Part shown: piece by piece, positions 1 to 64,000 of the stretch | Numbering within the stretch: position 1 is the first letter of the stretch | How the letters are laid out: each line of letters begins with the position of its first letter | From: an uncultured Terracidiphilus sp. | GTDB lineage: Bacteria > Acidobacteriota > Terriglobia > Terriglobales > Acidobacteriaceae | Length of the DNA: 64,000 nt | Reading direction: 5' to 3' | NCBI GenBank assembly: GCA_964420185.1 | Contig: CAYQSI010000010.1 | Location: 4,456 to 68,455 of the forward strand | Position numbers and translations under genes: made by a program | Notes under the pieces: generated by a model | Told to the model about the DNA's origin: nothing | What the model saw: the letters and a program-made list of their open reading frames with translations, nothing else | Database searches by the model: none

Positions 1-147
1 TCCGATGCCGCCAGGGCGCGGGCTCAACTGCTGCTTTCGCTGGGGCCGATGACGATGGCCCACGCGCTGGCGCGGCTAGTGATGGCCGAGCAGGTGTACC
101 GGGCATTTACGATTTTGACTGGGCACCCCTATCACGGGGGGCATTGA
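1..147 (+). CDS. C-terminal fragment of an unidentified protein entering from the left edge
   Basis: Frame 1 is open from position 1 to TGA at 145-147 (..[23 protein letters not shown]). Codon usage is host-like. Family not recognised. Confidence 0.3.
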
Positions 148-162
148 GGACTGAGGGCTGAG

Positions 163-699
163 ATGACCGATTCACGGCGAGGACTGATTCTGATCAACAC
201 CGGCGCAGGCAAGGGCAAGACCACTGCCGCACTGGGCACGGGGCTGCGCGCCGTGGGCAACGGGATGCGGGTGCTGATGATTCAGTTTCTCAAAGGCTCG
301 TGGCATTATGGTGAGCTGGACGCGGTGGAAGCCTTCGGACAGAACTTCGTGCTGAAACAGATGGGACGAGGGTTTGTGAAGGTGGGCGGCGCGGAGACCG
401 ATCCGGAGGACGTTCGGCTGGTGGAGGCCGCGTGGGCCGAGGCGCGCGAGGCCATCTACAGCGGCGAGTGGGATATGGTCATTCTGGACGAGATCAACTA
501 CGCCATCGGCTACGGGATGCTGGACGCGGCGGTGGTGGCAGAAGCGCTGCGTGGGCGGCCGGAGATGGTGCACGTAATTCTGACCGGGCGCAACGCCCAC
601 CCACTGCTGGTGGAAGTGGCCGATACGGTGACAGAAATGCGCGAGGTGAAGCACGCCTACCAGAAAGGGATTCTGGCGCAGCGCGGCATAGAATATTAG
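163..699 (+). CDS. cobO: cob(I)yrinic acid a,c-diamide adenosyltransferase (CobO/BtuR type)
   Basis: 178 aa. Has the P-loop 'NTGAGKGKTTAALG', 'MIQFLKG' and 'ILDEINYA' typical of the CobA/CobO/BtuR family. Confidence 0.85.
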   Translation: MTDSRRGLILINTGAGKGKTTAALGTGLRAVGNGMRVLMIQFLKGSWHYGELDAVEAFGQNFVLKQMGRGFVKVGGAETDPEDVRLVEAAWAEAREAIYSGEWDMVILDEINYAIGYGMLDAAVVAEALRGRPEMVHVILTGRNAHPLLVEVADTVTEMREVKHAYQKGILAQRGIEY

Positions 700-796
700 T
701 GAAGCAGCACACAGCGAAGAGCGGACAGCTTACAGTTTCCCCTAGCCCGCAAGAGCCGTTAACCGCCAACTGTCCGCTGTTTCAGAGAGAGGTCAA

Positions 797-1669
797 ATGT
801 CCTGGTTCAAGCGTGAAAGTGGCGAGTACGGTCCCAGCCCCAAGGGCAGCGCAGACGCGGCTGAGTCGCGGGTGCGCACTGAGGGCTTGTGGATCAAGTG
901 CGTGGGCTGCCGCGAGGTGATCTGGAAGGCCGATTTGCTGGCCAGCCTGAACGTGTGTCCCAAGTGCCAGCACCACTTCAGAATCGGAGCACGGCAGCGG
1001 ATTGATTTGCTGCTGGCACCGGGCTATGCACTGGTGGACGGCGGGCTGCGCTCGACCGATCCTCTGAACTTCAGTGATGTGAAGCGCTATAAGCAGCGGC
1101 TGCGGCAGGCGCAAGAGGCAACCGGCCTCAACGACGCGATTCTCAACGCAGTGGGCCAGCTTGGACCGCATCAAGTAGTGGTCAGCGCCATGGAGTATGG
1201 CTTCATCGGCGGGTCGATGGGCGCCGTGGTGGGCGAGACGATTGCCCGTGCCGTGGACCGCGCGCGGGTGGGCAGGATGCCGCTGATTGTGGTGGCCGCA
1301 TCCGGCGGTGCACGCATGATGGAGGGCGTGGTGAGCTTGATGCAAATGGCCAAAATCTCGACCGCGCTGGCGCAGTTGGACGACGCGAAGGTTCCTTACA
1401 TCTGCGTGCTCACCGACCCCACCACGGGCGGAGTTACCGCGAGCTTTGCCATGCTCGGCGACTTGAACATTGCCGAGCCGGGAGCGCTGATCGGCTTCGC
1501 CGGCCCGAGAGTTATCGAGCAGACAATTCGCCAGAAACTGCCCGAGGGCTTTCAACGCTCGGAGTTTCTGCTGGAAAAGGGATTTCTGGATGCGGTTGTG
1601 CCACGGCGGGAACTGAAGGGCTACCTTATTCGAGCGCTGGATTTTATGCGGGTTTCAGCGGTGGCGTAA
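797..1669 (+). CDS. accD: acetyl-CoA carboxylase carboxyltransferase beta subunit
   Basis: 290 aa. N-terminal Zn-ribbon 'CVGCREVIWKADLLASLNVCPKCQHHFR' followed by a carboxyltransferase core. Confidence 0.92.
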   Translation: MSWFKRESGEYGPSPKGSADAAESRVRTEGLWIKCVGCREVIWKADLLASLNVCPKCQHHFRIGARQRIDLLLAPGYALVDGGLRSTDPLNFSDVKRYKQRLRQAQEATGLNDAILNAVGQLGPHQVVVSAMEYGFIGGSMGAVVGETIARAVDRARVGRMPLIVVAASGGARMMEGVVSLMQMAKISTALAQLDDAKVPYICVLTDPTTGGVTASFAMLGDLNIAEPGALIGFAGPRVIEQTIRQKLPEGFQRSEFLLEKGFLDAVVPRRELKGYLIRALDFMRVSAVA

Positions 1670-1700
1670 GGTGCCTCTTTATAGCTCTATTTGCATGCAT

Positions 1701-1884
1701 TTTAGAGGGGTAGGAGCGGTTCTGGATATTTATTTGAATGTAGCAAGTTAGCCCGCTTCGCGGGGATAGCAAGTTAGCTAGTTAGCGGGATTGACGCTAC
1801 GAACCACGTCTCTGACTGGATGGTCTTGTGCTATTCAGTCTGTGGTTTCCCCGGTCTCAAAATCGAGACCGGGGGCACCCAGCC
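1701..1884 (+). repeat. Composite direct repeat of about 185 bp, copy 1 (GTTAGC hairpin element + left part of family-B MITE)
   Basis: Nearly identical to 2014-2196 by eye: 'gttctggatatttatttgaat.tagcaagttagcccgct.cgcggggatagcaagttagctagttagcgggattgacgctacga..cacgtctctga.tggatggtcttgtgctattcagtctgtggtttccccggtctcaaaatcgagaccgggggcaccc'. Confidence 0.9.
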
Positions 1885-1923
1885 ATCTTATAAATCCGAT
1901 TCTGCCCATGCAAGACGTCCCTC

Positions 1924-1990
1924 TGGGGCTAAAGCCCTCGAATCGATTGGGCGTTTTGCGGCACGGCTAAAGCCGAGCCCTTTCAAAACC
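1924..1990. repeat. Family-C mini-hairpin repeats (stem-CTRAAG-stem)
   Basis: Contains 'ggggctaaagccc' and 'gcacggctaaagccgagccctttcaaaacc'. The same words recur at 7360-7612, 15735-15790, 15895-15945 and 27185-27320. Confidence 0.75.
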
Positions 1991-2013
1991 TATTCATGAG
2001 ATAGGTTCTAGAA

Positions 2014-2196
2014 TTTTAGTGGAGCGGCGGGGTTCTGGATATTTATTTGAATTTAGCAAGTTAGCCCGCTACGCGGGGATAGCAAGTTAGCTAGTTAGCG
2101 GGATTGACGCTACGATTCACGTCTCTGAGTGGATGGTCTTGTGCTATTCAGTCTGTGGTTTCCCCGGTCTCAAAATCGAGACCGGGGGCACCCCGC
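2014..2196 (+). repeat. Composite direct repeat of about 185 bp, copy 2
   Basis: See copy 1 (1701-1884). Confidence 0.9.
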
Positions 2197-2216
2197 CTGC
2201 TCGCTGAATCCTACCT

Positions 2217-3389
2217 TCAGATGCGCATGGGCATGAGGACGTAGCGGTACTTGTACTCGGCGTCGGGGTCTTCGGGGCGCATCTGGCCGGCGGATTGCTG
2301 GTCCTTGAACTCGAGGCGGACTTCGCCGGCGTTGTCGAGGGCCTTGAGGAAGTCGAGGATGTAGGTGGAGTTGAAGCCCACGGTGATGGCTTCGCTCTGG
2401 TAGGGCGTGTCGATGGTGTCTTCGCTCTCGCCGGATTCAGAGGACTGGGCGCTGACCTTGAGCTCGTTGTCTTCAAGCTTCATGCGGATGGCGCCGGAGC
2501 GCTCGTCGGCGAACTGGGCGACGCGCTGGATGGCCGCGGAGAGCTCGCTGGAGCGGACGACGGCGAACTTGGTGTTGTCGCGCGGCATGACGGCTTCAAA
2601 GTTGGGGAACTGGCCGGAGAGCCTGCGCGTGCTGAGAGTGCGATGGCCGACACGGAAGAAGAGAGAGTGCTCGTCGTCAGCAAACTCGACCTTTTCGACG
2701 TCGGAGTTTGAGAGCAACTGTTGCAACTCCTGAAGAGCCTTGCGCGGAATGAGGACGCGCTTCTCGCCGCTGATGCCTTCGAGAACCTCGTTGGGCTTTT
2801 CGACGTAAGCAAGGCGATGGCCGTCAGTGGCTACCATGGCCAGCGACTCGGCCTTGATGACCAGGAGGGCACCGTTGAGGGTGTAGCGCGTCTCTTCGTT
2901 GGAGATGGCGAAGATGGTGTGATTGATGAGCGTCCGGAGCGCAGCCGCGGAGATGGCGGTGGCGGCGACGGAGGGAAACTCGGGAACCTGCGGGTAGTTG
3001 GCGCGCGCCATGCCGACCATCTTGGTGTTGGAGCGGCCACTGCGGATCTGGACCCAGTGGTTCTCAAGCAATTTGATGGCGATGTCCCCTTCGGGGAGGA
3101 GTTTTATGTAGTCGTAGAGCTTACGCGCGGGAATGGTGCAGGCTCCGGGCTTTTTCACCTTGGCCGCGGCGCTGGTGCGGATGGCCTGGTCGAGGTCAGT
3201 GGCGGTGATGTTGAGGCGGTCGTCCTCAGCCTCGATGAGAAAGTTGGACAAAATCGGAATGGTGGTCTTGCGCTCGACGACGCTTTGCGTCGCGGTAAGC
3301 TCCTTGACCAAGTCCAAACGGCTTACGGTAATCTCCATCGCTGCCCCCGGCGCGGCCGGCTTCTCGACTTCAGTTTCCACGTTCGACAT
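2217..3389 (-). CDS. dnaN: DNA polymerase III beta sliding clamp
   Basis: 390 aa. 'ITVSRLDLVKELTATQSVVERKTTIPILSNFLIEAEDDRLNITATDLD' and the C-terminal '..YRYVLMPMRI' are classic DnaN features. Confidence 0.93.
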   Translation of the reverse strand: MSNVETEVEKPAAPGAAMEITVSRLDLVKELTATQSVVERKTTIPILSNFLIEAEDDRLNITATDLDQAIRTSAAAKVKKPGACTIPARKLYDYIKLLPEGDIAIKLLENHWVQIRSGRSNTKMVGMARANYPQVPEFPSVAATAISAAALRTLINHTIFAISNEETRYTLNGALLVIKAESLAMVATDGHRLAYVEKPNEVLEGISGEKRVLIPRKALQELQQLLSNSDVEKVEFADDEHSLFFRVGHRTLSTRRLSGQFPNFEAVMPRDNTKFAVVRSSELSAAIQRVAQFADERSGAIRMKLEDNELKVSAQSSESGESEDTIDTPYQSEAITVGFNSTYILDFLKALDNAGEVRLEFKDQQSAGQMRPEDPDAEYKYRYVLMPMRI

Positions 3390-4035
3390 GAACCCACCCT
3401 CGTTTTACGCCATGCGAAGAAAACCCAATGGAAGCAGATTCCGCGCTGGCCACACTTTACAACAAGTTGCGCCGCGAGCGGAAGCGCCTCTGTTTTCTTC
3501 TTCTTGATTGTATTCACCCGCAGGGTTTCTGTGTGGGTGGAAAACAGGGTGGTTGTCTGGATTCCAGGGGAGTTCGCGCGATGAGCGGAAAGTGTGGGCA
3601 GGCGAAGTGAACGGGAGAGGCGATGGCGGGATTGCGATTTGAGGAGAGCGAAGCGACGGGTAGTGGGAAATGCAGTAAAGATTAAGAAAAAAGACAGTAG
3701 TACCCGTAGTTGCCGGAGGAAAAGTGGAAAGAAGGGTGAAATGGTTTGGGGTGAAGAGGTTGCGTTGGGGGTGAGTTTTCCAAAACAGGGCTGTGCAAAT
3801 GAGCGAATTTGGAAAACAAGGCTTTGAGTGGGGTGAAGCGTACTGAGTTTCCCACGACTCGCACAGGGAAACGAAATACGGCTGTGCAAAGAGCACGATT
3901 TGTGTGAAAAGCGCGTCCGCGAGCGCGTGGGATAAGGGGTTCGAAGGGACGGGCTATACACAGAGGACGGGTCTTCCACAACTTCCACAAAGGACAGGCG
4001 GAGATGTGCGAATCAAGGGAAGATTTAGCAATAGG

Positions 4036-4137
4036 TCTCTGACCAGATGGTTTCATACCATTCAATCCGTTGTTTCCCCGGTCTCAAAATCGAGACCGGA
4101 GGCACCCAGCATTGGTACAACTTCACGCGGTCAGAGA
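4036..4137. mobile_element. Family-B MITE, full copy (about 102 bp)
   Basis: Terminal inverted repeats 'tctctgacc'...'ggtcagaga' flank the core 'gtttccccggtctcaaaatcgagaccggaggcaccc'. Near-identical copies lie at 15788-15884, 15947-16046 and 16680-16781. Confidence 0.8.
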
Positions 4138-4241
4138 AGTAGAGAGAAGGCGAGAGGATTCCCGGCTTTGGTTTGTGGCGATTCAAAGTTCCCATTTGGT
4201 TCTCGGGCGCAGGAGAAAGATCTGGTTTATATCGGGCTTGA

Positions 4242-5096
4242 ATGCGGGAGGGCCCTAGAGTTGACCTGGGAGGGTTTGAGGGAATGGGGATCGATATGGG
4301 GCGCCTGGAGGACGAACTGCTACAAATGTCGGCGGAAGAAACGCCAGGGCGCGAGTTTTGCGAGGCCATCTCCGAACTGGCGCGGACGGGGCGATTTGCG
4401 CAGTTGCGCGAGGTGCTGCCCGGCATTGTGTACGACGAACTGTGGGCGCGGTATGAGCGGGATGCGGCGGCTTTTGTGGCGGAGTGGAGGCTTTTGGCGC
4501 AGGAGATGCGGCAGGGGTTTATCCAGCACGCGCGGCAGCGACTAACGATGCTTACGCGGCTTCAGCCGGCGGGTTATGACGAGGCAACGCCAGCATGGCA
4601 AGAGATTCAGCGCGCCCTGGACGGGCAGCAGAACGATTTACTGCGCACGGCGTTTGCGTTGGAGTTGCTGGAGTTGGTGGAACCGGCTGTGTTGCGAGCG
4701 ACCCAACTGCGCGAGTGTGTGGTGGCGGCGCCGAGTTCAGAGGAGGCGGACCGATATTTGGACGAAGCGACCCGCTGCTATTTCTTTGGTTTGTTTACGG
4801 CCTGCGCGGTGATGTGCCGCTCGGTTCTGGAGGAAGCCATCAAGCAAAAGCTTCCCGCGGGGCTCACGGGGCAGATCCGTACGCGCTATCGGAATACGGC
4901 TACCCTGGGCAACCTGTTGCACGAGGTGAACAATAATCTGCAAATGACGGGATTCGACGCCGAGTTTCCAAGAGTGGCCAACCTGGTGAACGATACAGGC
5001 CGGAAGGCTGTGCATCAGGGACTACTGTCAGAGGACGAGGCTCGCAACTGCCTGCAAAACGCGCGCGAGGCGCTGCAACTGCTGCTGCGCAACTAG
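4242..5096 (+). CDS. Hypothetical protein with a DUF4145-like C-terminal domain
   Basis: 284-aa ORF; the start is uncertain, with in-frame ATGs within the first 20 codons. The C-terminus 'CYFFGLFTACAVMCRSVLEEAIK...LGNLLHEV...VNDTGRKAVHQGLLSEDEA' matches my memory of the DUF4145 helical pattern. Confidence 0.5.
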   Translation: MREGPRVDLGGFEGMGIDMGRLEDELLQMSAEETPGREFCEAISELARTGRFAQLREVLPGIVYDELWARYERDAAAFVAEWRLLAQEMRQGFIQHARQRLTMLTRLQPAGYDEATPAWQEIQRALDGQQNDLLRTAFALELLELVEPAVLRATQLRECVVAAPSSEEADRYLDEATRCYFFGLFTACAVMCRSVLEEAIKQKLPAGLTGQIRTRYRNTATLGNLLHEVNNNLQMTGFDAEFPRVANLVNDTGRKAVHQGLLSEDEARNCLQNAREALQLLLRN

Positions 5097-5183
5097 AGCC
5101 TTTTTAATGTCTCTGTAATGCCAGAGTGTGGTATCCCACCCTTGCCGCAAGAACAAATACGCGGCAAGGATGGGGCACCCAGG
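5096..5183. mobile_element. Family-A MITE, right-truncated copy
   Basis: 'gagcctttttaatgtctctgtaatgccagagtgtggtatcccacccttgccgcaagaacaaatacgcggcaaggatggggcacccagg' matches the left end and core of the full copies at 41385, 42621 and 49278. Confidence 0.8.
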
Positions 5184-5243
5184 CTGCGCGCAATTGAGGC
5201 TGTTCAGCGCCGCTTGAGATGCGGCTCTTATACTTATCTTTCC

Positions 5244-6569
5244 ATGTCCTACACGGCAGCCATCGATGAATTAAATGCCATGGGTCCGGAGCTGTATACG
5301 CGGCCCGGTCATGCGCGACGAAAATTCTCACTCGACGAGGTTCGCATTTTGCTGGCGGCGCTCGGCGATCCGCAGCATCGCGTTCGCTCGCTGCTGATTG
5401 CAGGGACCAACGGCAAGGGCTCGACCGCATGCACGCTGGCCTCGATTCTGAGCGCCTCCGGGGTGCGCACCGGCCTTTACACTTCGCCGCACCTGGAGCG
5501 GGTGAATGAGCGCATCCGCATTGATATGGCGGAGATTGCCGACGAGGCTTTTGCCAGGCTCTACTTTCATGTCCGTGATGTTGCACAGAAACTGGTGCAA
5601 TGTGGGCAGCTTCCGCAACTTCCCAGCTTTTTTGAGATTCTGACCGCGCAGGCGCTGGTCTACTTTGCCGAAGAAAAAGTGGAGATGGCGGTACTTGAAG
5701 TGGGGATGGGCGGGCGGTTGGACGCGACCAACGTCGTGGATCCGCTCGTTTCAGTGATTACCGACATCTCGCTGGACCACACGGAATGGCTGGGCTCGAC
5801 GCTTGCCGCGATTACGCGGGAGAAGGCTGGGATTCTGCGCCGGGGCGGGGCGCTGATTGCACTGCCGCAGGAAGCAGAGGTTGACCAGACGTTGAGTGAG
5901 GCCACGGCCGCGCTCGACGTACGCAGAGTGAATGCGGAGGCCTATATGCCGGTGATTGGCGAGGGCACGGCCGCTTGCTACTCTGTGGTGGCGCTGGGTG
6001 CGGCGGTTGAAGTCGCTTCCCCGCTGACGGGCGCCCATCAGCACCGGAACGTGGCGCTGGCCATTGCCGCGGCCGTGGAATTGGCTTCGGCGCACGGCTT
6101 TCCCATTACTCCGGCGTCCATCGCCGAGGGGATTCGACAGACGCGCTGGCCGGGGCGGTTGGAACGCTTTGAGACGGGCGGAGTGGAATGGATTCTGGAC
6201 GTGGCACACAACGCGGCGGGCGCCGCGGCGCTGCGCGCCGGACTGAGCGGCCTGGAGGCGAAGAAGCCGAGGACGCTGATTTTCAGTTGTCTGCGCGACA
6301 AGCCAGTGGCGGAGATGGCGCAGATTCTTTTTCCGCTGTTTGAGCAGGTGATTTTAGCGCCCATCCACTCAGCTCGCGCCACCGCGATGGAGGAGATGGA
6401 GGCTGCGGCGCGGGCAACGGGATGTTCGGCTGCGAGTGCCGGGTCGGTCGAAGAGGCTCTGCAATGGGCCAGGGAGAGCGGGCAGGGCGGGGTGGTGGTG
6501 GTCTCCGGGTCGGTTTACCTGGTGGGCGCGGCACGGTCGCTGCTTCTAGGTAGGGGGATCAAATGGTGA
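5244..6569 (+). CDS. folC: bifunctional folylpolyglutamate synthase / dihydrofolate synthase
   Basis: The ORF 5118-6569 is trimmed to 'MSYTAAIDEL..' because the upstream part is the MITE. Has the Mur-ligase P-loop 'IAGTNGKGST' and 'SPHLERVNERI'. Confidence 0.9.
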   Translation: MSYTAAIDELNAMGPELYTRPGHARRKFSLDEVRILLAALGDPQHRVRSLLIAGTNGKGSTACTLASILSASGVRTGLYTSPHLERVNERIRIDMAEIADEAFARLYFHVRDVAQKLVQCGQLPQLPSFFEILTAQALVYFAEEKVEMAVLEVGMGGRLDATNVVDPLVSVITDISLDHTEWLGSTLAAITREKAGILRRGGALIALPQEAEVDQTLSEATAALDVRRVNAEAYMPVIGEGTAACYSVVALGAAVEVASPLTGAHQHRNVALAIAAAVELASAHGFPITPASIAEGIRQTRWPGRLERFETGGVEWILDVAHNAAGAAALRAGLSGLEAKKPRTLIFSCLRDKPVAEMAQILFPLFEQVILAPIHSARATAMEEMEAAARATGCSAASAGSVEEALQWARESGQGGVVVVSGSVYLVGAARSLLLGRGIKW

Positions 6570-7321
6570 GACGGCGTCCCAATCCTTTGCCCAGGATTTA
6601 CCGCTGGCGCACAAACCTTATTCAGACGCCGCTTTTCGGGCTGATTACGGCGTTGTTCGGCAGCCTTTCGCTGCTGGTTTCGCTGGTGGACAAGAAGGGC
6701 AACGCGCAGCACAGGATCGCCCGGATCTGGGCGCGGGCCTGCATATGGGATTCCGGATCGAAGCTGACCGTGACGGGGGCGGAGAAGCTGCAGAAGCAGC
6801 GGGTGGCAGTTTATGCGTCGAATCACACCTCGTACATGGATATACCGGTGGTTTTTTCGTCGCTGCCCTTTCAGTTTCGCATTTTCGCGAAGAAGGAATT
6901 GTGGTCTACTCCGTTCATAGGATGGTACTTAAATCGTTCAGGGCAGATGCCGATCGATACGGTGAATCCACGCGCCACGCTCTCCAGCCTGGGGGCGGGG
7001 GCGAAGGCGCTGCGCTCCGGCATGCCGCTGTTTGTTTTTCCTGAGGGCGGCCGGACCTCGGATGGCGAGTTGCGGCCTTTCCTTTCAGGCGCGGCTTACC
7101 TGGCCATTCGCACTCAGGTTCCGCTGGTGCCGATTGCGCTGGGCGGGGTGTACGATTTGCTGCCGATTCATACCCACCACTTTTACCCCGGTGAGCTGAC
7201 GCTGAAGATCGGCGAGCCGATTGAGACCGCCGGGATGAACCTGCGGCAGACCGATGAACTGACGGCGCGACTGAAGGCGGCCATCGAGAGCCTGCGCGGC
7301 GATGGGATCAAGCGCGGCTAA
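6563..7321 (+). CDS. plsC: 1-acyl-sn-glycerol-3-phosphate acyltransferase
   Basis: 252 aa. Has 'YASNHTSYMDIP' (HX4D block) and 'FPEGGRTSDG'. The start overlaps the folC stop (ATGGTGA). Confidence 0.85.
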   Translation: MVRRRPNPLPRIYRWRTNLIQTPLFGLITALFGSLSLLVSLVDKKGNAQHRIARIWARACIWDSGSKLTVTGAEKLQKQRVAVYASNHTSYMDIPVVFSSLPFQFRIFAKKELWSTPFIGWYLNRSGQMPIDTVNPRATLSSLGAGAKALRSGMPLFVFPEGGRTSDGELRPFLSGAAYLAIRTQVPLVPIALGGVYDLLPIHTHHFYPGELTLKIGEPIETAGMNLRQTDELTARLKAAIESLRGDGIKRG

Positions 7322-7359
7322 CAGCCTGTAGTGAAAGTCGATACAGCCGAAGAACTTCC

Positions 7360-7612
7360 CTAAGGGGCTAAACAGGCTGCGGACAAACTCCAGATTTGGG
7401 CGAAATTGGCGGAAAGTGTTTTTCTGTGGCTAAAGCCAGCGTTGATTCTATTGGCTTTATGCGGGGGTTGAAACCCCCGCCTCCCTCCGGAATGAGTTTT
7501 TCCGCAGCCTGTTAAAGCCCATCGTTTTTTATCAACCCTTACGGCACGGCTGAAGCCGTGCCCTTTCAATACCCGACTTTCACCATAGGCGGCTAAAGCC
7601 GTAGGCACGGGG
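7360..7612. repeat. Cluster of family-C mini-hairpins
   Basis: Contains 'ggggctaaac', 'tggctaaagcca', 'gggggttgaaaccccc', 'cggcacggctgaagccgtgccctttcaa' and 'ggcggctaaagccgtaggc'. Confidence 0.75.
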
Positions 7613-7676
7613 GTTTGACTCGGCGGTTGAAGCTCCCTATCGCTGGTGGTGCTGGAGAACGTACACTGTTGCTGCC

Positions 7677-8426
7677 ATGGGCGTCCACGTCGCAATTGCC
7701 GAGCTCACCGGCGTCGATCCGGCTTACAACGGGCGGTCGTTGCCAGCGTATCTTGCCGCACTCCGTTCAGCGGGGGCGACGCCGATCATTATTCCAGTGC
7801 ACGAACGCCAGGACCGGGTAGCTCGAATGCTTGCGGGCGTACAGGGAATTTTGTTGCCCGGCAGTAAGTTCGACGTAGACCCGCAAAGATATGGCGAAGA
7901 TTCGGTTCCAGGGTGCGGAGAAGCGGACGTTGCCCGCGCCGCAGTCGACGAGCTGCTGCTTCAGGACGCCTTCAGCCTCCATAAGCCCATCCTGGCGATC
8001 TGCTACGGGGTCCAGGCTCTGAACGTCTGGCTCAACGGGTCGCTGGTGCAGGATTTGAAGACGGGCGTCGATCACCGGGGCGGCGGGAATGTGGCAGAAG
8101 CCCACACGGTGCGGATTGCGCCAGGATCGCGGCTGGCCGGCTTGGTTCCTCGGGGATCCGCGGTTGAACCTCAGGTGAACTCCAGCCACCACCAGGCGAT
8201 TCGTGTTTCGGGCGACGGTCTGCTGGTGAGCGCAGTTTCCCCGGCCGATGGGGTGGTGGAAGCGGTCGAACTGGACTCGCGCGAGCACTTTGTTCTGGGG
8301 GTGCAGTGGCATCCCGAGCGGAACTACACCGAGAGCGCCTTTTCCCGGGCCATCTTTGCGGCGTTTGTGCAGGCGACTGCGGAGTGGGAGCCGCGGCGGA
8401 CTGAAGAGACGGTGGCGCCAGCATGA
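7677..8426 (+). CDS. class I glutamine amidotransferase, gamma-glutamyl-GABA hydrolase / peptidase C26 family
   Basis: 249 aa. Nucleophile block 'ILAICYGVQALN', plus 'NSSHHQAI' and 'GVQWHPE'. Confidence 0.8.
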   Translation: MGVHVAIAELTGVDPAYNGRSLPAYLAALRSAGATPIIIPVHERQDRVARMLAGVQGILLPGSKFDVDPQRYGEDSVPGCGEADVARAAVDELLLQDAFSLHKPILAICYGVQALNVWLNGSLVQDLKTGVDHRGGGNVAEAHTVRIAPGSRLAGLVPRGSAVEPQVNSSHHQAIRVSGDGLLVSAVSPADGVVEAVELDSREHFVLGVQWHPERNYTESAFSRAIFAAFVQATAEWEPRRTEETVAPA

Positions 8427-9073
8427 GCCAGGGGGAGGATTCAGCAGCCATCCAGCTCAACGTGTTTCTGGAGGAGGCAGGTCAGGAGCCGCTGGACGCG
8501 GCACGGTGCAGAGTTTTCGAGGAGTACCTTTCGCTTATTCTTCGCTGGAATGCCCGCGTCAACCTGACGGCCATTCGCGAGGAAGAGGGGATTCTGAAGC
8601 GGCATTTTGTTGAGTCGATTGCTTGTGCGCGCGCTCTGCCTGCTGGAATTGGCACTCTTCTGGACTTTGGTTCGGGTGCGGGGTTTCCTGGAATCCCGAT
8701 AGCGCTCTGCCGGCCAGAGATTGCAGTCACCCTGGCTGAATCTCAGGGCAAGAAGGCGGCGTTTCTATGCGAGGCCGTTCGGGTGTTGGGAGTTGCAGCC
8801 AAAGTTCATTCTGGGAGGGCCGAGGTTCTGCACGCCGAGTTTGATTGCGTAACTCTGCGTGCCGTGGACAGGATGGAACGGGCCGTTGAGGCGGCCGGTC
8901 AGTTGGTTCGCCCCGGAGGTTGGCTGGCGCTGATGACCACGGGCAAGGAGCTTGACGCGCTCAAGGAAGCGGCCGGGGTGGAGTTTTCCTGGCCAGAGCC
9001 TCTTCCGCAGCACAGTGGCGAAGACCGGCTGATAGCACTCGGAGTGCGAGACAGAGGGCTCATTTCCGAGTAG
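8423..9073 (+). CDS. rsmG: 16S rRNA (guanine527-N7)-methyltransferase
   Basis: 216 aa. 'RWNARVNLTAIREEEGILKRHFVES' and the SAM motif 'LLDFGSGAGFPGIPIAL'. Overlaps the upstream gene by ATGA. Confidence 0.9.
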   Translation: MSQGEDSAAIQLNVFLEEAGQEPLDAARCRVFEEYLSLILRWNARVNLTAIREEEGILKRHFVESIACARALPAGIGTLLDFGSGAGFPGIPIALCRPEIAVTLAESQGKKAAFLCEAVRVLGVAAKVHSGRAEVLHAEFDCVTLRAVDRMERAVEAAGQLVRPGGWLALMTTGKELDALKEAAGVEFSWPEPLPQHSGEDRLIALGVRDRGLISE

Positions 9074-9528
9074 CTGGCCACCTTTTCGTCGAGTCTTTGT
9101 TGGCGCGGAAATGCAAGTTCATTCAGCGCTGCGCGACACGAAGATTCCGCCGGGCGAATCACCGGCCGGGCCAAAGTTAAATGTCTGCTATTCATTTCGC
9201 GGAGTGGTAAACTTCAGCCGTACAAAACGAGTGCACGGGAAGCGCAATCATGGCTTTGCACTGCTCCCGCTTCGTTGCACCAGAGGTTTCTTGCCATGGA
9301 AACCGCCGGCTGTCAGAAGATCCCACGCGCTCCAAGAGCTTCGAACTGGAACTCCGCACCCAAGAACTGCATAGAGATGGCTTGGGGCGGAAGCTTCAAG
9401 GCCACCTGGGCATGGCTCGCCGGGTGCAAGAGGCAGATGGCGCACATCTCGCCCTGTTTGAAGCACTCACGCTCGACAAGATACCCCCAAAACCCACTCA
9501 GGTCTGAACCCAGGAAAGGAGGAAAGCA

Positions 9529-10425
9529 ATGGTCTCCCCAACACTTCTCGTCCTGGCTGCCGGCATGGGCAGCCGATACGGCGGCCTGAAGCTGATCGAG
9601 CCGGTTGGTCCAGATGGCGAAACCGTCATGGACTTTTCGATTTATGATGCGCGGCGCGCAGGGTTCGGCAGGATCGTGCTCGTGATCCGCAGAGAGATTG
9701 AGCGGCGGGTGAAGGAGATCGTCAATGCGCGGATTGGAGAGCACCTTACGGTGGAATATGTCTATCAGGATCTCGCCCAGCTCCCACCTGGATTCCTGGC
9801 GCCTGCCGGCCGCAGCAAGCCCTGGGGTACGACACATGCCATTCTGATGGCCTCCAGCGTCCTTCACGAGCCCTTTGCGGTGATCAATGTTGACGATTTC
9901 TATGGAGCGGAGAGCTACCATGCGATGGCGCATCATTTGCAGTCCGGGAGCAAGGACTATGCGATGGTGGGATTCGTTCTGCGCAACACGCTTTCCGAGT
10001 TCGGCGCAGTAGCGCGCGGGGTGTGCCAGGTGGATGGGAACGGCTTTCTGGAGAACATTGTTGAACTGAAGAGCATTGAACGCGAAGGCGGACACGCCAG
10101 CAACACTGACGCAGCGGGCCAGGAGACGAGGCTGACGGGAGATGAAGTTGTTTCAATGAATATGTGGGGATTTACTCCCCAGGTGTTTGGCCAACTACAC
10201 GAGCACTTTCAGAAGTTTCTTGAAGTGAATGGCAGGGACCTGGAGGCCGAATGCTTCATTCCCAGCACGGTGAATGAGCTGCTTGTGGCCGGGCAGGCGC
10301 GGGTGAAGGTCTTGCGTTGCGCGGATTCCTGGTTTGGCGTTACCTACCAAGAGGATCACCCGCGAGCCGTCGAATGCATACGCCGTCTGATCGAGGCCGG
10401 TAATTATCCGAAAAGACTTTGGTGA
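9529..10425 (+). CDS. sugar-phosphate nucleotidyltransferase family protein
   Basis: 298 aa. N-terminal 'LVLAAGMGSRYGG.K' NTP-transferase signature. An AGGAGGAAAG ribosome-binding site lies upstream. Confidence 0.75.
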   Translation: MVSPTLLVLAAGMGSRYGGLKLIEPVGPDGETVMDFSIYDARRAGFGRIVLVIRREIERRVKEIVNARIGEHLTVEYVYQDLAQLPPGFLAPAGRSKPWGTTHAILMASSVLHEPFAVINVDDFYGAESYHAMAHHLQSGSKDYAMVGFVLRNTLSEFGAVARGVCQVDGNGFLENIVELKSIEREGGHASNTDAAGQETRLTGDEVVSMNMWGFTPQVFGQLHEHFQKFLEVNGRDLEAECFIPSTVNELLVAGQARVKVLRCADSWFGVTYQEDHPRAVECIRRLIEAGNYPKRLW

Positions 10426-10767
10426 TGAGGCAGGAGCAGAAGGTCAGCGTATTTGCGCGCTAATTTCGGAGCGTCTACGCGCAGGGGATTCTTTTTGGTG
10501 GCCGGAGTGGGAAGTAAGCCTGCGCGATGTGGCTGGGGCGTCGAAATGGGAGCCCGTGCGTTCTGAGGCTTATTCCGCCTGGATGGCGGAGGATTTTGGT
10601 TTTGATTGACTACGTTTGCAGAGGTTCAGGTGGAAAGGCTTGAGAATTCGCTTTCTTCTGGGGTGAAGCATCATGGTTCCTCTGATGGAGGCCATGAATT
10701 CTCTGATGTTGCCCCCAGCTTCTTACAGGATCTTTGATGCACAACCGCAGTACTGGGCAGCGCTGAA

Positions 10768-10783
10768 TGTTCCACGTGAAACA
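10768..10783. promoter_or_regulatory. parS: parS centromere site
   Basis: 'tgttccacgtgaaaca' is a perfect match to the widespread consensus tGTTNCACGTGAAACa. It lies about 300 bp upstream of parA. Confidence 0.85.
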
Positions 10784-10811
10784 TCTTGGGAGGGAAGCCC
10801 AAGGTGGGAAT

Positions 10812-10827
10812 CGTTCCACGTGGAACA
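10812..10827. promoter_or_regulatory. parS: Second parS-like site
   Basis: 'cgttccacgtggaaca'. The palindromic core GTTCCACGTGGAAC differs by one position in each arm from the canonical site. It lies 44 bp from the first site. Confidence 0.7.
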
Positions 10828-11084
10828 TTTTCATTTCTTGCCCAATTCAGGAAAGCTTCCAAATAACCAACGGTCTCCCTTAAAAAACACGAAAGTTTTC
10901 CACTGATCGGCCGTTTTGCGGCCCGTCTGGGAGGAGCTGCGCAGACTGCGACGAAACCCTTCCCCTGCAAGGGTTTGCTGGATATTCGCCCCAACCCGCC
11001 GGAGAAGCTTTCCACAGGTTGGCGTGGTTCTCCACAGCGTCAACAGCTATCCTCAAACCGCCCTTCCCTTTAGTCTGGATTGCC

Positions 11085-11921
11085 ATGGGTAAGATTCTTG
11101 GCCTTGTGAACCAAAAGGGCGGAGTTGGCAAGACGACCACGGCTATCAACCTGGCCGCTTGCCTCGCTATCGAGGGCCTTAAGGTTCTCCTGGTGGACTG
11201 TGACCCCCAAGCAAACTGCTCGTCAGGTCTCGGATTTCAGCGCGACGACAACCGGCGTTCCATTTACGACGTGCTGATGGGCGACGCCCCGGCGGAGCAG
11301 GTGATTCTGCCTACGGAGATCGATCTTCTGTCGCTTCTGCCGGGCTCGAAGAACCTGACTGGCGCCAATATCGAGCTGGCGGGGGCCGAGGACCGCGCAA
11401 TCCGGCTGCGCCGCGCCCTGGAGCCGGTTCAGGCCGACTACGACCTGGTGATTCTGGACTGCCCGCCGGCGCTTGACATACTCACCCTCAACGTCCTGGC
11501 AGCCGCGGACACGCTGATTGTGCCCATGCAGGCCGAATACTTTGCCCTGGAGGGCATTTCCGAGCTGATTTCGACTCTTGAACGGGTGCGCGCCGCCTTC
11601 AATCCGGGGCTAACCATCGAGGGCGTGTTGCTGACGATGTACGACGACCGCACCAATCTGGCTCAGCAGGTGACTCAGACCCTGCGCGAGTATTTCAAGG
11701 AACGCCTGTTCCACACCGTGATTCCGCGCAACGTGCGACTGGCCGAGGCGCCCAGCCACGGGAAGCCTGTGGCTCTTTACGATGCGCGTTCCCGTGGGAC
11801 CGAGGCCTACTTTGAGCTGGCTGGGGAGTTTTTGGCGCGCAATCACATCGAGATTCCGCGCCGGGAGGAAGGCGTTGCCTTTGAGCCTGTGGCCGCGGTT
11901 CGTTTCTTGCCAAGCTCCTGA
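11085..11921 (+). CDS. parA: chromosome partitioning ATPase ParA/Soj
   Basis: The ORF 11019-11921 is trimmed to 'MGKILGLVNQKGGVGKTTTAINLA' (deviant Walker A). Confidence 0.92.
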   Translation: MGKILGLVNQKGGVGKTTTAINLAACLAIEGLKVLLVDCDPQANCSSGLGFQRDDNRRSIYDVLMGDAPAEQVILPTEIDLLSLLPGSKNLTGANIELAGAEDRAIRLRRALEPVQADYDLVILDCPPALDILTLNVLAAADTLIVPMQAEYFALEGISELISTLERVRAAFNPGLTIEGVLLTMYDDRTNLAQQVTQTLREYFKERLFHTVIPRNVRLAEAPSHGKPVALYDARSRGTEAYFELAGEFLARNHIEIPRREEGVAFEPVAAVRFLPSS

Positions 11922-12019
11922 CGGCTGCTTTTCGCAGACCGCCGCACACTGTCTTCACTCCAATTCATACAAATTCGATTTGCACCGGCCGGGATCACCG
12001 GAATAAAGGATTGTGAACC

Positions 12020-12922
12020 ATGAGCATCGCCGCACCAGAAATGAAACGCCGCGCCCTGGGCAAAGGGCTGGATTCCCTGTTGCCGCGCGTTCCAACCGCT
12101 GCTGCTCCTTCCGCACCAGAGCACGAAGGGGGAAAGCCGCTGGAGATCTCCCTCGACCATCTCGATCGCAACCCGTTCCAGACGCGCTCGCAGATGAACG
12201 AGGAGCAGTTGGCCGAGCTGGCCGCATCCATCACCGCCAATGGCGTGGTGCAGCCTGTGTTGGTACGTCCGCTGGCCAACGGCCGCTTTCAACTGATTGC
12301 CGGAGAACGGCGCTGGCGGGCCTCGGAACTGGCAGGCAAGAAGACCATTCCGGCAATTCTGCGCCAAGTCTCTGACGAGCAGGCGCTGGAAATTACCATC
12401 GTCGAGAACTTACAGCGGGCGGACTTGAACCCGATGGAGCAGTCGCGCGCCTACGAGCGGCTCTCTCGCGAGTTTCATATGACCCAGGAGCAGATGGCGG
12501 TGCGCACGGGAAAGGACCGCGCTACGGTTGCTAACTTCTTACGTTTGTTAAAGTTACCAGCATCCGTGCAGGCGCGCGTTGAGCTGGGAGAGCTGAGTTT
12601 TGGCCATGCGCGGACACTGCTGGCCTTTGAGCATGCCGAAGAGATGGAAAAGGCGGCAAAGCGGATCATTGCACTTTCGCTTTCTGTTCGCCAGACAGAG
12701 AGCTATGTTCAGGGGCTGATTCATCCCGAGCGCAACGTGAAGAAGGAGCCCAAACCCGAAGTTCCCGTCGATCCCAACATTCGGGCTGTGCAGGAGCGAT
12801 TGCAGCGAGCACTCGGGCTGAAGGTTCACATCGAAGACCACGATGGGCGCGGCAAAGTCATCATCGAATACGCGCGGCTGGAAGACTTTGATGGGCTTCT
12901 GGAGACGCTGGCGGGAGAGTGA
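12020..12922 (+). CDS. parB: chromosome partitioning protein ParB/Spo0J
   Basis: 300 aa. Has 'RRALGKGLDSLLP', 'NPFQTRS', 'LIAGERRWRASELAG' and an HTH region. Confidence 0.92.
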   Translation: MSIAAPEMKRRALGKGLDSLLPRVPTAAAPSAPEHEGGKPLEISLDHLDRNPFQTRSQMNEEQLAELAASITANGVVQPVLVRPLANGRFQLIAGERRWRASELAGKKTIPAILRQVSDEQALEITIVENLQRADLNPMEQSRAYERLSREFHMTQEQMAVRTGKDRATVANFLRLLKLPASVQARVELGELSFGHARTLLAFEHAEEMEKAAKRIIALSLSVRQTESYVQGLIHPERNVKKEPKPEVPVDPNIRAVQERLQRALGLKVHIEDHDGRGKVIIEYARLEDFDGLLETLAGE

Positions 12923-13011
12923 GACGCGGGAATACGATCAAAAACAACCGCGGGCGCTTTTGGGCAAGCTCAAGGTCGGCTCCCACCCCGGAGGACGAAT
13001 ACACAAAGCTC

Positions 13012-13175
13012 GTGCGCCGGGGACCCAGGTTCCGCTGCACTTCGCTCTGGATGAACGGGGCGGATCAAACCCTGGGTATTAAAAAATCAGCAAGTTAGCC
13101 ACCGCTTCGCGGTGAGAGCGAGTTAGCAAGTTAGCGGATTTGTGCGACTGGCTGGGCCTTCTTGCCCGAGTTCAC
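13012..13175 (+). repeat. Family-D module + GTTAGC hairpin element (composite of about 165 bp)
   Basis: About 85% identical by eye to 24697-24860 and 24914-25075: 'gcgccggggac...ggttccgc.gc.ctt.gctc.tgg.tgaacgggg.gg.atcaaa.cc.ggg' followed by 'atcagcaagttagccaccgcttcgcggtgagagcgagttagcaagttagcggatttgtgcgactggc'. Confidence 0.8.
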
Positions 13176-13176
13176 T

Positions 13177-14010
13177 TCAGACTTCATTCGCCTGGGCGGA
13201 GTGCCTGGTCCAGGAGTCCAACGAGACGAACTGATGCGTCTGGGTGTAACGCGCGATCAGTTGCGCGGCGGCGGCAAGGGATGGCGCGCGATTGGCGACG
13301 GGGTCAAGGTGGTTTCCGTCGTGGAGGACGATGGTGGCTGCGCGGCCATGACGCTCCAGACGATCGATCTTGCGCATCAACCGCTGGGCAATTGAGTCGG
13401 CCGAGGGGTTTTTCCAGTCGGAGGTCATGGCGTTCCAGAGCACGGGAATCATGCCCAGCCTCCTGGCTGCACGCAGAACTTCAGGCCGGCGCGCGCCAAA
13501 GGGCGGGCGAAAGTAGCGGACTGGCTCGCCCGTGATCTGCTCCAGCGCCTGGCTGGAGCGGGAGAGCTGCTCGTCGATGCGGCTGGCCGAGGCCAGGGCC
13601 AGGTTGAGATGACTCCAGGAATGGTTGCCGATCTGGTGTCCGGCTGCGACAATCTGGCGCACGAGCGCCGGTTGGGCCTGGGCGTAGCTGCCGACCAGAA
13701 AGAAGGTCGCATGCACGTCACGGCGGGCCAGAATTTCGAGCAAGCGCGGCGTGAAGGCGGGATTGGGGCCGTCATCGAAGGAGAGCGCGAGTTCGCCGGG
13801 GCGCGGCGGGGCAATCAGCGTGGAACCGAAGAGCTGCGAGCCGGGCCATAAGGAGGCATAGGCAAAGCCGCCCGCCGCCAGGCCCAGTGCGGCCGTTGTG
13901 CCGAGCCCAGTTGAGATTCCTATCGCCAGAGGTGAAATCATTCTGTCTTTAGTGTGCAGCGATGACGGCATGAAGGGCAAGCCATACCATCTGTTTCGGC
14001 TCGTGCGCAC
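13177..14010 (-). CDS. polysaccharide deacetylase (NodB homology) family protein
   Basis: 277 aa. Has 'LSFDDGPNP', 'HATFFLVG' and 'GHQIGNHSWSH', with an N-terminal TM/signal segment. Confidence 0.85.
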   Translation of the reverse strand: MRTSRNRWYGLPFMPSSLHTKDRMISPLAIGISTGLGTTAALGLAAGGFAYASLWPGSQLFGSTLIAPPRPGELALSFDDGPNPAFTPRLLEILARRDVHATFFLVGSYAQAQPALVRQIVAAGHQIGNHSWSHLNLALASASRIDEQLSRSSQALEQITGEPVRYFRPPFGARRPEVLRAARRLGMIPVLWNAMTSDWKNPSADSIAQRLMRKIDRLERHGRAATIVLHDGNHLDPVANRAPSLAAAAQLIARYTQTHQFVSLDSWTRHSAQANEV

Positions 14011-14019
14011 GGAGAGGTG

Positions 14020-14067
14020 GCAGGTTAGCTCCCGCTTTGCGGGGGTGGCAAGTTAGCGAGTTAGCAA
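14020..14067. repeat. GTTAGC hairpin element
   Basis: 'gcaggttagctcccgctttgcgggggtggcaagttagcgagttagcaa'. Confidence 0.8.
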
Positions 14068-14199
14068 CGGCGGGGTACTACGGATCTCAGATGACGTACC
14101 ATTCATTTCGACAGCCGTTCCACGATTCCGCTTGACACGGCCTTGCTGCCTGCGGCACAGTCAACTGCGCAACTTCTAGTTCACAACGGAGGATCATCA

Positions 14200-14607
14200 A
14201 TGCACTGTCTGCAATTCAATCATTTCGCAGTGCTGGTTTCGGCGGTCTATCAGTGGGTACTGGGCGCGCTATGGTATTCGCTGTTCTTCGCCAAGCCGTG
14301 GGCAGCCCTGACGGGTAAGAAGATGTGTTCAAAGCCCGATAAGGCCGCAGTCGCCGGCATGATCTCATCGTTCATCGGCGGCCTGATTCTGTCTTATGTG
14401 CTGCTCCACGTGGTGCGCTGGTCCAGCACGGAGACCATCCAACGGGGCATTCTCGTCAGCCTCTCCTGCTGGGTGGGTTTCATTGCCGCCCCGCTGCTTG
14501 CCGAGACGATGTATGAAAAGCGCCCCTTCAAGCTCTTCGCCATCAATAGTGGCTACTGGCTGGTAGCCATCCTGGGAAGTGGCTGCCTGTTTGCAGTCTG
14601 GCAGTGA
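14200..14607 (+). CDS. DUF1761-like small membrane protein
   Basis: The ORF 14143-14607 is trimmed to '[34 protein letters not shown]'. It has four hydrophobic segments. The family call is from memory of the N-terminal pattern. Confidence 0.6.
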
Positions 14608-14641
14608 GATTTTCGGGCGTTCGTGCCGCTACAATCGAGGC

Positions 14642-15031
14642 ATGAACAAACACGTCATCGCAACCGATAAAGCTCCTGCCGCCATCGGCCCCTACTCGCA
14701 GGGTGTTCGTGCGGGACACCTTGTTTTTACCGCTGGCCAGATTCCGCTGGACCCGGTCACCCAACAAGTGGTGACCGGCGGCATCACGGAGCAGACCACA
14801 CGCGTGCTGGAAAACCTGAAGGCCATTCTGGAAGCGGCGGGCAGCAGCCTTGCCCAGGTGGTCAAGACCACCGTGTTCCTCAATGACATGAAAGATTTTG
14901 CCGCCATGAACGCGGTCTATGGCGCCTATCTTGGCGCCGAAGGCGTGCCGCCTCCGGCGCGCACCGCGGTGGAGGTCTCTCGCCTGCCTAAGGATGTGTT
15001 GGTAGAGATCGAAGCGGTTGCCGAGGTCTGA
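14642..15031 (+). CDS. ridA: RidA family reactive-intermediate deaminase (YjgF/L-PSP)
   Basis: '[38 protein letters not shown]' and '[23 protein letters not shown]'. Confidence 0.9.
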
Positions 15032-15252
15032 AAGCAAAGCTCCCGATCCATTCAACGATCAGTGTGCATCCAATTGGCGTAGAGTGTTTTCCCTATCGGT
15101 GTAGAGTGCGGCGTGGACCGGGAGGTCTACGCAACAGCCGGCCAGGAGGCCGGCGCTACTTGTTCTTGCAGCGACCGGCAAGCTTGAGGCAAGCAGGAGA
15201 TCCACTCTATACCAACAGGCAAAACGCTCAAGATGAAGCCAGGAGGCACTCG

Positions 15253-15678
15253 ATGAGCGATGTGGGCGGAGAGACCAAGAGGCCCGAACGGGTAGAGCGC
15301 ACAGAGGCTGAGTGGCGAGCGCTGCTTACGCCGGAGCAGTACAGGATTCTGCGCGAAAAGGCCACCGAGCGCGCCTTCAGCGGCGCGCTGACCGAGAACG
15401 ACGAGACGGGGAACTACCAGTGCGCCGGTTGTGGGGCGCTGCTGTTTCTGAGCGGGGCCAAATTCGACTCCGGCTGCGGCTGGCCAAGTTTTCTGCTGCC
15501 CGCCGACGCGAAGGCCGTTGTCGAGCACGAAGACCTGAGCCACGGAATGCGGCGCGTTGAGGTCACGTGCGCACGGTGCGGCGGCCACTTGGGCCATGTC
15601 TTCCCCGATGGACCCCACCCAACCGGGCTGCGGTACTGTATCAACTCCGCCTCGCTCAGCTTTGAGCGGGAGAAGTGA
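15253..15678 (+). CDS. msrB: peptide-methionine (R)-S-oxide reductase
   Basis: ATG at 15253 is preceded by AGGAGG. Has '[27 protein letters not shown]', the 'CAGCG'/'[12 protein letters not shown]' Zn motifs and 'RYCINS'. Confidence 0.92.
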
Positions 15679-15787
15679 GGCGGTTGCGCCGTGCGGCAAA
15701 AGGATGAATTTCGAGCAAAACGCACGGAAGGCATCCCTCGGGGGCTAAAGCCCCGACCTACCAGTCGTGCCCTGAAAGGCTCCTAGT

Positions 15788-15884
15788 CCCTGACTGGATG
15801 GTTTCGTACCATTGAATCCGTGGTTTCCCTGGTCTCAAAATCGAGACCAGGGGCACCCAACATTGGTACAACTTCAAGCGGTCA
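15788..15884. mobile_element. Family-B MITE copy
   Basis: See 4036-4137. Confidence 0.8.
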
Positions 15885-15946
15885 GCATTTACGGCAGTCA
15901 GGGCTAAAGCCCTGACCTACCAGTCGTGCCCTGACAGGCTCCTAGT

Positions 15947-16046
15947 TCCTGACTGGATGGTTTCGTACCATTGAATCCGTGGTTTCCCTGGTCTCAAAAT
16001 CGAGACCAGGGGCACCCAACATTAGTACAACTTCAAGCGGTCAGAG
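15947..16046. mobile_element. Family-B MITE copy
   Basis: See 4036-4137. It lies in tandem with 15788-15884, each preceded by a family-C word 'gggctaaagccc.gacctaccagtcgtgccctga'. Confidence 0.8.
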
Positions 16047-16048
16047 AC

Positions 16049-16579
16049 CTAGGAGGGGAAGAGAAGGTCTGAGGTGGCTGGCAGGGTGGTCAGGCGAGCG
16101 CGGCGACGGGACGGCTGTGGATCGGGGGAGGCGAGGAGGTTGGCAATCTCGCGGAGTTCTGCTCGAGCATGGGCGATGGCGGAGGCGACCTCGTCCAGAT
16201 TTTGGCCGGAGAGGGGCTGGGCGGCGCCGACGACCAGGAGCGGCAACCGGGGCTGCGGATCGCTCTGTTGCACTGGTTGTGGTTGGGGATCATGGTGGCG
16301 GTGGGCCTGTTCCAGCGCTTGCCGGGCGCCAGCCAGCGTGTAGCCCTCAATGTGGACCAAGTGCTTGATCTTCAGGGCCAGCTCGACATCACGGCGGCGG
16401 TAAAGCCGCTGGCCGGTTCCGCTCTTGTTGGGTTTGAGCTGGGGAAACTGCGTCTCCCAAAAGCGCAGGACATAGGTTTCGACGCTGCAGATGCGGGCCA
16501 CGTCACCAATCTTGAAGTAGAGGCGGTCGGGGATGGCGGGCGAGTCGAGGGCGCTGTTCTGAAGTAGTTGCATGGCCAT
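16049..16579 (-). CDS. MerR family transcriptional regulator
   Basis: 'YFKIGDVARICSVETYVLRFWETQFPQLKPNKSGTGQRLYRRRDVELALKIKHLV' is a MerR-type HTH. The start is trimmed to M43 of the ORF because the upstream part is the MITE. Confidence 0.8.
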   Translation of the reverse strand: MAMQLLQNSALDSPAIPDRLYFKIGDVARICSVETYVLRFWETQFPQLKPNKSGTGQRLYRRRDVELALKIKHLVHIEGYTLAGARQALEQAHRHHDPQPQPVQQSDPQPRLPLLVVGAAQPLSGQNLDEVASAIAHARAELREIANLLASPDPQPSRRRARLTTLPATSDLLFPS

Positions 16580-16679
16580 GGTAAAGGCGAGGAGGACACC
16601 GCAACTGGGGTGGAAACCCTTCTCTAGAGGCAGTATAGGTAGGATTTGCACTAAATGTGAAGCAAAATTTGCAGTTAAG

Positions 16680-16781
16680 TCTCTGACCTCGTGGTTTCGT
16701 ACCATTCAATCCGTGGTTTCCCGGGTCGGAAAATCGAGAGCCGGGGCACCCAGCCATGGTACAAATTCAAGCGGTCAGAGA
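16680..16781. mobile_element. Family-B MITE copy
   Basis: 'tctctgacctcgtggtttcgtaccattcaatccgtggtttcccgggtcggaaaatcgagagccggggcacccagccatggtacaaattcaagcggtcagaga'. Confidence 0.8.
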
Positions 16782-16860
16782 CCTAGCGGACATTCAAATT
16801 GAAAAGAACAGAGGAATGCTGACCCGAATTGATGAGAAATCGATCCGGGCCAGGAGAGGC

Positions 16861-18036
<1,176 letters not shown>

Positions 18037-18067
18037 TCAACTTGGCGGTGTGTGTGGGGTAGATTGC

Positions 18068-18118
18068 AGCAAGTTAGCCACCGCTTCGCGGTGATAGCGA
18101 GTTAGCAGGTTAGCGGGA
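18068..18118. repeat. GTTAGC hairpin element
   Basis: 'agcaagttagccaccgcttcgcggtgatagcgagttagcaggttagcggga'. Confidence 0.8.
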
Positions 18119-18206
18119 CTGGTGGTTTTCCACCTTGCAACAGAAAATAAGAAGCAGGTTCCCTTCGACTCCGTTCCTGATGAACAAAACCGATTGAAGG
18201 TTGAGG

Positions 18207-18258
18207 TTTCCCACCCTTGCCGCAAGAACAAAAACGCGGCAAGGATGGGGCACCCAGG
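18207..18258. repeat. Family-A MITE core only
   Basis: 'tcccacccttgccgcaagaacaaaaacgcggcaaggatggggcacccagg'. A second degenerate core lies at about 18308-18355. Confidence 0.75.
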
Positions 18259-18409
18259 CCATAGTGTACCCATCGGTTCGATTTGCAAGGTACAGATTTC
18301 GAGCGCGGGCGAGGACGCCCGCGCTACAAAAAAGCGCAAGGATGGGGCACGGAAGAATTGGGGTGAACCCCGGGTTTTGCGGGGTTGAGAGGGCAAAAGC
18401 GCAGCCCGG

Positions 18410-20413
18410 TTACTGCTTCTTGAGGACAGCCGTGTTCTTTTCGTCGGAGAGGATGGCCGACTCGAAGAGGCGGAAGGAGGCGGCTTTGGCGGGAGGTATC
18501 TCGACCTGGCGGACGACATATTCACGCTCGTAGTGGAGGAGATTGCCTTTGGCCGAGACCGTGGAGTGGTAGCTGGCAAAGTCAAGGTCGATGTTGACCG
18601 GGTCTGGAGTCTCATCGACGACGTAGCCGGGGGGGATGGCGATGTCGAAGCTGTCGCGCCAAAGGCCGGGGTGCCCGAGCTCGATGGGGTACTTGCGAGG
18701 CTTGCCTTCCATCACATCAGAAACATTGTGGACGCGGCTGCCGAGGACGCGGGGGCGGAGCAGGAGGAGCGGACCGGTGGGATGGGCATAGCCGGTTGCG
18801 CTGAAGTGCAGATCTAGGTCCAGCGGTTGATCGAGTTGGGCGGCCTGGTGGAATTCGAATCCCTTGAAGGCCAAGCCGGGCAGTTCGTAGCCGAGGCCTC
18901 TCTCCAGCTTTTCGCGGATATTTTTGGAGTCGTTTTCCTTCAGGAATCCGCGCTCGTAGGTGGCGTCGTCTCCGGTGAAGACCTCAGTGATATCGCCGGC
19001 AAGGGCACCATCGGCGGAGAGGGTAAAGGAGCCTTTGCGGTTGAGTCCGGAAGAAACCGGAGGAAGGACGGGCATTTGCAGAACCTGGCTGTCGGTTCCG
19101 TTTGCGATGTTGCCGTAAGCTCCCTGCAACTGAGCGCTGATCAGACCAACGGGGGTTTCCTCGTCAGTGGGGTCGAAGATGAGGAGGGTCTTGCCATTGA
19201 CAGCCTTGACGCGGGCCATGAGGCGAGGATCGTTTTCACCCTCCGGCAATTCGATGGCGGTGATCATATGATTGCCAGCCAGGGATGGAGCGGCCGGATC
19301 GATGGTGCCGCGCTCACTGTCGACGTGCAAGTAATGGGCGCGGACGCCGATGGCCTGGAGCATGGAAATCAGCAGGGTGGTCTTGTCCTTGCAGTCGCCG
19401 TAGCGGTTGCGATAGATGTCGCCGGCGTAATGGGCCTGCCAGCCGCCGATGCCTTTGGCGACGATGAAATAGCGGATGTTTTTCTGGATGTAATCGGTGA
19501 TGCGGCTGAGCTTGGTGTAGAGGTCAGGAGCGCCGGCGGTGAGCTCAAGAGTCTTGGCGGTAATCTCGGGGGTTGGATCGGGACGGTGTTCTTCCAGGTG
19601 CTCCTCCCAGAGGCCGATAGCGCGCCACTGAGCATCGGCGCCCTGGACGGCTGCGTCTCCCCACTTAATGGACATACGCGCGGCCAGCGCTCTCCAGGGG
19701 GGAGTGGAGTGGATGTTTTCGAGATCCAGGGCGGGCATATCCTTTATCTCCCAGCGGAGATGGTTGGAGCCCAGATCGATGGGTTTCACGGCGGGAAACT
19801 TGTGCCATGCCTCAGCGAAGCGGCCTCCGGGTGGAAGAACCAATTCCATCGCTTCGGAAACGATCGGGATTGGGGCCTGAATCTCCCAACCCTCTTCACT
19901 CATGTAGGGGTGGAGGTGCTCCTCCAATTCGCAGACGACGACGGCGCCGGGGTCGCTGGCGGGCGGATTGACGGTACGGATGCGCTCAGTGAACTGGAGG
20001 ACGGGAGCGGCGTATGCCCCCATGTCCTTGAAGTCTGACTCCATGGCCTGAAACTGGCGTCCGTCGGGGGCGATGGTCCAGGAGCGGAAGTAGTCGAGCT
20101 TTTCGTCGATGTCGTACTCGACCTCGCAATGTGAGTAGTTCCGGCCCTGGGGCTTGAGGATGCGGACCGCCAAGCGTTCGCGCTCGACGGCGTGATTCTG
20201 CTCATCGACAGTGATGAGGTACTCGTCGAAGAGGACCACGGCGGGGGAATCCTTGGCGGAGGAGGGGGTGGGGATTTTGGCGGCGTCCACAGCCCATTGC
20301 GGGAGGTCCTGCTTATCCTTGCCAAGCCAACTGGCGAGGCTGGGCTTACACGCAAAAAGAAGAAGAGCGACCAGAAGAAAGCGAACTAGACAGGAAGAAA
20401 GCGAAAATTTCAT
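18410..20413 (-). CDS. DUF3857 / transglutaminase-like domain protein (Cys-containing core)
   Basis: 667 aa with an N-terminal signal ('LLLFACKPSLA'). The central core 'YRNRYGDCKDKTTLLISMLQAIGVRAHYLHVD' is of the transglutaminase/cysteine-protease type. Confidence 0.8.
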   Translation of the reverse strand: MKFSLSSCLVRFLLVALLLFACKPSLASWLGKDKQDLPQWAVDAAKIPTPSSAKDSPAVVLFDEYLITVDEQNHAVERERLAVRILKPQGRNYSHCEVEYDIDEKLDYFRSWTIAPDGRQFQAMESDFKDMGAYAAPVLQFTERIRTVNPPASDPGAVVVCELEEHLHPYMSEEGWEIQAPIPIVSEAMELVLPPGGRFAEAWHKFPAVKPIDLGSNHLRWEIKDMPALDLENIHSTPPWRALAARMSIKWGDAAVQGADAQWRAIGLWEEHLEEHRPDPTPEITAKTLELTAGAPDLYTKLSRITDYIQKNIRYFIVAKGIGGWQAHYAGDIYRNRYGDCKDKTTLLISMLQAIGVRAHYLHVDSERGTIDPAAPSLAGNHMITAIELPEGENDPRLMARVKAVNGKTLLIFDPTDEETPVGLISAQLQGAYGNIANGTDSQVLQMPVLPPVSSGLNRKGSFTLSADGALAGDITEVFTGDDATYERGFLKENDSKNIREKLERGLGYELPGLAFKGFEFHQAAQLDQPLDLDLHFSATGYAHPTGPLLLLRPRVLGSRVHNVSDVMEGKPRKYPIELGHPGLWRDSFDIAIPPGYVVDETPDPVNIDLDFASYHSTVSAKGNLLHYEREYVVRQVEIPPAKAASFRLFESAILSDEKNTAVLKKQ

Positions 20414-20415
20414 GA

Positions 20416-22437
20416 TCAGTTGCCTTTCGTCGCGGGAGGCGTTTTGGCGAGTACTAGCTGTGCCTGGTCAGCGGCAGCGATCTTCTGGTAGAAGTCGCGG
20501 AGGTCGAAGTATTCCTCGGGCTTGACGGTAGCGAAGGCGCGCGAGAAAACGCGGGCGATGGTGATCTGTCCGGGCTCGGATTTGGTCTTGGCGATCAAGG
20601 CCGCGTGGCCCTCCCAGGGGATCTTTGTGTCCAGGGGCGTGCTTTCGAAGGTCAGGTTGGCAGGCAGGTGATAAACGATCTGGTCGGTGATCTGGTCGGC
20701 ATAATGCATATCGACAGGCTCCTGGCGTAGAACCTGATCGACAAAGGGGTGATGGCTGCGGGTCTGAAAGAAGAAGCCGGGGAGCAGGAGGCGTTTCGAG
20801 GTCGAGGAGCCGAGAGATCCACGCAGGCTAACGGTGGCTATGAGGTCGGCCTCGGGATCGTCGAGTCCCGCGAAGCGATCGATATGGGCCTCGACGCCAT
20901 AGGGGACGACGAGCGCCAGCCCGCGGTCAAATTGCTTCTTAATCTCGCCCGGATCGAATCTCAGAGCAGTTTGACGCCAGCCGAGGGCCTGCTGGCCGGT
21001 CATGACAATGCTCAAGCTGCCGGTTATGGCACCATGCGCATCGAGGGTGATGTCGCCGGTGCGGAGAGTTTTGTTGTCGGTGTAGGCCTGGAGCGGGGAG
21101 GTAGCAGCACCACGGATGCCGGCGCCTTGACGGACGCCTGTTGCGCCGGTGTGTTTCCAATGCACCATCTGGAAGGGGCACATTTTCTCGCCAGGGTCGA
21201 GGACAATGTCTTTGCCGCCGGTGTTCAGGATGATGATGTCGTCATCCAACTGGTCAAAATAGAGGTAGCTTGGATCAAAAACGCTCCGGCTGCGATTAAC
21301 GACTTTCATGTCATAGGCGGTGAGGCCCGCCGCGCGCAGCATGGCGAGATAGAGCAAGGCAATGTCGTTGCTGGAGCCGCTTTTCTGCGCCCATGTATCC
21401 TCGGCGCGCCGGGCCTCCTTCAAATTGAGCTGTTTTAGTTCTGATTCACTTTTCTTGCGGGAAAAGTCGGTGTTGTCGAGGGCCTGGACGGCCTTGTAGA
21501 GCTTTCTAGCCTTGTCCAACTCGGTGTCGCCGGGGGCAATGAGCGTTGCAACCGCTTCTTTGATGGATTTGGTAGGCTCGGCAAAATGATCCACGTCCTT
21601 TGTCCAGAGCTTGGTCTGGTCGGACCAGAAATCAGAGCCCTTACGGGCGCTCGTGTAATAGAACCTCACATGGGCGAAAAGGCTCTCATTTGGTGGCATC
21701 CACTCCTCGTCCGGGATCGGCTGGATGTTGTTCAGGTCAACGCTCAAAGTTTGCGCGGCTTTGTCGCTCTTAATTGGAGTTCCCGGCGGGAGCAAGGCCG
21801 ACCAGAGGATGGAAGTAATTGGCGTCCGATGCGAATCGACCAGATGAGTTGTGGGCGCGAAAGGCAATCCAGGGAAGAATCCTTTGGCGGGGGTGAAGGA
21901 ATAGTGCGCCTTGTGGACAAAGTAGCCACGCTGGATCTCCCAGAAAGGAGAGGAGAAGTGATAGTCGTCGTAGCGCATTTCAAAGCGATACTCGAGGATG
22001 CTGCCAACCTCGACGCTGGGCAGGTTGAAGACCTTGCGATTGACCTGTCTCTGATCGCCTTCCATGTTTGTCGTCTTAATACTTAACAAATCATCAGGCT
22101 TGCCGACGAGTGGAATGACGGTTCCGTCGGAGTGAATGGTGCGGGCCTTGATGTCAGTGATCTCAGTGTTGCCCTGAAAGTAAGGGAGCATGACGGTAGC
22201 CAGTTCCTTGCCTTTTTCCTGAAGAACCTTAGCGCGCACATAATAGCTGTAATAGTGCTGCGGATCGTTGGTGGTCTCCTCGATGTTGAGGTAGACAGCA
22301 GCGGCACCGGGAGCCAAGGGATCAGCGGTCATCTTGAGTTCTTCGTCAGTGGGCTGCTGGAACTGGGCGAGAAGGAGGGCGGGCGATGCGATGGCGAGGA
22401 GCAGGGGTAGGTGGCGTAAGAAAGCTGGAATCCGCAT
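20416..22437 (-). CDS. DUF3857 / transglutaminase-like domain protein, paralog 2 (Cys replaced by Ser)
   Basis: 673 aa with the signal peptide 'MRIPAFLRHLPLLLAIASPALLLAQ'. The equivalent core reads 'KSGSSNDIALLYLAMLRAAGL'. Collinear with 22501-24519. Confidence 0.75.
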   Translation of the reverse strand: MRIPAFLRHLPLLLAIASPALLLAQFQQPTDEELKMTADPLAPGAAAVYLNIEETTNDPQHYYSYYVRAKVLQEKGKELATVMLPYFQGNTEITDIKARTIHSDGTVIPLVGKPDDLLSIKTTNMEGDQRQVNRKVFNLPSVEVGSILEYRFEMRYDDYHFSSPFWEIQRGYFVHKAHYSFTPAKGFFPGLPFAPTTHLVDSHRTPITSILWSALLPPGTPIKSDKAAQTLSVDLNNIQPIPDEEWMPPNESLFAHVRFYYTSARKGSDFWSDQTKLWTKDVDHFAEPTKSIKEAVATLIAPGDTELDKARKLYKAVQALDNTDFSRKKSESELKQLNLKEARRAEDTWAQKSGSSNDIALLYLAMLRAAGLTAYDMKVVNRSRSVFDPSYLYFDQLDDDIIILNTGGKDIVLDPGEKMCPFQMVHWKHTGATGVRQGAGIRGAATSPLQAYTDNKTLRTGDITLDAHGAITGSLSIVMTGQQALGWRQTALRFDPGEIKKQFDRGLALVVPYGVEAHIDRFAGLDDPEADLIATVSLRGSLGSSTSKRLLLPGFFFQTRSHHPFVDQVLRQEPVDMHYADQITDQIVYHLPANLTFESTPLDTKIPWEGHAALIAKTKSEPGQITIARVFSRAFATVKPEEYFDLRDFYQKIAAADQAQLVLAKTPPATKGN

Positions 22438-22500
22438 GAATTCATCCTTTCTTCAGGAGCAACAGAAAGCATAACGCACGAGTATCAAGATGCGATCAAA

Positions 22501-24519
22501 TCAATTTCCTTTTTCCGCGGGAGGCGTTTTGGCGAGTACTAACTGCGCCTGGTCAGCGGCGGCTACCTTCTGGTAGAAACTGCGGAGGTCAATGTATTCC
22601 TCGGGCTTGGCGGTAGTAAAGGCTCGCGAGAGGGCACGGGCGATGATGATCTGGCCGGGGTCGGATTTGGATTTGGCAATCATGGCCGCGTGGCCCTCCC
22701 AGAGAACCTTTGCGTCCTGGGGCGCGCCTTCAACGGTCAGGTTGGCAGGCAAGTGATAAGTGATCTGGTCAGTGACCTGATCGGCAAAGTGCATATCCAC
22801 GGGTTCGAGGCGCTTTTCCTGATCGACAAAGGGATGGTGGCCGCGGGACTGAAAGAAGAAGCCGGGGAGGAAGAGACGTTTTGAGGTAGCGGAGCCCAGC
22901 GAGCCATGGACCTTCACCATGGCCATGAGGTTGACTTCGGGATCGTCGAGGCCGAGGAAGTGATCGATATGGGCCTCGACGCCCTCGGGGACAATGGACC
23001 CAAGCCAACGGTCGAACTGCATTTTGAGTTCGTCCGGATCGATTCTCAGGGATGTCTGGCGCCAGTAGAGGGCCTCCTGGCCGACCATGACAAAGCTCAA
23101 GCGGCCGGTGATGGCGCCGTGCGCGTCGAGGGTGATGTCGCCGGTGCGGACAATTTTGTTGGCGGTGAAGGCCGGCTCGGGCGTCGTTCCAAGGCTACGG
23201 ATGTGGTCGCTTTGACGGATTCCGGTGGCCCCCGAATGCTTCCAGTGCAGGGTCTGGAAGGGGCACATTTTCTCACCGGGATCGAGGAGAATTTCCTTGC
23301 CGGCGATGTTGACAAAGACGAGGTCGTCATCCAACTGGTCAAAATCGAGGTAGCCGAGAGCGAAAACGCGCACACTGCGATCGGCGACTTTCATGCCGGA
23401 GGCGGAGAGGCCCGCGGCGCGCAGCATGGCGAGGTAGAGCAGGGCGATGTCCTGACTGGAACCGCTCTTCTGTGCCCAGGTATCCTCGGCGCGCCGGGCG
23501 GCCTTCAAATTGAGCTGCTTGAGTTCGGATTCGCTTTTTTTGCGGGAAAAGTCGGTGTTGTCGAGGGCCTGGACAGCCTTGTAGAGCTTTTTAGCCTTGT
23601 CTAGCTCGGTGTCGCCGGGGGCAATGAGCGTTGCAACCGCTTCTTTGATGGATTTGGAAGGCTCGGCGAAATGATCCACTTCCTTTGACCAGTGCTTGGC
23701 CTCTTCGATCCAGAAATCGCCTCCGTTGAGGGCGCTCATGTAATAGAACTTCACATGATAGAGCAGGCCCTGGATGGGCGGCATCCACTCCTCGTCCGGA
23801 ATGGCGGGGATGTCAGTCACCTCAACGTGGTAAACCCCCGCCGCATCATTCTGCACAGTGACGCCTGGGGGAAGGACGGGCCACCAGATGAGGGAATTGA
23901 CCGCGCGGCCACGCGCATCGACGAGAAACATAGTTGTCGCACGCTGGCTGCCAGCCAGGAAAGCCTTGAAGGGAGTGAAGGAGTAGCGCGCATGGTGGAC
24001 GAAGTAGGGACGCTGAATCTCCCAGGTGGGCGAGGAGAAATGCTCGTCGTCATAACGAAGCTGATAGCGATATTCGAGGATGCTACCGACTTCGACGCTG
24101 GGCAGGGTGAAGACCTTGCGGCCGAATTGCAACTGATCGCCATTCTTTGATGTTGTTTTGGCGGTCAAAAGATCTTCAGGCTTTCCGACGAGCGGAATGA
24201 CGGTTCCGTCGGAGTGAATGGTGCGGGCCTTGATGTCAGTGACCTTGGTGCTACCGGAGATATAAGGAAGCTCGACGGTGGCCAGTTCCTTGCCCTTTTC
24301 CTGAAGGACCTTGATACGGATATAAACGCTCTGGTAGTGGAGCGGATCGTTGGCGATCTCCTCGACATCAAGGTAGACAGCAGCGGCGCCGGGAGCCTTG
24401 GGATCAGCGGTCATCTTGAGTTCTTCGTCGGTGGGCTGCTGGAACTGGGCGAGAAGGAGGGCGGGTGATGCGATGGCGAGAAAAAGGGATAGATGGCGCA
24501 CGAAAGCGGGAATCCGCAT
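22501..24519 (-). CDS. DUF3857 / transglutaminase-like domain protein, paralog 3 (Cys replaced by Ser)
   Basis: Trimmed to 'MRIPAFVRHLSLFLAIASPALLLAQ'. The core reads 'KSGSSQDIALLYLAMLRAAGL'. Roughly three-quarters identical to paralog 2 by eye. Confidence 0.75.
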   Translation of the reverse strand: MRIPAFVRHLSLFLAIASPALLLAQFQQPTDEELKMTADPKAPGAAAVYLDVEEIANDPLHYQSVYIRIKVLQEKGKELATVELPYISGSTKVTDIKARTIHSDGTVIPLVGKPEDLLTAKTTSKNGDQLQFGRKVFTLPSVEVGSILEYRYQLRYDDEHFSSPTWEIQRPYFVHHARYSFTPFKAFLAGSQRATTMFLVDARGRAVNSLIWWPVLPPGVTVQNDAAGVYHVEVTDIPAIPDEEWMPPIQGLLYHVKFYYMSALNGGDFWIEEAKHWSKEVDHFAEPSKSIKEAVATLIAPGDTELDKAKKLYKAVQALDNTDFSRKKSESELKQLNLKAARRAEDTWAQKSGSSQDIALLYLAMLRAAGLSASGMKVADRSVRVFALGYLDFDQLDDDLVFVNIAGKEILLDPGEKMCPFQTLHWKHSGATGIRQSDHIRSLGTTPEPAFTANKIVRTGDITLDAHGAITGRLSFVMVGQEALYWRQTSLRIDPDELKMQFDRWLGSIVPEGVEAHIDHFLGLDDPEVNLMAMVKVHGSLGSATSKRLFLPGFFFQSRGHHPFVDQEKRLEPVDMHFADQVTDQITYHLPANLTVEGAPQDAKVLWEGHAAMIAKSKSDPGQIIIARALSRAFTTAKPEEYIDLRSFYQKVAAADQAQLVLAKTPPAEKGN

Positions 24520-24701
24520 GAGTCTTTCCTTTGCTTGCAGACGGCTAGAGCCCTGTTGCAAACGGTGCGATTGAATGCAGAGATTCTACATCGGGGGGAA
24601 AGGGGCGTCGAGGAGGGTTTCTTGTCAGTGAGTACTATCCTTGCGGAAAACTGCGGGTCCGTCCTTCCACTGCCCACCCCAGCGCACAAAGAGTGCGCGC
24701 C

Positions 24702-25132
24702 GGGGACTGCGGTTCCGCGGCGCTTTGCTCCTGGTGAACGGGGAGGGATCAAATCCGGGGTTTTGAACAAATCAGCAAGTTAGCCACCGCTTCGCGGTGA
24801 TAGCGGGTTAGCAAGTTAGCGGATTTATGCAACTGGCGGTGTCTTCCTGCCCTAGTTCTCTGACCGGATAGTTCAACTTCAAGGAGTCAGAGACCTAGTC
24901 GGTGGGATGGCGGGATTCGGGGACTGCGGTTCTGCGGCGCTTTGCTCGTGGTGAACGGGGAGGGATCAAATCCGGGGTTTTGAACAAATCAGCAAGTTAG
25001 CCACCGCTTTGCGGTGATAGCGGGTTAGCAAGTTGGCGGATTTGTGCGACTGGCGGCGTCATCCTGTCCTAGTTCTCTGACCGGATGGTTCAACTTCAAG
25101 GAGTCAGAGACCTAGTCGGTGGGATGGCGGGA
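24702..25132 (+). repeat. Tandem duplication, 2 x about 217 bp (units 24702-24915 and 24919-25132)
   Basis: Each unit contains a family-D module, a GTTAGC hairpin element, a minimal family-B derivative and 'ctagtcggtgggatggcggga'. In unit 2 that last string is the final 7 codons of maf. Confidence 0.9.
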
Positions 25133-25744
25133 CTCAAGGAGGGAGGCGACAAGGGCTATGGGGAGGCCAACTACGTTGAAGTAGTCGCCTTCGATGCGGG
25201 GAATCCAACGGGCGGCGCGGCCCTGGATGGCGTAGGCTCCGGCTTTGTCCATGGGTTCGCCGGTGGCGATGTAGTCGGCGATGTCTTCGTCCGATAATGC
25301 GAGGAAGTGGACGGCGGTGACTTCGGCGGCTACTTCAGTGGAGGTTTCAGTGACCAGGGCGACGCCAGTGATGACGCGGTGAGTGCGTCCGGAGAGGAGA
25401 CGGAGCATACGGGCGGCGTCAGCGGGGTCTTCGGGCTTGCCGAGGATGTGGTCGTCGAGGGTGACGGTGGTGTCAGCGCCGAGGACGCAGAGGGAGGGGA
25501 TGAGGCGGCGATTGAGGGGCGTGGCTTTCCACCCTTTTCGCAAAGAACGCGAACAGGATGGGGCACCCTGGAGTTCGTTGTAGACGGCCTCGGCTTTTTC
25601 GCGGGCGAGGCGGGTGACGTAGGCGATGGGGTCTTCGTTGGGGATGAGGTCTTCTGGGATGTGGGCGGGGTGGACCTCGAACGAGAAGCCGGCTTGGGCG
25701 AGGAGTTCGCTGCGGCGGGGGGATGAGGAAGCCAGGATCAGCAT
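25112..25744 (-). CDS. maf: Maf-like nucleoside triphosphate pyrophosphatase
   Basis: 'MLILASSSPRRSELLAQAGFSFEV', 'VLGADTTVTLDDHILGKPEDPADAARMLRLLSGRTHRVITGVAL' and 'DKAGAYAIQG'. It carries an in-frame repeat-derived insertion (see findings). Confidence 0.88.
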   Translation of the reverse strand: MLILASSSPRRSELLAQAGFSFEVHPAHIPEDLIPNEDPIAYVTRLAREKAEAVYNELQGAPSCSRSLRKGWKATPLNRRLIPSLCVLGADTTVTLDDHILGKPEDPADAARMLRLLSGRTHRVITGVALVTETSTEVAAEVTAVHFLALSDEDIADYIATGEPMDKAGAYAIQGRAARWIPRIEGDYFNVVGLPIALVASLLESRHPTD

Positions 25745-25813
25745 ATTGAGATTATTGCAGGGCGTGGGGGCAGAGAATAGCGAGCCAGCGAGTCAGCTGG
25801 CCCGCTGGGGTGG

Positions 25814-26884
25814 TTAAGCGGTAAGGCCGGTTTGGAAACCGGAGGGGGTGGCGAAACCCCAGGCCATGGCAGGGGTGTTGTGAGCAAGGCCGAAGCGGCC
25901 GTCGGGCCCGAGGAGGATGATGCCGCCGTGGCCGCCAAGACGGTTGAAGAGGTAGGCGATGGCTTCGCGGGCGGCTAACTCGGGGGCGGCGCCGCTGGCA
26001 ACGCGGTCGGTGGCCCACTTGCCGAGGACCAGCTTCATGATGGGCTCTCCCCAGCCGGTGAGAGAGACGGCGGCGGAGAGATTGTCGGCGTAGCAACCGC
26101 AGCCGATGAGGGAAGAGTCGCCGACGCGGCCAGGAGTCTTGTTGAGGGTGCCACCGGTGGAGGTGCCGGCGGCGAGGTTGCCTTGGGAGTCGAGAGCAAC
26201 AGCGCCAACGGTATCGTGGGACCACTTCGTGGGGTTCTCGAAAGGCTTCGTGGGGACTCCGGTCTTCCACCCCACCGACAAAGACCCGTCGCTGGGGACC
26301 CCGGTTTCCGGACTCTTGTCGTCGAAGAAGTCTGGATCCAGGGGGGTATCCAGGCCGGAGAAGGTGTTGTCGCCGAGACCGGCGGCCTCACGGATCTTGG
26401 CATGGGCGAGGCGCTCGCGCTCACGGTCCAGGACCAACTCGGCATTGTCGATGAGGGGCATCCCGAGGGATTGGGCAAACTGCTCAGCGCCGACGCCGAC
26501 GAAGTAGACGTGAGGACTCTTTTCGAGAACCAGGCGGGCAGCCTGAATGGGATTGCGGAGATGTTCTACGCAAGCCACGCCGCCAGCCTTCATGCGGCCA
26601 CCGTCCATGAGGAGCGCGTCGAGCTGAACGCGTCCGTCGGAGGTAAGAAAACTGCCACGGCCGGTGTCGAAGGTGGGGTCATCTTCGAGGACGGTGACGG
26701 CGGCCTCGACCGCATCGAGAGAAGAACCGCCGCGAGTAAGAAGGGCGTAGCCGGCTTCAAGCGCGTTGCGGACGCCGGCTTCATGAGCAGCCGCCGCGTC
26801 AGCGGGGATGGCCCAAGCGCCACCGTGGACTAAAAGAGTGGGAGCATGCAAGGCTGATTTCGTCACTAGAATATCGTAGAACAT
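25814..26884 (-). CDS. isoaspartyl peptidase / L-asparaginase (Ntn hydrolase, Asparaginase_2)
   Basis: 'LLVHGGAWAIP', 'LEDDPTFDTGRGS', the autoprocessing site 'HDTVGAVALD' and 'GTSTGG'. Confidence 0.88.
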   Translation of the reverse strand: MFYDILVTKSALHAPTLLVHGGAWAIPADAAAAHEAGVRNALEAGYALLTRGGSSLDAVEAAVTVLEDDPTFDTGRGSFLTSDGRVQLDALLMDGGRMKAGGVACVEHLRNPIQAARLVLEKSPHVYFVGVGAEQFAQSLGMPLIDNAELVLDRERERLAHAKIREAAGLGDNTFSGLDTPLDPDFFDDKSPETGVPSDGSLSVGWKTGVPTKPFENPTKWSHDTVGAVALDSQGNLAAGTSTGGTLNKTPGRVGDSSLIGCGCYADNLSAAVSLTGWGEPIMKLVLGKWATDRVASGAAPELAAREAIAYLFNRLGGHGGIILLGPDGRFGLAHNTPAMAWGFATPSGFQTGLTA

Positions 26885-27184
26885 CTGGCGGGGGGAGCGC
26901 GGGAGCCCTCAATCTGGCAGGGGTTTGTTCCTCTTTCGATCTCGTGTCAAAGAATGGGAGTTGGAGATATACGTGTAAGTGGTTGAAACAAAGGGAGAAG
27001 GATGGGGTATTGAGGGTTGCAGGGAATTTAGGGGAGATTCGCTAAGCTAAGTACATTCAATGAGAGTCAGAGCAGCACGGGGAGAGCGGGTGGACGTTTT
27101 GACCTTAGCGAAGGGCCGCAGATGGATGTGACGGAAGCGGCTGAACAGGCTGCGGAAAAAGGCCTGGATTTTATCCGAACATCC

Positions 27185-27320
27185 GAAATACATCCCTCAG
27201 GGCCTGAAGGCCTCATTGATTTTGCGGCATTTACGGCACGACTGAAGTCGTGCCCTTTCAAAACGACGAGTTTTTCCGCAGCCTGTAAAGCCCCGACCTA
27301 CCAGTCGTGCCCTGATACAA
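27185..27320. repeat. Cluster of family-C mini-hairpins
   Basis: Contains 'cagggcctgaaggcctc', 'cggcacgactgaagtcgtgccctttcaaaac' and 'ccgcagcctgtaaagccccgacctaccagtcgtgccctga'. Confidence 0.75.
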
Positions 27321-27520
27321 AGCGGCTTTATGAAACACGTTTTACGAACTTTTCCGCAGCGTGTGAAGGCAAAATGGCCGGGGCAGGACAAACTCTTGAA
27401 GCGATCAGGGGATTTTTCGAGTTAAGGCGGAGCAGCGAAAGACGGTGCAAGTCGGCTTCCTTTGAAAAAACGAAGCCGCAGCGCCTTCGCGGCGCCTGAT
27501 GAGACCAATTCGGCAGATGC

Positions 27521-27558
27521 AGGGGCGATTCCATGGCGGAATCGCCCCTTTCCTTTTT
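27521..27558 (+). terminator. Intrinsic terminator with no recognisable upstream gene
   Basis: A perfect 12-bp stem, 'aggggcgattcc'(27521-27532) paired with 'ggaatcgcccct'(27538-27549), a 5-nt loop, then 'ttcctttttac'. Confidence 0.6.
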
Positions 27559-27620
27559 ACGGAGAGCAAGGCCGTGGAATGGCGGGACGGGCGGGGTTCG
27601 GAAATGTGCGTAACAAGTGC

Positions 27621-27670
27621 AGCGAGTTAGCTCCCGCTTCGCGGGGATAGCGAGTTAGCGGAGTTAGCGA
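27621..27670. repeat. GTTAGC hairpin element
   Basis: 'agcgagttagctcccgcttcgcggggatagcgagttagcggagttagcga'. Confidence 0.8.
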
Positions 27671-27834
27671 ATTTCCACGATAGACCGGAATCCCCGGGAC
27701 ACGAAGTTTGTGTGCTGGGGTGGAGACCGTGGTTCGGCCTACAGTTCATTACTCCTGAAGACAAGACTTGGCGGGGATGACGGCAGAGAGGACGGACTCT
27801 TTGCGGTACTTCCAGGAAGAAAGAAGAGAGACGG

Positions 27835-30800
27835 ATGAAGCTCACGAATCACAAGGGTTTGCGCGCCGGCAGATGGATGGGGCTGTTGTTAGTAGTGGTG
27901 TGCCTGATGGGGATGGGCAGCGGGGCCTACGCACAGGCGATCAGCACGACGACGGTTCAGGGGACGGTGTATCTGGCGAACGGCCAGCCCGGCACAGGGA
28001 CACTGGTGGTGAGCTGGCCATCGTTTACAACGGCGAATGGTCAGTTGGTTGCCGCCGACAGTACGACGGTGGCGATTGCGCCGGACGGATTTGTAAGCGT
28101 GAATCTGGCTCCTAACTTGGGAGCGACGCCGGCGGGGCAGTATTACACAGCGGTTTACTACCTGAGCGACGGGACGACAAACACCGAGTATTGGATGGTG
28201 CCAGTGGGGGCGCAGGCGACCTTGGGGCAGGTGCAAGCGCAGTTGATGCCGGCGGCGCAGGCCGTTCAGGCGGTGAGCAAGGCATATGTGGACCAAGCGA
28301 TTGCAGGGGTTTCTGAAAGCCTGCTGACGGCGTCCGGCGGGACGTTGAGCGGGCCGCTGACCTTGAGCGGAGATCCGACACAGCCATTGCAGGCGGCGGA
28401 CAAGCACTATGTGGATGAGACGTTTGCACTAGCTGTACCGCAGGCGGGCGGAAGCATGACGGGAGCTTTGGCAACGCCGGCAGTGAATGGAGTGGAGTCT
28501 CCGGCGACGGGAAGCCCGCAGACGACACTGCAAGCGGCGATGAGCGCGGCGGGGAGCAATGGAGCGGTGGAGATTCCGCCGGCTTATGCGGGGACGGATG
28601 GATTCAATAATCCGAACGGCGTGTACGTGGCCGATTTGCGGCAGGGAAGCTCGCAGCAGTTTGAGCGCAGCGTGAAGGAATTCGGCGCGGTGTGCGATGG
28701 GAACACGGACGACACCAACGCGCTGCAGTCGGCGTTGAACTATGCCGAGACGCACGGGGTGGCATTGACGATTCCGCAGGGAACCTGCAAGACGCGGACC
28801 CTGATCTGGCATGGAGAGTCGATCGGCGGGATGGGCAAGCAGGTGTCCGCACTGATGGGCTTTCCCGGACAGGATGTGCTGTTGACGATGACCGACAGCG
28901 CAAACCTGCTGTCCTACACGCGGATTCACGATCTGACGATCTATGTAGATCAAAGCCAGGATGTATCTTGCTCGGCGGCCAAGGGGCTAGCACCGGCGGG
29001 AAGCTGCGCGCAGAATCGACCGCTGGAGAGCAACTCGATTTTTTCGCCAAGCGGGAACGGGCTGACCGGAACAGCAGGAAGCGGAACGGCGTGGGCGGTG
29101 GGCAATTGCGCGATTGCGATGCCGGCGACCACCGGAGCAGGCGGAAATGGGCTGAAGGTGGCGGAGCTCGAGAACCTGGAGATTGCGGCGACGGGCGCGG
29201 ACCCTATGGCTGCGCAGTATTCAGGCGCGCACTCGACGCACACTTGCGGGTTGTATCTGGCGCAGTGGCCGCAGTGGAGCGAGTTTCGGAACATCGATAT
29301 TCGCGGGCTGAATACGGGGATAGCAATTCCAGCTCTTTTCGGAACGACTCCAGCAGGATTAACCGCGGATTCAAATCGTTGGCAGAACATCACGATTCAG
29401 GCGACGCACGGGTTTACGACAGCGGCGGGCTCGAACAACGTGCTGGATAACTTGGTGGTGATAGCGGGAAATTCAGCGGCGACCGGCGAGCCGCCTACGG
29501 GCGTGGTGCTGGATTTTGCGGGAACGCAACAGGGCTGGACGGTACGGAATTCCGTAGTGCTGCCAGCGTGGAACGCAGTGCAACCGGTACTGACTGTGAC
29601 CGCAGTTGGCGGGGCGGTGACCGGGGTGGCGGTGGGTTCGCAGGCCGGACTGGGGTTTGATCCGTATGGAGCGCAGGTTCCGTTGGCGTTCAGCGGGAGT
29701 TGCACAGCGCAGGCCGTAGGCAATGTAACGAGCAACGGAGCAATTGGGACGGTCACGGTAACGTCGGGCGGGGTGGGGTGTTCGGGAACGACGACGGCGA
29801 GCGTGAATGTGGCTGGGACGTGGGACACAGCCGCGCCCGTAAACCTGATTGCCGGGCAGAATATGACGTTCTATGGCGGAAATCTTCTGAAGGGCAACGG
29901 AGGATACACGGTTTGGAACGCGGCAGGCTCCCAGAGCTATGGAACGCAGTTGGACGGCGGCGGCGGGAGATTGCCGAGCGGAGGAACTTATGCGGCGCTG
30001 GTGGCAAACAACCCGCTAGGAAGCGCATATCCGGTAGATCAGTTTCCAGGCGCGGACTTTGGGGCCAAGTTACAGGCATGTATCAGCGCGTTGAACGCGA
30101 GTTATGGCGGAACGTGCGATGCACGGAATTTCACAGGGAATCTATCGATGGGATCGAACCTGACGATAGCGACAGCGAATGCGACCGTACTGCTGCCGTG
30201 CGCGACGATTTCGACGGCTAATCAGGTGATTGTGACGGCGGGAACGAGGAATGTGTCGCTGCGCGGGTGCGCCATGCGCGGCGCGAGCACGGCGAGTGGA
30301 AGCCAGGGCGGCACGGTGTTTCTGTACTCAGGAGCAAAAGCGATGGTGCAGGTGGGAGATACAACCTATGCTGCGGATACGCTGGGTTTCCACCTGGACA
30401 ATGTGGTGATAAATACAACGGCCGCAAGCAATGCAACCGTGCAGGGACTGGCAGCCTACCGCACACAGGAAATGGAGCTGGAAAGCTTGTATTTCCTGGG
30501 TAACTCGAACCAGACCGGCATGACACTGGATGGGACCGGGAATTATACGGGGGGAACATTCCTCGACAACGAGTTCACCGGATTCCAGACAGCGGTGAAT
30601 GCCATCGGGCACCAGATATCGAACCCTGCGACGACCGATTGGATGAACGCGAGCACGTTTGTGCGGTTGCACATTGATTGCCCGACGAGCGGGGGAAGCC
30701 CCATCAGCGGGAGTTATGGAATCAACCTGCAGCAGGGTGATGGAAACACGTTTACCGGAGGAGATATAGAAGGATGCTCGACGGCATTGCACCTGGGGCC

Positions 30801-33800
30801 GAACGCGCAGAATAACACGATTGTAGGGCTGAGGAACGAAAACTCGACCAATCAGGTTGTGGCGGATGCGGGCAGCCAATACAACAACTGGATGACGGGC
30901 GGAACGATGTTAGCCGGGCAGTTGACTGACAACGGCACACGCAACAGCTTCTTCGATACTTATCACCGGAGTTTCAACGGACTGAATGGCGATTGGTACG
31001 GGAGCCAGAAGGACGCCACAGTTACCAACCACTATCGGCTTGGAATCGGAGCAGGCAACGAGCGCGGATTGCTGGACCGCTATCAAACCGACTATGGATA
31101 CCGGTGGACGATGGGCTTGAGCGACGCGACGGCCGGCGAGCAGTTCTACCAGATTCTGGATGAGTTGAATAATGTGTACCGCGTCTCGATCGGACAGTAT
31201 AACAACGGCCAATCGAGCACTAACAACCAGACGGTGATCAATGCGGCAGGAGCAGGCGCGGTAGTGCTGAACGGCTCAAACAACGCGGGGACCGGCGGGG
31301 TGGTGATCGGGTCAGGCGGCGCGAACGAAACCACTGTGGCAACGATCAGCAATGCCGGGGACGCGCAGTTCAACGGGATGCTGCAGGTGGGGGGCACTTC
31401 AACTTTTACAGGGACAGCTACGGTCAAGAACCAGGCCGATGCGGAGATTGATGCGACTCTGTGGGCGGGATTGACGACAAGCCAGAAAGAGTCGTTCATC
31501 TACAAAGACTGGAACGGCAACAGCCAGTGGTACATGATGAAGGACGGGAGCAATAACTGGGCGCTGAGTTCAGCTATAGGCGGTCTGGACAGCTTCAAGG
31601 CATACCAAAGCACAAACAGCGGCGATACCTACGTCGATGCATCGAACGCTTCCGGGGCAGTGCGCATCAACTACGAACCTGGATCGGGGGCTCAGTTCAA
31701 AGTATATGGAGGGAACAGCAGCACTCTCTATGCCTCCTTCACCGGACCAACATCGATTCAATTTCCGGGGATTGCGGCGAGCAGCGGTCATAACTGCCTG
31801 CAAATCGATAACTCTGGATATATCACCAATACCGGGACAACCTGCGGAACAGGAAGCACCAACGGCACGGTCAACGCCGGGACCAGCGGGCAGATAGCCT
31901 ATTACAACGGTGCAGGGACAGTACTGTCCGGAACAAGCACGGTTTCAATTGCGGCGGGAGGGACCGGGTCTTCGACGGCTTCAAGCGCGCTGACAAACCT
32001 GGGTGGGGCTGCGCTGGCGGGCGCGGCGTTTACGGGAGCGGTGAGTGCGCCGGCTATGTCTGCGAAGAATAGCGCCAGCATCGGGCCACGCTACGACGTG
32101 ACGCAGTATGGCGCAGTGGGCAACGGCTCGACCGATGATACGGCTGCGGTTCAGGCGGCTTTCAATGCTTGCTACAACGGTGGGACGGTTCCTTATGGCG
32201 GCGTGGTGGAGTTTCCGGGGAACAAAACCTACATTGTCTCCTCCACGATCAACGGCCATAACTCCTGCCAGGTGGAGGGCGTCGTTGGTAACTACACGGT
32301 GGCGAACGCACCGCCTAAACTCGCATGGAACGGCGCGGCTGCGGGAACGGTTTCGACCATCACCGCTTACAGCATCACGTCGAACGTGGCGACCTTTACC
32401 GCCGCGAACAGTCTGACCGTGGGACAGTTCGTCGATATTGAGGGGCTGACTACCGGCTTCTATCTGAATCGCGCTATCTTGCAGGTGACCACGGCTTCAA
32501 GCACTCAGTTCACGGCGACACTGCCCTTTGGCTGGGCTAATGTCGGTTCGACCTCCGACTCCGGTACGGCTACCACAGCCAACGTCATGCTGGCCTTCGA
32601 CTCCAATGCCCGGTATCAGCAGTCGATCAGTAATATGATGCTGTTGCCTGTGGCGCCCTTGGCGAGCAAGACGCTGCAAGTGGCCGCTTACTTCGGTTCT
32701 CGCGTGGACACCGGGACGCACATCCTCAACGTTGAAGCGGACAACGCGAGCGAGTATGGGTTCTACTTCGCAGACGGCGGAATCAATGTCGATTTCGACA
32801 AAGGATGGCGCTGCGATGGAGCGGGACTCTCCTGCATTTATTGGCGCGTGGGCGGGATCGATAACCTGAAGATCGCCAACGGTACGGTGGACAACAACTC
32901 CGGCGCGCAGATGACGGCGAGCGGCGGCGCTTTAATGCTGGACGATGGAGCTTGCAACGCCAACGATTCGATGTTGCTGTCTTCAAGCCACATGGATTTC
33001 GAGGTTAACTCGACCATTACTTCCGGCCTGGGAGTTTATACGTTCTATGACTGCCCTTCGAATAACGGAGTGGAATCATTCTACGTTTCGCTGGATGCGA
33101 ACAGGGTTGGTGGGGCTGGATTTTATACTGCGGGATTCAACTTCCCGACCATCGTCATGTCTCCCGCGAATGACGCGGCGCTGGGGTTGACGGTCATCAA
33201 CGGGGAGTTCGAGAGCGGTTCCGGGCCGAACAATTCTCCGCGCTGGGTTGGGTTGCCACAGTTACAACGGGACGATGCTTACGGGTATACAGGCCGGATT
33301 CCGTTTCTGAGTTTTGCTCCGGCGCTTGCAAGCGCGGGTTTGTCATCGAGTAATAAAACGCCAATTAGCCTGATTGACGATGTGCAGATTAGCCAACTGT
33401 GGCAGCATGGTGTGGCGGCTTCGGCCTTTCTCTACTCGGACACAGCTTTTGCAGCGATGCCCAACGGAACGACACTGTTCGCTGGCCAGATCCTTGCGCC
33501 TCCCAGTTACTGGAAGGGCGCGGCTGGGAAACGATATGCCCTTGACGTGGTGTATCAGACAGGAACGACAGGAACTCCGAACAGCGGGGCCACCACCTGC
33601 ACGGGCACCACTGCGGGCACTCTGACTTGTAGCAGCGCTACCGACTTATCGGTAGGTCAGAGGGTCGCGATCGGGACCGATACAAACAAGAACATCAACT
33701 ACGTGGATGCGACGAATCCGAGCGCGGTGCTGGTTTACGTTGGATGGCTTGCGCAGAATTATACGACGGCTACTGCTCTCTCGTTCTCCGCGCCGGTGCT

Positions 33801-34956
33801 TGGTCCAGAGATGCAGATGCCTACGAAGTCTTTCGCGATTCCTACGGCGCTGACCTGGAGCCAGGGTGACTATCTGCAAAACTCCGGCGCGGTAGCAAAT
33901 GGAATTGCGGGATGGGTCAATGTGGTTGCGGGCACGCCGGGAACGTGGGCCGGGATTCCGCTGGGTAACGCCAGTGGGCTGCTGAATCTATCTCAGATAT
34001 TCGGCACGTCCAGCACTAGCCCGGTGTGCCCGAATGGAACGGGCGGAACACTCACCACAGTTGGATGCGTGAGTGGTGGGAGTAGCGGTGTAACAAGCAT
34101 TAACAGCAACACCGGCGCGTTCACCTTCAATGGCGCCGGGGTGAGCTGCACCGGGACTACCTGTTCTTTCACCGGCGGTACAGGCAGCGGCACGGTGCAG
34201 AGTGGTACGGCCTACTCTCCGGCGTACTATCCTTCGGGCGGTGGAACGGTAGTGGCTGGTGTGACTCCGTTCAGCGGCCTTGCATGGTGGTCAACGAGCG
34301 CGGCTCCGGCTCAGGCGACGGCGGCGCAGATCGTGGGCGCCATCGGCTCGACAGCAGTTACCAATGCAACCAACGCAGCCAATCTATCCAACGGCGCAGT
34401 TGGCTCACTGCCGTATCAGAGCGCGGCGGGTGCGACAGCCTTTGTCGCCAGCCCCACGACCAGCGGCCACACGTTTGTGCCAGCTTGGCAGCCGAGCGGC
34501 TCGGCTATCGCGCCAGGAGCCGTTGATGTCAGTACCTTGAATGTTAATTCGGCGGCCACAGCAACAGCTCTGAGCGCAGCTTCCGCGCTACCCAACGGCA
34601 CGACAAGCACTACGCAGGCCACAGCAGATACCAGCACGGATCTAGCTACAGATGCTTTCACTCATAACGTAGCCTATCCGGTTGCCAATACGACCTTCAC
34701 GACCAGCACGGCGAGCGTAGCGGCGAACACCTGTAACTCTACCGTGCAGGTTGCCATGAGTGGAGTAACAACCAGCATGACCTTCCTCATCACTCCTAGC
34801 GCAGACACAAGCGGCGCAACGGGGTGGGGTAGCACCGGAGGTTTAATTCTGGATGTGTGGCCCACTGCGGGCTATCTTAACTACAAGATTTGCAACCAGA
34901 CTGCGACGGCCATTTCTTTACCCAGCGCGGTGACGTTCAACGCGGGAGCGAGATAG
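27835..34956 (+). CDS. Giant (2373 aa) secreted tail-fibre/tailspike-like protein with two pectate-lyase-fold (beta-helix) modules
   Basis: Sec-type leader 'GLLLVVVCLMGMGSGAYAQA'. Tail-fibre collar words 'SGGTLSGPLTLSGDPTQPLQAADKHYVDE' and, near the C-terminus, 'GTTSTTQATADTSTDLATDAFT'. Two beta-helix N-cap signatures: 'VKEFGAVCDGNTDDTNALQSALNYA' (about nt 28670) and 'VTQYGAVGNGSTDDTAAVQAAFNAC' (about nt 32095). Confidence 0.85.
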   Translation: MKLTNHKGLRAGRWMGLLLVVVCLMGMGSGAYAQAISTTTVQGTVYLANGQPGTGTLVVSWPSFTTANGQLVAADSTTVAIAPDGFVSVNLAPNLGATPAGQYYTAVYYLSDGTTNTEYWMVPVGAQATLGQVQAQLMPAAQAVQAVSKAYVDQAIAGVSESLLTASGGTLSGPLTLSGDPTQPLQAADKHYVDETFALAVPQAGGSMTGALATPAVNGVESPATGSPQTTLQAAMSAAGSNGAVEIPPAYAGTDGFNNPNGVYVADLRQGSSQQFERSVKEFGAVCDGNTDDTNALQSALNYAETHGVALTIPQGTCKTRTLIWHGESIGGMGKQVSALMGFPGQDVLLTMTDSANLLSYTRIHDLTIYVDQSQDVSCSAAKGLAPAGSCAQNRPLESNSIFSPSGNGLTGTAGSGTAWAVGNCAIAMPATTGAGGNGLKVAELENLEIAATGADPMAAQYSGAHSTHTCGLYLAQWPQWSEFRNIDIRGLNTGIAIPALFGTTPAGLTADSNRWQNITIQATHGFTTAAGSNNVLDNLVVIAGNSAATGEPPTGVVLDFAGTQQGWTVRNSVVLPAWNAVQPVLTVTAVGGAVTGVAVGSQAGLGFDPYGAQVPLAFSGSCTAQAVGNVTSNGAIGTVTVTSGGVGCSGTTTASVNVAGTWDTAAPVNLIAGQNMTFYGGNLLKGNGGYTVWNAAGSQSYGTQLDGGGGRLPSGGTYAALVANNPLGSAYPVDQFPGADFGAKLQACISALNASYGGTCDARNFTGNLSMGSNLTIATANATVLLPCATISTANQVIVTAGTRNVSLRGCAMRGASTASGSQGGTVFLYSGAKAMVQVGDTTYAADTLGFHLDNVVINTTAASNATVQGLAAYRTQEMELESLYFLGNSNQTGMTLDGTGNYTGGTFLDNEFTGFQTAVNAIGHQISNPATTDWMNASTFVRLHIDCPTSGGSPISGSYGINLQQGDGNTFTGGDIEGCSTALHLGPNAQNNTIVGLRNENSTNQVVADAGSQYNNWMTGGTMLAGQLTDNGTRNSFFDTYHRSFNGLNGDWYGSQKDATVTNHYRLGIGAGNERGLLDRYQTDYGYRWTMGLSDATAGEQFYQILDELNNVYRVSIGQYNNGQSSTNNQTVINAAGAGAVVLNGSNNAGTGGVVIGSGGANETTVATISNAGDAQFNGMLQVGGTSTFTGTATVKNQADAEIDATLWAGLTTSQKESFIYKDWNGNSQWYMMKDGSNNWALSSAIGGLDSFKAYQSTNSGDTYVDASNASGAVRINYEPGSGAQFKVYGGNSSTLYASFTGPTSIQFPGIAASSGHNCLQIDNSGYITNTGTTCGTGSTNGTVNAGTSGQIAYYNGAGTVLSGTSTVSIAAGGTGSSTASSALTNLGGAALAGAAFTGAVSAPAMSAKNSASIGPRYDVTQYGAVGNGSTDDTAAVQAAFNACYNGGTVPYGGVVEFPGNKTYIVSSTINGHNSCQVEGVVGNYTVANAPPKLAWNGAAAGTVSTITAYSITSNVATFTAANSLTVGQFVDIEGLTTGFYLNRAILQVTTASSTQFTATLPFGWANVGSTSDSGTATTANVMLAFDSNARYQQSISNMMLLPVAPLASKTLQVAAYFGSRVDTGTHILNVEADNASEYGFYFADGGINVDFDKGWRCDGAGLSCIYWRVGGIDNLKIANGTVDNNSGAQMTASGGALMLDDGACNANDSMLLSSSHMDFEVNSTITSGLGVYTFYDCPSNNGVESFYVSLDANRVGGAGFYTAGFNFPTIVMSPANDAALGLTVINGEFESGSGPNNSPRWVGLPQLQRDDAYGYTGRIPFLSFAPALASAGLSSSNKTPISLIDDVQISQLWQHGVAASAFLYSDTAFAAMPNGTTLFAGQILAPPSYWKGAAGKRYALDVVYQTGTTGTPNSGATTCTGTTAGTLTCSSATDLSVGQRVAIGTDTNKNINYVDATNPSAVLVYVGWLAQNYTTATALSFSAPVLGPEMQMPTKSFAIPTALTWSQGDYLQNSGAVANGIAGWVNVVAGTPGTWAGIPLGNASGLLNLSQIFGTSSTSPVCPNGTGGTLTTVGCVSGGSSGVTSINSNTGAFTFNGAGVSCTGTTCSFTGGTGSGTVQSGTAYSPAYYPSGGGTVVAGVTPFSGLAWWSTSAAPAQATAAQIVGAIGSTAVTNATNAANLSNGAVGSLPYQSAAGATAFVASPTTSGHTFVPAWQPSGSAIAPGAVDVSTLNVNSAATATALSAASALPNGTTSTTQATADTSTDLATDAFTHNVAYPVANTTFTTSTASVAANTCNSTVQVAMSGVTTSMTFLITPSADTSGATGWGSTGGLILDVWPTAGYLNYKICNQTATAISLPSAVTFNAGAR

Positions 34957-34957
34957 C

Positions 34958-35632
34958 ATGAAAAGACTCTTCGCACTTTTGGCGCTTCTTCCCTTGCTCG
35001 CGGCTGGCGGCGGGCAATACACGATTCCATGGCACACCGGAGCTAATGCGGCCACGGCGAGCGGTGGTTGTCCTTTCACGGACAGCTTTCCCGGCTCAGG
35101 AGCACTCAGTTCTACTTGGAGTGTTAATTCCGTAGAAACCAGCGGCGGCTACTCATTAGTGCAAGCGTCCGGTGTCGCTCAGGCATCAGCCACAGGTATC
35201 CATGCGACTGAAACTGTAACAAGCGGAAGTTGCTCGTTCCTGGAGGATCAGTATGCACAAGCGGTTGTGAAGGCCCTCGATAGCTCCAGCGCAGACGGAG
35301 TATCTGTTGCTGTGTTGATGTCTTCGGCAGGGAACGGGTATCGCTTTGTAGCTTTCGGAGGCGGGGCGGCTCCACAGATAATCCGTGACACGGCTGGATC
35401 AGGCACCAGTATAGCTTCGAGTTGCGGAAGCACAGTAGCAGTAGGAAAGACGATACAGTTGGCGGTAACTGGGAGTGGTAGTGGTCAAACATTGACGGCC
35501 TATGTAAATGGGACACCTGTTTGTTCTGTTGTTGATTCCACTTACACCTCGGGTTACCCAGGTATGCGCATCGGTGGAACTAATGCGACAAATGTCAATC
35601 AGATGGAACTTGGAAGTTTTCAGGCAGATTAA
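34958..35632 (+). CDS. Secreted hypothetical protein (beta-rich, possibly lectin/LamG-like)
   Basis: 224 aa. ATG lies 1 nt after the stop of the giant gene. Signal peptide 'MKRLFALLALLPLLAAGGG'. Composition is rich in Ser, Gly and Thr. Confidence 0.6.
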   Translation: MKRLFALLALLPLLAAGGGQYTIPWHTGANAATASGGCPFTDSFPGSGALSSTWSVNSVETSGGYSLVQASGVAQASATGIHATETVTSGSCSFLEDQYAQAVVKALDSSSADGVSVAVLMSSAGNGYRFVAFGGGAAPQIIRDTAGSGTSIASSCGSTVAVGKTIQLAVTGSGSGQTLTAYVNGTPVCSVVDSTYTSGYPGMRIGGTNATNVNQMELGSFQAD

Positions 35633-35641
35633 GGAGGCAAC

Positions 35642-36025
35642 ATGAGTATCGCTTTAGCAACGCCCTTTTCGATCAGCGGGCCAAGCACTACGTCAGAAAC
35701 AGACGCATTTGCTGCGGCAACTCGATATGACATTGACACTGTGGGCCAGACCATCACGATCTGGCTTCCGTGCGGCTCGGCGGTCACGAGCGGCGGCAAG
35801 ACAACCAGCTTCGCGCCAGGGCCGCAAGCGCCGACGCTGACAGTGGAGTTCTCACTAGGGAGCAGCACATGGAGTGCAAGCAACGGGCAGAGCGGGACGC
35901 TGACGGCTGACCAGATCGCAACGGTTCAGGCGATGCTTGCCGGAGTCAACGCGGCTGTCCGTAACCAGGCCGAGGCTTCCGTGCAAAGCATGGGGATTCT
36001 GGCCGGTACGAATGTGCCGTGGTAG
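35642..36025 (+). CDS. Hypothetical protein
   Basis: 127 aa. GGAGG lies 6 nt upstream of the ATG. Same strand and operon as the giant gene. Confidence 0.5.
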   Translation: MSIALATPFSISGPSTTSETDAFAAATRYDIDTVGQTITIWLPCGSAVTSGGKTTSFAPGPQAPTLTVEFSLGSSTWSASNGQSGTLTADQIATVQAMLAGVNAAVRNQAEASVQSMGILAGTNVPW

Positions 36026-36221
36026 AGAGCCGGCGCGGGCCGGTACGCGGAATCTCGGGGGAAGCAAGACCGCTTCAGAGGCGAGTTTGGCTCCTGCTTC
36101 CCGTTGATTGCTGTTGCAATTCGCCGCGCGAGCCTGAGCGCTCAGGCAGAGAGATGTTTAGCGATGAGTTTCCATGGGGGCGGATCAGGCGTTTCGCTTA
36201 CCCGGTTGAAATGAGGGGGCC

Positions 36222-37793
36222 GTGGAGGGAACAACGGAAGGATGCGCGGCAGTTGCGGAGGAAAGGCTTCTGCGCCCGGAGGAACTGGACCGGGAAGAAC
36301 TGGTGCGGTATGGGGGGATTCTGGACCAGCGTCCGGCGAGCTTGGGGGGGCGGAGCGTGGGGATGGCGCTGGCTGAGCAGCTTCTGCTGGTGAGGACGCG
36401 GGAGGGATGGACGGCACCGCTGAAGGCGAATGCGGCGCAGTGGGCCTTCGAGCGGCGGCGGGGCGAGCGGAATATCGTGCTGAAGGCGCGGCAACTGGGA
36501 CTGACGACCTGGGCGGCGGCGCGGTTCTTTCTGAAGACGATCACTCAGCCGGGAACACTGACGCTGGAAGTGGCCCATACGCAGGAGGCTGCCGAAGAGA
36601 TTTTTCGGATTGTGCACCGGTTTCTGGATTGGCTGCCGGAGGAGTTGCGTGAAGGGCCTTTACGGACTTCGCGGGCCAATGTGCGGCAGATCGTTTTCCC
36701 GGAGATGGATGCACAGTACAGAGTTGTATCGGCGGGAGATCGGAATGCGGGGCGGGGATTGACGGTGCAGAACCTGCACTGTTCGGAACTGGCACGGTGG
36801 CCGGGCGACCCGGCGGAGACACTGGCGGGGCTGCGGGCGGCGATGGCGCCGGGTGCGGAGCTGATTTTGGAATCAACGCCAGACGGGGTGGGCGGATGCT
36901 TCCACGAAGAGTGGCAGAAGGCCGGCGAGACGGGGATCGTACGGCACTTTTTCCCCTGGTGGATGGAACGGCGGTACCGGGGCAAGGCGGTGGACGCAGC
37001 GAGCCTGACCGAAGAGGAGCAGGAACTGCGGACGCGGAAACGACTCGATCTGGAGCAGATTGGCTTTCGGCGGCAGGTGCGGGCGGATTTCCGTGGGTTG
37101 GCGCGGCAGGAGTACGCAGAAGACGAAGAAAGCTGCTTTCTGGCCAGCGGGGATTCGGTCTTTGAGCTTTCAGCAATCGAGGCGCGATGGGCAACGATGA
37201 CGGCCCCGTCGGAAGTACGGCACAACGGGGATCTGGAGATTTGGCTGCCGCCGTTGAAGGGCAAGGAGTACCTGGTAGCGGTGGACCCTGCGGGCGGCGG
37301 AAGTGAGGGCGACTATTCGGCGGCGCAGGTGATAGAGCTAGAGACGGGGTTACAGTGCGCGGAGTTTGCCGGACACGTGGGAGGGTTGGAACTGGCGCGG
37401 CTGGTGACGGGCCTGGCTACGGAGTACAACCAGGCGTGGCTGGTGGTGGAGAGGAACAACCACGGCAGCGGAGTTCTGGCGCTGATCGAGACAGTGTGCG
37501 GCTACGGACGGGTTTATCGGCAGGGAGGACAAGCGGGTTGGCTGACCACGCAAATGAGCCGGCCGGCGGCGTTGGGGCGGCTGGATGCGGGGTTGGTGGA
37601 GAAACCGGAATGCTTCCAGAGCCGGCTGCTGCTGGCCGAGTGCCGGAGTTTTGTGAGGTTGCCGAACGGTGGAACAGGAGCGCGTCCGGGAACGCATGAC
37701 GATCGGGTGATGGCGATGGCGATCGGGCTGGGGGCAAGGGCGGAAATGCTGGCCACTTGCGGTGGGGCCAACTTTCACATTGGACGAAACTAA
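36222..37793 (+). CDS. Phage terminase large subunit
   Basis: Deviant Walker A 'VLKARQLGLTTW', 'VQNLHCSELARW', and the C-terminal RNaseH-like nuclease 'EGDYSAAQV...VVERNNHGSG...GTHDDRVMAMAIGL'. Starts at GTG 36222 or ATG 36363. Confidence 0.85.
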   Translation: MEGTTEGCAAVAEERLLRPEELDREELVRYGGILDQRPASLGGRSVGMALAEQLLLVRTREGWTAPLKANAAQWAFERRRGERNIVLKARQLGLTTWAAARFFLKTITQPGTLTLEVAHTQEAAEEIFRIVHRFLDWLPEELREGPLRTSRANVRQIVFPEMDAQYRVVSAGDRNAGRGLTVQNLHCSELARWPGDPAETLAGLRAAMAPGAELILESTPDGVGGCFHEEWQKAGETGIVRHFFPWWMERRYRGKAVDAASLTEEEQELRTRKRLDLEQIGFRRQVRADFRGLARQEYAEDEESCFLASGDSVFELSAIEARWATMTAPSEVRHNGDLEIWLPPLKGKEYLVAVDPAGGGSEGDYSAAQVIELETGLQCAEFAGHVGGLELARLVTGLATEYNQAWLVVERNNHGSGVLALIETVCGYGRVYRQGGQAGWLTTQMSRPAALGRLDAGLVEKPECFQSRLLLAECRSFVRLPNGGTGARPGTHDDRVMAMAIGLGARAEMLATCGGANFHIGRN

Positions 37794-37819
37794 TTATGAG
37801 AAGGCTGATTCAGGTTCGC

Positions 37820-37866
37820 GGTTTCCTACCCTTTTCGCCAAGAACGCGAAAAGGATGGGGCACGGA
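37820..37866. repeat. Family-A MITE core fragment
   Basis: 'ggtttcctacccttttcgccaagaacgcgaaaaggatggggcacggag'. Confidence 0.7.
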
Positions 37867-37897
37867 GATTTTGGGTGGTACGGGGTTTTGGATAAGA

Positions 37898-37956
37898 GCA
37901 GCAAGTTAGCCCCCGCTGAAGCGGGGATAGCGAGTTAGCAGGTTAGCGGATAGCAA
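37898..37956. repeat. GTTAGC hairpin element
   Basis: 'gcagcaagttagcccccgctgaagcggggatagcgagttagcaggttagcggatagcaa'. Confidence 0.8.
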
Positions 37957-38091
37957 GGGGACAAGGTGTAGCGGCTGGGAAATGATCGAGAGGCTGGCGG
38001 AAAATTCCTTGAAAGTGGGATGGGGTGCGGAGGATTTTGGCTGGAGAGCTTAGAATTCGATTGAGGTTGTGAACGAGGCGGGGGAACGGGC

Positions 38092-38961
38092 TTGGCGGTT
38101 CTGGCGGTGCAGCATATCCGGCGGATGCGGGGCGGCGCGCAGGGCCAGTTGATGCTGGGCGCGGATGGCCACGTCTACGTGGTGAAGTTTCAGAACAACC
38201 CGCAGCATATCCGGGTGCTGGCCAACGAGTTTTTGGCCTCGCGGCTTGCGGCGGCTGCCGGACTGACGGCGCCGGAAGTGGAATTGGTGGAGGTTTCGAG
38301 CTGGCTGGTGGAGAATACGCCGGAGCTGGAGATAGATCTGGGCAGAAGCCGGGTGCGCTGCCATGCGGGCTTGCAGTTTGGATCGCGGTTTGTGGGTGGT
38401 CTGATGCCGGGGCAGGTGGTGGATTATTTGCCCGAGGAACAGATGGCCGAGGTAAGGAACCTGGGTGAGTTTGCCGGCATCCTGGCGCTAGACAAGTGGA
38501 CGGGAAATGCCAACGGACGGCAGGCGGTCTTTGCGCGCAAACAGCGGGAGCGGCGCTACCGGGCGGTCTTCATCGACTACGGGTATTGCTTTCACGCCGG
38601 AGACTGGACGCTCGAGGATCTTCCGCTGCGCGGGGTCTACTATCGCAACGATGTTTACCGGGGGATTACTGGATGGGAGTCGTTTGAGCCGTGGCTGACA
38701 CGGCTGGAGACGATGGCGGCGGAGACGGTGTGGGCGGCGGCGAATGAAGTTCCTCCGGAGTGGTATGGCGGCGACCTGAGCGAGATGGAGGCGCTGGTGG
38801 AAAAACTGCTGGCGCGACGGAGCCGGATTCGGGAGCTGATTGAAGGCTTCGGAAGGTCGGATCGGAAGCCATTTCCAAAATGGGTGGGGATGGGAAAGAA
38901 AATCGGGGATGAGGGTTGGCAGGATGCAAGGTGGGGTAGCATCGAAGGAAGAGTGATGTAG
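38092..38961 (+). CDS. HipA-like (Ser/Thr kinase fold) protein
   Basis: 289 aa (TTG start in the ORF track; the exact start is uncertain). Has 'GGAQGQLMLGADGHVYVVKFQNNPQHIRVLANEFLASRLA', the catalytic-loop-like 'LALDKWTGNANGRQ' and the metal-binding-like 'VFIDYGYCF'. Confidence 0.7.
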   Translation: MAVLAVQHIRRMRGGAQGQLMLGADGHVYVVKFQNNPQHIRVLANEFLASRLAAAAGLTAPEVELVEVSSWLVENTPELEIDLGRSRVRCHAGLQFGSRFVGGLMPGQVVDYLPEEQMAEVRNLGEFAGILALDKWTGNANGRQAVFARKQRERRYRAVFIDYGYCFHAGDWTLEDLPLRGVYYRNDVYRGITGWESFEPWLTRLETMAAETVWAAANEVPPEWYGGDLSEMEALVEKLLARRSRIRELIEGFGRSDRKPFPKWVGMGKKIGDEGWQDARWGSIEGRVM

Positions 38962-38978
38962 AAGGGGCGAAAGCCAGC

Positions 38979-39815
38979 ATGAATGGTGGGAATGAGCGGC
39001 GGGCATGCGAGTTTCAACTGCTCCGGTATGTGCCGGACGCGGTAAGGAACGAGTATGTGCATATCGGGGTGATCCTGCGTGAGCAGGGTAGCCGGGAGCC
39101 GGCGCAGGTGCAGTTTACCCGCGACTGGCGCCGTGTGCGCTGCCTGGATCCGGATGCCGACACCGCGCTGCTGGAAGGGATGGAGAGCGAACTGCGGAAG
39201 CGCTTCCAGGAAGAGCCCGATGGGAAGTTGATGCGGCTGCTTTCCGAAGCACTCTCATTGAATGTGCAGATGACGGAACCCAAGGCTTATCTGGCGGAGA
39301 GCCTTCCGGCGGGAATGGAAGAGTTGATGCGGCTTTATGTGGAGCCGCCACCCAGAGCGCGCGTCTCGCGGTTGAGCGGACGGGCGGCAATCCAGGCGAA
39401 GATGCGGACAGAGTTCGAGCGGGCTGGGGTATGGGATTTGCTGAGGAAGAAGATCGCGGCCTCGGAGTACACGCGGCCGGGAGACCCGCTGCGGATCGAC
39501 GTGGGGTACAGGCCGAATGGGGTAATCCGGATGTTTCATGCGGTGAGTCTGGAACCGGGCGTGGAGATGGCCAAGGTGCTGGCCTTTTCTTCGGCGGGAC
39601 TGAGGGCCGGCGTGGAGCGGGTGGAGAAGGCACAACTGGAGCTGACCGCGGTGATTGAGCCCGCGGCAAAGCTGGGAGCGACAGACGAAGAGCCGGAACG
39701 GCTGGAGATGTACCGGTTTGGCGTGGAGACGATGGAAGAGCACCAGATTCGGGTGCTGACGACGTCGGACCTGGGCCGGGTGGCGGAGACTGCACGGCGG
39801 GAACTGCGGGTGTGA
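38979..39815 (+). CDS. DUF3037 domain protein
   Basis: 278 aa. The N-terminal 'FQLLRYVPDAVRNEYVHIGVILRE' matches the DUF3037 signature as I remember it (Y.v.R.vP...reEf.NvGvil). Lies 17 nt after the kinase gene. Confidence 0.7.
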   Translation: MNGGNERRACEFQLLRYVPDAVRNEYVHIGVILREQGSREPAQVQFTRDWRRVRCLDPDADTALLEGMESELRKRFQEEPDGKLMRLLSEALSLNVQMTEPKAYLAESLPAGMEELMRLYVEPPPRARVSRLSGRAAIQAKMRTEFERAGVWDLLRKKIAASEYTRPGDPLRIDVGYRPNGVIRMFHAVSLEPGVEMAKVLAFSSAGLRAGVERVEKAQLELTAVIEPAAKLGATDEEPERLEMYRFGVETMEEHQIRVLTTSDLGRVAETARRELRV

Positions 39816-40044
39816 GGGCGAGCTGAAAGCTCGCCAGTTGACAGCTAACAGCTTACAGTTGACAGCTTTCAGTACCCAGTGATTGGCAGCAAAATATTAC
39901 AGAATGGATTGCAGATAGTTTCTGGTGTTTGCGGTAGGATAGGTTTTGTGAGTTAGAAATTTCCAGCTAAAGGATGATAACTACCAGCTTTAGCTGATGG
40001 CTCAAAACTGATAACTGTTAGCTGATAGCTGTCAGCTAGAAAAA

Positions 40045-40081
40045 GGCATGGCCCTTTCCGGGGCTGTGCCTTTTTGTTTTT
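40045..40081 (+). terminator. Intrinsic terminator closing the kinase/DUF3037 unit
   Basis: A 10-bp stem, GGCATGGCCC (40045-40054) paired with GGGCTGTGCC (40061-40070), with two G-U pairs and a 6-nt loop. It is followed by 'tttttgttttt' and preceded by an A-run. Confidence 0.65.
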
Positions 40082-40104
40082 GGGGCGGAAAAAGGAAGGT
40101 GCAC

Positions 40105-41385
40105 GTGAAGGTAGGAGAGCAGTTGCGGGAGATCTGGCGGCAGGCGACGGGGAGTGGCCGTAGGGCGGATTTAGCGGCGGGCGCGGCCGATGCGGAGGCG
40201 GAGCGAAAGACGCTGGCGCTTCCTGCGATCTTGAGTCCGGTCCAGTTTCCGGGGCAACTCTTGCCCAAGCCGACACCGATGAATCTGCGCCGGTTTGCGG
40301 AGACGCCGGTGGTGCGCCGGGCGATCAATGTGATCAAGGATCGCATTGCGGCGATGGACTGGCAGGTGAGAGTGCGGCGCGGAGTGCGGCCGGTAGATTT
40401 GGCCTTTGCGGAGCGCAAGTTGCGGGCGCTGCGCAGGACACTGGAAGAGCCGAACGCCGTGGACAGCTTTCGGACCCTGATAGAACAGGTGATCGAAGAC
40501 GCGCTAACGGGCGGATACGGGGCGATCGAGATGGAGCCGACCGGGGACGGAGAGCGTCCGGCGATGCTATGGGCTGTGGATGGGGCGTCGATCCGGATCA
40601 ACCCCAGGTGGGATGGGCAGCCGGAGACGCCACGCTACGCGCAGGCGCTGCCGGGGCAACTGGAGTCGAGCGCTATCGATTTGCGCGACGACCAACTGAT
40701 GTATGTGCGGATGAATCCGCGCAGCTTTACGCCCTTTGGACTGGGACCGCTGGAAGTGGCTTTCGAGACGGTGAATCAGTTTTTGAGCGCGCACCGGTTT
40801 GCGGGCAAGCTGGCGGCCAACACCGTGGCGCAATATGCGCTGTGGCTGAACGAGGCGACGCCCACGCAGCACGACCGTCTGATCCGCTGGTGGCAGGACG
40901 AGATCGAGGGAACGGGCCGCGTGCCACTGATTTCGACCGAGCAGAAGCCGGAGGTGTTGCGGTTTGCGCAAGGGACGGATGCGGATATGCGGCTGGCCTG
41001 GCAGGAGTTTCTGATCCGGATGGTGGCCAATGCTTTTGGGCTGCCGCCGCTACTGCTGGGGCTGGAGGCAGATGTCAACCAGTCAACCGCATCGGAGATG
41101 AACGACGAGGCCTTCCGCGGGGCGATCTCGCCGCTGGCGATGTTACTGGCCGGGCACATTACGCGAGACCTTTTCGGCAAGTGCATAGGATGGCGGGAGT
41201 TTGAGTTTGTCTTCAACGAGCTGAATGCGAGAGACGAGGAGACAGAGTTGGCGGTGCAGGTACAACTGCTGAAGGCCAATGTATTGACGGTGAACGAGGT
41301 GCGGGCGATGCGAGGGCTGGGACCGCTGGGGCAGGATGGAGCGGTGCAGTTGACAGGGGAAGCGGCAGCGGAGCAGGCGGGCTAG
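40105..41385 (+). CDS. Phage portal protein
   Basis: The ORF 40048-41385 is trimmed to the GTG after the AAGGAAGG site because the ORF's 5' end covers the terminator. The size, the position after terL, and an alpha/beta portal-like sequence ('FAETPVVRRAINVIKDRIAAMDW', 'WWQDEIEGTGRVPLIS') support the call. Confidence 0.7.
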   Translation: MKVGEQLREIWRQATGSGRRADLAAGAADAEAERKTLALPAILSPVQFPGQLLPKPTPMNLRRFAETPVVRRAINVIKDRIAAMDWQVRVRRGVRPVDLAFAERKLRALRRTLEEPNAVDSFRTLIEQVIEDALTGGYGAIEMEPTGDGERPAMLWAVDGASIRINPRWDGQPETPRYAQALPGQLESSAIDLRDDQLMYVRMNPRSFTPFGLGPLEVAFETVNQFLSAHRFAGKLAANTVAQYALWLNEATPTQHDRLIRWWQDEIEGTGRVPLISTEQKPEVLRFAQGTDADMRLAWQEFLIRMVANAFGLPPLLLGLEADVNQSTASEMNDEAFRGAISPLAMLLAGHITRDLFGKCIGWREFEFVFNELNARDEETELAVQVQLLKANVLTVNEVRAMRGLGPLGQDGAVQLTGEAAAEQAG

Positions 41386-41495
41386 AGCATTGTAAATCTG
41401 TAATGCCAGAGTCGTGGTATCCCACCCTTGCCGCAAGAACAAAAACGCGGCAAGGATGGGGCACCCAGGACCTTACACGATCCCTAGAAATGCTC
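41385..41495. mobile_element. Family-A MITE, full copy (111 bp)
   Basis: TIRs 'gagcatt..'/'..aaatgctc'. The core hairpin is 'ccttgccgc-aagaacaaaaac-gcggcaagg', followed by 'atggggcacccagg'. The first base overlaps the portal stop codon. Confidence 0.85.
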
Positions 41496-41502
41496 GAGTG
41501 AA

Positions 41503-42030
41503 TTGCAAAAGCAGATGGGCGGAGAGCGCATGAGACTGGAAGCGATGGCGGTGAAGATTCCCCATGTAGACGGGCACCCGAACCGGGTGGCGTTCGAAGG
41601 GGTATTGACGATGGTGAATGCAGCCAGCGACAAGGCGCCGGCGGGGGCGCGCGGACATCGAGTGATGCTGACGCGCGAGGCGGCGGAGCAAGCGCTGCCT
41701 TCGCTGTTGGGCATGGCGGTGGACTACCGGCCGGGGTGGGACGGTCACGATGCGCGACGCAAGATCGGCTTGTTGACCGAGGCGAATCTGGTCGGGCAGC
41801 GGCTGGTGGTGCGCGGATATCTGTATGCGCGGGATTTTCCCGAGGTGGCCGGGGCTATCCAGGCGCAATCGCCCGAGGCGATGGGTATGAGTTATGAATT
41901 GGCCGACGCGCGGGTGGAAGATATGCGGGCCGAGGTGTGGAAGCTGACCCGCGTGACCTTTACGGGAGCGGCAATTCTGCTCAGGGACAAGGCTGCTTAC
42001 CGGGCCACCAGCTTTCGCATGGCGAGTTAG
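41503..42030 (+). CDS. Prohead (maturation) protease, HK97/S78-like
   Basis: 175 aa between portal and scaffold. The pattern 'GHDARRKIGLLTEANLVGQRLVVRGYLY...EAMGMSYEL' resembles the S78 His...Ser blocks. Confidence 0.55.
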   Translation: MQKQMGGERMRLEAMAVKIPHVDGHPNRVAFEGVLTMVNAASDKAPAGARGHRVMLTREAAEQALPSLLGMAVDYRPGWDGHDARRKIGLLTEANLVGQRLVVRGYLYARDFPEVAGAIQAQSPEAMGMSYELADARVEDMRAEVWKLTRVTFTGAAILLRDKAAYRATSFRMAS

Positions 42031-42107
42031 CGGGCGGCGAGTCAGCAGGTCAGCAAAGAGGCTCCGCTTTGCGGAGCCTCTTTTGTCGGCGAGTTAGCAA
42101 GTTAGCG
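42022..42107 (+). repeat. GTTAGC/GTCAGC element with a long terminator-type hairpin
   Basis: 'gcgagttagcgggcggcgagtcagcaggtcagc-aaagaggctccgctttgcggagcctcttt-tgtcggcgagttagcaagttagc'. The protease stop codon TAG (42028-42030) lies inside the first repeat word. Confidence 0.8.
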
Positions 42108-42149
42108 CGGCTTGCGCACGATATTCACGGCACAAAAGAAAGGAATGGC

Positions 42150-42548
42150 ATGGAAAAGGATGAGAAAGAGATAGCGGAGCGGCTGGAAGCCGCAACGACC
42201 CTGTTGGAACGGACGCTGAGCTGGCTTGAGGAGCGGCAAGGCGCTTTAACCGGCGAAGTGGAGAAGATTTCGGCGACTGTCGAGCAGAGCAGGCGAGAGG
42301 CGGATCTGGCGGAAAAGCTGGCCGCAGCCGAACGGGAGTTGGTGGAGTTGAAGGCAGGGGCTGCGCAAAATGTGTTGAGCCCGCTGCGCAGGACGCTGCC
42401 CTCGACAACCAGCGAGATGCTGGCCAAGCACGGAATTGGCGAGGGCCCGGTGGACGTGCGGACCCTGGACGCGGCGCTGGCCGGACTAAGCCTGGAACAG
42501 CGGATTGCTGTCAAGAGCCAACTGCTGCGGGCAGGCGCGATCGCGTAA
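42150..42548 (+). CDS. Putative scaffolding protein (coiled coil)
   Basis: ATG at 42150. 132 aa, rich in Glu, Leu and Ala heptads ('EKDEKEIAERLEAATTLLERTLSWLEERQG..'). It sits immediately upstream of the capsid gene. Confidence 0.45.
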   Translation: MEKDEKEIAERLEAATTLLERTLSWLEERQGALTGEVEKISATVEQSRREADLAEKLAAAERELVELKAGAAQNVLSPLRRTLPSTTSEMLAKHGIGEGPVDVRTLDAALAGLSLEQRIAVKSQLLRAGAIA

Positions 42549-42620
42549 AAGCAGCTTTCAGCGAATAGCTCACAGCTAACAGCAGACCGGTAACAAGCGG
42601 CCTCCTTCTCGTGGCTGCAA

Positions 42621-42735
42621 GAGCATTTTTAATGTTTCTGTAATGCCAGAGTCGTGGTATCCCACCCTTGCCGCAAGAACAAAAACGCGGCAAGGATGGT
42701 GCACCCGAGACCTTACACGATCTCAAGAAATGCTC
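42621..42735. mobile_element. Family-A MITE, full copy (115 bp)
   Basis: 'gagcatttttaatgtttctgtaatgccagagtcgtggtatcccacccttgccgcaagaacaaaaacgcggcaaggatggtgcacccgagaccttacacgatctcaagaaatgctc'. Confidence 0.85.
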
Positions 42736-42798
42736 TAACTGATTACTGATAGCTGTCAACCGGAGTACGACTGGCCCCATGGAGGGGGCGAAAAGCCT

Positions 42799-43767
42799 AT
42801 GAACGCAAACTTTGCAGACATTCACGCGGCAGCAGATTATATCGGGCCGGGCGCTATCGAAGTTCCGTTGTATCAGACCGAGATTTTCGACATCTGCCGC
42901 CGTTCGAGTCCCTTCGGACAGCGCATCAAGCAGGTTCCGGCAACGGGACATCCGTCGCGCTTCTTCGAGGAGACGGCGATTCCGAATCCAGGGACGGCCG
43001 GCTTTATGAATCCGCGCGCCATTGTGCCCGCGGTTGTAAGTCCGACACGGGTGGAGCGGAGCGTGCCGCTGAAGGCAATCGTCTCGCAGATCAATTACAA
43101 CCTCTTCGACATCGAGCTGGGCGATCAGCAGAAGCAGTTTGCCTATCTGCAAGCCAAGGACCTGGTGGACACAGTGAGCGGCGTGATGGTAGCGCACGAC
43201 GTGGCTCTGTGGAACGGCAACGACACCAGCCTGAGCACGCCGACGACCACGCAGTACATGGGCGCTATTCCGCAGATTGTTGCGGGCGGATTGACGACGA
43301 CCATCGGCACGACGGCATCGATTGTGGACGGGCTGAAATCGGCGGTAGCGCAGATGGTGGCCAACAACGGCTACTATGTTCGGCCCACGGCGATTTACGC
43401 CAACCCGGTGCTTCTGGATCTGATCGACCGGGAGATGAAGACCGAGTTCAATGTGGTGCTGAACACAGACAACATCACGGGCGGAATCCGGGTGAAGATG
43501 CTCTCGACGCAGGCGGGCGATCTGCCGCTGATTCCGGATTGGAGCTTGAGTTACACAGGCACGCCGGGCTCGGGAACAGCGGTCCTGCCGGCCTACATTG
43601 TGACCGAGGATCTGATCGAGTATCACTGGCTCGGCGATCCGGCGCCGCGTGTCTTCCAACTGGGGTTGCCCAACTCACTGGCTTACCAGTATGTTGCGGT
43701 GAAGTTTGGCGCCGTGGTGGTGAAGGGCGCTAACTACGCGCACTACCAGGTGCTGGTAGACAGGTAA
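42799..43767 (+). CDS. Major capsid protein (HK97-fold size class)
   Basis: 322 aa, following protease and scaffold. The composition is typical of coat proteins. No delta domain, which fits a separate scaffold. Confidence 0.7.
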   Translation: MNANFADIHAAADYIGPGAIEVPLYQTEIFDICRRSSPFGQRIKQVPATGHPSRFFEETAIPNPGTAGFMNPRAIVPAVVSPTRVERSVPLKAIVSQINYNLFDIELGDQQKQFAYLQAKDLVDTVSGVMVAHDVALWNGNDTSLSTPTTTQYMGAIPQIVAGGLTTTIGTTASIVDGLKSAVAQMVANNGYYVRPTAIYANPVLLDLIDREMKTEFNVVLNTDNITGGIRVKMLSTQAGDLPLIPDWSLSYTGTPGSGTAVLPAYIVTEDLIEYHWLGDPAPRVFQLGLPNSLAYQYVAVKFGAVVVKGANYAHYQVLVDR

Positions 43768-43874
43768 ACAAAAGCAGTGATCAGTGAACAGTGGTCAGTG
43801 AAAAGTAACACTGACCTCTGTTCACTGCGCGCTGCCATTTTTTCTGACGACTGACGACTGAAAGAAGGGACCTC

Positions 43875-44498
43875 ATGGCATATCTGCAGCCAGCGGATTA
43901 CCCGAATTATGGATTGCCGGCGGGAACGACGGTGGACTGGATTACGGCCGCCACGGCATTGATTAACAGCTACTGCAGGCGGCCGGACCTGAACGTGATT
44001 CAGTACACGGAGCGGTTGCGGCTGACCAGCGGATCGCAGGCGGTGTTATTGAGTTATCTGCCGCTGGCGCCTCTGGGAACGGCGACAACGCCGATTGTGA
44101 GCATCGAGGGCAGGTATGCAAGGCCGCGGCGGGGAGAGCTTCCGAACGAACCGTTGATGGAGATTGCGATGGCGTTCTCGCTGCCTGGGCAGTGGACGGC
44201 GATTGATCCTGGCTCGGTGGACTTTGACCCCAACACGGGGGAGCTGATGCTGCCGTGGAATGTGCTGGGACTGCCGTACAACGAGGTGGCGGTGACTTAC
44301 ACGGCTGGATTGACGACGATTGGCGACGACGTGAAGACGGCATGCGCGCAGATTGTGCGGAATGCGCAGTCAACGCCGGCGCTGAATGCAAGCAAGACCA
44401 AGATCGACACGATGCAGATGCAGTATTTTTCGAGTTCGCTGGTGGACGAAACGGTGCAGGCCTGGCTGCGTCCCTACATAGCGAACAGGCTGGGGTGA
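43875..44498 (+). CDS. Hypothetical phage protein, possibly head-tail adaptor
   Basis: 207 aa. The call rests on position after the capsid gene. The N-terminal 'LQPADY..YGLPAGTTVDWITAATALINSYCRR' resembles gp6-like connector openings. Confidence 0.4.
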   Translation: MAYLQPADYPNYGLPAGTTVDWITAATALINSYCRRPDLNVIQYTERLRLTSGSQAVLLSYLPLAPLGTATTPIVSIEGRYARPRRGELPNEPLMEIAMAFSLPGQWTAIDPGSVDFDPNTGELMLPWNVLGLPYNEVAVTYTAGLTTIGDDVKTACAQIVRNAQSTPALNASKTKIDTMQMQYFSSSLVDETVQAWLRPYIANRLG

Positions 44499-44501
44499 GC
44501 G

Positions 44502-44936
44502 ATGAGCGATACGGCGGCGCGCAACCCTGTGGGAGCGCCGCGGATGCTGGCCGATGCCTTGCTGCGAAGCATGACAGGAACGACGGCCCTTCTGCGGGTA
44601 ACGGGAGCGAATGCGAATAGCAGCCAGTCCGAGGTGGGGCTGGTGGCAACGACCTTTTCCGAAGTGGTCATAAGCCCGGTGGTGATGCGCAAGTTGCGTC
44701 CCGCCTGGCAGGAGGCCGGCGAGTCAAAGTCGGAGTTACTGGTTTCAGCGAGTGGGGTGGAGCAGCAGGTGAGCGCGCTTGATCTTGCATCGGCCCAGTC
44801 TCTCTTTGCGATGACTCTGGCGGTTACGGTGGCGGGACAGGATTACCTGATTGAGTCTGTTGCCGCAAACGAAGCCTTCGGTCAGGTGTATCTCTACCGG
44901 TTACTGTTGCGGGAAGCAAGGCAGCAGGCAGTGTAA
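44502..44936 (+). CDS. Hypothetical phage structural protein
   Basis: 144 aa. The start lies 3 nt after the previous stop, on the same strand. Confidence 0.45.
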   Translation: MSDTAARNPVGAPRMLADALLRSMTGTTALLRVTGANANSSQSEVGLVATTFSEVVISPVVMRKLRPAWQEAGESKSELLVSASGVEQQVSALDLASAQSLFAMTLAVTVAGQDYLIESVAANEAFGQVYLYRLLLREARQQAV

Positions 44937-45026
44937 AGACAGTGGTCAGGGGACAGTGCTCAGTTCAAGGCAGACGGCCGTCAGAGGCATAAAGCTGTAC
45001 GCGCGAGGCACGAGGAGTTGTACTCC

Positions 45027-45512
45027 ATGCAAAATGCGAAAGATTCGTTTTATATGACACTGCGCACGCGGCTGGCGGTGGTCAATCCGGAACGGACGAT
45101 CCTGCTGCGCGGAGCAGTGCGGCCAGGGATTTTGGCGGAGGAAGCCGAAGCTCCCTTCAGCCAACTTCCCAGCGATGTGTTCATTCTGCGCTGGACAGGT
45201 CTGGGCGTCGATTTTGATCTCGGGTCCACGATGGTGGCCGAGCAGTGCGAGATTCTCTATCAGACGTGCGGAACGCAAAGCTTTGGCGGGCTGGACCGCG
45301 GCCGGACGCTGAGCGAGATGGACGAGGAACTGGCAGCGATGGTGCAGCCTTTCTACACACCCAAACTGAATTACACGGCAACGCCGCCAGCATCGATGCT
45401 GACGAAGGTGTTCTGGGATGAGCCGGAATTTGCGCCGGCCGTAGTCCAGCGGGACCGGCTGAGCCGTTCCGCAAGTGTGATGGTTTACAGCTACCAGGAG
45501 AAGGGGGAGTAA
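45027..45512 (+). CDS. Hypothetical phage structural protein
   Basis: ATG at 45027 lies 9 nt after GAGGAG (the ORF track starts at TTG 45018). Confidence 0.45.
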   Translation: MQNAKDSFYMTLRTRLAVVNPERTILLRGAVRPGILAEEAEAPFSQLPSDVFILRWTGLGVDFDLGSTMVAEQCEILYQTCGTQSFGGLDRGRTLSEMDEELAAMVQPFYTPKLNYTATPPASMLTKVFWDEPEFAPAVVQRDRLSRSASVMVYSYQEKGE

Positions 45513-46487
45513 ATGGCGGCGAATTGGATTTCGGCTCCCGCCCCGGTGTCGCGGCGGGGTCGAGGGTATTTTGCGCCGGTGAACCGGACGGCGCAGACGC
45601 CAGTGCTCTTCGATCCAGCGGAGCAGGGCACATTCAGCCTGGACGCTCCGCCGGCTCCGTGGATCAGCCTGGGTTGGATTCAAGAGTTCACACGCAAGCC
45701 GGGAAGCAAGACCGCCGCAGTATTGACGGGCATTCCCGCAGGGACTCTGGAGCAGGTACGCGAAACGCTCGAGGCGCAGGTGAGCTTCGAATTTTTGAGC
45801 TGGACAAAGCTGACCATGGCTCTAGCCACAGGCTCTCAGCACATGAACCTGCTGGCTCCCGCAAGCGGGGCTGGCCCAGCCGCGGATGGCGCTCAGGCGG
45901 CTTCCGCAGTAACGGCGCAAAGCGGATCGACAGCTACATTCATAGCGCTGGCCGCGACCGACGCCGCAAAATTCTTGCCGGGCTCGATCATCGCATTGGA
46001 CACGGATTATGTGGGACAGACGGGCTTTGTGGGCGCACCCATATCGGGAGCGTATGTGCGGCAGGCACTTACCGATGTGGATTACATCCGGCGCGTGACC
46101 TTCAACGTCGCGTTGGTGTCCCAGGTCAACTCTACCGGGTTGACACTCGCCGGGCCGTTGCCGGGCGGCGCTCCGGCGGCAGGTTCCAAGTTGCAGGCGG
46201 TCACTGGGTTTGTGGATCGCGAAGGTGGAAGTTTCTATCAGGAGTGGTCGGCGCTGTTTGTCATGGAAGGCAGCCAGGGGGAACGGATCTTCTTCCACTA
46301 TCCACGCCTGCAGACGATTGCCAGCGCACAAGAAGCCGCATTGCCGTTGGACGGAAAGAATAAGAACGGGTTGGCCCGGGTGTTGCTCAAAGGCCAGTTT
46401 CTGGCGCTGCCCGTAACCGATCCGCTGGATGGGGAACGGGTTATCTGTTACCGGAGCTTCTTGCCGGCGGCCAATGCACTGGTGTAA
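45513..46487 (+). CDS. Hypothetical phage protein, possibly a tail component
   Basis: 324 aa. The ATG abuts the previous stop (TAAATG). Family not recognised. Confidence 0.45.
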   Translation: MAANWISAPAPVSRRGRGYFAPVNRTAQTPVLFDPAEQGTFSLDAPPAPWISLGWIQEFTRKPGSKTAAVLTGIPAGTLEQVRETLEAQVSFEFLSWTKLTMALATGSQHMNLLAPASGAGPAADGAQAASAVTAQSGSTATFIALAATDAAKFLPGSIIALDTDYVGQTGFVGAPISGAYVRQALTDVDYIRRVTFNVALVSQVNSTGLTLAGPLPGGAPAAGSKLQAVTGFVDREGGSFYQEWSALFVMEGSQGERIFFHYPRLQTIASAQEAALPLDGKNKNGLARVLLKGQFLALPVTDPLDGERVICYRSFLPAANALV

Positions 46488-46513
46488 GCGAGTTAGTAAG
46501 TCAGCGAGTCAAG
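46488..46513. repeat. Short 8-nt-periodic GTTAG/GTCAG word array
   Basis: 'gcgagttagtaagtcagcgagtcaag' fills the whole spacer between two phage genes. Confidence 0.7.
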
Positions 46514-48829
46514 ATGAAGATCACGATCAACGGGCAAGACTACACGGCCACGCTCGATGCAGTGCGGCCGTTGACGATTGAGCGCAAACTGAACGAGCCC
46601 TCTGTATGTCAACTGTGGCTGAGCTTGCCAAGCAACGGCACCTTACAGATGCCCTTGCGCAACCAATCCATGGCGGTAACTGGCGATGATGGAACTTGTT
46701 ATTTTACGGGTTACATTGCGGTAACGCCACAGCCTGAATATGCCGGCTTTGCGATGGAGGGCCCGCGCTACAGGATTGCCGTCCAGGCCTTGAGCGACGA
46801 ACTACTGCTGGACCAATTGCTAATGCCTCCCAGCACGGGCTCAACAGGCGAAAGCGCCGGGGCGCTATTGACTGCGCTGGTAACTCGCACGGGAGCCACC
46901 ACGCTATCAACTCAAGGGCTTTCGCTTAGCGCGGCGGTGAGTAACTTCGTTCCCGATCCTGGAGCGGCGTGGAGCACGAGCGCGGGACAGGTGGCAAGCA
47001 TGGCGCGGGCCGCGTATCGTGCGATCAATGGCGCTCTGACGGTCTGCCCAGTGCAGAGTACTGTGCATCCGCTGAACGAAACAAGCGGCAGCCTCAACCT
47101 GGCAACCCTGTCGCTTACGGCCAGCGTCAAGCGCGCCCTGGCAAACGATGTGACGGTTTGCGGCGAGCACGAGCCGGTTGCTTATGTGACCGAATACTTT
47201 CTGGGTGACGGGGTAACAACACAGTTTTATCTTGCGGCCGATCCTTTCTTTCTGGCTTCATCCAAGTCCACCATCATCAGCGAGCTATTCAACCAAGCCC
47301 AGATTAACGAGCGCGTGTGGGGCGTTAGCGGCGGAGCCGGTTATCTCTCGCTGGGCGCTGGCGGACTCACGATGAATGGCGGCAATGGCATTGACGGGGA
47401 AACATTGCTGACCTGGCTTGACCCGGTGGAGATGGGCGGAACGCTGCTGCTGGAGGCTGTGGGTGTAACTCTTTCCCCAGGCAGCACGGGGGCCTTGGCT
47501 GGTTTCTTTGTGGGTATGGACACGCAGGCCATGTGCATTGCTGGCTTCCACGCGACGGCGCAGCAAGGCACAGGGGCCGTCACATTGCAACCACTTATTC
47601 AGGGAAGCCCGGCGGGAACGGCTTATGCGATCAATCCTGCCAACCAATACACGCTGCGCGTTAGGGTGCATTGTCTGGAGAACGAACGGGAGTTGGCAAT
47701 CTATCGTTCCTTTGGAGATAGCGGAGCAATTACCTCCGGCGGGCAGTGGAATGCAGCTCCGGGAAACATTCAGATGGAGATCCAGCAGTTTGTCAACGGA
47801 GTGGGCGGGACGCCGGTGACGCTCTATGATGGAGCAATCGCCAGCCTTCCAGGCGCCTGCAATGTGGTGGCTGCGAGCAGCATCAACCTGATTGGAACCA
47901 TGCGCGCGCTCAATTTGACCAATCTCGGCTCTGGCTGGGTGGTGAGCACGCCCCCGGCAGGCGGTTCCTATACCCGACGGGTTGGTACGACGGCCGAGGC
48001 GGCTGAGTGTCATCTGGAGCGCACGGGCCAGGTGGTGTTTTACGCAGGATATGCACCCGTGGCCGGCGAACAGATTGCTGTGAGTTACCGCACGATGGGC
48101 AGGGCTGTGGGACGAGCAGTCAACGCTGCCAGCCAGCAGGCGCTTGCGCAGGCGGGAATGCCCGTTGAGGCCGCGTGGATCGGCTCGGTGACAAATCCAC
48201 CGGCGCGCAGTTCCGCGGATTGCCGCAATGCGGCTTTGGTTATGGAGCAGGCAGCGGCCGGCGTGAGCGCGCTGTGGAGCGGAAGTTACAAAGGAAGCAG
48301 AATGAGCTTCGCCACCGATGTGTGGCCGGGTGATGCGCTTTTGCTCAACGCGCCTTCAACCGACTTGAACGCGCAGGTGGTGGTGCGAACTGTTGCGATG
48401 AGTTACAGAGCAAGCTATCCAGACTTAGTGGAGTATGCTATCGCTTTTGCCAACGACTGGGCTGACGATCTGGCCATCAAGACCAGCGAGACAGTGCCTG
48501 CGGATGCGTGGCTTCCGGCGTCCATCGCACCCACCGTACTTGCCAATCTCAACGGCCTCACGGTGACAGCGTTGAATGGGAGCACGGTGACGATCAATGC
48601 CGGAGTTACGCCGCCCGCGGGTGGAGGATTCGAGATTCGGCGGCGGGATTTCGCCTTCATGCCAGGCGAAGACCCGGACCTGGTGATGCGGGCGACTCAG
48701 CCGACCATGACCTTTTCCCGCGCAACCGCCAACGACCGGTTCTATGTCAGGATGTATGACGGCTCGACGCCTCCGAACTACTCGGAGTTTTCAACGGCAT
48801 TGTTCATCAACCTGCCGCTGGGATCGTAA
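46514..48829 (+). CDS. Large phage tail/baseplate-type protein
   Basis: 771 aa. The N-terminal 'MKITINGQDYTATLDAVRPLTIERKLNEPSVCQLWLSL' resembles gpD/hub-like or tail-tubular openings. It is the last large structural ORF. Confidence 0.5.
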   Translation: MKITINGQDYTATLDAVRPLTIERKLNEPSVCQLWLSLPSNGTLQMPLRNQSMAVTGDDGTCYFTGYIAVTPQPEYAGFAMEGPRYRIAVQALSDELLLDQLLMPPSTGSTGESAGALLTALVTRTGATTLSTQGLSLSAAVSNFVPDPGAAWSTSAGQVASMARAAYRAINGALTVCPVQSTVHPLNETSGSLNLATLSLTASVKRALANDVTVCGEHEPVAYVTEYFLGDGVTTQFYLAADPFFLASSKSTIISELFNQAQINERVWGVSGGAGYLSLGAGGLTMNGGNGIDGETLLTWLDPVEMGGTLLLEAVGVTLSPGSTGALAGFFVGMDTQAMCIAGFHATAQQGTGAVTLQPLIQGSPAGTAYAINPANQYTLRVRVHCLENERELAIYRSFGDSGAITSGGQWNAAPGNIQMEIQQFVNGVGGTPVTLYDGAIASLPGACNVVAASSINLIGTMRALNLTNLGSGWVVSTPPAGGSYTRRVGTTAEAAECHLERTGQVVFYAGYAPVAGEQIAVSYRTMGRAVGRAVNAASQQALAQAGMPVEAAWIGSVTNPPARSSADCRNAALVMEQAAAGVSALWSGSYKGSRMSFATDVWPGDALLLNAPSTDLNAQVVVRTVAMSYRASYPDLVEYAIAFANDWADDLAIKTSETVPADAWLPASIAPTVLANLNGLTVTALNGSTVTINAGVTPPAGGGFEIRRRDFAFMPGEDPDLVMRATQPTMTFSRATANDRFYVRMYDGSTPPNYSEFSTALFINLPLGS

Positions 48830-48873
48830 ACGATAACTTTTTTAGTAACGATAGGCAGATGGAGTCCGGCTAC

Positions 48874-48984
48874 AGCGGTTCTCCAGTTGCTTCAGAGAGA
48901 AACCACTGCCGCTGAGTGGCTTTTTCCTCAAGAAAAAGCCACAAGGTATGATGCCCGAAACGCCACGGAAACTGGAGAACCGCT
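48874..48984 (+). promoter_or_regulatory. Nested stem-loop that pairs the Shine-Dalgarno region of the following small ORF
   Basis: Outer perfect 15-bp inverted repeat: 'agcggttctccagtt'(48874-48888) with 'aactggagaaccgct'(48970-48984). Inner perfect 11-bp hairpin: 'gtggctttttc-ctcaa-gaaaaagccac'(48916-48942). GGAG at 48974-48977 lies in the 3' arm, and the ATG is at 48988. Confidence 0.55.
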
Positions 48985-48987
48985 CTG

Positions 48988-49215
48988 ATGCGGATGATGA
49001 ATGAATTCGAAGCGCAGGTGTTGAGCGATTTGAGCGTGCTGAAGACGCAGATGACCGGCCTGATGGGCGACGGCAACGGCGGACGCATGGCCGATCTGGA
49101 ACGGCGCATGGAGCGCCACGAGCAAAACTGGCAGCGCGCCAAGGGATTTCTGGCGGCTGTCAGCGTAGTATTCGCGGTCATCGAAGTGGCTGTGCGGGCG
49201 CTGTACCGGCATTGA
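48988..49215 (+). CDS. Small tail-anchored membrane protein (75 aa)
   Basis: Hydrophilic, coiled N-terminal part and a single C-terminal TM segment 'GFLAAVSVVFAVIEVAVRALY'. Last ORF of the phage-like block. Confidence 0.4.
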   Translation: MRMMNEFEAQVLSDLSVLKTQMTGLMGDGNGGRMADLERRMERHEQNWQRAKGFLAAVSVVFAVIEVAVRALYRH

Positions 49216-49277
49216 GAACAGGGTATGAAAATGCGTCAACCAGGAAAATGCGAAGCAAGGGATAGAACGAATCGCCA

Positions 49278-49392
49278 GAGCATTTTTAATGTTTCCGCAA
49301 TGCCAGAGTCGTGGTATTCCACCCTTGCCGCAAGAACAAAAACGCGGCAAGGATGGGGCACCCAGGACCTTACACGATCTTTAGAAATGATC
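49278..49392. mobile_element. Family-A MITE, full copy (right TIR slightly degenerate)
   Basis: 'gagcatttttaatgtttccgcaatgccagagtcgtggtattccacccttgccgcaagaacaaaaacgcggcaaggatggggcacccaggaccttacacgatctttagaaatgatc'. Confidence 0.85.
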
Positions 49393-49406
49393 TAATTCAA
49401 CGGCGT

Positions 49407-51224
49407 TTACCCAATGTTCTTTTCCCAGCGCTTGGGGCGGCGGTTTTGCTGCAATATCCTCTTGCGCAACCGCAGAGACTTGGGCGTGATTTCCACCACC
49501 TCATCCTCGGCGACGAACTCGATGGCCTGCTCCAGGTTCAGGGCTTTGTAAGGCACCAGGCGGACGGCTTCATCGGCGGTCGAGGCGCGCATGTTGGTCA
49601 TATGCTTCTCGCGCACCACGTTCACGTCGAGGTCGTTATCGCGTGAGTGCTCGCCGACGATCATTCCCTCGTAAACCTCAACCCCCGCGCCTACAAACAA
49701 AACTCCGCGCTCTTGCAGGCCGTTCAGCGAATAGGTTGTGGTAAGTCCCTGGCGGTCGGAAATCAACGCGCCGGTGGGCCGCTGCGGAATCTCACCCTGA
49801 TAGGGGATGTAACCGTCGAAGAGTGAGTTCATCACGATGGTGCCGCGCGTATCGGTGAGCATCTCGCTGCGCAGGCCGATGATGCCGCGGCTGGGTACAC
49901 GGAACTCCATGCGCACGCGGCCCGAGCCGTGATTGTGCATCTTGGTCATTTCGCCCTTGCGCGGCCCCAGCTTTTCGATCACCACGCCGGTGTACGCATC
50001 GGGCACGTCGATGGTCAGGCGCTCGACCGGCTCCATGTTCACGCCGTCCACCGTCTTGGTGACGATCTCAGGCCGCCCGGCCATCAGCTCAAAGCCCTCG
50101 CGGCGCATCATCTCGATCAAAATCGCAAGTTGCAGTTCGCCCCGGCCCAGCACCTTGAAGCTGTCTGGCGAGCCGGTCTCTTCCACGCGAATCGAGACGT
50201 TGATGAGCAGTTCTTTTTCCAGGCGCTCGCGCAGGTTGCGGCTGGTTACATACTGACCCTCGCGCCCGGCAAAGGGCGAGTTGTTCACGCTGAACTGAAT
50301 GGCGATGGTCGGCTCGTCAATCACAATCAGCGGCAGCGGCGCGGGGTTTTCGACGCTGGTGATGGTCTCGCCGATGGTGATGCCCTCGACGCCAGCGACG
50401 GCCACAATGTCGCCCATGACGGTCTCGGCAATTTCAGTCCGCTTCAGGCCGGAGAAGGTGAAGAGCTTGGTGATGCGCGTCTTCATCAGTGACCCATCGC
50501 GCTTGGAAATGGTCACATCGTCGCCGGTGCGCAGTGTGCCCTGGAAGACGCGGCAAATGGCGATGCGGCCCAGATAATCGGAGTAATCGAGATTGGTGAC
50601 CAGAATCTGCAATGTACCCTCGGCGTCGCCGGTGGCTGGCGGAATCGTCGAGACGATGGCCTCGAAGAGCGGCTGCAGGTCCACGCCAGGCGTGTCCGGA
50701 TCGAGGGATGCCGTGCCCGCTTTGGCCACTGCGTAGAGTACCGGGAAGTCCAGTTGCGTCTCGTCCGCATCGAGGTCGATGAAGAGGTCGTAGATCTCGT
50801 TCAATACTTCCTTGGGGCGGGCGTCGGGGCGGTCAATCTTGTTGATCACCACGATGGGCTTGAGCTTGGCTTCCAAAGCCTTGGACAGTACGTAACGGGT
50901 CTGCGGCAACGGGCCTTCGGCCGCGTCAACGAGAAGCATTACCCCGTCCACCATCTTGAGAGCGCGCTCCACTTCGCCGCCAAAGTCGGCGTGGCCGGGC
51001 GTATCTACGATGTTGATCTTGCCGCCTTCAAAAACGATGGCCGTGTTCTTGGACAGGATGGTGATGCCGCGCTCCCGCTCCAGCTCGTTCGAGTCCATCA
51101 CTCGTTCTGCCACCTGCTCGTTGGCGCGGAACGTCCCCGACTGCCGCAGCATGGCGTCTACAAGGGTTGTCTTGCCGTGGTCAACATGGGCAATGATGGC
51201 GATATTGCGTATCGTCTGGGTCAC
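49407..51224 (-). CDS. typA: translational GTPase TypA/BipA
   Basis: GTG start at 51224 lies after AAGGAAAAG. '[25 protein letters not shown]', '[14 protein letters not shown]' and 'NKIDR', with full-length collinearity to BipA. Confidence 0.93.
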
Positions 51225-51458
51225 AGGGTAGCTTTTCCTTCTTTTGGTTCGGCCTAAGAGGCCATAGGGTTGGGGAACAAATAAGTCAATTCGCCGCACA
51301 CTGCGGCACTTTCTATTGTATCAGCAGGGGAGAAAAGCAGATTCTTGGGCCTATGATCCCGCTTCAAATGGCCTGAAGACGGCAGCAAACAGCCTGGTTC
51401 CGGACCCGAGGCGCGCGATTCGCGGTAAGATGGGTCTCGCTTCGCTTTTGCCTAACCT

Positions 51459-51587
51459 ATGGCCCGTCCAGCAAAGTTCCGACCAAACAAGCCGCGCTCG
51501 CACCGCCTGATTCTGGTGTGCGTGGTCGCATTTGCCGTTTTGCTGTCGCTGCTGCGGATGGTTTTGTATGTGCGCGGGCGGCGATGA
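51459..51587 (+). CDS. Possible 42-aa single-TM peptide
   Basis: ATG..TGA reads 'MARPAKFRPNKPRSHRLILVCVVAFAVLLSLLRMVLYVRGRR'. There is no clear ribosome-binding site, and it is below the ORF-track length cut-off. Confidence 0.2.
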   Translation: MARPAKFRPNKPRSHRLILVCVVAFAVLLSLLRMVLYVRGRR

Positions 51588-51710
51588 ACACGCGGTTTCC
51601 ACTGCTTCACAGGTTGTGTGTTGCTGCGGAATCAATGCACGGATGTCGCTGCTTTTAAATAGGTTAGCCGGGGACGCACAGTTTCACGGGGAAAAACGCG
51701 AAAAACAAAA

Positions 51711-51742
51711 GCGGGGTTAGCGGAGTTGGCGGGGTTAGCGCG
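51711..51742. repeat. Degenerate GTTAGC word array
   Basis: 'gcggggttagcggagttggcggggttagcgcg'. Confidence 0.6.
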
Positions 51743-52058
51743 CTGGCAGCGAGGCTGGTTTCGGTAACGTTGCGCATGGCTTCTCTGGCCGGAGGGGATT
51801 TCGCTTCTTTGTCAATCTCTTCCAGTGTGCGCCAATGGAGGGTTATTTTCGGCCAGCACGGACCGTTCAGGCGTACGCCTTCGGTTGATCAGGCAATGTT
51901 TGTGGTTTGAGTGGAAAAATGGAAAGGTTGGGCTCGTGGTTTCCCAGGTCCTAAAAGCGAGACCCTTCGACTTCGCCCAGGGCAGGCTCTGGGGCACCCG
52001 GCAGGTTGAGGGCCATCGTTTCCCAGGTCCGAAAATCCGGACTTGAGGCATCCTTTCA

Positions 52059-52757
52059 TTAGTGAGTTGGACCTGCGCCACTTGTCATTCTCTTCAAATA
52101 GAACGGAGTAGACCACCCGCTGGAGGGAGCAGAGACCGCGAGGCTCGTTAATAATCTGCAGTTGATTTCCTTTATTCCGTCCTCAAACGATGAGTGCAAT
52201 AAACACTTTGGAATCCATTCATTTTGGGTTTTCAATACCTTGAGTATTTGTTCGGCTTTGTGAATATCGATATAACCTTCGTCGTAAAGAAAAGCAAACA
52301 TGTCGTATGACCTGAATACCTTTGGTGGAAGCTGTTTTCCGCTTGATTCCAGCGCCCGTATTGCATTCGCATCGTTGCTAACTGTAGGAGTGTCCAATAG
52401 TATACCTGCCGCATGTGTATAAGCTTCGCCGGTCCCGACATAAAGAGCATAATCTTTTCCAAGCCGTCTGATATCTGCTAGAGAGACAGACGCAGACATT
52501 ACGGAACTCAGTTGCTCTAGATCTGAGGAACTCAAGATTTTAAGGTGCCCGCTCTTTAAGGAGCTATCTAATGGAATCCTCACAAGCGCCCCAAGTTTCC
52601 TATTAGAGCGAACCTCAACCTCAACTTCACTCATAATGTACGAAGAAACCCCAAAGTCTGTGAAAAGAACCTTGAAAAGCTGCTGCTGACCGGCCAGTAG
52701 AATTTGGAGTAGAGCATCCGAGTCGAAAAAGAACGAAACTTCCGGCTCGGTAGCCAT
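52059..52757 (-). CDS. PIN-like domain protein (putative nuclease)
   Basis: 232 aa. The acidic residues are spaced as in PIN domains: 'SFFFDSDALLQIL', 'MSEVEVEV' and 'GEAYTHAAGILLDTPTVSNDANAI'. The start codon overlaps the upstream stop (TAATG). Sits in a low-GC region. Confidence 0.5.
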   Translation of the reverse strand: MATEPEVSFFFDSDALLQILLAGQQQLFKVLFTDFGVSSYIMSEVEVEVRSNRKLGALVRIPLDSSLKSGHLKILSSSDLEQLSSVMSASVSLADIRRLGKDYALYVGTGEAYTHAAGILLDTPTVSNDANAIRALESSGKQLPPKVFRSYDMFAFLYDEGYIDIHKAEQILKVLKTQNEWIPKCLLHSSFEDGIKEINCRLLTSLAVSAPSSGWSTPFYLKRMTSGAGPTH

Positions 52758-54142
52758 TACTCCATGACCTCCGCAGCCACATCAGAGAATCTTGAGGCGA
52801 ATGTGCTCTCATCGATCATTAGCAATTCAGCAGCCCTGCTCACGCTGATGCTATATGCCTTGACTGCTTCTAGGACCGCTTTCACATAGGGCACAGGTAG
52901 AAGCAACTTCCTCTTGGTCGATGATGTGAGCCGCTTACCCTTCCACGCTGAAGCCGCCTTCGGGCCGATTTTAGCTTCGTACTCATTTGTGCTTAAAGCG
53001 TGAATAGATATTTCTCGAAGTTCCTGGGCAATATCATAGGAAAGATAATGTTGAAACAGAGCTTCATCAATCAAGTCGCGATCTCGCATCACTTGAACAA
53101 TAGTCTTTCTCTCAACGCCTGATTGCGCTACTAGAACTGCCAGTGCCTCTTGAGTCAACTTCGAAGGCTGGTAGCCGTTCTTATTGCAAAGGCTCAAAAG
53201 GAGCTTCCTAGGCAGGAGTGTTTCGCGCGCGAACGTCTCAGCGCGCACTTCTATCACCGTTTGCTGGTCCGTTGTACTGCCAGCATCTGAGATAGTATCG
53301 ATCTGCCCACCGGAGGTCTGATCGAAAAGCGCATGCCCCAATTCATGCATGATAATGACGTTGCGCCTGAACCACGTCGTCCTATAAGTATTTACAAAAA
53401 TACAAGGTCGCTGCGCTGAGCTTTCTCCGACATAAAAACTGCAGCCCTCCACTTCCGATTGCGGAAGCGGGCTCTCAATGAGTAGAATCCCCTTCGACCG
53501 CAGTTGATCGCGAAGTATTTCGCCTGATCCATTAGCTCCATGGCCAAATTGATTTAGCTCGCAAAAGACACGTGCGGCAACCCTCCCTTGATCGGCGGGA
53601 GATGCTTGAATATCGATCTGACGCATTATGGTCTGGAAAATAACATCCCAGGCTTTGTTAGGTTGACCGAGTGTCGCCTGCTCCAATTCGTTGGCGTTGT
53701 GTCCGAGCCGCCGAATTGCGAGGATTGATTCTCTATCGGCGTCTGTAAATTCACTACCGCGGAATTTGAACCAGATTGCAGCTGGCTCTCCTTTAGGCTG
53801 CCCCTCTGCGGAGCCAATTGAATTGGATGTTAGAACCTCGGCCTTTACCCCTAATGTTGCGGCGAGAATTGCCGCATAAGAGGGGGGCATCTCTCGCTGA
53901 GAATTGACCCATTGTTGAAAGATTTCATGGTCAACTCCCAACACATCTGCGCAAGCATTCGTTCCTATGCCTGCTTGCTCTATGGTCTTCAGCAGAGACA
54001 TCTTCCTCACCCGGTCTCGTTCCTCACCCAGTCTCGGAATCGAGACATATATCTGTTGACTTCCGAAGATGACACTACCACGCTCATCCCGAATTATCGG
54101 CAACGGACAGGCGGAGTTCAGTTTCCGTACACAATCAATCAT
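52757..54142 (-). CDS. XRE-HTH + ImmA/IrrE (COG2856, DUF955) zinc metallopeptidase fusion protein
   Basis: 461 aa. HTH region 'LKTIEQAGIGTNACADVLGVDHEIFQQWVNSQREMPPSYAAILAATLGV', the HEXXH motif 'IIMHELGHALFD', and a second HTH-like segment near the C-terminus. An alternative start lies at 54001. Confidence 0.75.
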   Translation of the reverse strand: MIDCVRKLNSACPLPIIRDERGSVIFGSQQIYVSIPRLGEERDRVRKMSLLKTIEQAGIGTNACADVLGVDHEIFQQWVNSQREMPPSYAAILAATLGVKAEVLTSNSIGSAEGQPKGEPAAIWFKFRGSEFTDADRESILAIRRLGHNANELEQATLGQPNKAWDVIFQTIMRQIDIQASPADQGRVAARVFCELNQFGHGANGSGEILRDQLRSKGILLIESPLPQSEVEGCSFYVGESSAQRPCIFVNTYRTTWFRRNVIIMHELGHALFDQTSGGQIDTISDAGSTTDQQTVIEVRAETFARETLLPRKLLLSLCNKNGYQPSKLTQEALAVLVAQSGVERKTIVQVMRDRDLIDEALFQHYLSYDIAQELREISIHALSTNEYEAKIGPKAASAWKGKRLTSSTKRKLLLPVPYVKAVLEAVKAYSISVSRAAELLMIDESTFASRFSDVAAEVME

Positions 54143-54266
54143 CAGTCAACAGGCTATTGCTGCGCAAGAGTTTCCCAAAATAAACGCGCAACGTAGTCCC
54201 AGCCGTGTGCGGGTTCCCCAGGCCTCGCTTCTGGGACCTGGGATTCACCCATGAACAGCGCAGTCG

Positions 54267-55343
54267 CTACCCTCTGCGGCCGCGGACGGCTTCCTTGGCT
54301 TCGGCGGGGCCGGTGGCGGGGACTTCGGGGATGTCGGCCTTGAGGCTGGTGATACCCAGCTTCTTGCGCAGTTCGGCGTCCATTTTGGCGAAGACTTCCT
54401 TGTTCTCCTTGAGGAAGGTGCGGGTGTTTTCGCGCCCCTGGCCGATGCGCTCGCCAGCGTAGCTATACCAGGCGCCGGACTTCTCGGCGATATTGTTGGC
54501 CACAGCCTGGTCGAGCACGTCGCCCTCGCGGCTGATGCCCTCGCCGTAGAGAATGTCGAACTCCGCCTCGCGGAAGGGCGCGGCCACCTTGTTCTTGACG
54601 ATCTTGACCTTGGTCCGGTTGCCGGTGACGGCGTCGCCATCCTTGATGGCGGCGATGCGGCGAATGTCCACGCGCATCGACGAGTAGAACTTGAGCGCAC
54701 GACCGCCGGTGGTGGTTTCCGGGTTGCCGAACATGACGCCAATCTTCTCGCGGATCTGGTTGATGAAGATCAGCGCGGTGCGGGATTTGGAGACCGTGCC
54801 GGTGAGTTTGCGCAGGGCCTGGGACATGAGCCGGGCCTGCAGACCCATGTGGGACTCGCCCATCTCGCCGTCCAACTCAGCCTTGGGCACCAGCGCGGCC
54901 ACCGAGTCCAGCACCAGCACGTCGATGGCGCCGGAGCGGACCAGGGCCTCCGTGATTTCCAGAGCCTGTTCGCCGCTGTCGGGCTGCGAAACCAGAAGAT
55001 TGTCGATATCCACGCCCAGTTTTTTGGCGTACTGGGGGTCGAGGGCGTGCTCAGCATCGACAAATGCCGCCAGGCCACCGGCCTTTTGCGCCTCGGCGAT
55101 CACCTGCAGGCAAATGGTGGTTTTGCCCGAGGACTCGGGGCCGTAAACCTCGGTGACGCGGCCGCGCGGGATTCCACCCACGCCCGTTGCTGCGTCAAAG
55201 CTGATGGAGCCGGTGGAGATCACGGCAATCGGCACCAGCGCCTCTTTGGACCCGAGCCGGACAATCGACCCTTTGCCAAACTGTTTTTCGATCTGTGCAA
55301 GGGCAAGTTCTACGGCCTTGGCGCGGTCATCGGCAATTGCCAT
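54267..55343 (-). CDS. recA: recombinase RecA
   Basis: '[23 protein letters not shown]', '[21 protein letters not shown]' and '[22 protein letters not shown]'. Confidence 0.97.
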
Positions 55344-55507
55344 GGGGGATGCTCCTCAAAAAAGTGCTCACCGAACCCGGCTCCTGCATTTCTGCGAGGA
55401 AACGGCGCGGTGGCATAAATTGGATTTCGATGGGATTGTAGCAGGGCTGAAGAGACATTGACAGAGAAAAATAGCGAAGAGAAGGTGAAGGCGGGCGTGC
55501 TGGCTGC

Positions 55508-55804
55508 TCAGACGGTATAAGCGCCGACGCGGATCTCGCGGCTGGTCAGCTCGTCGCAGGCGCGGTCCAGGGTTTCGTAGTCGGCGTCGTGGTCCTTGCG
55601 GAAGGCGCGGAAGGCCTCTTCGCTGGCCCAACGGTCGATGGTCAGGTAGCTGCCGGGGATGTAGGCGTCGCGCAGCAACTCCGTGCCCTGGTAACCGGAC
55701 GATGCGCGGAAGAGTTGCGCCCAAGCGCCCTCGGCCGAATAAGCGGCCTCAAAGCCGGAAATCTTCTCTTCAGCAACCTCGAACTGCCAGACAACGACGA
55801 ACAT
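55508..55804 (-). CDS. antibiotic biosynthesis monooxygenase (ABM) domain protein
   Basis: Trimmed to 'MFVVVWQFEVAEEKISGFEAAY..'. At about 98 aa it has the size and pattern of a ferredoxin-like ABM domain. Confidence 0.65.
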   Translation of the reverse strand: MFVVVWQFEVAEEKISGFEAAYSAEGAWAQLFRASSGYQGTELLRDAYIPGSYLTIDRWASEEAFRAFRKDHDADYETLDRACDELTSREIRVGAYTV

Positions 55805-56328
55805 ACGCGCACCCAATCTTGCCCTTATGGTAACGCAGGGGGGGCTGTGATGGCGAAGGCGCAAGAAAATTCCACGATCCAGGAGCGAGACGCGGGCGCC
55901 ATTTTAGTGTTGGCTCGGATGGCAGAAGGCGTATGAAATGTGGACTTTAGCACGGGTAATCGTGTTGGCGGGTAGTCTCCTCCCGGCCGAAAATGAAAAT
56001 TTCTCCAGCGAGAGAGGAGTAAAAAGTTTGCACATTCTCTGACTTTAGTAACGTGTAGGCTATTGAATTTACAGATGATATATGCGAGCGCGGCATGCAT
56101 AATCTAGTTAGCCAACATCTGAAGTGCGCAGGCGGACGTTTCTTTAAGTGTTCCCCCTGCTGTTCTTTGTTTTTGCACAGCTTCAATGGGGTACAATGCT
56201 TCGCAGGGGTAAAGAGCTGGTATTTCAGTGCTTTGCCCGGCCCGGCCTATAGGGTTTTTGGACGGTCAACCGCCAAAAAGCGTTAGCAAGGCAGATGCCC
56301 GCGAAGGAGAACTTGGGAGGTTTGAACG

Positions 56329-56949
56329 ATGGTGAATAAACTCTGGTTCCTTGTACTCGCGTCAGCAACCGCGCTTGCGATGTCGCCAGCCGCAAAGGCG
56401 GACTCGTTCGACGTCACGCTCAGCAGCACCGCCGGCCCCGGCCTGACCGCCAGTGGCACCCTCAGCGGTTCCTCGCTCGGCGGCGGCGCGTTTAGCATCA
56501 CCGGGGGAAACATGACGATCGACGGAATGACCGCAACCGTCATCGGAAATCCATACTCGTCAGCGGTAGCTTTTGATGACCTTTCCACGGGCGGGACCAT
56601 TAGTCTGACGATGCCTTCCTTTAAAGACGATTGGTTTTCTTTCGACGATGTCCTCATACCGGGAACCACGCCGTATGTGAACGGCAACGGACTCCTCTTC
56701 CTCCTTTCAAATGGGGGGGTGGTTGAGTTCTACGACTATGATGGCGCTCTTTCCTGGAACGAGTTCGTCGATGGTGCGTGGGTGATAGACTCCAGCCTCC
56801 CCAATGTTGAGGCAGGCGGCCAGGTGGTTAGCGCAAACATCTCGACCGCGCCGGAGGCGTCCTCGTCGCTGTTGTTCGGCACCGGGCTGCTCTTGCTGGC
56901 AGGCTTCCTTTTCTGGAAGGCCAGGCCCGGCATGGTCAGAGCCAAGTAG
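56329..56949 (+). CDS. PEP-CTERM sorting-domain secreted protein
   Basis: Signal peptide 'LWFLVLASATALAMSPAAKA'. The C-terminal 'APEASSSLLFGTGLLLLAGFLFWKARP' is a PEP-CTERM anchor. Confidence 0.75.
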   Translation: MVNKLWFLVLASATALAMSPAAKADSFDVTLSSTAGPGLTASGTLSGSSLGGGAFSITGGNMTIDGMTATVIGNPYSSAVAFDDLSTGGTISLTMPSFKDDWFSFDDVLIPGTTPYVNGNGLLFLLSNGGVVEFYDYDGALSWNEFVDGAWVIDSSLPNVEAGGQVVSANISTAPEASSSLLFGTGLLLLAGFLFWKARPGMVRAK

Positions 56950-57083
56950 TTTCTCAAGTTGTTTAGCAGACGACGGAGGGCGCGGAAACGCGCCCTCCGT
57001 TTTTGTGCGTGGGGAAAATACCGGGGTGGGTAACTCTCAGAATCGAGAGATGAAGCACTTGGCTCTTGTGGTGAGCAAAGGCC

Positions 57084-59933
57084 TCAGATTTTCTGTAAAT
57101 TGGCGAATTTTTCCATCAGTTTCTTCATGCCGTGGCGGGAGAAGAGGACGGTGAGCTTGGCGTCTTCGCCGTCGCCTTCGCGCATGAGGATAACGCCTTC
57201 GCCGTACTTCGAGTGGCGGACATGCTGACCCTTTTTCAAGCCAGTGGCGCCTTTGGACTGGGGCAGATCCATGGCCGGGTGAGACGCTGCCGGACGGGGC
57301 AGTGAGCCGGGCTTGCCGTGTCCCGACTGGCCTCCGAAGAAACGGGCAATATTGTCGATGGAGTTGGGCGCTTCCGGCGCGTCCGCGCTTTGACTCTTTG
57401 GAGTGGATTCCTGGCTTGACGAAGTGGCCTTGGGAGTCATCCAGGAGGCGATAAATGGCTTGGAGGAAGAGCTACCTGCGCCCGCGCCGTAGCTTTTGTT
57501 CCCACTATGTGCGAGGCCCTTGGCAGGCGTGAGCGGAATTTCCTGGCTTTCGTCTTCGTAGTTGAAGTGCCGGTCGGCGAAGTCGCCGGACTGACCCTGC
57601 CGGCGGGTTGCGCCGAATCGGGAGTTCCTGCCGTAGGTGCTGGAGTAGCCGGGAGTAGACCAGGCCGGGCTGCGTCCGCTGAGATTTTCGATCAACTGGC
57701 TGGGGACTTCTTCAAGAAAGCGGGAGGGAACGCTCATCTCCGGGGCATCGTTGCCGTAGCGGCGGCGATAGTTGGCGCGGGTGAGGATGAGGGAGTTCAT
57801 GGCGCGGGTCATGCCGACGTAGCAGAGGCGGCGTTCCTCTTCGAGTTCGTCGGGGCTGTTGAGGGTGCGCGAGTGGGGGAAAAGGCCCTCCTCAAGGCCG
57901 GAGAGGAAGACGAGAGGGAACTCCAATCCTTTGGCGGCATGGAGGGTCATGAGGGTGACGCGGGAGTCGGGGTCGAACTGGTCAGTGTCAGAGGCCAGAG
58001 CCGCATTGTCCAGGAACTCGCCCAGGGTTTCGCCGCGGGTCTCGGCGTCGTGGGCGGCGTTCGCCAGCTCCTTCAGGTTTTCAATGCGGCTGAAGGCTTC
58101 CGGCGAGCCTTCAGTTTCAAGAGCCTTGATGTAGCCAGTGCGGTCGAGGAGGAAACGAATCAGCTCGGGGAGGGTGGCTGCGTCGCCTGGCTTGCGGAAG
58201 GCGACTGCCTGCTCGTTTTGTTCCTTGTTTTCCTGGTTAAGCTCGGGGTTGGATTCGGCTGGGCTCTCAAGCTCCTGACGTTTGGACTGAGCGGCGAAAG
58301 GCGAAAAGCTGCTGGCGTCCAGCGGGGGATGCTCTTCGCCGCCAAAGTCGAAGTTGGTTGCGGATTCGGCGCTCGCGGAGTCGGCCGTGCCAGCCCCAAA
58401 CTCGAAGCCGGTATCGGCCTCCTCCTCGGCCTCAGCGCTGGCGGCCACGTCGGCTGAGAGCTTGCCGGCAAAGTCGGGGTCCATCATGGCCTGGGCGTCG
58501 AGGATGAGCTGGCGGAAAGACTCGATGGCCATGAGGGCGCGGGCGGGGATGAGGCGGTTGGCGATGGCTGCCGAGAGGGTGTCCCACGTGGAGGCGCCGG
58601 TTTCAAGAGCCAGCCGCTCCAGGGTCTCCAGGGTGGTTTTGCCGATGCCGCGGGCCGGGGTGTTGATCACCCGTTGCAGGGCCATCGAATCGTGGGGGTT
58701 GCGGATGAGGCGCAGGTAGGCGAGCAGATCCTTGATCTCAGCGCGTTCATAAAAGCTGAAGCCGCCGACCATGGTGTAGGAGATGTTGAAGCGGCGCAGC
58801 GCCTCCTCAACCAGGCGAGACTGAGCGTTGGTGCGGTAGAGCACCGCGCAATGGTCAGCTCCGGCATCTTTGCTTTCGGAGGAGTTCGTTTTACGCAGGA
58901 ATGTCTGGATGCGGTCGGCGATGAAAAGGGCCTCATTTTCGCCGTCGGGGGCTTCATAGTAGCCGATCAGCGAGCCGCCCTGGCGGTCGGTCCAGAGTTT
59001 CTTGCCCTTGCGCTGGAGGTTGTTGGCAACCACGGCTCCGGCGGCTTCCAGAATAATTTGTGTCGAGCGGTAGTTCTGTTCCAGCCTGACAATGCGGGCG
59101 TTGGGGAAGTCCTTTTCAAACTCCAGAATGTTGCGGATGTCAGCGCCACGCCAGGAGTAGATGCTCTGGTCTTCGTCGCCGACGGCGCACACATTCTTGG
59201 CTTCGCCAGCCAGCAGCTTCATCAGTTCGTACTGGGGGCGGTTGGTGTCCTGGTACTCGTCCACCAGCAGATAGCGGTAGCGGCGCTGGTAGCGTTGGCA
59301 CACCTCGGCAGAGGCTTTGAGCAGTCGAACGGCTTCCAGCAGCAAGTCGTCGAAATCGAGGGCGTTGCACTTGCGCAGTTCGGCCTTGTAGCCCTGGTAG
59401 ATGTGGGCAATGCGCTCGCTGTTGGGATCTTTCGAGGCGAGGTAATACTCCTGGGGATCGACCATGTGGTTCTTGGCCCAGGAGATGCGGCCCAGAACCG
59501 TGCGCGGGGTGAGCTGCTTGGTGTCCAGGCCCATGCGGCGCATGATTTTCTTGACGATGGCCTGCTGGTCGTTTTCGTCGTAGATGGCAAAGGAGCGGGT
59601 GAGGCCTTCGCCGGCGACCTTCAGGGCCTCAATGTCGCGGCGCAACAAGCGGACGCAGAGCGAGTGAAAGGTGCAGATGAGGGGCTTGGCCAGCGATGAG
59701 TGGTCAAGCATCCGGTCAACTCGCTCGCCCATCTCTTTGGCGGCCTTGTTGGTGAAGGTAACGGCCAGGATGGAGTCCGGGGCGACGCCCTTTTCATGGA
59801 CGAGCCAGACGATGCGGCTGGTGATGACGCGGGTCTTGCCCGAGCCAGCTCCGGCGAGGATGAGCAGCGGGCCTTCAGTGGCCTCGACGGCGGCGCGCTG
59901 TTCGGGATTCAGATTGGAGAGTTGCGGCTGCAA
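57084..59933 (-). CDS. uvrD: ATP-dependent DNA helicase UvrD/PcrA
   Basis: 'LNPEQRAAVEATEGPLLILAGAGSGKTRVIT', 'LLVDEYQDTN' and 'TLHAAKGLEFPLVFL'. The C-terminal Tudor-like segment reads 'GQHVRHSKYGEGVILM'. At 949 aa it is long because of low-complexity inserts. Confidence 0.92.
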   Translation of the reverse strand: MQPQLSNLNPEQRAAVEATEGPLLILAGAGSGKTRVITSRIVWLVHEKGVAPDSILAVTFTNKAAKEMGERVDRMLDHSSLAKPLICTFHSLCVRLLRRDIEALKVAGEGLTRSFAIYDENDQQAIVKKIMRRMGLDTKQLTPRTVLGRISWAKNHMVDPQEYYLASKDPNSERIAHIYQGYKAELRKCNALDFDDLLLEAVRLLKASAEVCQRYQRRYRYLLVDEYQDTNRPQYELMKLLAGEAKNVCAVGDEDQSIYSWRGADIRNILEFEKDFPNARIVRLEQNYRSTQIILEAAGAVVANNLQRKGKKLWTDRQGGSLIGYYEAPDGENEALFIADRIQTFLRKTNSSESKDAGADHCAVLYRTNAQSRLVEEALRRFNISYTMVGGFSFYERAEIKDLLAYLRLIRNPHDSMALQRVINTPARGIGKTTLETLERLALETGASTWDTLSAAIANRLIPARALMAIESFRQLILDAQAMMDPDFAGKLSADVAASAEAEEEADTGFEFGAGTADSASAESATNFDFGGEEHPPLDASSFSPFAAQSKRQELESPAESNPELNQENKEQNEQAVAFRKPGDAATLPELIRFLLDRTGYIKALETEGSPEAFSRIENLKELANAAHDAETRGETLGEFLDNAALASDTDQFDPDSRVTLMTLHAAKGLEFPLVFLSGLEEGLFPHSRTLNSPDELEEERRLCYVGMTRAMNSLILTRANYRRRYGNDAPEMSVPSRFLEEVPSQLIENLSGRSPAWSTPGYSSTYGRNSRFGATRRQGQSGDFADRHFNYEDESQEIPLTPAKGLAHSGNKSYGAGAGSSSSKPFIASWMTPKATSSSQESTPKSQSADAPEAPNSIDNIARFFGGQSGHGKPGSLPRPAASHPAMDLPQSKGATGLKKGQHVRHSKYGEGVILMREGDGEDAKLTVLFSRHGMKKLMEKFANLQKI

Positions 59934-60054
59934 GATGGCGTCCAGGCGGGAAGGGTCCTGTCTCTAGTGTACCCGCAGCAACGCTGGCTGGAGATGGGCA
60001 GTGGATGCGGTTCTGGATTGACGGCAAACCAATAAATAGGCTAAAGAAGTGCAC

Positions 60055-60441
60055 ATGATGAAATATTTGCTGGGATTCGTGATTTTGACGGGTTTTTTCT
60101 TGCTGGGGATGTTTCTGCATGGCCTGGGCGTTCCGATTCCCGGCGGAGTGCTGGGACTGATCTTGTTCTTCCTGGCCCTGCAGATTGGTCTCATCAAGCT
60201 GAAGTGGGTTGAGCGCGCGGCTGGATTGATGCTGCGTCACATGGTGCTGCTGTTTGTCCCTCTGACGGTGGGCATCATGGACCTGGGCTCGCTGCTGGCG
60301 CGGCAGGCGCTGGCCATCTCCGCCAGCCTGCTGGTCAGCCTGACGGCGGTGCTGTTGACTACCGGTCTGATGGGCCGGTGGCTGCTTCCCACCGCACCGC
60401 GGGGCGAAAAGATCAACCAAGCCACGGAGGCAAGCGAATGA
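60055..60441 (+). CDS. lrgA: CidA/LrgA family holin-like protein
   Basis: About 128 aa with four TM segments, including 'GVPIPGGVLGLILFFLAL'. Followed by lrgB with an ATGA overlap. Confidence 0.8.
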   Translation: MMKYLLGFVILTGFFLLGMFLHGLGVPIPGGVLGLILFFLALQIGLIKLKWVERAAGLMLRHMVLLFVPLTVGIMDLGSLLARQALAISASLLVSLTAVLLTTGLMGRWLLPTAPRGEKINQATEASE

Positions 60442-61130
60442 ATTTTGCATTGTGTCTCCGATACCCGGTGACGAGCATTGCGTTTACCTTGGTGTTCTAT
60501 GCGTTGGCCGTGGTTCTGCACCGGCGTTGGCGCTGGATTCCGCCCATCGTTGCCGCCTGCATCCCTATTGTGGTCCTGCTTCTGCTCTTCAGAGAGCCGT
60601 ATACGGAGTACAACCGGGGCGGCGATCTGCTGACCTGGCTGCTGGGGCCGGCGACGGTGGGGTTGGCCGTGCCCATGTACCGGCACGGCATGGCGCTCCG
60701 GCGGTCGCTGCCCACGCTTGCGGGGATTGTTCTGGCCGGCACGGTGGTGGGCATGACAACGGCCGGCTTGACCGCCTGGCTGCTGGGTGCGCCGTTGCCG
60801 GTGGTCATGTCGACAATTCCAAAATCGGTGACCACCCCGATTGCCATCGAGATCTGCCGCGAGCTGAAAGGCATTCCCCAGATCACCATCGCAATGGTTA
60901 TCCTGGCCGGAGTTCTGGGCGCCAGCTTCGGGCTTCCGTTGCTACGTCTGGCCGGCGTGCGCGATGACCGGGCCATCGGCGCTGCGATCGGCACGGGTTC
61001 GCATGGGGTTGGTACGGCCAGTCTGGTTCGCCACTCTGAGATGCAGGCGGCGGTTTCGTCTTGGGCTATGGCCTCGGCAGGTGTTTATACCTCGCTGCTG
61101 GCGGCGCTGCTCAAGTTGTTTCTGCGCTGA
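60438..61130 (+). CDS. lrgB: LrgB/CidB family membrane protein
   Basis: Trimmed to 'MNFALCLRYPVTSIAFTLVFYAL'. 'TIPKSVTTPIAIEI' and 'AIGTGSHGVGTA' are LrgB blocks. Confidence 0.85.
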   Translation: MNFALCLRYPVTSIAFTLVFYALAVVLHRRWRWIPPIVAACIPIVVLLLLFREPYTEYNRGGDLLTWLLGPATVGLAVPMYRHGMALRRSLPTLAGIVLAGTVVGMTTAGLTAWLLGAPLPVVMSTIPKSVTTPIAIEICRELKGIPQITIAMVILAGVLGASFGLPLLRLAGVRDDRAIGAAIGTGSHGVGTASLVRHSEMQAAVSSWAMASAGVYTSLLAALLKLFLR

Positions 61131-61170
61131 GTAGGGGCAGGCTTCTCCGCCAAGTTATGCTGAAGACACC

Positions 61171-61773
61171 ATGACAATATCGGCAGAACCTGAAGTTCAC
61201 GGCGACGGGGCCATGTCGCCGGAGTCGAAGACCGCGCGCCGCGTGGCGGTTTTCTGCGGATCAGCAGACGGAACCAATCCCGCATTTGTTGCCGAGGCTC
61301 GTGCGCTGGGCGCATTGATTGCCGCCGCCGGGCTGGGACTGGTTTATGGCGGGGCCAGCGTGGGGTTGATGGGCACGGTGGCCGATGCGGCGCTGGCCGG
61401 CGGGGCGGAAGTGATTGGCGTGCTGCCCGCGGTGTTGACCGGCCGCGAGATTGAACATACCGGGCTGACCTCGCTCGAACTGGTGCCCACCATGCACGTG
61501 CGCAAGGCGCGCCAGGTCGAACTGGCCGATGCGTTTCTGGTATTGCCAGGCGGCTACGGCACGATGGACGAGATGGTGGAAGTGGTGACCTGGGCGCAAC
61601 TCGGCCTGCACGCCAAGCCTTGCATCCTGATCAATACGGCAGGGTACTGGAATGGGCTGCTGGCCTTTCTCGATTCCGCCGTCACCGCGGGATTCGTGAA
61701 GCCGAAGAACCGGGGGCTGGTACGCGTGGCCGCCAGCGCGAAAGAGGCAGTGGGGATGGCGGTTGGCGGCTGA
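61171..61773 (+). CDS. LOG family (TIGR00730) cytokinin riboside 5'-monophosphate phosphoribohydrolase-like protein
   Basis: 'VAVFCGSADG', 'LVYGGASVGLMG' and 'LPGGYGTMDEMVEVVTWAQLGLHAKP'. Confidence 0.85.
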   Translation: MTISAEPEVHGDGAMSPESKTARRVAVFCGSADGTNPAFVAEARALGALIAAAGLGLVYGGASVGLMGTVADAALAGGAEVIGVLPAVLTGREIEHTGLTSLELVPTMHVRKARQVELADAFLVLPGGYGTMDEMVEVVTWAQLGLHAKPCILINTAGYWNGLLAFLDSAVTAGFVKPKNRGLVRVAASAKEAVGMAVGG

Positions 61774-62105
61774 CGGAATCCAGCCCATCAAATCCCATGC
61801 GGAGAATTACCGATCCCCGGCGCACAATATTCATTGGAGGTCAGAGGGCAGCGAGGTCAATGTATCCCCGGCCCAAAATGTCAGGGAAGTGACCGGTCCG
61901 TACCACCGAAAAGCCTACCCCCTACCCCCCCTAAATTATTTTCCAAACCTTGCAGGTAATTTCATAGTAAACAGGGAGTACATTGCCTTTCCTGGCTTGT
62001 TTCGCTGCCTGTCAGGGTTCCGCAATCCTGAAAATGCCCTGAACCGGGACGTTTTGTTGCGAACGGCCAGGATCTTCGGCCATTTTCGTATACTCAACTC
62101 AGCGT

Positions 62106-62918
62106 ATGTCTACTTACCTCGACAGGATTCTGACCGCGACGCGGGCCACAGTGGCCGCTGCCAAGGCTCGTGTTCCCTTGGCGGAGTTGGAACGGCTGGC
62201 CGCTGCTCACCAGCCGCGCGGCTGGGCCAGGGCTCTGCGGTGGCAGGCTGCCGCGGGCCCAGCCGTCATCGCCGAAATCAAGAAAGCCTCGCCCTCCAAG
62301 GGGTTGATTCGCGCGGATTTCGATGCGGCTCAACTGGCCCGGAGTTACTTTGCCGGCGGCGCGACGGCGCTTTCCGTGTTGACGGACGAGCCGTTTTTCC
62401 AAGGCAGTCTGCACAACCTGGAGTTGGCTTCGGCTGCGGTTCCACTTCCTTGCCTGCGCAAGGATTTCACGGTGGATGAGTACCAGATCGTGGAAGCGCG
62501 CGCGCACCATGGAGACGCGATTCTGCTGATTGTTGCCGCGCTCACCGACGGCGAACTCAGCCGCTTTGCCCAGGCGGCGCACAGGCTCTCTCTCGATGTG
62601 CTGGTCGAGGTGCACACGGCTGCCGAGCTTGACCGCGTGTTCAGCACTCTGGGTGAGACCGGCGCCGACGCCATCGGCGTGAACAACCGCAACCTCAAGA
62701 GTTTTGAAGTACGCCTTGAAACCTCGCTCGAACTGGTAGCGCGGATTCCATCTGCCGTGGTGCGCGTGGCCGAGAGCGGCATCGCGACGCCTGAAGACCT
62801 GGTCCGGTTGCGCGCGGCGGGCTTCGACGCCTTTCTGATTGGCGAAAGCCTGGTGCGTCAACCCGACCCTGGCGCGGCGCTGGCTGCGCTGCTGGCAGGA
62901 GCAGCCGGCATCTTATGA
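62106..62918 (+). CDS. trpC: indole-3-glycerol phosphate synthase
   Basis: 'VIAEIKKASPSKGLIR', 'LSVLTDEPFFQGS', 'LRKDFTVDEYQIVEAR' and 'IGVNNRNLKSFEV'. Confidence 0.92.
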   Translation: MSTYLDRILTATRATVAAAKARVPLAELERLAAAHQPRGWARALRWQAAAGPAVIAEIKKASPSKGLIRADFDAAQLARSYFAGGATALSVLTDEPFFQGSLHNLELASAAVPLPCLRKDFTVDEYQIVEARAHHGDAILLIVAALTDGELSRFAQAAHRLSLDVLVEVHTAAELDRVFSTLGETGADAIGVNNRNLKSFEVRLETSLELVARIPSAVVRVAESGIATPEDLVRLRAAGFDAFLIGESLVRQPDPGAALAALLAGAAGIL

Positions 62919-63592
62919 GTATTTGGATCAAAATCTGCGCCAACACCTCGCTGGAAGACGCGCTGCTAGCCGCCGAAGCCGGGGCAGACGCGGTGGGGTT
63001 TGTCTTTGCGCCCAGCCCGCGCAGGGTTACGGCTGCCCAGGTAGCATCCATCACTCCGCACTTGCCGGCAACGGTGGAGAAGATCGGCGTTTTTGTTGAT
63101 GCGGCGTTGGAAGAGATCGTAACCACAGTTCGAGCCTGCGGCCTGACCGGCGTGCAACTGCACTTCGACGCGGACCCCGAACTGCCGGCAAAACTCCATG
63201 AGCGCCTCGGGCCGGAATTGCGCATCTTGCGCGTGATGCACTTCGCTGCGGAAACTGCCGGGCAGGGCGCGGCCGAGATCGCCGAGCACACACAGAACCC
63301 ACACGTGGATGCGGTGCTTGTGGACTCGCGCACAGCATTGGCCGCCGGTGGCACAGGCGCGACTTTCGACTGGGCTGCCGCCCGCATCGCTCTCTTCCAA
63401 AATGCGGAAGCGCGGAAGCGCCTGGTGGCTGCGGGCGGGCTGAACCCGGCCAACGTGGCCGAAGCCATCGCCGCGCTGCGCCCCTGGGGCGTGGATGTGG
63501 CCTCCGGCGTTGAAGCCGCGCCGGGCCGCAAGGACCCGGCCAAGGTGCGGGAGTTTGTGGCTCGTGCGAGGTTCGGGAATGCCACCTCCTGA
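62915..63592 (+). CDS. trpF: phosphoribosylanthranilate isomerase
   Basis: 'IKICANTSLEDALLAAEAGADAVGFVFAPSPRRV', 'GVQLH' and 'AGGLNPANVAEAI'. ATGA overlap with trpC. Confidence 0.9.
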   Translation: MSIWIKICANTSLEDALLAAEAGADAVGFVFAPSPRRVTAAQVASITPHLPATVEKIGVFVDAALEEIVTTVRACGLTGVQLHFDADPELPAKLHERLGPELRILRVMHFAAETAGQGAAEIAEHTQNPHVDAVLVDSRTALAAGGTGATFDWAAARIALFQNAEARKRLVAAGGLNPANVAEAIAALRPWGVDVASGVEAAPGRKDPAKVREFVARARFGNATS

Positions 63593-63656
63593 GTTTCCTC
63601 GGCATGCAATAGCTCGCCTGCCTTAAACTGTGATGCCCTGCTATGATCTGGTAGTT

Positions 63657-64000
63657 ATGACAGGTGGTCTGAATTTCGGCGGGAAACGCGAGTTGCTGGC
63701 ACGTGGACTGTTTTGGAGTGGCGCTTCTTTCCTGTTGTCGAGGCTTCCGGCGCGAAATTCGCTCTTGGTCTTGAACTACCATCGCATTGGCAACCCCGAT
63801 GACGATCTCTTCGATCCCGGCGTTTTCTCGGCAACCGCCGATCGGTTCAACGATCAAATCTCCTTTTTGAAGCGCCACGTTTCGCTGGTAACTCTCGAAG
63901 AAGCTCTAGGTTTTATCGAAGGCACAATCAAGGAGAAGATTCGCCGTTGCCGGGCGCTGGTCACTTTTGACGACGGGTATCTGGACAACTACGACATTGC
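63657..64000 (+). CDS. polysaccharide deacetylase family protein, N-terminal part (runs off the right edge)
   Basis: 'LVLNYHRIGNP....LVTFDDGYLDNYDIA' (NodB-type TFDDG block). An alternative in-frame ATG lies at 63633. Confidence 0.6.
   Translation, partial: MTGGLNFGGKRELLARGLFWSGASFLLSRLPARNSLLVLNYHRIGNPDDDLFDPGVFSATADRFNDQISFLKRHVSLVTLEEALGFIEGTIKEKIRRCRALVTFDDGYLDNYDI

What the first reader, a model, noticed from the sequence alone, without database searches (positions are those of the whole stretch)
27835..49215. Structural-genes-only phage-like block (GTA-like or domesticated particle?) with both flanks visible
Between the isoaspartyl peptidase gene (ends 26884) and typA (starts 51224) every gene is on the + strand. 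In order they are: giant tail-fibre-like gene, two small secreted proteins, terminase large subunit, the kinase cassette, portal, S78-like protease, coiled-coil scaffold, 322-aa capsid, ORFs of 207, 144, 162, 324 and 771 aa, and a 75-aa tail-anchored protein. On either flank I recognise no integrase or recombinase, repressor or Cro, replication genes, small terminase, tape-measure protein or endolysin, and no tRNA or obvious att duplication. GC and codon usage look host-like. All ORFs are intact. Host MITEs and GTTAGC elements occupy the intergenic spacers. Gene transfer agents and other domesticated phage-derived particles combine an intact head, neck and tail with no lifecycle genes and host-type composition. 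A recent prophage or a decaying remnant usually does not. I am not aware of such an element described for Acidobacteriota.
Basis: partly seen in the sequence, partly recalled or inferred. Interest (0 to 1): 0.75.

Follow-up and report, generated by a model that had tools for sequence, protein, structure and literature searches.

The report
Inherited phage-like particle genes in Acidobacteria
A 21-kb block of intact phage head, DNA-packaging, neck and tail-tip genes, with no genes for a phage life cycle, sits at the same chromosomal spot in hundreds of peat-soil Acidobacteria species and is conserved as tightly as a housekeeping gene, so it looks like a phage the bacteria have tamed (possibly a gene transfer agent) and not an ordinary prophage.

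Summary
Window 27835-49215 is an all-plus-strand block. HMM, profile or structure evidence identifies TerL, a HipA-like kinase/DUF3037 pair, the portal, an HK97-fold capsid, a head-tail adaptor and a siphovirus-type tail-tip protein. The giant beta-helix fibre is named from weaker domain hits. No integrase, repressor, replication gene, TerS, tape measure, endolysin or tRNA was found in the 64 kb.

The core terL-to-o75 is collinear in all 80 best species-representative genomes. The core lies between iaaA and (purEK-)typA. Its dN/dS is 0.07-0.13, against 0.077 for typA, and its divergence correlates with typA divergence. Two deeper Terriglobales clades keep 12 or all 14 genes: one at a different conserved locus, the other with two segments swapped.

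The best reading is an ancient, vertically inherited, host-maintained phage-derived particle locus. GTA-like DNA transfer is plausible but untested.

Four oddities remain:
- The kinase/DUF3037 pair, a relative of the HipAD defence system, is integral to the block.
- There is no TerS or tape measure.
- The fibre carries a Sec-type signal peptide.
- A few lineages show decay, or have lost terL from the locus.

I found no published description of it as a GTA-like element.

The parts
27835..34956 (+). Giant (2373 aa) fibre/tailspike-like protein. It has a Sec-type signal peptide, a conserved N-terminal domain of about 170 aa, fibre motifs and a pectate-lyase-like beta-helix. The body is hypervariable between species.
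   Evidence: PF12708 at 3.9e-10, with weak endosialidase N-terminal and pre-neck-appendage hits. The signal peptide and fibre motif are read from the translation. Homologues at 33-80% identity lie upstream of terL in many loci. A homologue is embedded between o324 and terL in clade 3.
34958..35632 (+). 224-aa secreted ConA-like lectin/glucanase-fold protein. It is a lineage-specific accessory of the variable left arm.
   Evidence: PF13385 Laminin_G_3 at 2.5e-6. The N-terminal signal peptide is seen. There is no homologue in the 80 related loci.
35642..36025 (+). 127-aa ORF of unknown function. Not conserved, and not a recognisable small terminase.
   Evidence: No Pfam, PHROG or PADLOC hit. No homologue in related loci. 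DNA conservation starts only at about 36181.
36222..37793 (+). Terminase large subunit, with the ATPase and nuclease motifs conserved.
   Evidence: phrog_2 at 1.5e-23 and other TerL PHROGs. 115 invariant residues, including the KARQxGxTT, LHCSE, DPAGGG and HDD motifs. dN/dS 0.12.
38092..38961 (+). HipA-like Ser/Thr kinase (HipA_2 family), the toxin-like half of a HipAD/PDC-M66-type pair.
   Evidence: PF20613 at 4.9e-11. PDC-M66A at 6e-9. phrog_3162 at 2.4e-15. The catalytic-loop region is invariant in 64 orthologues. Present between terL and the portal in all three clades.
38979..39815 (+). DUF3037 protein, partner (antitoxin-like) of the kinase.
   Evidence: PF11236 at 3.6e-17. PDC-M66B at 6.6e-8. 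The pairing is described as a toxin/antitoxin-like defence system in PMC12548924 and PMC13092281.
40040..40075 (+). Strong hairpin (16-bp stem) followed by a T-run, between the DUF3037 gene and the probable true portal start. Candidate terminator separating two transcription units.
   Evidence: The N-terminal 5-17 codons of the portal ORF hold stop codons in 16 related loci, so this stretch is probably non-coding.
40048..41385 (+). Portal protein (the true start is probably somewhat downstream of 40048).
   Evidence: PF04860 at 9.8e-52. phrog_2662 and phrog_12. dN/dS 0.087.
41503..42030 (+). Candidate prohead protease (175 aa).
   Evidence: Position between portal and scaffold. 48 invariant residues, including His, Ser and Asp candidates. 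No HMM or PDB sequence hit. The function is inferred.
42150..42548 (+). Candidate scaffold protein (132 aa, helical/coiled-coil-like). The ORF can be extended back to 41937.
   Evidence: The JGI gene call is 132 aa. Only the C-terminal two thirds is conserved in relatives. Position just before the capsid gene. Inferred.
42799..43767 (+). Major capsid protein with the HK97 fold. It is the most conserved gene of the element.
   Evidence: AlphaFold2 pLDDT 78.7, pTM 0.72. Foldseek: 371 PDB matches at E <= 1e-3, including SPO1, HK97 and RcGTA capsids and encapsulins, and 277 BFVD matches. 85-98% identical in the 80 species loci. dN/dS 0.069.
43875..44498 (+). Head-tail adaptor.
   Evidence: phrog_442 at 8.2e-18. 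Conserved in order in all loci.
44502..44936 (+). 144-aa neck-position protein (head-closure/stopper candidate).
   Evidence: Position only. Conserved, dN/dS 0.095. No hits.
45018..45512 (+). 164-aa neck-position protein (tail-terminator candidate).
   Evidence: Position only. Conserved, dN/dS 0.128. No hits.
45513..46487 (+). 324-aa protein, possibly a tail tube protein.
   Evidence: Position between the neck genes and the tail tip. The model is poor (pLDDT 46.9). The single Foldseek hit at E <= 1e-3 is the tail tube of Acinetobacter phage Mystique (E 1.3e-4, TM about 0.3). This is weak. dN/dS 0.093.
46514..48829 (+). 771-aa tail-tip (central fibre/hub-type) protein of siphovirus ancestry.
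   Evidence: hhalign of profile A4 against Tunturiibacter phage Tunturi_4 gp15: probability 99.8%, E 3.6e-30, 684 columns. gp15 lies just after the tape measure and gp14 in that phage. tblastn hit.
48988..49215 (+). 75-aa protein with a C-terminal transmembrane segment. It is the last conserved gene of the element; a role as a holin-like or membrane-docking factor is speculative.
   Evidence: Sequence. 77-93% identical in 64 loci, dN/dS 0.069. Homologues follow o771 in clade 2 and clade 3.
41377..41498 (.). One of three copies of a 122-nt MITE-like host repeat in the spacers. The others are at 42617-42738 and 49274-49395, with a partial copy at 37839-37863.
   Evidence: The same repeat hits scattered positions in related loci.

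Best explanation
The block is an ancient phage-derived gene cluster that the bacteria now keep for their own use. It is chromosomally fixed and vertically inherited in Terriglobales (Acidobacteriota).

What it encodes. The 14 conserved genes are:
- the exported giant fibre;
- TerL;
- the HipA-like kinase;
- the DUF3037 partner;
- the portal;
- a probable protease;
- a probable scaffold;
- the HK97-fold capsid;
- the adaptor;
- two neck proteins;
- a probable tube protein;
- a siphovirus-type tail-tip protein;
- a small tail-anchored membrane protein.

These would build a head that packages DNA through the portal using TerL. The head would be joined to a neck and a very short tail: tip plus at most a short tube, because there is no tape measure.

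What it lacks. The cluster has no integrase, replication, immunity, TerS or lysis genes, so it cannot spread as a phage. It persists because the host benefits from the particles.

Most likely function. The particles are probably GTA-like and package DNA without sequence specificity. The kinase/DUF3037 pair would act either as a gate or kill-switch for producer cells, or as a resident anti-phage/addiction module.

What is shown:
- gene identities for 8 of the 14 genes;
- conserved order and locus;
- purifying selection;
- co-divergence with the host;
- absence of lifecycle genes in the 64 kb.

What is inferred: particle formation, DNA content, transfer, and the role of the kinase.
For: Gene content.

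Breadth. The best 80 are 85-98% identical. All are Acidobacteriaceae/Terracidiphilus MAGs, plus the complete genome of Telmatobacter bradus DSM 23630. There are 4724, 5107 and 3520 homologous 90%-identity clusters in metagenomes, on contigs up to 3.9 Mb.

Synteny. The core is collinear in 80 of 80 loci. All 13 core genes are detected in 45 loci; most of the others are cut by contig ends, and in nine species terL is absent from the locus. typA is downstream in 41 of 49 loci with enough flank, usually after the host genes purE-purK. iaaA/maf is upstream in L022 and L053.

Selection. dN/dS is 0.07-0.13 for all core genes except the over-extended scaffold query (0.25, n = 8). Capsid is 0.069 and typA 0.077, with dS about 1 in both the element and typA. 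The same holds inside a sub-clade.

Co-divergence. Mantel r is 0.33-0.66 between typA and element-gene distances, p <= 0.018.

Deeper clades. Clade 2 keeps 12 of the 14 genes, from terL to the o75 homologue, next to a 2-oxoacid dehydrogenase E2 gene in 3 of 3 long contigs. A large unconfirmed fibre-like ORF precedes terL in L109, and the scaffold is assigned by position only. Clade 3 keeps all 14 genes with two segments swapped.

Signs of long residence. Host MITEs lie in the spacers. GC is host-like and codon usage matches same-strand host genes.

Negatives. No integrase, repressor, replication gene or tRNA in the window. The capsid has no relative among 50,697 phage records and only 301 50%-identity clusters among 1.84 billion proteins.
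Against: - There is no experimental or omics evidence that particles form or carry host DNA.
- No TerS, tape measure, tail chaperones or endolysin/holin was found in the window. Clade 2 has a Peptidase_M15_3 gene a few kb away, but the window and clade 1 do not.
- The tail may therefore be incomplete.
- The fibre has a Sec-type signal peptide, which is hard to reconcile with cytoplasmic virion assembly.
- In nine species terL and the fibre are not at the locus. A few lineages carry internal stops or deletions: L022, L039, L020, L009, L029 and L113.
- A toxin-antitoxin-like pair inside the block could help retention by addiction.
- Mantel correlations are moderate, and dS of the tube and tip genes is about twice that of typA. 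Some exchange between lineages is therefore likely.
- dS is near saturation, so the dN/dS values are approximate.
Confidence: 0.62

Rival explanations
1. Host-maintained phage-derived particle with a function other than DNA transfer. Examples are a decoy or interference device against related acidobacterial siphoviruses working together with the HipA-like kinase, a bacteriocin-like or protein-delivery particle, or a compartment. TerL may be dispensable in some lineages.
For: The HipA_2/DUF3037 pair, related to a validated defence system, is integral in all clades. Nine species keep hipA-to-o75 under dN/dS 0.05-0.15 without terL at the locus. There is no TerS. The tail tip is homologous to that of a real Acidobacteriota phage. 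The fibre is exported.
Against: Where TerL and the portal are present, both are under purifying selection with catalytic motifs intact, which argues for DNA packaging. terL may simply lie elsewhere in the nine genomes. No defence phenotype is known for structural-gene blocks of this kind.
Confidence: 0.17
2. Cryptic prophage remnant that persists passively, stabilised by the toxin-antitoxin-like HipA/DUF3037 pair, with no selected function for the structural genes.
For: There are no lifecycle genes. A TA-like pair sits inside the block. Some lineages show stops, deletions, IS insertions and rearrangements.
Against: Addiction cannot keep 12 other genes intact. All show dN/dS of 0.05-0.15 at dS of about 0.5-1.7 across tens of species and three clades. 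Capsid conservation equals that of typA. Neutral remnants would be riddled with frameshifts at this divergence.
Confidence: 0.07
3. Helper-dependent element of the satellite or capsid-forming-island type, or a defective phage. It supplies the head, neck and tip but borrows TerS, tail parts and lysis functions from co-resident phages.
For: It encodes its own TerL, portal, capsid and connectors but lacks TerS, TMP and lysis genes. This resembles capsid-forming PICIs, which steal only tails (own knowledge of Alqurainy et al. 2023). A jumbo-phage-like contig carries a lone capsid homologue at 68% identity.
Against: There is no integrase, regulator (AlpA-like) or replication module. The chromosomal position is fixed, and the element co-diverges with the host. 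It carries its own tail-tip and fibre genes.
Confidence: 0.1
4. Ordinary active temperate prophage that integrates site-specifically next to typA/iaaA.
For: IMG/VR pipelines such contigs viral. Eichorst et al. 2018 listed acidobacterial 'prophage' clusters that may include it.
Against: There is no integrase, att site, tRNA, repressor, replication gene or lysis gene in 64 kb. dS of about 1 between copies parallels the host gene. Host MITEs, and host genes such as purEK, abut the ends directly. The left arm differs between species.
Confidence: 0.03

Closest known systems
RcGTA-type gene transfer agents of Alphaproteobacteria (Rhodobacter capsulatus GTA; viriforms)
   Same: A phage-like head-to-tail structural cluster in TerL-portal-protease-capsid-adaptor-neck-tube-tip order. 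It has no integrase or replication genes. It sits at a fixed chromosomal locus, is inherited vertically across a large clade, is under purifying selection, and has host-like composition. Receptor-binding parts evolve fastest.
   Different: There is no sequence relationship beyond the generic HK97 fold (RcGTA capsid 6tb9 is just one of hundreds of Foldseek hits). There is no recognisable TerS, tape measure or tail chaperones. A HipA-like kinase/DUF3037 pair sits between terL and the portal. The fibre carries a signal peptide. The phylum is different. Function is untested.
Other independently domesticated elements (Bartonella BaGTA, Brachyspira VSH-1, Desulfovibrio Dd1, Methanococcus VTA, Bacillus PBSX)
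   Same: The concept is the same: a phage-derived particle encoded by the host that cannot propagate itself (own knowledge of the GTA literature, e.g. Lang, Zhaxybayeva and Beatty 2012, cited).
   Different: No homology was detected. PBSX-like elements keep a repressor, lysis genes and a full contractile tail. None is reported from Acidobacteriota: searches for 'gene transfer agent' with Acidobacteria or Terriglobia found no such description.
Tunturiibacter phage Tunturi_4 (siphovirus of Acidobacteriota, PP885687.1)
   Same: Its gp15 virion protein, which lies just after the tape measure, is homologous to o771 over 684 columns (hhalign probability 99.8%). The adaptor / neck / tail-terminator / major-tail order is similar.
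   Different: It is an 88-kb real phage with a tape measure and chaperones. Its major tail, terminator and neck proteins show no detectable similarity to o324, o164 or o144. Its capsid is unrelated by sequence.
HipAD / DS-6 / PADLOC PDC-M66 (HipA-family kinase + DUF3037 protein)
   Same: An adjacent HipA_2 kinase and DUF3037 protein that match PDC-M66A/B. The published system is a kinase toxin neutralised by the DUF3037 partner, and it defends against phage.
   Different: Here the pair is embedded in a structural-gene cluster and co-inherited with it across three clades. The HMM matches are weak (about 1e-8). No DUF1829 domain was detected. The role is unknown.
Capsid-forming phage-inducible chromosomal islands (cf-PICIs)
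   Same: They encode their own TerL, portal, protease, capsid and connectors without a complete tail (own knowledge).
   Different: cf-PICIs carry integrase, regulators, replication genes and TerS, and they are mobile. This element has none of these, has its own tail tip and fibre, and is fixed in the chromosome.
Acidobacterial 'prophage' Cluster 153 (Eichorst et al. 2018) and the shared 'DNA Virus Contig 5' of Sphagnum metagenomes (PMC12142844)
   Same: These are possibly earlier sightings. Cluster 153 groups prophage-like regions shared by Terriglobus, Terracidiphilus gabretensis and Koribacter. Contig 5 is a phage-like contig present in all samples that maps to an Acidobacteriaceae genome.
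   Different: I could not verify identity with this element. Both papers interpret their regions as (possibly degraded) prophages, without synteny or selection analysis.

Membership tests
Gene transfer agent / viriform (functional class) | Phage-like structural and packaging genes encoded in the host chromosome | tested here: met
   TerL, portal, HK97 capsid, adaptor, tail tip and fibre. They lie on a 282-kb chromosomal contig near dnaN, gidB and parAB.
Gene transfer agent / viriform (functional class) | No means of self-propagation (integrase/excision, replication, immunity) | tested here: met
   None found in any sizeable ORF of the 64 kb, and no tRNA. The rest of the genome could not be searched.
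Gene transfer agent / viriform (functional class) | Vertical inheritance at a conserved locus with purifying selection across a host clade | tested here: met
   80 of 80 loci are collinear, typA/iaaA anchor the locus, dN/dS is 0.07-0.13, and Mantel p <= 0.018.
Gene transfer agent / viriform (functional class) | Particles package random host DNA, less than needed to carry the cluster itself | not testable with these tools
   Needs particle purification and sequencing. The absence of TerS is compatible with this feature but proves nothing.
Gene transfer agent / viriform (functional class) | Host-regulated production, release, and transfer to recipients | not testable with these tools
   No regulator or lysis gene was identified in the window. 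The o75 membrane protein and the kinase pair are only candidates.
RcGTA-like family (homology) | Sequence homology to the RcGTA head-tail cluster proteins | tested here: not met
   Only generic TerL, portal and adaptor PHROG/Pfam hits. The capsid has no Pfam hit, and the RcGTA capsid is a mid-rank fold match among hundreds.
Temperate prophage | Integrase with att sites, plus immunity, replication and lysis modules | tested here: not met
   No flanking direct repeats were found. Host purEK/typA and iaaA abut the element.
Capsid-forming PICI / phage satellite | Integrase, AlpA-type regulator, replication module and TerS; no tail genes; mobile distribution | tested here: not met
   None of these genes is present. 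Tail-tip and fibre genes are present. The locus is fixed.
Tailocin / phage-tail-like bacteriocin | Tail-only particle with no capsid, portal or terminase | tested here: not met
   Capsid, portal and TerL are present and conserved.
Encapsulin nanocompartment | HK97-fold shell with cargo, and no portal or terminase | tested here: not met
   Portal, TerL, adaptor and tail tip are present. Encapsulins appear only as fold neighbours.
HipAD / DS-6 / PDC-M66 defence pair | Adjacent HipA-family kinase and DUF3037 protein | tested here: met
   PF20613 and PF11236. PDC-M66A/B at 6e-9 and 6.6e-8.
HipAD / DS-6 / PDC-M66 defence pair | Kinase toxicity neutralised by the partner; protection against phage | not testable with these tools
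   Only conservation of the kinase motifs is shown.

The most novel reading that the evidence does not exclude
This is the first gene transfer agent of Acidobacteriota. It would be an independently domesticated, short-tailed particle with no TerS and no tape measure. Its production or the fate of producer cells would be controlled by a built-in HipA-like kinase/DUF3037 switch. Its receptor-binding fibre would be exported through Sec. It would be carried by a large share of Terriglobales and would mediate routine DNA exchange among some of the most abundant bacteria of peat and acidic soils. It would also inflate 'viral' contig counts in soil viromics.
Probability: 0.33. Interest if true: 0.9.

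Novelty: new variant of a known kind. Interest (0 to 1): 0.78.

Why it matters
Acidobacteriota (Terriglobales) dominate acidic soils and peat, yet almost nothing is known about how they exchange genes.

A particle-making locus that is conserved across the lineage and under selection would be a new, independent case of phage domestication, in a phylum with no known GTA. It offers a cultured entry point: Telmatobacter bradus DSM 23630 carries a complete copy.

It raises two mechanistic puzzles:
- a kinase toxin/antitoxin-like pair wired into a head-gene cluster;
- packaging and tail assembly without TerS or a tape measure.

It also has practical weight. Thousands of variants of this block occur in public metagenomes, and IMG/VR lists them as viral genomes. 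Soil virome surveys are therefore likely to count a host locus as phage.

Tried and rejected
- Pfam, PHROG and PADLOC scans gave nothing for o127, o175, o203, the capsid, o144, o164, o324, o771 and o75. Divergent orthologues also gave nothing.
- Profile searches of PDB sequences with alignments of the capsid, o324, o771, o175, o164 and o144 gave nothing. The only exception was a marginal SPO1 Gp6.1 hit for the capsid, E 0.0036.
- tblastn of the capsid against 50,697 phage records found no match.
- The o324 structure prediction failed to reach usable confidence (pLDDT 46.9). The tail-tube reading is only a hint.
o771 could therefore not be modelled.
- A TerS candidate upstream of terL in L053 (177-aa ORF) has no homologue anywhere else. 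It was rejected.
- The giant protein's N-terminus is not homologous to o771.
- Tunturi_4 major tail, terminator and gp7 proteins are not detectably related to o324, o164 or o144.
- The consensus promoter/terminator scan was no better than chance, apart from one strong hairpin.
- My first intactness screen over-called defects. The portal and scaffold queries were over-extended at their N-termini, and nanopore MAGs carry frameshifts. This was corrected.
- A first codon-usage comparison suggested foreign usage (r = 0.48). It proved to be an artefact of strand-specific G3/C3 bias.
- The low-GC ImmA/IrrE island beyond typA was considered as a possible regulator module of the element. It was rejected because it is absent from relatives in which recA follows typA.
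- Literature searches for a described acidobacterial GTA found none.

Full report
**1. What is in the window**

Between the isoaspartyl peptidase gene (25814-26884, minus strand) and typA (49407-51299, minus strand) every sizeable ORF is on the plus strand and uninterrupted. Model-based searches give these identities:
- TerL, 36222-37793: phrog_2, 1.5e-23.
- A HipA_2-family kinase, 38092-38961, followed by a DUF3037 protein, 38979-39815.
- The portal, 40048-41385: PF04860, 1e-51.
- A head-tail adaptor, 43875-44498: phrog_442, 8e-18.
- A 2373-aa protein with a pectate-lyase-like beta-helix, 27835-34956.

The 322-aa 'capsid' has no Pfam, PHROG or phage-database relative. An AlphaFold2 model built on 36 diverse homologues (pLDDT 78.7, pTM 0.72) matches hundreds of HK97-fold capsids in the PDB and in BFVD, at E down to 1e-12 and 4e-18. 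It is therefore the major capsid protein.

The 771-aa protein is homologous over 684 columns to gp15 of Tunturiibacter phage Tunturi_4 (hhalign probability 99.8%, E 3.6e-30). Tunturi_4 is a real siphovirus of Acidobacteriota, and gp15 sits directly after its tape measure. o771 is therefore a tail-tip protein.

The 175-aa 'protease', the 132-aa scaffold, and the 144-, 164- and 324-aa proteins could be assigned only by position. For o324 a poor model (pLDDT 46.9) gave one weak match to a phage tail tube.

**2. What is not there**

There is no tRNA. No ORF of the 64 kb has an integrase, recombinase, repressor, replication, small-terminase, tape-measure or endolysin domain. o324 ends at 46487 and o771 starts at 46514, so there is no room for a tape measure or chaperones. 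No conserved ORF precedes terL in any clade.

The window is origin-proximal chromosome: dnaN, rsmG and parAB lie at 2-13 kb. GC content in the block matches the flanks. Codon usage looked foreign at first. That was an artefact of a strong strand-specific G3/C3 bias. Against same-strand host genes RSCU r = 0.84, against 0.60 between host genes on opposite strands. The core shows a somewhat stronger G3 bias.

**3. Comparative evidence**

The best 80 are 85-98% identical. All are Acidobacteriaceae/Terracidiphilus MAGs, plus the complete genome of Telmatobacter bradus DSM 23630. In the 5.8-billion-protein collection the capsid and o324 have 4724 and 5107 homologous clusters, on contigs up to 2.5 Mb.

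*Synteny.*
- tblastn of all window proteins against the 80 loci shows terL, hipA, DUF3037, portal, o175, scaffold, capsid, adaptor, o144, o164, o324, o771 and o75 in the same order in 80 of 80 loci.
- All 13 are present in 45 loci. Most of the remaining loci are cut by contig ends. In nine species terL is absent from the locus.
- typA lies downstream in 41 of 49 loci with enough flank, usually after the host genes purE-purK.
- iaaA/maf lies upstream where the flank reaches.

*Boundaries.* The conserved core runs from about 36181 (just before terL) to the end of o75. lamG224 and o127 are unique to this lineage. The giant gene is hypervariable, but a fibre-like gene precedes terL in most loci.

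*Selection.* Pairwise dN/dS against the window is 0.07-0.13 for every core gene. The exception is the over-extended scaffold query (0.25, n = 8). The capsid is 0.069 and typA 0.077. dS is about 1 for both element and host genes. Element-gene distances correlate with typA distances (Mantel r 0.33-0.66, p <= 0.018).

*Other signs of residence.* Host MITE-like repeats and 14-nt AGCTAAC-type units fill the spacers. These are the properties expected of a long-resident element that is inherited vertically and kept by selection. They are not those of a prophage or a decaying remnant.

**4. Deeper clades**

*Clade 2.* A second lineage ('Terriglobales bacterium' MAGs) has o324 at 45% and the capsid at about 74% identity. 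It shows 3520 clusters, on contigs up to 3.9 Mb. It carries the same core including the kinase pair. The core lies next to a 2-oxoacid dehydrogenase E2 gene in three of three long contigs. Beyond that single host gene lie further beta-helix proteins and, in two of the three contigs, a Peptidase_M15_3 gene.

*Clade 3.* A third lineage (IMG/VR contig 3300047494_000274) has the order protease, scaffold, capsid, adaptor, o144, o164, o324, giant fibre, terL, hipA, DUF3037, portal, o771, o75. Two adjacent segments are swapped, all 14 genes are kept, and the fibre is embedded inside. The gene set is therefore conserved, not merely the operon order. The fibre, the kinase pair and o75 all belong to it.

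**5. Decay and variation**

Real defects are few:
- L022 lacks terL and has an adaptor/o144 fusion.
- L039 has stops in terL and hipA.
- L020, L009 and L029 each have one internal stop.
- L113 has lost terL through to the first half of the portal.
- Several nanopore MAGs are full of frameshifts that are probably sequencing errors.

In nine species, host genes (a permease and a butyrate-kinase-like gene) lie directly upstream of hipA, so terL and the fibre are not at the locus. The remaining genes there still show dN/dS of 0.05-0.15 within that sub-clade. Either terL sits elsewhere in those genomes, as in split GTA loci, or the particles can serve a purpose without packaging.

dS of o324 and o771 is about twice that of typA. 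This suggests exchange or deeper coalescence of the tail end.

**6. The kinase pair**

HipA_2 plus DUF3037 match PADLOC candidate system PDC-M66 A/B. Two recent papers show that such a pair (DS-6/HipAD; the effector of Retron-Sda1) protects E. coli from phage. The kinase is the toxic part, and the DUF3037 protein neutralises it.

Here the pair lies between terL and the portal in all three clades. Its dN/dS is about 0.11 and its kinase motifs are invariant. A strong hairpin with a T-run follows it at 40040-40075.

Its role is inferred only. It could be a gate or kill-switch for producer cells, a resident defence module, or an addiction module. Addiction alone cannot explain selection on the twelve other genes.

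**7. An unexplained feature**

The giant fibre starts with a textbook Sec signal peptide (MKLTNHKGLRAGRWMGLLLVVVCLMGMGSGAYA/Q). A conserved domain of about 170 aa follows, then typical fibre motifs. Its clade-3 homologues do the same. lamG224 is also secreted.

Virions assemble in the cytoplasm, so an exported fibre is unexpected. It may join particles after release, stay on the cell surface, or keep an uncleaved anchor. I could not test this.

**8. Interpretation**

The best-supported reading is a domesticated phage-derived particle locus of siphovirus ancestry, fixed in Terriglobales (confidence about 0.6). GTA-like transfer of host DNA is the most likely use, but it is unproven.

Rivals:
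- A selected function other than DNA transfer, such as defence or a decoy (0.17).
- A helper-dependent element (0.10).
- A passively retained remnant (0.07).
- An active prophage (0.03).

It is not a homologue of RcGTA. It fails the defining features of prophages, cf-PICIs, tailocins and encapsulins (see the membership table).

**9. Prior knowledge**

Full-text searches found no description of a GTA-like element in Acidobacteriota. Two papers may have seen it in passing as 'prophage':
- Eichorst et al. 2018: Cluster 153, shared by Terriglobus, Terracidiphilus gabretensis and Koribacter.
- A 2025 Sphagnum study: a phage-like contig present in all samples that maps to an Acidobacteriaceae genome.

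I could not verify identity with either. IMG/VR holds at least 25 contigs of this element labelled as viral genomes.

**10. Limits**

- Only 10 kb on each side of the capsid was visible in related genomes, and only one genome-collection scan was allowed. The fraction of Terriglobales that carry the element, and the rest of each genome, are unknown.
- dS is near saturation, and NG86 pairwise estimates are rough.
- Five of the 14 conserved genes have no functional evidence beyond position. o324 has only a weak tail-tube hint in addition.
- Nothing here shows expression or particles.

Noticed in passing
window 51300-54200: A low-GC island (GC 0.49-0.52, against about 0.60 elsewhere) between typA and recA. 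It holds a 461-aa ImmA/IrrE-type M78 peptidase (PF06114; PADLOC hits to PDC-M69B, CapP and RmrA) and a 232-aa protein with no hits. RSCU correlation with host genes is -0.12. The island is absent from L006 and L014, where recA follows typA. It is probably a small strain-specific defence or mobile insertion unrelated to the phage-like block.
   Followed up: partly
L107 (IMGVR_UViG_3300037116_000299, 214 kb) 10001-10966; also L106: A jumbo-phage-like contig carries a lone homologue of this capsid (68% identity). Its neighbours are nucleotide-metabolism and RNA-repair genes (DNA ligase, thymidylate synthase, polynucleotide kinase, CCA-adding enzyme, RNA ligase). No other element gene is nearby. 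Either a phage captured a host capsid gene, or the transfer went the other way.
   Followed up: partly
L061, L064, L065, L072, L073, L076, L078, L079, L080 (upstream of hipA): In nine species the element starts at hipA. Host genes (amino-acid permease, butyrate-kinase-like) lie directly upstream, and terL and the fibre gene are not at the locus. The remaining genes are still under purifying selection.
   Followed up: partly
L087 + L111 (IMGVR_UViG_3300047494_000274); also L089 and L099: Clade-3 arrangement in which the protease-to-o324 segment and the fibre-terL-hipA-DUF3037-portal segment are swapped. In L087 + L111, o771 and o75 still come last, and an ECF-sigma-like gene lies upstream.
   Followed up: partly
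L109 19359-19811; L113 20218-20664: In clade 2 a Peptidase_M15_3 gene (endolysin-like cell-wall hydrolase) and large beta-helix proteins lie just beyond the single host gene (2-oxoacid dehydrogenase E2) that follows the element. No homologue exists in the window or in the clade-1 loci.
   Followed up: partly
window 49216-49406 compared with L075 16272-18246 and L036 16291-18136: Most relatives have the host genes purE and purK between o75 and typA. In the window these are missing, and o75 is followed after 191 bp (one MITE-like repeat) by typA.
   Followed up: partly
window 18410-24561, minus strand: Three tandem paralogues (667, 673 and 686 aa). Each has a DUF3857 domain and a transglutaminase-like core.
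   Followed up: no
window 1-64000: Third-codon-position G/C usage depends very strongly on strand. Plus-strand genes have G3 0.41 and C3 0.31; minus-strand genes have C3 0.52 and G3 0.24. GC skew is positive throughout, next to dnaN, rsmG and parAB, which suggests a leading-strand region close to oriC. The skew peaks (0.30-0.33) over terL to portal.
   Followed up: partly
window 39836-39878 and 42553-42595; 41377-41498, 42617-42738, 49274-49395: Tandem 14-nt AGCTAACAGCT-type units and a 122-nt MITE-like repeat family occupy the spacers of the element. The same repeats occur at scattered places in related loci.
   Followed up: partly
L075 2215-3612 (Telmatobacter bradus DSM 23630); L056 about 1140-7109: An IS-type transposase (465 aa) is inserted between the fibre gene and terL in T. 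bradus. A 6-kb insertion separates DUF3037 from the portal in L056. The element tolerates insertions in its spacers.
   Followed up: no
window 27122-27499: The 125-aa ORF between iaaA and the giant gene overlaps inverted and direct repeats (27139-27171/27260-27292; 27266-27290/27344-27368). It is probably a repeat-element region, not a gene.
   Followed up: no

Follow-up and report, generated by a model that had tools for sequence, protein, structure and literature searches.

Organization of the locus

The 64-kb window (the whole stretch of DNA that was analysed) contains a compact phage-derived gene cluster bordered by host genes, and two adjacent genes within this cluster, here called A and B, are located between the genes for the large terminase subunit (terL) and the portal protein.

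25112-25744: Maf gene, left of the Asparaginase_2 gene
25814-26884, minus strand: Asparaginase_2 gene, left host flank (Pfam E = 1.8e-93)
27122-48829, plus strand: phage-derived packaging/head/tail cluster (~22 kb)
36222-37793, plus strand: terL, large terminase subunit (phrog_2, E = 1.5e-23)
38092-38961, plus strand: kinase gene A (289 aa, TTG start), HipA_2-family Ser/Thr kinase
38979-39815, plus strand: partner gene B (278 aa, two domains), after a 17-nt gap behind A
40105-41385, plus strand: portal gene (Phage_portal, E = 1e-52)
49407-51299, minus strand: BipA/TypA GTPase gene, right host flank (Pfam GTP_EFTU and BipA_C)

Both ORFs had been reported in an initial annotation of this DNA and are real, with correct coordinates and with every quoted peptide present. 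Their placement between terL and portal was borne out by the phrog_2 and Phage_portal matches of the flanking genes. The cluster starts with orf125, a giant fibre/appendage-like protein of 2373 aa, a lectin-like protein of 224 aa, orf127 and terL, which are followed by the kinase and the DUF3037 gene. It continues with portal, p175, a scaffold-like ORF, an MCP-like protein of 322 aa, a head-tail adaptor of 207 aa, and proteins of 144, 164, 324 and 771 aa. Many of the cluster ORFs were without annotation, and no integrase, replication or recognisable lysis genes were found in the cluster. Neither tRNA genes nor an att site were found in the 64-kb window.

Sequence and structure of the two proteins

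Protein A matched the Pfam family HipA_2 (PF20613; E = 4.9e-11, 42.8 bits with a cut-off of 27), and its HipA_C score was under the cut-off (26.1 vs 30.5 bits). It contains a G14-G-A-Q17 loop, K32 (in VVKF), a D134-K-W-x-x-N139 catalytic loop and D162 (in IDYG). The catalytic motifs GGAQ, K32, D134/N139 and D162 were invariant across 61 orthologs, and this invariance extended to alignments down to ~55% identity. The AF2 model of A (pLDDT 79.5) matched PI4KIIalpha, CtkA, Fam20C and HipA in Foldseek searches (E = 3e-5 to 1e-2), the HipA structures being 4pu4, 3tpv, 2wiu, 3fbr, 3dnv and 3dnt. Thus, with HipA_2 above the cut-off and a kinase fold found by Foldseek, the earlier description of A as HipA-like holds. 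The protein is a compact HipA-like Ser/Thr kinase whose active site is intact and whose fold resembles those of HipA, CtkA and PI4K.

Protein B consists of an N-terminal DUF3037 domain (~aa 8-121), a linker (aa 128-131) and a C-terminal alpha/beta domain (~aa 134-278). The DUF3037 assignment, also made in the initial annotation, was confirmed by Pfam (PF11236; E = 3.6e-17, 63.1 bits with a cut-off of 22.6). For the C-terminal domain, no covering Pfam family was found among 71 diverse members. The AF2 model of B (pLDDT 93.8) gave weak yet consistent matches to PD-(D/E)xK nucleases in Foldseek searches of the PDB, and in BFVD it matched two phage homologs over the full length (E = 3e-11 and 1.6e-10) as well as endonucleases. 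These matches suggest that the C-terminal domain of B adopts a restriction-endonuclease-like fold.

Orthologs of the two proteins are named ‘HipA family kinase’ (A) and ‘DUF3037 domain-containing protein’ (B) by NCBI, and the PHROG profiles phrog_3162 and phrog_5137 matched the pair. Sequence searches of the PDB, run with single proteins and with profiles, yielded no significant match to either protein, and HipA (4pu3/4pu5) reached an E-value of 1.3 only; no NCBIfam model was found for A or B, and a tblastn search of both against 50,697 GenBank phage records returned no match. The dN/dS ratios, determined over about 60 species, were 0.125 for A and 0.105 for B, values that rule out chance ORFs and indicate strong purifying selection on both genes.

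Conservation of the pair and inheritance of the cluster

The cluster layout between Asparaginase_2 and BipA was repeated in independent assemblies (Terracidiphilus and related MAGs). The Asparaginase_2 flank recurred at loci L001-L005, L039, L060 and L078, and a BipA match was present downstream of the cluster at roughly half of the related loci. The identity of terL was 74-89% across species loci and 50-60% in distant lineages. The cluster genes had dN/dS values of 0.08-0.14 and a dS comparable to that of BipA (dN/dS = 0.07), the dS of which was also similar to that of A and B. Fragmentary genes at L001, L023, L047, L050 and L055 were considered as signs of pseudogenisation but discounted; many genes were fragmented together, and such joint fragmentation in long-read MAG contigs suggests indel errors. 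With its fixed locus, lack of an integrase, host-like synonymous divergence and purifying selection, the cluster behaves as host genes do, and host REP-like repeats have spread into its spacers. This stripped-down, vertically inherited element of phage origin is present in many soil Acidobacteria.

We distinguished loci with terL upstream of the pair (class i), loci with host genes upstream (class ii) and loci from which the pair is absent (class iii); these arrangement classes were phylogenetically coherent. Of the 80 informative loci, 69 had the pair directly upstream of portal. The pair occupied the terL-portal slot in all nine diverse IMG/VR contigs and at L104, L105 and L089 (inverted in the latter), and it retained this slot in lineages with a terL of just 50-60% identity. 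In class ii, where terL is located elsewhere, the pair remained attached on the portal side. Kinase and partner were adjacent and in this order in every context examined, including DS-6 (see below), in agreement with the obligate pairing claimed in the initial annotation. Moreover, the pair co-diverged with terL and portal (distance correlations 0.65-0.79), and its GC content (0.60-0.61) was like that of the neighbouring genes. The pair is a long-standing fixture throughout the lineage rather than something recently added to a mobile prophage.

These data already contradict the ‘moron’ picture drawn from the initial annotation, in which a temperate prophage of the usual, mobile kind has recently acquired the cassette in its head module, and we assign this reading a negligible probability. 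Integrase, att site and tRNA are lacking, the same host flanks recur at a fixed site in many species, and neither the GC content of the pair nor its co-divergence with terL and portal sets it apart from the cluster. Its synonymous divergence resembles that of a host gene, and the occupied slot extends from the 69 informative loci to the lineages with the most divergent terL.

The constancy of position also bears on a different reading, in which the pair works as a component of the phage-derived element itself, for instance as a kinase switch controlling particle production. The kinase might impose growth arrest or a cell fate on a producing subpopulation, or phosphorylate packaging or head proteins, and B might be a sensor or a DNA-binding regulator. 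We consider this possible, if unlikely. Retention of the terL-portal slot in every element lineage sampled, co-divergence with terL and portal, and attachment to the portal side in class ii argue for it. However, head-tail genes (portal to tail) were intact in 11 loci, each from a different species, without the pair nearby, which indicates that the pair is not required for their retention, and homologous pairs also exist away from such clusters, among host genes (L091) and in an island (L092).

Regulatory elements and repeats

The spacers on both sides of the pair contain repeats and conserved elements:

37807-37953: REP-like host repeats in the terL-to-kinase spacer, family D19 (25510 / 37807) and D2/D10
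38050-38056, plus strand: -10-like element TTAGAAT before the kinase, candidate promoter of the pair
39836-39872 / 40001-40037: arms of an inverted REP-like repeat with AGCTNACAGCT units, flanking the promoter-like block
39909-39940, plus strand: promoter-like block of the portal operon, TTGCAGATAGTTTCTGGTGTTTGCGGTAGGAT
40040-40085, plus strand: intrinsic-terminator-like hairpin (16 pairs) and T-tract, ~7 nt before the portal Shine-Dalgarno sequence

The conserved promoter-like elements were found by cross-species alignment only; a sigma-70 two-hexamer scan of positions 36000-42000 yielded 0 promoters. In the segment 37600-40500, no RNA family was found with Rfam. In 53 of 59 loci, from class i as well as class ii, the element [N]TAGAAT was located 39-43 nt ahead of the start codon of the kinase gene, and the spacer around it was not conserved. 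The block TTGCAGATAGTTTCTGGTGTTTGCGGTAGGAT occurs as a single copy in the 64-kb window. In 46 of 62 loci, among them pair-less class iii loci, it precedes the portal GTG by 118-230 nt. In eight loci the same portal-type block was also located 33-36 nt before the kinase start, which hints at a co-regulation with the particle genes and adds to the arguments for the pair as a working part of the element.

The hairpin was found in 56/56 species spacers, with compensatory changes in 8 of 10 pairs, and was retained in class iii loci (L044, L053, L058, L062, L072 and L074). Since it is located downstream of the promoter-like block and is kept without the pair, its annotation as a terminator belonging to the pair is too simple, and it is a conserved element in the leader of the portal operon. 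It probably acts as a leader terminator or attenuator of this operon and would also stop transcripts of the pair. The annotation as a separate transcription unit remains plausible because of the conserved TAGAAT ~40 nt before the kinase start codon, but can no longer draw on the downstream hairpin, which belongs to the portal leader. The separation of the pair from the structural operon by the promoter-like block and leader terminator of the latter speaks against a role of the pair within the element. We also corrected the portal start to an invariant GTG at 40105, which is preceded by an equally invariant Shine-Dalgarno sequence (AAGGAAGG, 40092-40099).

The host repeats to the left of the pair, which the initial annotation had noted, are real. 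They are members of dispersed families, further copies of which lie in host regions and in other cluster spacers; D2/D10 comprises 9-10 copies, including those at 1739, 13088, 18067, 24773, 27620, 37900, 42089 and 46488. Together with a promoter-like element before the pair and a terminator-like hairpin after it, such repeats gave the pair the outline of a moron cassette. However, the repeats are host REP-like elements that recur in other spacers of the cluster, and the hairpin remains in loci without the cassette. The inverted repeat I1 downstream of B (arms of 37 nt, 81% complementary) was considered as an operator and rejected, because its units are dispersed host repeats; the AGCTNACAGCT unit family (D13) is also present at 706 and 42553-42595.

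Relation to known kinase/DUF3037 and HipA systems

The models of the PADLOC class PDC-M66 matched both proteins, with modest and partial matches of PDC-M66A to A (E = 6e-9, aa 5-126) and of PDC-M66B to B (E = 6.6e-8, aa 11-191). As a class, however, PDC-M66 is a candidate from bioinformatics and does not define a mechanism. In hhalign comparisons with the E. coli system DS-6/HipAD, A aligned with DS-6A (probability 97.2%, 27% identity), B aligned with DS-6B over aa 8-155 only (probability 97.1%, 21% identity), and the catalytic D134 of A aligned with D139 of DS-6A. DS-6/HipAD is a published anti-phage system, and defence was lost upon mutation of D139 of DS-6A to Ala (DefensePredictor, Science 2026, PMC13092281, which also cites Brenes & Laub, Cell Host Microbe 2025). 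Judged by these alignments, A and B are distant relatives of this validated kinase-based anti-phage pair.

Both systems comprise two genes, with the kinase first and the DUF3037 protein second. DS-6A (249 aa vs 289 aa for A) is likewise a compact HipA-like kinase without the classical HipA N-terminal domain, and DS-6B (275 aa vs 278 aa for B) likewise combines an N-terminal DUF3037 with a C-terminal domain of similar size. The C-terminal domain of DS-6B, however, failed to align with that of B; it is annotated as DUF1829 (HHpred probability 0.78). DUF1829 is itself probably PD-(D/E)xK-like. The DS-6 genes overlap by 4 bp, whereas A and B are separated by 17 nt. HipAD is reportedly found in prophages. 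Unlike DS-6, A/B has a fixed place in a packaging/head module, which belongs to a vertically inherited Acidobacteria cluster.

A HipA-like/DUF3037 pair of the same two-gene composition, compared here by description, adjoins Retron-Sda1. Deletion of its kinase abolished defence against phage Bas51, and deletion of its DUF3037 gene was toxic (PLoS Biol 2025, PMC12548924). In contrast to A/B, this pair accompanies the reverse transcriptase and an ncRNA of a retron, yet works independently of both, and its DUF3037 C-terminus resembles a retron-associated DNA-binding protein. In light of DS-6/HipAD and the Retron-Sda1 pair, the statement of the initial annotation that these families have no experimentally assigned function is out of date. 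Relatives of the HipA_2/DUF3037 pair had been listed as a PADLOC candidate and were validated as anti-phage systems in 2025-2026, so that the main novelty claim of the initial annotation no longer holds. The new aspect is the setting, in which a distant clade of the system is held at the junction of terL and portal within a compact cluster of phage origin.

With the classical type II toxin-antitoxin systems HipBA/HipBST, A shares the kinase superfamily and its motifs (GxAQ loop, VxKF lysine, Dx4N and a downstream Asp). However, A (289 aa) lacks the N-terminal subdomain of classical HipA (~440 aa), and its partner gene follows the kinase gene and specifies a protein of unrelated fold. No HTH ORF for a HipB-type antitoxin was found upstream of A.

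A parallel in genomic position is provided by the ‘Gratiaviridae’ gut phages, in which a HipA-family kinase is conserved in the head-morphogenesis module and was proposed by the authors to confer superinfection immunity (Benler et al. 2021, PMC8008677). This precedent favours the pair being a functional part of the element, although the tested relatives of A/B are stand-alone defence systems. As compared by description, the ‘Gratiaviridae’ kinase differs in its location between portal and MCP, where its neighbours are an AAA ATPase and a glycosyltransferase. No DUF3037 partner has been reported for it, and the phages that carry it are bona fide Bacteroides phages.

Proposed function

We consider it probable that A and B form a two-gene system of a kinase toxin and a neutralising partner, of the HipA_2 + DUF3037 family (PDC-M66, DS-6/HipAD), which is fixed in a domesticated element and benefits the host. 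A defence or toxin-antitoxin role is suggested by homology, and the toxin-antitoxin, abortive-infection or exclusion role guessed in the initial annotation fits the findings on the distant homologs DS-6/HipAD and the Retron-Sda1 pair. As in the tested relatives, B would keep the kinase inactive until phage attack or another trigger releases it. The released kinase would then phosphorylate an essential host target, and this phosphorylation may arrest the cell and abort the infection. The target of HipA-type kinases is typically the translation apparatus.

The pair has occupied the terL-portal slot since before the divergence of the lineages with 50-60% terL identity, and it would be transcribed apart from the structural operon with its own promoter-like block and leader terminator. 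Most likely, an autonomous defence or toxin-antitoxin module became fixed in the domesticated element and has been retained for the benefit of the host. Against this, the defence cargo of prophages is usually variable, and a pure passenger would not normally be held in a single slot throughout a deep lineage, as this pair is.

The pair might instead be a selfish addiction (toxin-antitoxin) module that stabilises the cluster without a defence or regulatory role, its sole effect being that loss of the pair and the flanking cluster is lethal. We regard this as improbable. A toxin-antitoxin-like architecture, the toxicity of the DUF3037 deletion in the Sda1 homolog, and the location of the pair in the middle of a long-retained cluster are consistent with such a module. 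It leaves unexplained, however, the sustained purifying selection on the kinase active site in dozens of species, which addiction alone cannot account for because toxin-dead variants would be neutral. In addition, class iii loci have lost the pair or moved it from the portal locus and kept the head-tail genes, and every cluster gene is under selection comparable to that on host genes.

Compared with the preferred reading of a kinase/partner system retained for host benefit, a more far-reaching proposal, which we regard as rather doubtful, is that the pair is an integral control module of an undescribed, vertically inherited particle system in Terriglobales Acidobacteria that resembles gene transfer agents (GTAs). 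In such a system, the kinase switch and the portal leader terminator might select the particle-making cells or modify the packaging machinery. No description of a GTA-like system in Acidobacteria was found in the searchable literature, and described GTAs are not known to contain a kinase/DUF3037 pair. The likeness to GTAs such as RcGTA of Rhodobacter concerns the cluster only, which differs in its host phylum and was examined here at the level of its genes. Like these GTAs, it is a compact packaging/head/tail set without integration, replication and regulatory modules, with a fixed chromosomal locus, vertical inheritance and purifying selection in many species; in some lineages, part of the gene set is located elsewhere.

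Whether defence-type kinase toxin-antitoxin modules were co-opted into the biology of a domesticated phage element, and whether a GTA-like system exists in Acidobacteria, are now testable questions. If either were true, this would matter for phage resistance and gene flow in a soil phylum that is dominant and poorly tractable. Relatives of the portal were detected in 578 species-representative genomes and thus in hundreds of Acidobacteria species, which are abundant in peat and soil.

Gene content and chromosomal setting of the pair

The window is chromosomal, with Maf and Asparaginase_2 genes on the left and BipA and RecA genes on the right, and neither a tRNA nor an integrase gene was found in it. 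A phage-derived cluster, which holds the two genes of interest, separates the asparaginase gene from that of BipA:

25814-26884, Asparaginase_2 host gene, left flank of the cluster
27122-48829, one strand throughout, phage-derived cluster (~22 kb)
38092-38961, + strand, gene A, HipA_2-family kinase (289 aa, TTG start)
38979-39815, + strand, gene B, DUF3037 protein (278 aa), 17 nt after A
49407-51299, BipA host gene, right flank of the cluster

The cluster encodes, in order, a giant 2373-aa appendage-like protein, a lectin-like protein, a small ORF, the large terminase (terL), the pair, the portal, p175, a scaffold-like ORF, an MCP-sized protein, a head-tail adaptor (phrog_442, E = 8e-18), and four more proteins. 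Both ORFs of the pair, their 17-nt gap, and every peptide quoted in the initial annotation are present in the window. Kinase A matched Pfam HipA_2 (PF20613; E = 4.9e-11, 42.8 bits, cut-off 27), while its HipA_C match stayed below the Pfam threshold, and B matched DUF3037 (PF11236) over aa 12-121 (E = 3.6e-17, 63.1 bits, cut-off 22.6). The family assignments made initially thus hold, as do those of the neighboring terminase (phrog_2, E = 1.5e-23) and portal (Phage_portal, E = 1e-52). A and B were also matched by the PADLOC candidate models PDC-M66A (E = 6e-9) and PDC-M66B (E = 6.6e-8), respectively, and the pair by phrog_3162 and phrog_5137.

Predicted folds and conserved residues

The A model, based on an alignment of 78 homologs (pLDDT 79.5, pTM 0.80), had its best Foldseek matches in the PDB to PI4K IIalpha (E = 3.4e-5), H. 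pylori CtkA (E = 8e-5), Fam20C, and several HipA structures; A is predicted to adopt a HipA/PI3-4-kinase-like kinase fold. Across 61 orthologs, and in alignments down to about 55% identity, its motifs GGAQ, VVK32F, D134KWxxN139, and ID162xG do not vary. The AF2 model of B, computed from the window protein and 70 diverse representatives (mean pLDDT 93.8), comprises two domains joined by a low-confidence linker (128-131). Its PDB matches were weak (best E = 6e-3) and thematically uniform: Can2, Card1, Cdn1, the R.BspD6I small subunit, NucS/EndoMS, XisH, XPF, and cap-snatching endonucleases, every one of which carries a PD-(D/E)xK restriction-endonuclease-like fold. In BFVD, two full-length phage homologs (E = 3e-11 and 1.6e-10) were followed by endonucleases. 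Pfam coverage of the C-terminal domain of B was absent in all members scanned (71/71). Near-invariant residues in the B alignment include R135, Y164, D169, D174, and Y177, which may form a nuclease site. Profile and structure searches, which the initial annotation had proposed as a check, therefore support both the kinase fold and DUF3037.

Relationship to tested HipA-like/DUF3037 systems

The pair had been described as lacking any experimentally assigned function, but related pairs have already been tested. A HipA-like/DUF3037 pair adjacent to Retron-Sda1 is sufficient alone for defence against phage Bas51; deletion of its kinase abolishes defence and deletion of its DUF3037 gene is toxic (PMC12548924). 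DS-6, renamed HipAD, consists of a kinase (DS-6A) and a DUF3037 protein (DS-6B) and defends E. coli, and a catalytic mutant of its kinase loses defence; AF3 predicted an A-B complex as well as B-DNA contacts (PMC13092281). Work on defence systems encoded by E. coli prophages independently found HipAD (Brenes & Laub 2025, as cited in PMC13092281). In profile comparisons with the DS-6 sequences (Table S8 of PMC13092281), DS-6A matched kinase A with 97.2% probability (E = 3.7e-11, 27% identity, 203 columns) and DS-6B matched B with 97.1% probability (E = 6.6e-11, 21% identity), aligned only over aa 8-155. D139 of DS-6A (the Asp of FDKW, mutated to Ala) aligns with D134 of LDKW in the window. Judged by sequence, the pair is a distant member of this validated family, a distant variant of an already known system, and the claim that it has no assigned function therefore falls.

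Position of the pair across loci

With the portal as anchor, relatives were found in 578 GTDB species-representative genomes. The best 80 of these 578 (portal identity 84-96%), all from Terracidiphilus or Acidobacteriaceae MAGs, were compared with the window; identities were 76-93% for the kinase, 74-94% for DUF3037, 74-89% for terL, 83-98% for the MCP, and 85-94% for host BipA. In independent assemblies, on contigs as long as 660 kb, asparaginase and BipA genes flank this cluster as well. Within the cluster, the gene of the giant protein (27835-34956) varied far more across species than any other: matches covered only 3-58% of its length, at 48-88% identity, the pattern expected of a receptor-binding protein under diversifying pressure.

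The order terL-pair-portal (class i) occurred in 47 of the 80 informative loci and host genes-pair-portal (class ii) in 12. In 10, whose contigs are too short for terL to be seen, the pair was beside the portal, and in 11, host genes directly preceded the portal with neither pair nor terL nearby (class iii). The upstream neighbors in classes ii and iii were ordinary host genes, e.g. peptidase S9, lumazine synthase, or amino-acid permease. The classes were clade-coherent, all 11 class iii loci having a class iii nearest neighbor, so that the differences reflect a few inherited rearrangements.

The order terL-kinase-DUF3037-portal-p175-MCP was also found in 9/9 diverse IMG/VR contigs retrieved with the family profile (identity to the window: DUF3037 36-61%, kinase 58-64%, terL 50-60%, portal 55-72%, MCP 69-81%) and in two further distant lineages on chromosomal contigs of 279-304 kb. 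In a distant soil lineage (loci L089/L090; terL 55%, portal 54%, kinase 55% identity) the pair occupies the terL-portal slot but is inverted, convergent with terL (3' ends overlapping by 12 nt) and divergent from the portal. Homologous pairs without such a cluster nearby (loci L091 and L092) indicate that the module can stand alone. At 50% identity, the B family falls into 878 clusters (E ≤ 1e-3), of which many are full length. About 5 kb upstream of the pair in locus L092 lies a second, divergent HipA_2-like ORF (3528-4304; 31% identity), and in locus L102 the kinase gene is followed by a partial extra DUF3037-like segment (8940-9293) before the full-length DUF3037 gene.

The pair had initially been placed in a phage moron position. 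These comparative data contradict the picture of a recently inserted moron, which we consider highly improbable: the pair keeps its portal-side slot across deep lineages, and its GC content (0.60-0.61) equals that of the neighboring genes. The neighborhood survey confirmed the adjacency of kinase and DUF3037.

Selection and inheritance of the cluster

The dN/dS ratios were 0.125 for the kinase, 0.105 for DUF3037, 0.076-0.140 for other cluster genes, and 0.070 for BipA; median dS was 0.88-1.28 for cluster genes versus 0.76 for BipA. Pairwise distances of the pair correlated with those of terL and portal (Spearman 0.65-0.79). Copies of REP-like host repeat families lie both in host regions and in several spacers of the cluster, 37807-37953 among them, which confirms the host origin of the repeats left of the pair. 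The fixed flanks, dN/dS, dS, correlated distances, and host repeats fit a long vertical residence of the cluster. A mobile-prophage setting is not borne out, given the lack of integrase and tRNA, the same flanks in independent assemblies, and the host-like dS. The cluster fits a domesticated, GTA-like or otherwise co-opted capsid-forming element, and may be a GTA-like one. In the searchable literature, no account of such an element in Acidobacteria was found; older work on this phylum mentions conserved prophage-like regions only.

In the 32 loci with all five genes, pairwise distances of terL, kinase, DUF3037, and portal correlated with one another at Spearman 0.65-0.79 but with MCP distances at only 0.17-0.26, which suggests recombination or another evolutionary regime of the capsid gene. 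At least two dispersed REP-like families (family one, GCAAGTTAGC...CCCGCTTCGCGGGG...GTTAGCGG; family two, TCCCACCCTTGCCGCAAGAACAAAAACGCGGCAAGGATGGGGCACCC) populate intergenic spacers of host genes and the phage-like cluster, e.g. at 1739, 2052, 13088, 18067, 24773, 27620, 37900, 42089, and 46488, and further at 5125, 18200, 41411, 42651, and 49308.

Transcription signals around the pair

40040-40085, 3' of the pair, hairpin (40040-40075) with T-tract, conserved and covarying
40092-40107, portal SD and GTG, invariant across species

In a cross-species alignment, TTAGAAT (38050-38056) was conserved within an otherwise unconserved spacer. The motif [N]TAGAAT occurred in 53/59 loci, 39-43 nt ahead of the conserved TTG/GTG start, in classes i and ii alike, which supports a dedicated candidate promoter of the pair. 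Downstream, the hairpin with its T-tract was present in 56/56 spacers, with compensatory changes in 8/10 of its base pairs. It ends about 7 nt before the invariant AAGGAAGG, followed by the invariant GTG at 40105, which places the portal gene at 40105-41385. A promoter-like block, TTGCAGATA-N14-20-TA[GC][GAT]AT, is conserved about 100 nt upstream of the hairpin (39909-39940, unique within the 64 kb) in 46/62 loci, class iii included. Since the hairpin is also kept in class iii loci, where the pair is missing and a divergent host gene lies upstream, we place it in the portal operon's 5' leader. It looks like a candidate attenuator or antitermination checkpoint of this structural operon, which may incidentally also end transcripts of the pair. 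The hairpin reported initially is real but probably not private to the pair; of the proposed separate transcription unit the upstream TAGAAT element stands as a candidate promoter, and the downstream hairpin probably belongs to the portal operon.

Proposed function

For the pair, the analysis establishes the family and folds, intact catalytic motifs, and the obligate adjacency of the two genes; it further shows purifying selection, inheritance together with the cluster, and separate promoter-like signals. It is probably an autonomous defence or toxin-antitoxin module fixed in a domesticated element. By homology, B would neutralize kinase A until a trigger such as phage infection frees it, and the freed kinase would phosphorylate an essential host target, leading to cell arrest. 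That the pair is instead an integral regulator of the phage-derived element appears unlikely, though it keeps its slot across deep lineages, the promoter-like block of the portal operon also precedes the kinase in 8 loci, and a HipA-family kinase inside the head module of 'Gratiaviridae' offers a positional precedent. A pure addiction module is less likely still. The initial interpretation is partly supported: the kinase/DUF3037 family and the guess of a toxin-antitoxin or abortive-infection role are retained, and the lack of an assigned function, the moron reading, and the private terminator are abandoned. Unexpected is the deep fixation of the pair in a phage-derived cluster that is widespread in Acidobacteria and probably domesticated.

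Other loci in the window

A low-GC island (52059-54142, - strand; 0.47-0.50 versus about 0.60) adjoins recA. One of its two genes encodes a 461-aa protein whose M78 peptidase domain is of the ImmA/IrrE type; PADLOC matches of this protein to PDC-M69B, CapP, and RmrA were weak (E about 1e-7). For the product of the abutting gene (232 aa) no family match was found. The two may represent a defence or regulatory pair acquired horizontally. Three tandem paralogous genes (18410-24561, - strand; 667-686 aa) contain 300-nt direct repeats of 78-84% identity. The one scanned (22501-24561) matched DUF3857 and, below the cut-off, a transglutaminase-like family.

What the first reader, a model, noticed from the sequence alone, without database searches (positions are those of the whole stretch)
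52059..54142. Low-GC two-gene island between typA and recA: HTH-ImmA/IrrE metallopeptidase translationally coupled to a PIN-like protein
Sampled 60-nt lines in this stretch have about 35-52% GC, against about 60-65% in the flanking recA and typA lines, so it looks horizontally acquired. Gene 1 (461 aa) fuses an XRE-type HTH, a DUF955/ImmA-IrrE zinc protease (HEXXH 'MHELGHALF') and a further C-terminal HTH-like segment. Gene 2 (232 aa) starts on the stop of gene 1 (TAATG) and has acidic residues spaced as in PIN nucleases ('FFFDSD', 'SEVEVE', 'GEAY..', 'VSNDANA'). COG2856-XRE modules are known sensor or antitoxin partners of diverse toxins and anti-repressors of mobile elements. I do not recognise this particular fused architecture with a PIN-like effector as a named system. 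Degenerate family-B repeats (about 51930-52050) flank it on one side, and the recA 3' region flanks the other.
Basis: partly seen in the sequence, partly recalled or inferred. Interest (0 to 1): 0.7.

Follow-up and report, generated by a model that had tools for sequence, protein, structure and literature searches.

The report
Mobile protease–PIN toxin-antitoxin-like defence pair
A horizontally acquired two-gene cassette (a DNA-binding zinc protease plus a PIN-like nuclease) sits between recA and typA in a slot where close relatives carry other anti-phage genes; it is a new, uncurated member of an architecture that has already been described and is partly validated experimentally.

Summary
Two minus-strand genes (52757-54001 and 52059-52757) share a one-base stop/start overlap (TAATG). 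Their GC is 48% (GC3 0.46-0.50) against 61% (GC3 about 0.8) for recA and typA. One correction: gene 1 starts at Met48 and is 414 aa, not 461 aa. Gene 1 is an XRE-HTH + M78/ImmA-IrrE protease (invariant HEXXH; fold matches CapP and IrrE) with a helical HTH-like C-terminus. Gene 2 belongs to an uncurated family of about 230 aa with no Pfam, NCBIfam, PADLOC or PHROG hit. Its confident model matches PIN/VapC structures, and D12, E48, E111 and D129 are conserved with VapC-like spacing. No sequence-level link to PIN was found. The pair is adjacent, with the same overlap, in 9 unrelated genomic contexts, and both genes are under purifying selection. Relatives with 99% or 91% identical recA carry a SmaI-type R-M system or a PDC-S41 helicase in the same slot, bordered by REP-like hairpins. 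HTH-COG2856 fusions upstream of PIN-like genes were predicted in 2009 and 2017, and the M78 antitoxin hub is validated in RosmerTA. This is therefore a new member of a known kind. Toxicity, neutralisation and defence are untested.

The parts
54211..54243 (.). recA-side boundary: a degenerate copy of the REP-like palindrome, and the crossover point of cargo exchange
   Evidence: nhmmer hit to the REP-element HMM. It is one arm of inverted repeat I1. Homology with L094 (same slot, R-M cargo) ends at 54211, and homology with L010 (same module, different neighbourhood) begins at 54241.
54002..54210 (-). 5' leader and probable promoter region of the operon. It holds the conserved palindrome GTCTCG-ATTC-CGAGAC (54046-54031) and a lineage-specific 17-nt tandem duplication (54036-54003) that includes the GAGGAA ribosome-binding motif.
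   Evidence: The leader is conserved with L010 (86%) and L007. The palindrome is kept in the window, L010 and L007. The duplication is present only in the window lineage. Operator function is inferred, not shown.
52757..54001 (-). Gene 1: a 414-aa protein with an XRE-type HTH, an M78 (ImmA/IrrE, COG2856) zinc metallopeptidase and a helical C-terminal HTH-like segment. Predicted antitoxin, sensor and autoregulator.
   Evidence: Pfam PF06114: 43.5 bits against a cut-off of 22. H219, E220, H223 and E251 are invariant. AF2 pLDDT 89.6. Foldseek matches CapP 7t5t, IrrE 3dti and PprI 8sln with probability 1.0. HTH_31/HTH_3 hits in 6 and 4 of 42 members. phrog_2439 over residues 3-360, E 1.6e-19. The start at Met48 follows. 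Ka/Ks 0.11.
52059..52757 (-). Gene 2: a 232-aa PIN-like protein (core about residues 6-150) with a family-specific C-terminal extension of about 75 aa. Predicted nuclease toxin/effector.
   Evidence: No hit in Pfam, NCBIfam, PADLOC or PHROGs. The family has 193 clusters at 50% identity. AF2 pLDDT 87.1, pTM 0.86. The PDB fold hits with probability 0.85-1.0 are almost all PIN/VapC/Nmd4/Utp24/HARP, with TM 0.5-0.62 by target. D12, E48, E111, D129 and D152 are conserved. Ka/Ks 0.14.
52016..52053 (.). typA-side boundary: a degenerate REP-like hairpin immediately downstream of the gene 2 stop
   Evidence: nhmmer E 2.6e-4. Contains the motif GGACCTGGGAAAC.
51935..52003 (.). Second degenerate REP-like copy on the typA side; the other arm of inverted repeat I1
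   Evidence: nhmmer E 9.5e-6. I1 arms are 51942-51986 and 54199-54243, 45 nt, 71% complementary. Homology with L094 resumes at 51878.

Best explanation
This is a mobile, bicistronic, toxin-antitoxin-like module of the RosmerTA-like class (HTH-M78 protease paired with a toxin), lodged in a variable defence slot between recA and typA.

Shown here: the two genes are translationally coupled, always travel together, are under purifying selection and are compositionally foreign. Gene 1 is an HTH-fused M78 metallopeptidase with an intact HEXXH site. Gene 2 has a PIN-like predicted fold with a conserved acidic set.

Inferred mechanism:
1. The N-terminal XRE HTH of gene 1 autoregulates the operon, possibly through the conserved GTCTCG-N4-CGAGAC palindrome in the leader.
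2. In uninfected cells the gene 1 protein keeps the PIN nuclease inactive, by direct binding and/or by repression.
3. A trigger such as phage infection or DNA damage activates the CapP/IrrE-like protease. By analogy with ImmA, IrrE and CapP, which cleave HTH repressors, the protease cleaves its own HTH-bearing polypeptide, in cis or in trans, at one of the two predicted disordered linkers (residues 61-69 or 240-246).
4. The freed or over-expressed PIN nuclease cleaves RNA. Growth stops and the infection aborts.
For: - Operon anatomy and coupling: the one-base stop/start overlap TAATG/TAGTG/TGATG is conserved in 9 independent contexts.
- Strict co-occurrence holds down to 28-30% identity of gene 2, always with an M78 gene of 406-418 aa directly upstream, while the flanking genes differ each time.
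- Both genes are under purifying selection, with Ka/Ks 0.11 and 0.14.
- The M78 domain scores above the Pfam threshold with an invariant HEXXH, and the fold matches CapP/IrrE/PprI with probability 1.0.
- The PIN-like fold is supported. Conserved D12/E48/E111/D129 have spacings of 36/63/18 residues, against 35/56/21 for the D7/E42/D98/E119 usually cited for Shigella VapC (recalled from the literature; D7 is confirmed as a mutated residue by the entry names). Each lies at the end of a predicted strand or the start of a helix.
- Defence context: the same recA-typA slot carries a SmaI-type R-M system (L094) or PDC-S41 (L095) in close relatives. In L181 the pair is next to an integrase, a Prim-Pol and a transposase.
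- Literature: RmrA-type M78 antitoxins are validated, rmrA could not be deleted (possibly because of toxicity), and RosmerTA defends against phages. The ImmA hub is associated with PIN-like domains. HTH-DUF955 + PIN-like operons were predicted earlier.
Against: - No sequence-level link between gene 2 and any PIN family was found. Pfam hits among 106 members were at noise level, profile searches of the PDB found no PIN protein, and hhalign against VapC gave probability 0.2. Foldseek E-values are weak (2e-3 to 5e-2).
- PADLOC RmrA models match gene 1 only over the peptidase core (28 bits), and no RmrT model matches gene 2. Current tools would therefore not call this a Rosmer system.
- Gene 1 lacks the GAF-like sensor domain that IrrE and, from memory, CapP carry (its C-terminus is all helical), so the trigger is unknown.
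- There is no evidence for toxicity, neutralisation, self-cleavage or phage defence.
- No relatives occur on any annotated phage or plasmid.
Confidence: 0.6

Rival explanations
1. A plain addiction or stabilisation type II TA module with no role in phage defence. The pair persists as a selfish element, and the protease domain only tunes antitoxin turnover.
For: It is a two-gene overlapping operon with patchy distribution, mobility and foreign composition. A decayed copy in L177 at the site of the intact L174 copy fits a dispensable selfish element. Makarova 2009 classed such pairs as TA systems.
Against: The slot is used by bona fide or candidate defence systems in relatives. M78-antitoxin systems that have been tested do defend against phages. 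The two roles are not mutually exclusive.
Confidence: 0.2
2. The roles are reversed or regulatory. The M78 protease is the toxic or effector component (as first proposed for COG2856-Xre), or the pair is a transcriptional switch in which the PIN-like protein is a non-toxic accessory or an RNA-processing factor.
For: Makarova 2009 listed COG2856 as the predicted toxin with Xre as the antitoxin. Gene 2 has a conserved C-terminal extension of about 75 aa and unknown role. Gene 1 matches a phage 'transcriptional regulator' PHROG over its full length.
Against: In the validated RosmerTA systems the M78 protein is the antitoxin. Gene 2 keeps a full set of conserved acidic residues typical of active PIN nucleases. 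The antitoxin-first gene order matches most type II systems; this last point is general knowledge and was not tested here.
Confidence: 0.1
3. A remnant regulatory module of a larger mobile element (ImmA/ImmR-like anti-repressor circuitry of a prophage or ICE) that was left behind after the element was lost.
For: ImmA-type proteases control ICE and prophage repressors. In L181 the pair is beside an integrase, a Prim-Pol and a transposase. Gene 1 has full-length phage relatives in PHROGs.
Against: In 8 of 9 contexts there is no integrase or other element gene nearby, and the conserved unit is exactly the two genes plus the leader. Both genes are under purifying selection. No tRNA or att-like site was found.
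Confidence: 0.05
4. An IrrE/DdrO-like DNA-damage regulator functionally tied to the neighbouring recA.
For: The fold resembles IrrE/PprI, which controls recA induction in Deinococcus, and the module is physically next to recA.
Against: A relative with 99% identical recA lacks the module and has an R-M system there instead. The module occurs in eight other neighbourhoods without recA. There is no separate DdrO-like repressor gene and no GAF-like domain.
Confidence: 0.03

Closest known systems
RosmerTA (RmrT/RmrA) and the NetFlax 'ImmA/D25' antitoxin hub (Millman 2022; Ernits 2023, PMC10440598)
   Same: An M78/ImmA zinc peptidase, often with an N-terminal HTH, acts as antitoxin to a swappable toxin in a two-gene operon. 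These systems have validated anti-phage activity, and an association of this hub with PIN-like domains is noted in the paper.
   Different: PADLOC RmrA models match gene 1 only weakly, over about 100 residues of the peptidase core (best 28 bits), and no RmrT model matches gene 2. Gene 1 is larger (414 aa) and has an extra helical C-terminal HTH-like region. No experimental data exist for this family.
Predicted three-component TA systems: HTH-DUF955/COG2856 fusion upstream of PIN-like genes (DUF4411.1, COG2405, PIN_14/20/26) (Makarova 2009, PMC2701414; Matelska 2017, PMC5499597)
   Same: The architecture and gene order are the same: a fused HTH-protease upstream and a PIN-like gene downstream. 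The proposed logic is also the same: the protease removes an HTH repressor or antitoxin and so releases the PIN nuclease.
   Different: Gene 2 matches neither Pfam DUF4411 (PF14367) nor any other curated PIN family, and it carries a conserved C-terminal extension of about 75 aa. I could not test whether it equals one of Matelska's unpublished-in-Pfam clusters (PIN_14/20/26).
VapBC (PIN-domain toxin with a DNA-binding antitoxin)
   Same: The predicted PIN fold matches. The acidic residues D12/E48/E111/D129 have VapC-like spacing. The operon is antitoxin-first with overlapping genes.
   Different: There is no detectable sequence similarity to VapC. The upstream partner is a 414-aa metallopeptidase rather than a small AbrB/RHH/Phd antitoxin. 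A fifth conserved acidic residue (D152) and a C-terminal domain are present.
CapH/CapP (CBASS regulators) and IrrE/DdrO, ImmA/ImmR
   Same: The M78 protease fold is shared, and these are the top structural matches. In each case the protease cleaves an XRE-type HTH protein in response to a signal.
   Different: In those systems the HTH substrate is a separate protein, whereas here it is fused. No GAF-like sensor domain is predicted. The controlled output here is a single adjacent PIN-like gene, not CBASS, a DNA-repair regulon or an ICE.

Membership tests
Peptidase M78 / ImmA-IrrE / COG2856 (PF06114) | Match to the family HMM above the curated threshold | tested here: met
   43.5 bits against a cut-off of 22, E 3e-11. 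All 42 of 42 family members match.
Peptidase M78 / ImmA-IrrE / COG2856 (PF06114) | Conserved HEXXH zinc-binding/catalytic motif | tested here: met
   H219, E220 and H223 (414-aa numbering) are invariant in 42 sequences, as is the downstream E251.
Peptidase M78 / ImmA-IrrE / COG2856 (PF06114) | Fold shared with solved members | tested here: met
   Foldseek matches CapP 7t5t, IrrE 3dti/3dte and PprI 8sln with probability 1.0, TM by target 0.40-0.46, from a model with pLDDT 89.6.
XRE-type HTH fused to the protease | N-terminal helix-turn-helix domain recognised by HTH models | tested here: inconclusive
   The window copy has only sub-threshold hits (YdaS E 0.035, HigA E 0.027). HTH_31 is matched by 6 and HTH_3 by 4 of 42 relatives. 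phrog_2439 and repressor PHROGs cover residues 3-84. The model shows four short helices at residues 3-50.
PIN domain-like superfamily | Three-layer alpha/beta/alpha fold with a parallel sheet, matching solved PIN domains | tested here: met
   For a model with pLDDT 87, nearly all PDB hits with probability 0.85-1.0 are PIN proteins (1y82, VapC 3h87/5h4g/5ecw/5k8j, Nmd4, Utp24, HARP), with TM by target 0.5-0.62. The E-values are only 2e-3 to 5e-2.
PIN domain-like superfamily | Four conserved acidic residues at the canonical positions | tested here: met
   E111, D129 and D152 are invariant, and D12 and E48 are at least 90% conserved, in 106 sequences of 20-52% identity. Each lies at the end of a strand or the start of a helix in the predicted secondary structure. 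Their clustering in 3D could not be measured because no coordinates were available.
PIN domain-like superfamily | Sequence or profile match to a curated PIN family (PF01850, PIN_3, DUF4411 and others) | tested here: not met
   The window protein has no Pfam hit. Among 106 relatives, PIN is matched by 1 (E 0.019) and PIN_9 by 1 (E 0.1), which is noise level. Profile searches of the PDB found no PIN protein. hhalign against VapC gave probability 0.2.
PIN domain-like superfamily | Metal-dependent nuclease activity | not testable with these tools
   Needs a biochemical assay.
RosmerTA (as defined by the PADLOC RmrA/RmrT models) | RmrA model match over its full length | tested here: inconclusive
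   Twelve RmrA models hit, but the best is 28 bits (E 2e-7), and all but one (residues 59-318) cover only about 100 residues of the peptidase core.
RosmerTA (as defined by the PADLOC RmrA/RmrT models) | Partner gene matching an RmrT model | tested here: not met
   Gene 2 has no PADLOC hit at E up to 1.
RosmerTA (as defined by the PADLOC RmrA/RmrT models) | Toxin neutralised by the peptidase protein; phage defence | not testable with these tools
   Needs toxicity/neutralisation and plaque assays.
Type II toxin-antitoxin module (generic) | Two small adjacent co-oriented genes, overlapping or tightly spaced, inherited as a unit with a patchy, mobile distribution | tested here: met
   The one-base stop/start overlap is conserved in 9 contexts with unrelated flanks. 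The module is absent from the same slot in 99%-recA relatives. GC is foreign in 5 of 6 loci.
IrrE/DdrO and CapP/CapH protease-repressor pairs | Separate adjacent XRE-family repressor gene as substrate, and a C-terminal GAF-like sensor domain | tested here: not met
   There is no separate HTH gene inside the 2.15-kb conserved unit. The C-terminal half of the model is all helical.

The most novel reading that the evidence does not exclude
The recA-typA interval of this acidobacterial lineage may work as an integrase-free cassette-exchange site. Short REP-like hairpins at the cargo borders would serve as the recombination substrates through which unrelated defence modules (M78-PIN, SmaI R-M, PDC-S41) replace one another. 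The module itself would be a self-cleaving sensor-antitoxin, with the fused HTH as the protease's own substrate, responding to an ssDNA or DNA-damage signal as CapP and IrrE do.
Probability: 0.15. Interest if true: 0.6.

Novelty: new member of a known kind. Interest (0 to 1): 0.35.

Why it matters
The PIN-like partner is a family of at least 193 clusters at 50% identity that no curated library (Pfam, NCBIfam, PADLOC, PHROGs) recognises, so current annotation and defence-finding pipelines miss these modules completely. Defining the family would extend the catalogue of effectors paired with M78 antitoxins into soil and peat Acidobacteria. A fused HTH-protease with a strictly linked single effector is also a compact model for the main open question about Rosmer-like systems: what activates the protease and what it cleaves. 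The three-way cargo replacement at one REP-bordered slot beside recA is a clean natural example of defence-island turnover at near-strain resolution.

Tried and rejected
- Empty-site test in species-representative genomes: none of the 80 closest recA loci, including one with 90% identical recA, has typA within 8 kb. No empty site is available at that level. The metagenome scan through typA gave replaced sites rather than an empty one.
- Sequence-level proof of PIN homology failed by every route tried:
  - Pfam scan of 106 relatives.
  - Two profile searches of PDB sequences.
  - hhalign of the family profile against Shigella VapC, whose sequence was first verified as 3tnd_A.
  - An iterative VapC HMM over all fetched DNA, which found 0-1 PIN genes.
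  - A viral-contig scan, which found 1 VapC relative.
  - A plasmid tblastn, whose hits were dominated by one enterobacterial subfamily. I did not pursue it because the resulting profile would be too narrow.
- The last big protein search, run with the family profile, found only unannotated relatives.
- The 17-nt direct repeat upstream of the start was considered as an operator and rejected. It is a private tandem duplication, since L010 and L007 have one copy.
- The 461-aa reading of gene 1 is rejected.
- A functional link to recA is rejected.
- tRNA or Rfam elements as integration targets: none found.
- Phage or plasmid carriage of gene 2: none found. Distant plasmid HTH-M78 proteins pair with unrelated upstream genes.
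Full report
OBSERVATION

The two minus-strand ORFs exist as described: 52757..54142 (461 aa from the first ATG) and 52059..52757 (232 aa). They lie between typA/bipA (49407..51299) and recA (54267..55343). The junction reads GGAG-TAATG, so the stop of gene 1 and the start of gene 2 share one base, with GGAGG/GGAG motifs just upstream.

GC in 300-nt windows falls to 0.42-0.53 across the stretch, against 0.57-0.65 in the flanking genes. Over the coding region the module is 48.3% GC against 61.4% for recA plus typA. Third-position GC is 0.50 and 0.46 against 0.83 and 0.79.

One correction is needed. All 78 homologues of gene 1 are about 405-418 aa. All eight relatives checked have in-frame stop codons 5-25 codons upstream of the Met that corresponds to Met48. 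The open 47-codon extension in the window is the by-product of a lineage-specific 17-nt tandem duplication at 54003-54036. Gene 1 is therefore 52757..54001 and 414 aa.

GENE 1

Gene 1 matches Pfam Peptidase_M78 (PF06114) at 43.5 bits against a cut-off of 22. In an alignment of 42 relatives at 32-93% identity, the HEXXH residues H219, E220 and H223 and a downstream E251 are invariant.

The AlphaFold model built on that alignment is confident (pLDDT 89.6, pTM 0.90). It has two disordered segments, at residues 61-69 and 240-246. Its best structural matches are CapP (7t5t), IrrE (3dti/3dte) and PprI bound to ssDNA (8sln), all with probability 1.0. Short segments match XRE/HigA-type HTH domains.

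The N-terminal 60 residues are a helical bundle. In the window copy they give only sub-threshold HTH hits. In relatives they reach HTH_31 (6 of 42) and HTH_3 (4 of 42). A phage family annotated as a transcriptional regulator, phrog_2439, matches residues 3-360 at E 1.6e-19.

The C-terminal 45 residues form three short helices with a strongly conserved IS-x-S-K-A-A-E-L-L-M-I-D motif and a weak Xre-like-HTH hit. No GAF-like beta-rich sensor domain of the kind found in IrrE is predicted.

GENE 2

Gene 2 has no hit in Pfam, NCBIfam, PADLOC or PHROGs. It belongs to a family of proteins of about 225-265 aa. The word-indexed search found 34 close relatives, and the exhaustive search found 193 clusters at 50% identity with E up to 0.001. 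All are unannotated.

Across 106 members at 20-52% identity to the window protein, G110, E111, D129 and D152 are invariant, and D12, Q18, V45, E48, A112, A116, P124, A132, R149, L175, E180 and R201 are at least 90% conserved.

The AlphaFold model is confident (pLDDT 87.1, pTM 0.86). Against the PDB, almost all matches with probability 0.85-1.0 are PIN-domain proteins: 1y82, VapC toxins 3h87/5h4g/5ecw/5k8j/6ifc/3zvk, yeast Nmd4, Utp24 and HARP RNase P. TM-scores are 0.5-0.62 normalised by target, but E-values are only 2e-3 to 5e-2. The non-PIN hits (UbiX-type flavoproteins, aldolase) mostly have lower probabilities.

The predicted secondary structure follows the PIN order. Strand 7-11 ends at D12. 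Helix 43-50 carries E44 and E48. Helix 112-120 begins right after E111. A short strand at 125-126 leads into S127-N128-D129. Another strand at 147-148 leads into D152.

The spacings D12-E48-E111-D129 are 36, 63 and 18 residues. For Shigella VapC the residues usually cited as catalytic are D7, E42, D98 and E119, with spacings of 35, 56 and 21. That residue assignment is recalled from the literature; the D7A and D7N entries confirm D7 as a mutated residue. The mapping of gene 2 residues onto these positions is my inference.

I could not obtain any sequence-level link. Profile searches of PDB sequences, Pfam scans of all 106 members and hhalign against a verified VapC sequence were all negative. 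Residues 150-225 form a family-specific extension that includes the conserved E180, W181, C200 and R201.

THE TWO GENES AS ONE MOBILE UNIT

Every intact relative of gene 2 that I looked up has an M78 gene of 406-418 aa immediately upstream, with the same one-base stop/start overlap (TAATG, TAGTG or TGATG). This holds in nine unrelated neighbourhoods and down to 28-30% identity of gene 2.

One copy (L177) sits at the same site as an intact copy (L174) but has a fragmented protease gene, so it appears to be decaying. In L181 the pair lies beside a phage-type integrase, an HTH_17 gene, a Prim-Pol and a transposase.

Against L010 both genes show purifying selection, with Ka/Ks 0.11 and 0.14. The module is lower in GC than its surroundings in 5 of 6 loci.

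DNA homology between the window and L010/L012 (86% identity, unrelated flanks) runs from 54241 to 52089. It covers a short hairpin, a leader of about 210 nt, gene 1 and nearly all of gene 2. The leader contains a palindrome, GTCTCG-ATTC-CGAGAC (54046-54031), that is also kept in L010 and L007. It is a candidate operator, but this is inference only.

A VARIABLE DEFENCE SLOT

None of the 80 closest species-representative genomes has typA near recA. Metagenome contigs gave two informative relatives:

- L094 (recA 99% and typA 98% identical at the protein level) keeps the recA-typA adjacency. In place of the two genes it carries an N6/N4 DNA methyltransferase and a SmaI-family restriction endonuclease (PADLOC MTase_II E 4e-130, REase_II E 1e-88), plus a small FRP-like ORF.
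- L095 (about 91% identical) carries a 687-aa Schlafen-group-3-like helicase that matches the candidate defence model PDC-S41 at E 2e-207.

Homology between the window and L094 stops at 54211 and resumes at 51878.

In the wider set of relatives with about 90% identical typA, the gene upstream of typA is highly variable and mostly ordinary. One further defence gene turned up there: a GmrSD/HEC-06 enzyme in L102.

REP-LIKE BORDERS

The borders of the slot carry degenerate copies of a dispersed REP-like element. The element is a nested palindrome of about 140 nt with six full copies elsewhere in the window. It folds into one long hairpin (-60.5 kcal/mol, z = -5.3) and is absent from Rfam.

Core copies lie at 54211-54243 on the recA side and at 52016-52053 and 51935-52003 on the typA side. 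Equivalent copies lie at the cargo borders in L094 and L095.

The recA-side hairpin is where homology with L094 ends, and it is also where homology with L010 begins. It therefore marks the crossover point. Whether the hairpins mediate the exchange is inference.

MECHANISM

Shown: this is a translationally coupled, co-inherited, selected and foreign two-gene unit. It consists of an HTH-fused M78 protease with an intact active site and a protein with a PIN-like predicted fold and a conserved acidic set. It sits in a slot that relatives use for defence genes.

Inferred, from established knowledge of the related systems: ImmA/ImmR, IrrE/DdrO and CapP/CapH are signal-activated M78 proteases that cleave XRE-type HTH proteins, and in RosmerTA the M78 protein is the antitoxin and the system protects against phages. 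By analogy:

1. The gene 1 protein autoregulates the operon and keeps the PIN nuclease silent.
2. An infection or damage signal activates the protease.
3. The protease cleaves its own HTH-bearing chain, in cis or in trans, most plausibly at one of the two disordered linkers.
4. The PIN nuclease then degrades RNA and arrests the cell.

I put about 0.85 on the identity of the module as a mobile M78 + PIN-like TA-type pair, and about 0.6 on this mechanism as a whole.

Rivals, with my confidence in each:
- A purely selfish addiction module (0.2).
- Reversed or purely regulatory roles (0.1).
- A remnant of prophage or ICE immunity circuitry (0.05).
- An IrrE-like regulator of the neighbouring recA (0.03). 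This is contradicted by the 99%-recA relative that lacks the module and by the eight other contexts without recA.

COMPARISON WITH WHAT IS KNOWN

The architecture is not new. Makarova et al. 2009 reported that COG2856-Xre fusion genes frequently share an operon with PIN or RelE toxins and proposed a three-component TA system. Matelska et al. 2017 described HTH-DUF955 fusion genes upstream of the PIN-like families DUF4411.1, COG2405 and PIN_14/20/26, with the same proposed logic. Millman et al. 2022 validated RosmerTA, with a zinc-peptidase antitoxin. Ernits et al. 2023 described the ImmA protease as a hub antitoxin, validated one RosmerTA system, and noted its association with PIN-like domains.

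What is new is the partner. It is a sizeable PIN-like family with a C-terminal extension that no curated library recognises, found so far only in metagenomes and MAGs. Where a source names the organism, these are soil and peat Acidobacteriota. The family has no relatives on annotated plasmids or phages.

By HMM criteria the pair would not be called Rosmer, because RmrA models hit only the peptidase core and no RmrT model hits gene 2. It would not be called DUF4411 either.

I rate it a new member of a known kind, with moderate-to-low interest. The REP-bordered three-way cargo replacement beside recA is the most interesting side result.

Noticed in passing
window 1787-1927, 2101-2243, 4019-4157, 15765-15904, 15924-16065, 16658-16800: There are six full copies of a nested-palindrome REP/MITE-like element of about 140 nt. 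It folds into one long hairpin (-60.5 kcal/mol, z = -5.3) and matches no Rfam family. Two of the loci hold closely spaced pairs of copies. Degenerate core copies border the recA-typA cargo.
   Followed up: partly
window 54003-54036: A perfect-register 17-nt tandem duplication (CGAGACYGGGTGAGGAA x2, minus strand) lies immediately upstream of the true gene 1 start. It is private to this lineage. It duplicates the ribosome-binding motif and opens a spurious 47-codon N-terminal extension.
   Followed up: yes
L094 1794-4315 and L095 about 490-3200: The same recA-typA slot carries a SmaI-type type II R-M system plus an FRP-like 128-aa ORF in a relative with 99% identical recA. In a relative about 91% identical it carries a PDC-S41 / Schlafen-group-3-like helicase.
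   Followed up: yes
L102 4114-5823: A GmrSD-type (HEC-06 / type IV) restriction enzyme lies directly upstream of typA in another relative with about 90% identical typA. In other relatives the typA-upstream gene is highly variable and mostly ordinary.
   Followed up: partly
L177 5318-7101 (compare L174 4781-6786): This is a decayed copy of the module at the same chromosomal site as an intact one. The protease gene is split into fragments of 132 aa and 57 aa, and the gene 2 relative is called as 366 aa.
   Followed up: no
L181 1105-7101: The protease-PIN pair lies next to a phage-type integrase, an HTH_17 (excisionase-like) gene, a Prim-Pol/PriCT_1 gene and a transposase. In this lineage it is therefore probably cargo of an integrative mobile element.
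   Followed up: no
L002 490-5694: A metagenome contig carries island proteins 100% identical to the window's and a 99.5% identical typA, but its recA is only 94% identical. This suggests a mosaic or recombination across the slot, or an assembly chimera.
   Followed up: no
window about 55750-56350: A second low-GC patch (0.46-0.52) lies upstream of recA, between a 118-aa ORF and a 206-aa ORF. It holds no long ORF.
   Followed up: no
L010 397-525; L184-L187 2410-2538: A 42-aa BrnA_antitoxin fragment sits just upstream of the module in one lineage. This hints that the module landed in, or next to, an older TA locus.
   Followed up: no
L178 1323-3310; L179 1331-3169: Distant HTH-M78 proteins of about 385-397 aa on Rhodococcus and Deinococcus plasmids are annotated only as 'XRE family transcriptional regulator'. 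Each is paired with an unrelated hypothetical gene directly upstream (toxin-first order), which is consistent with partner swapping around the M78 hub.
   Followed up: no
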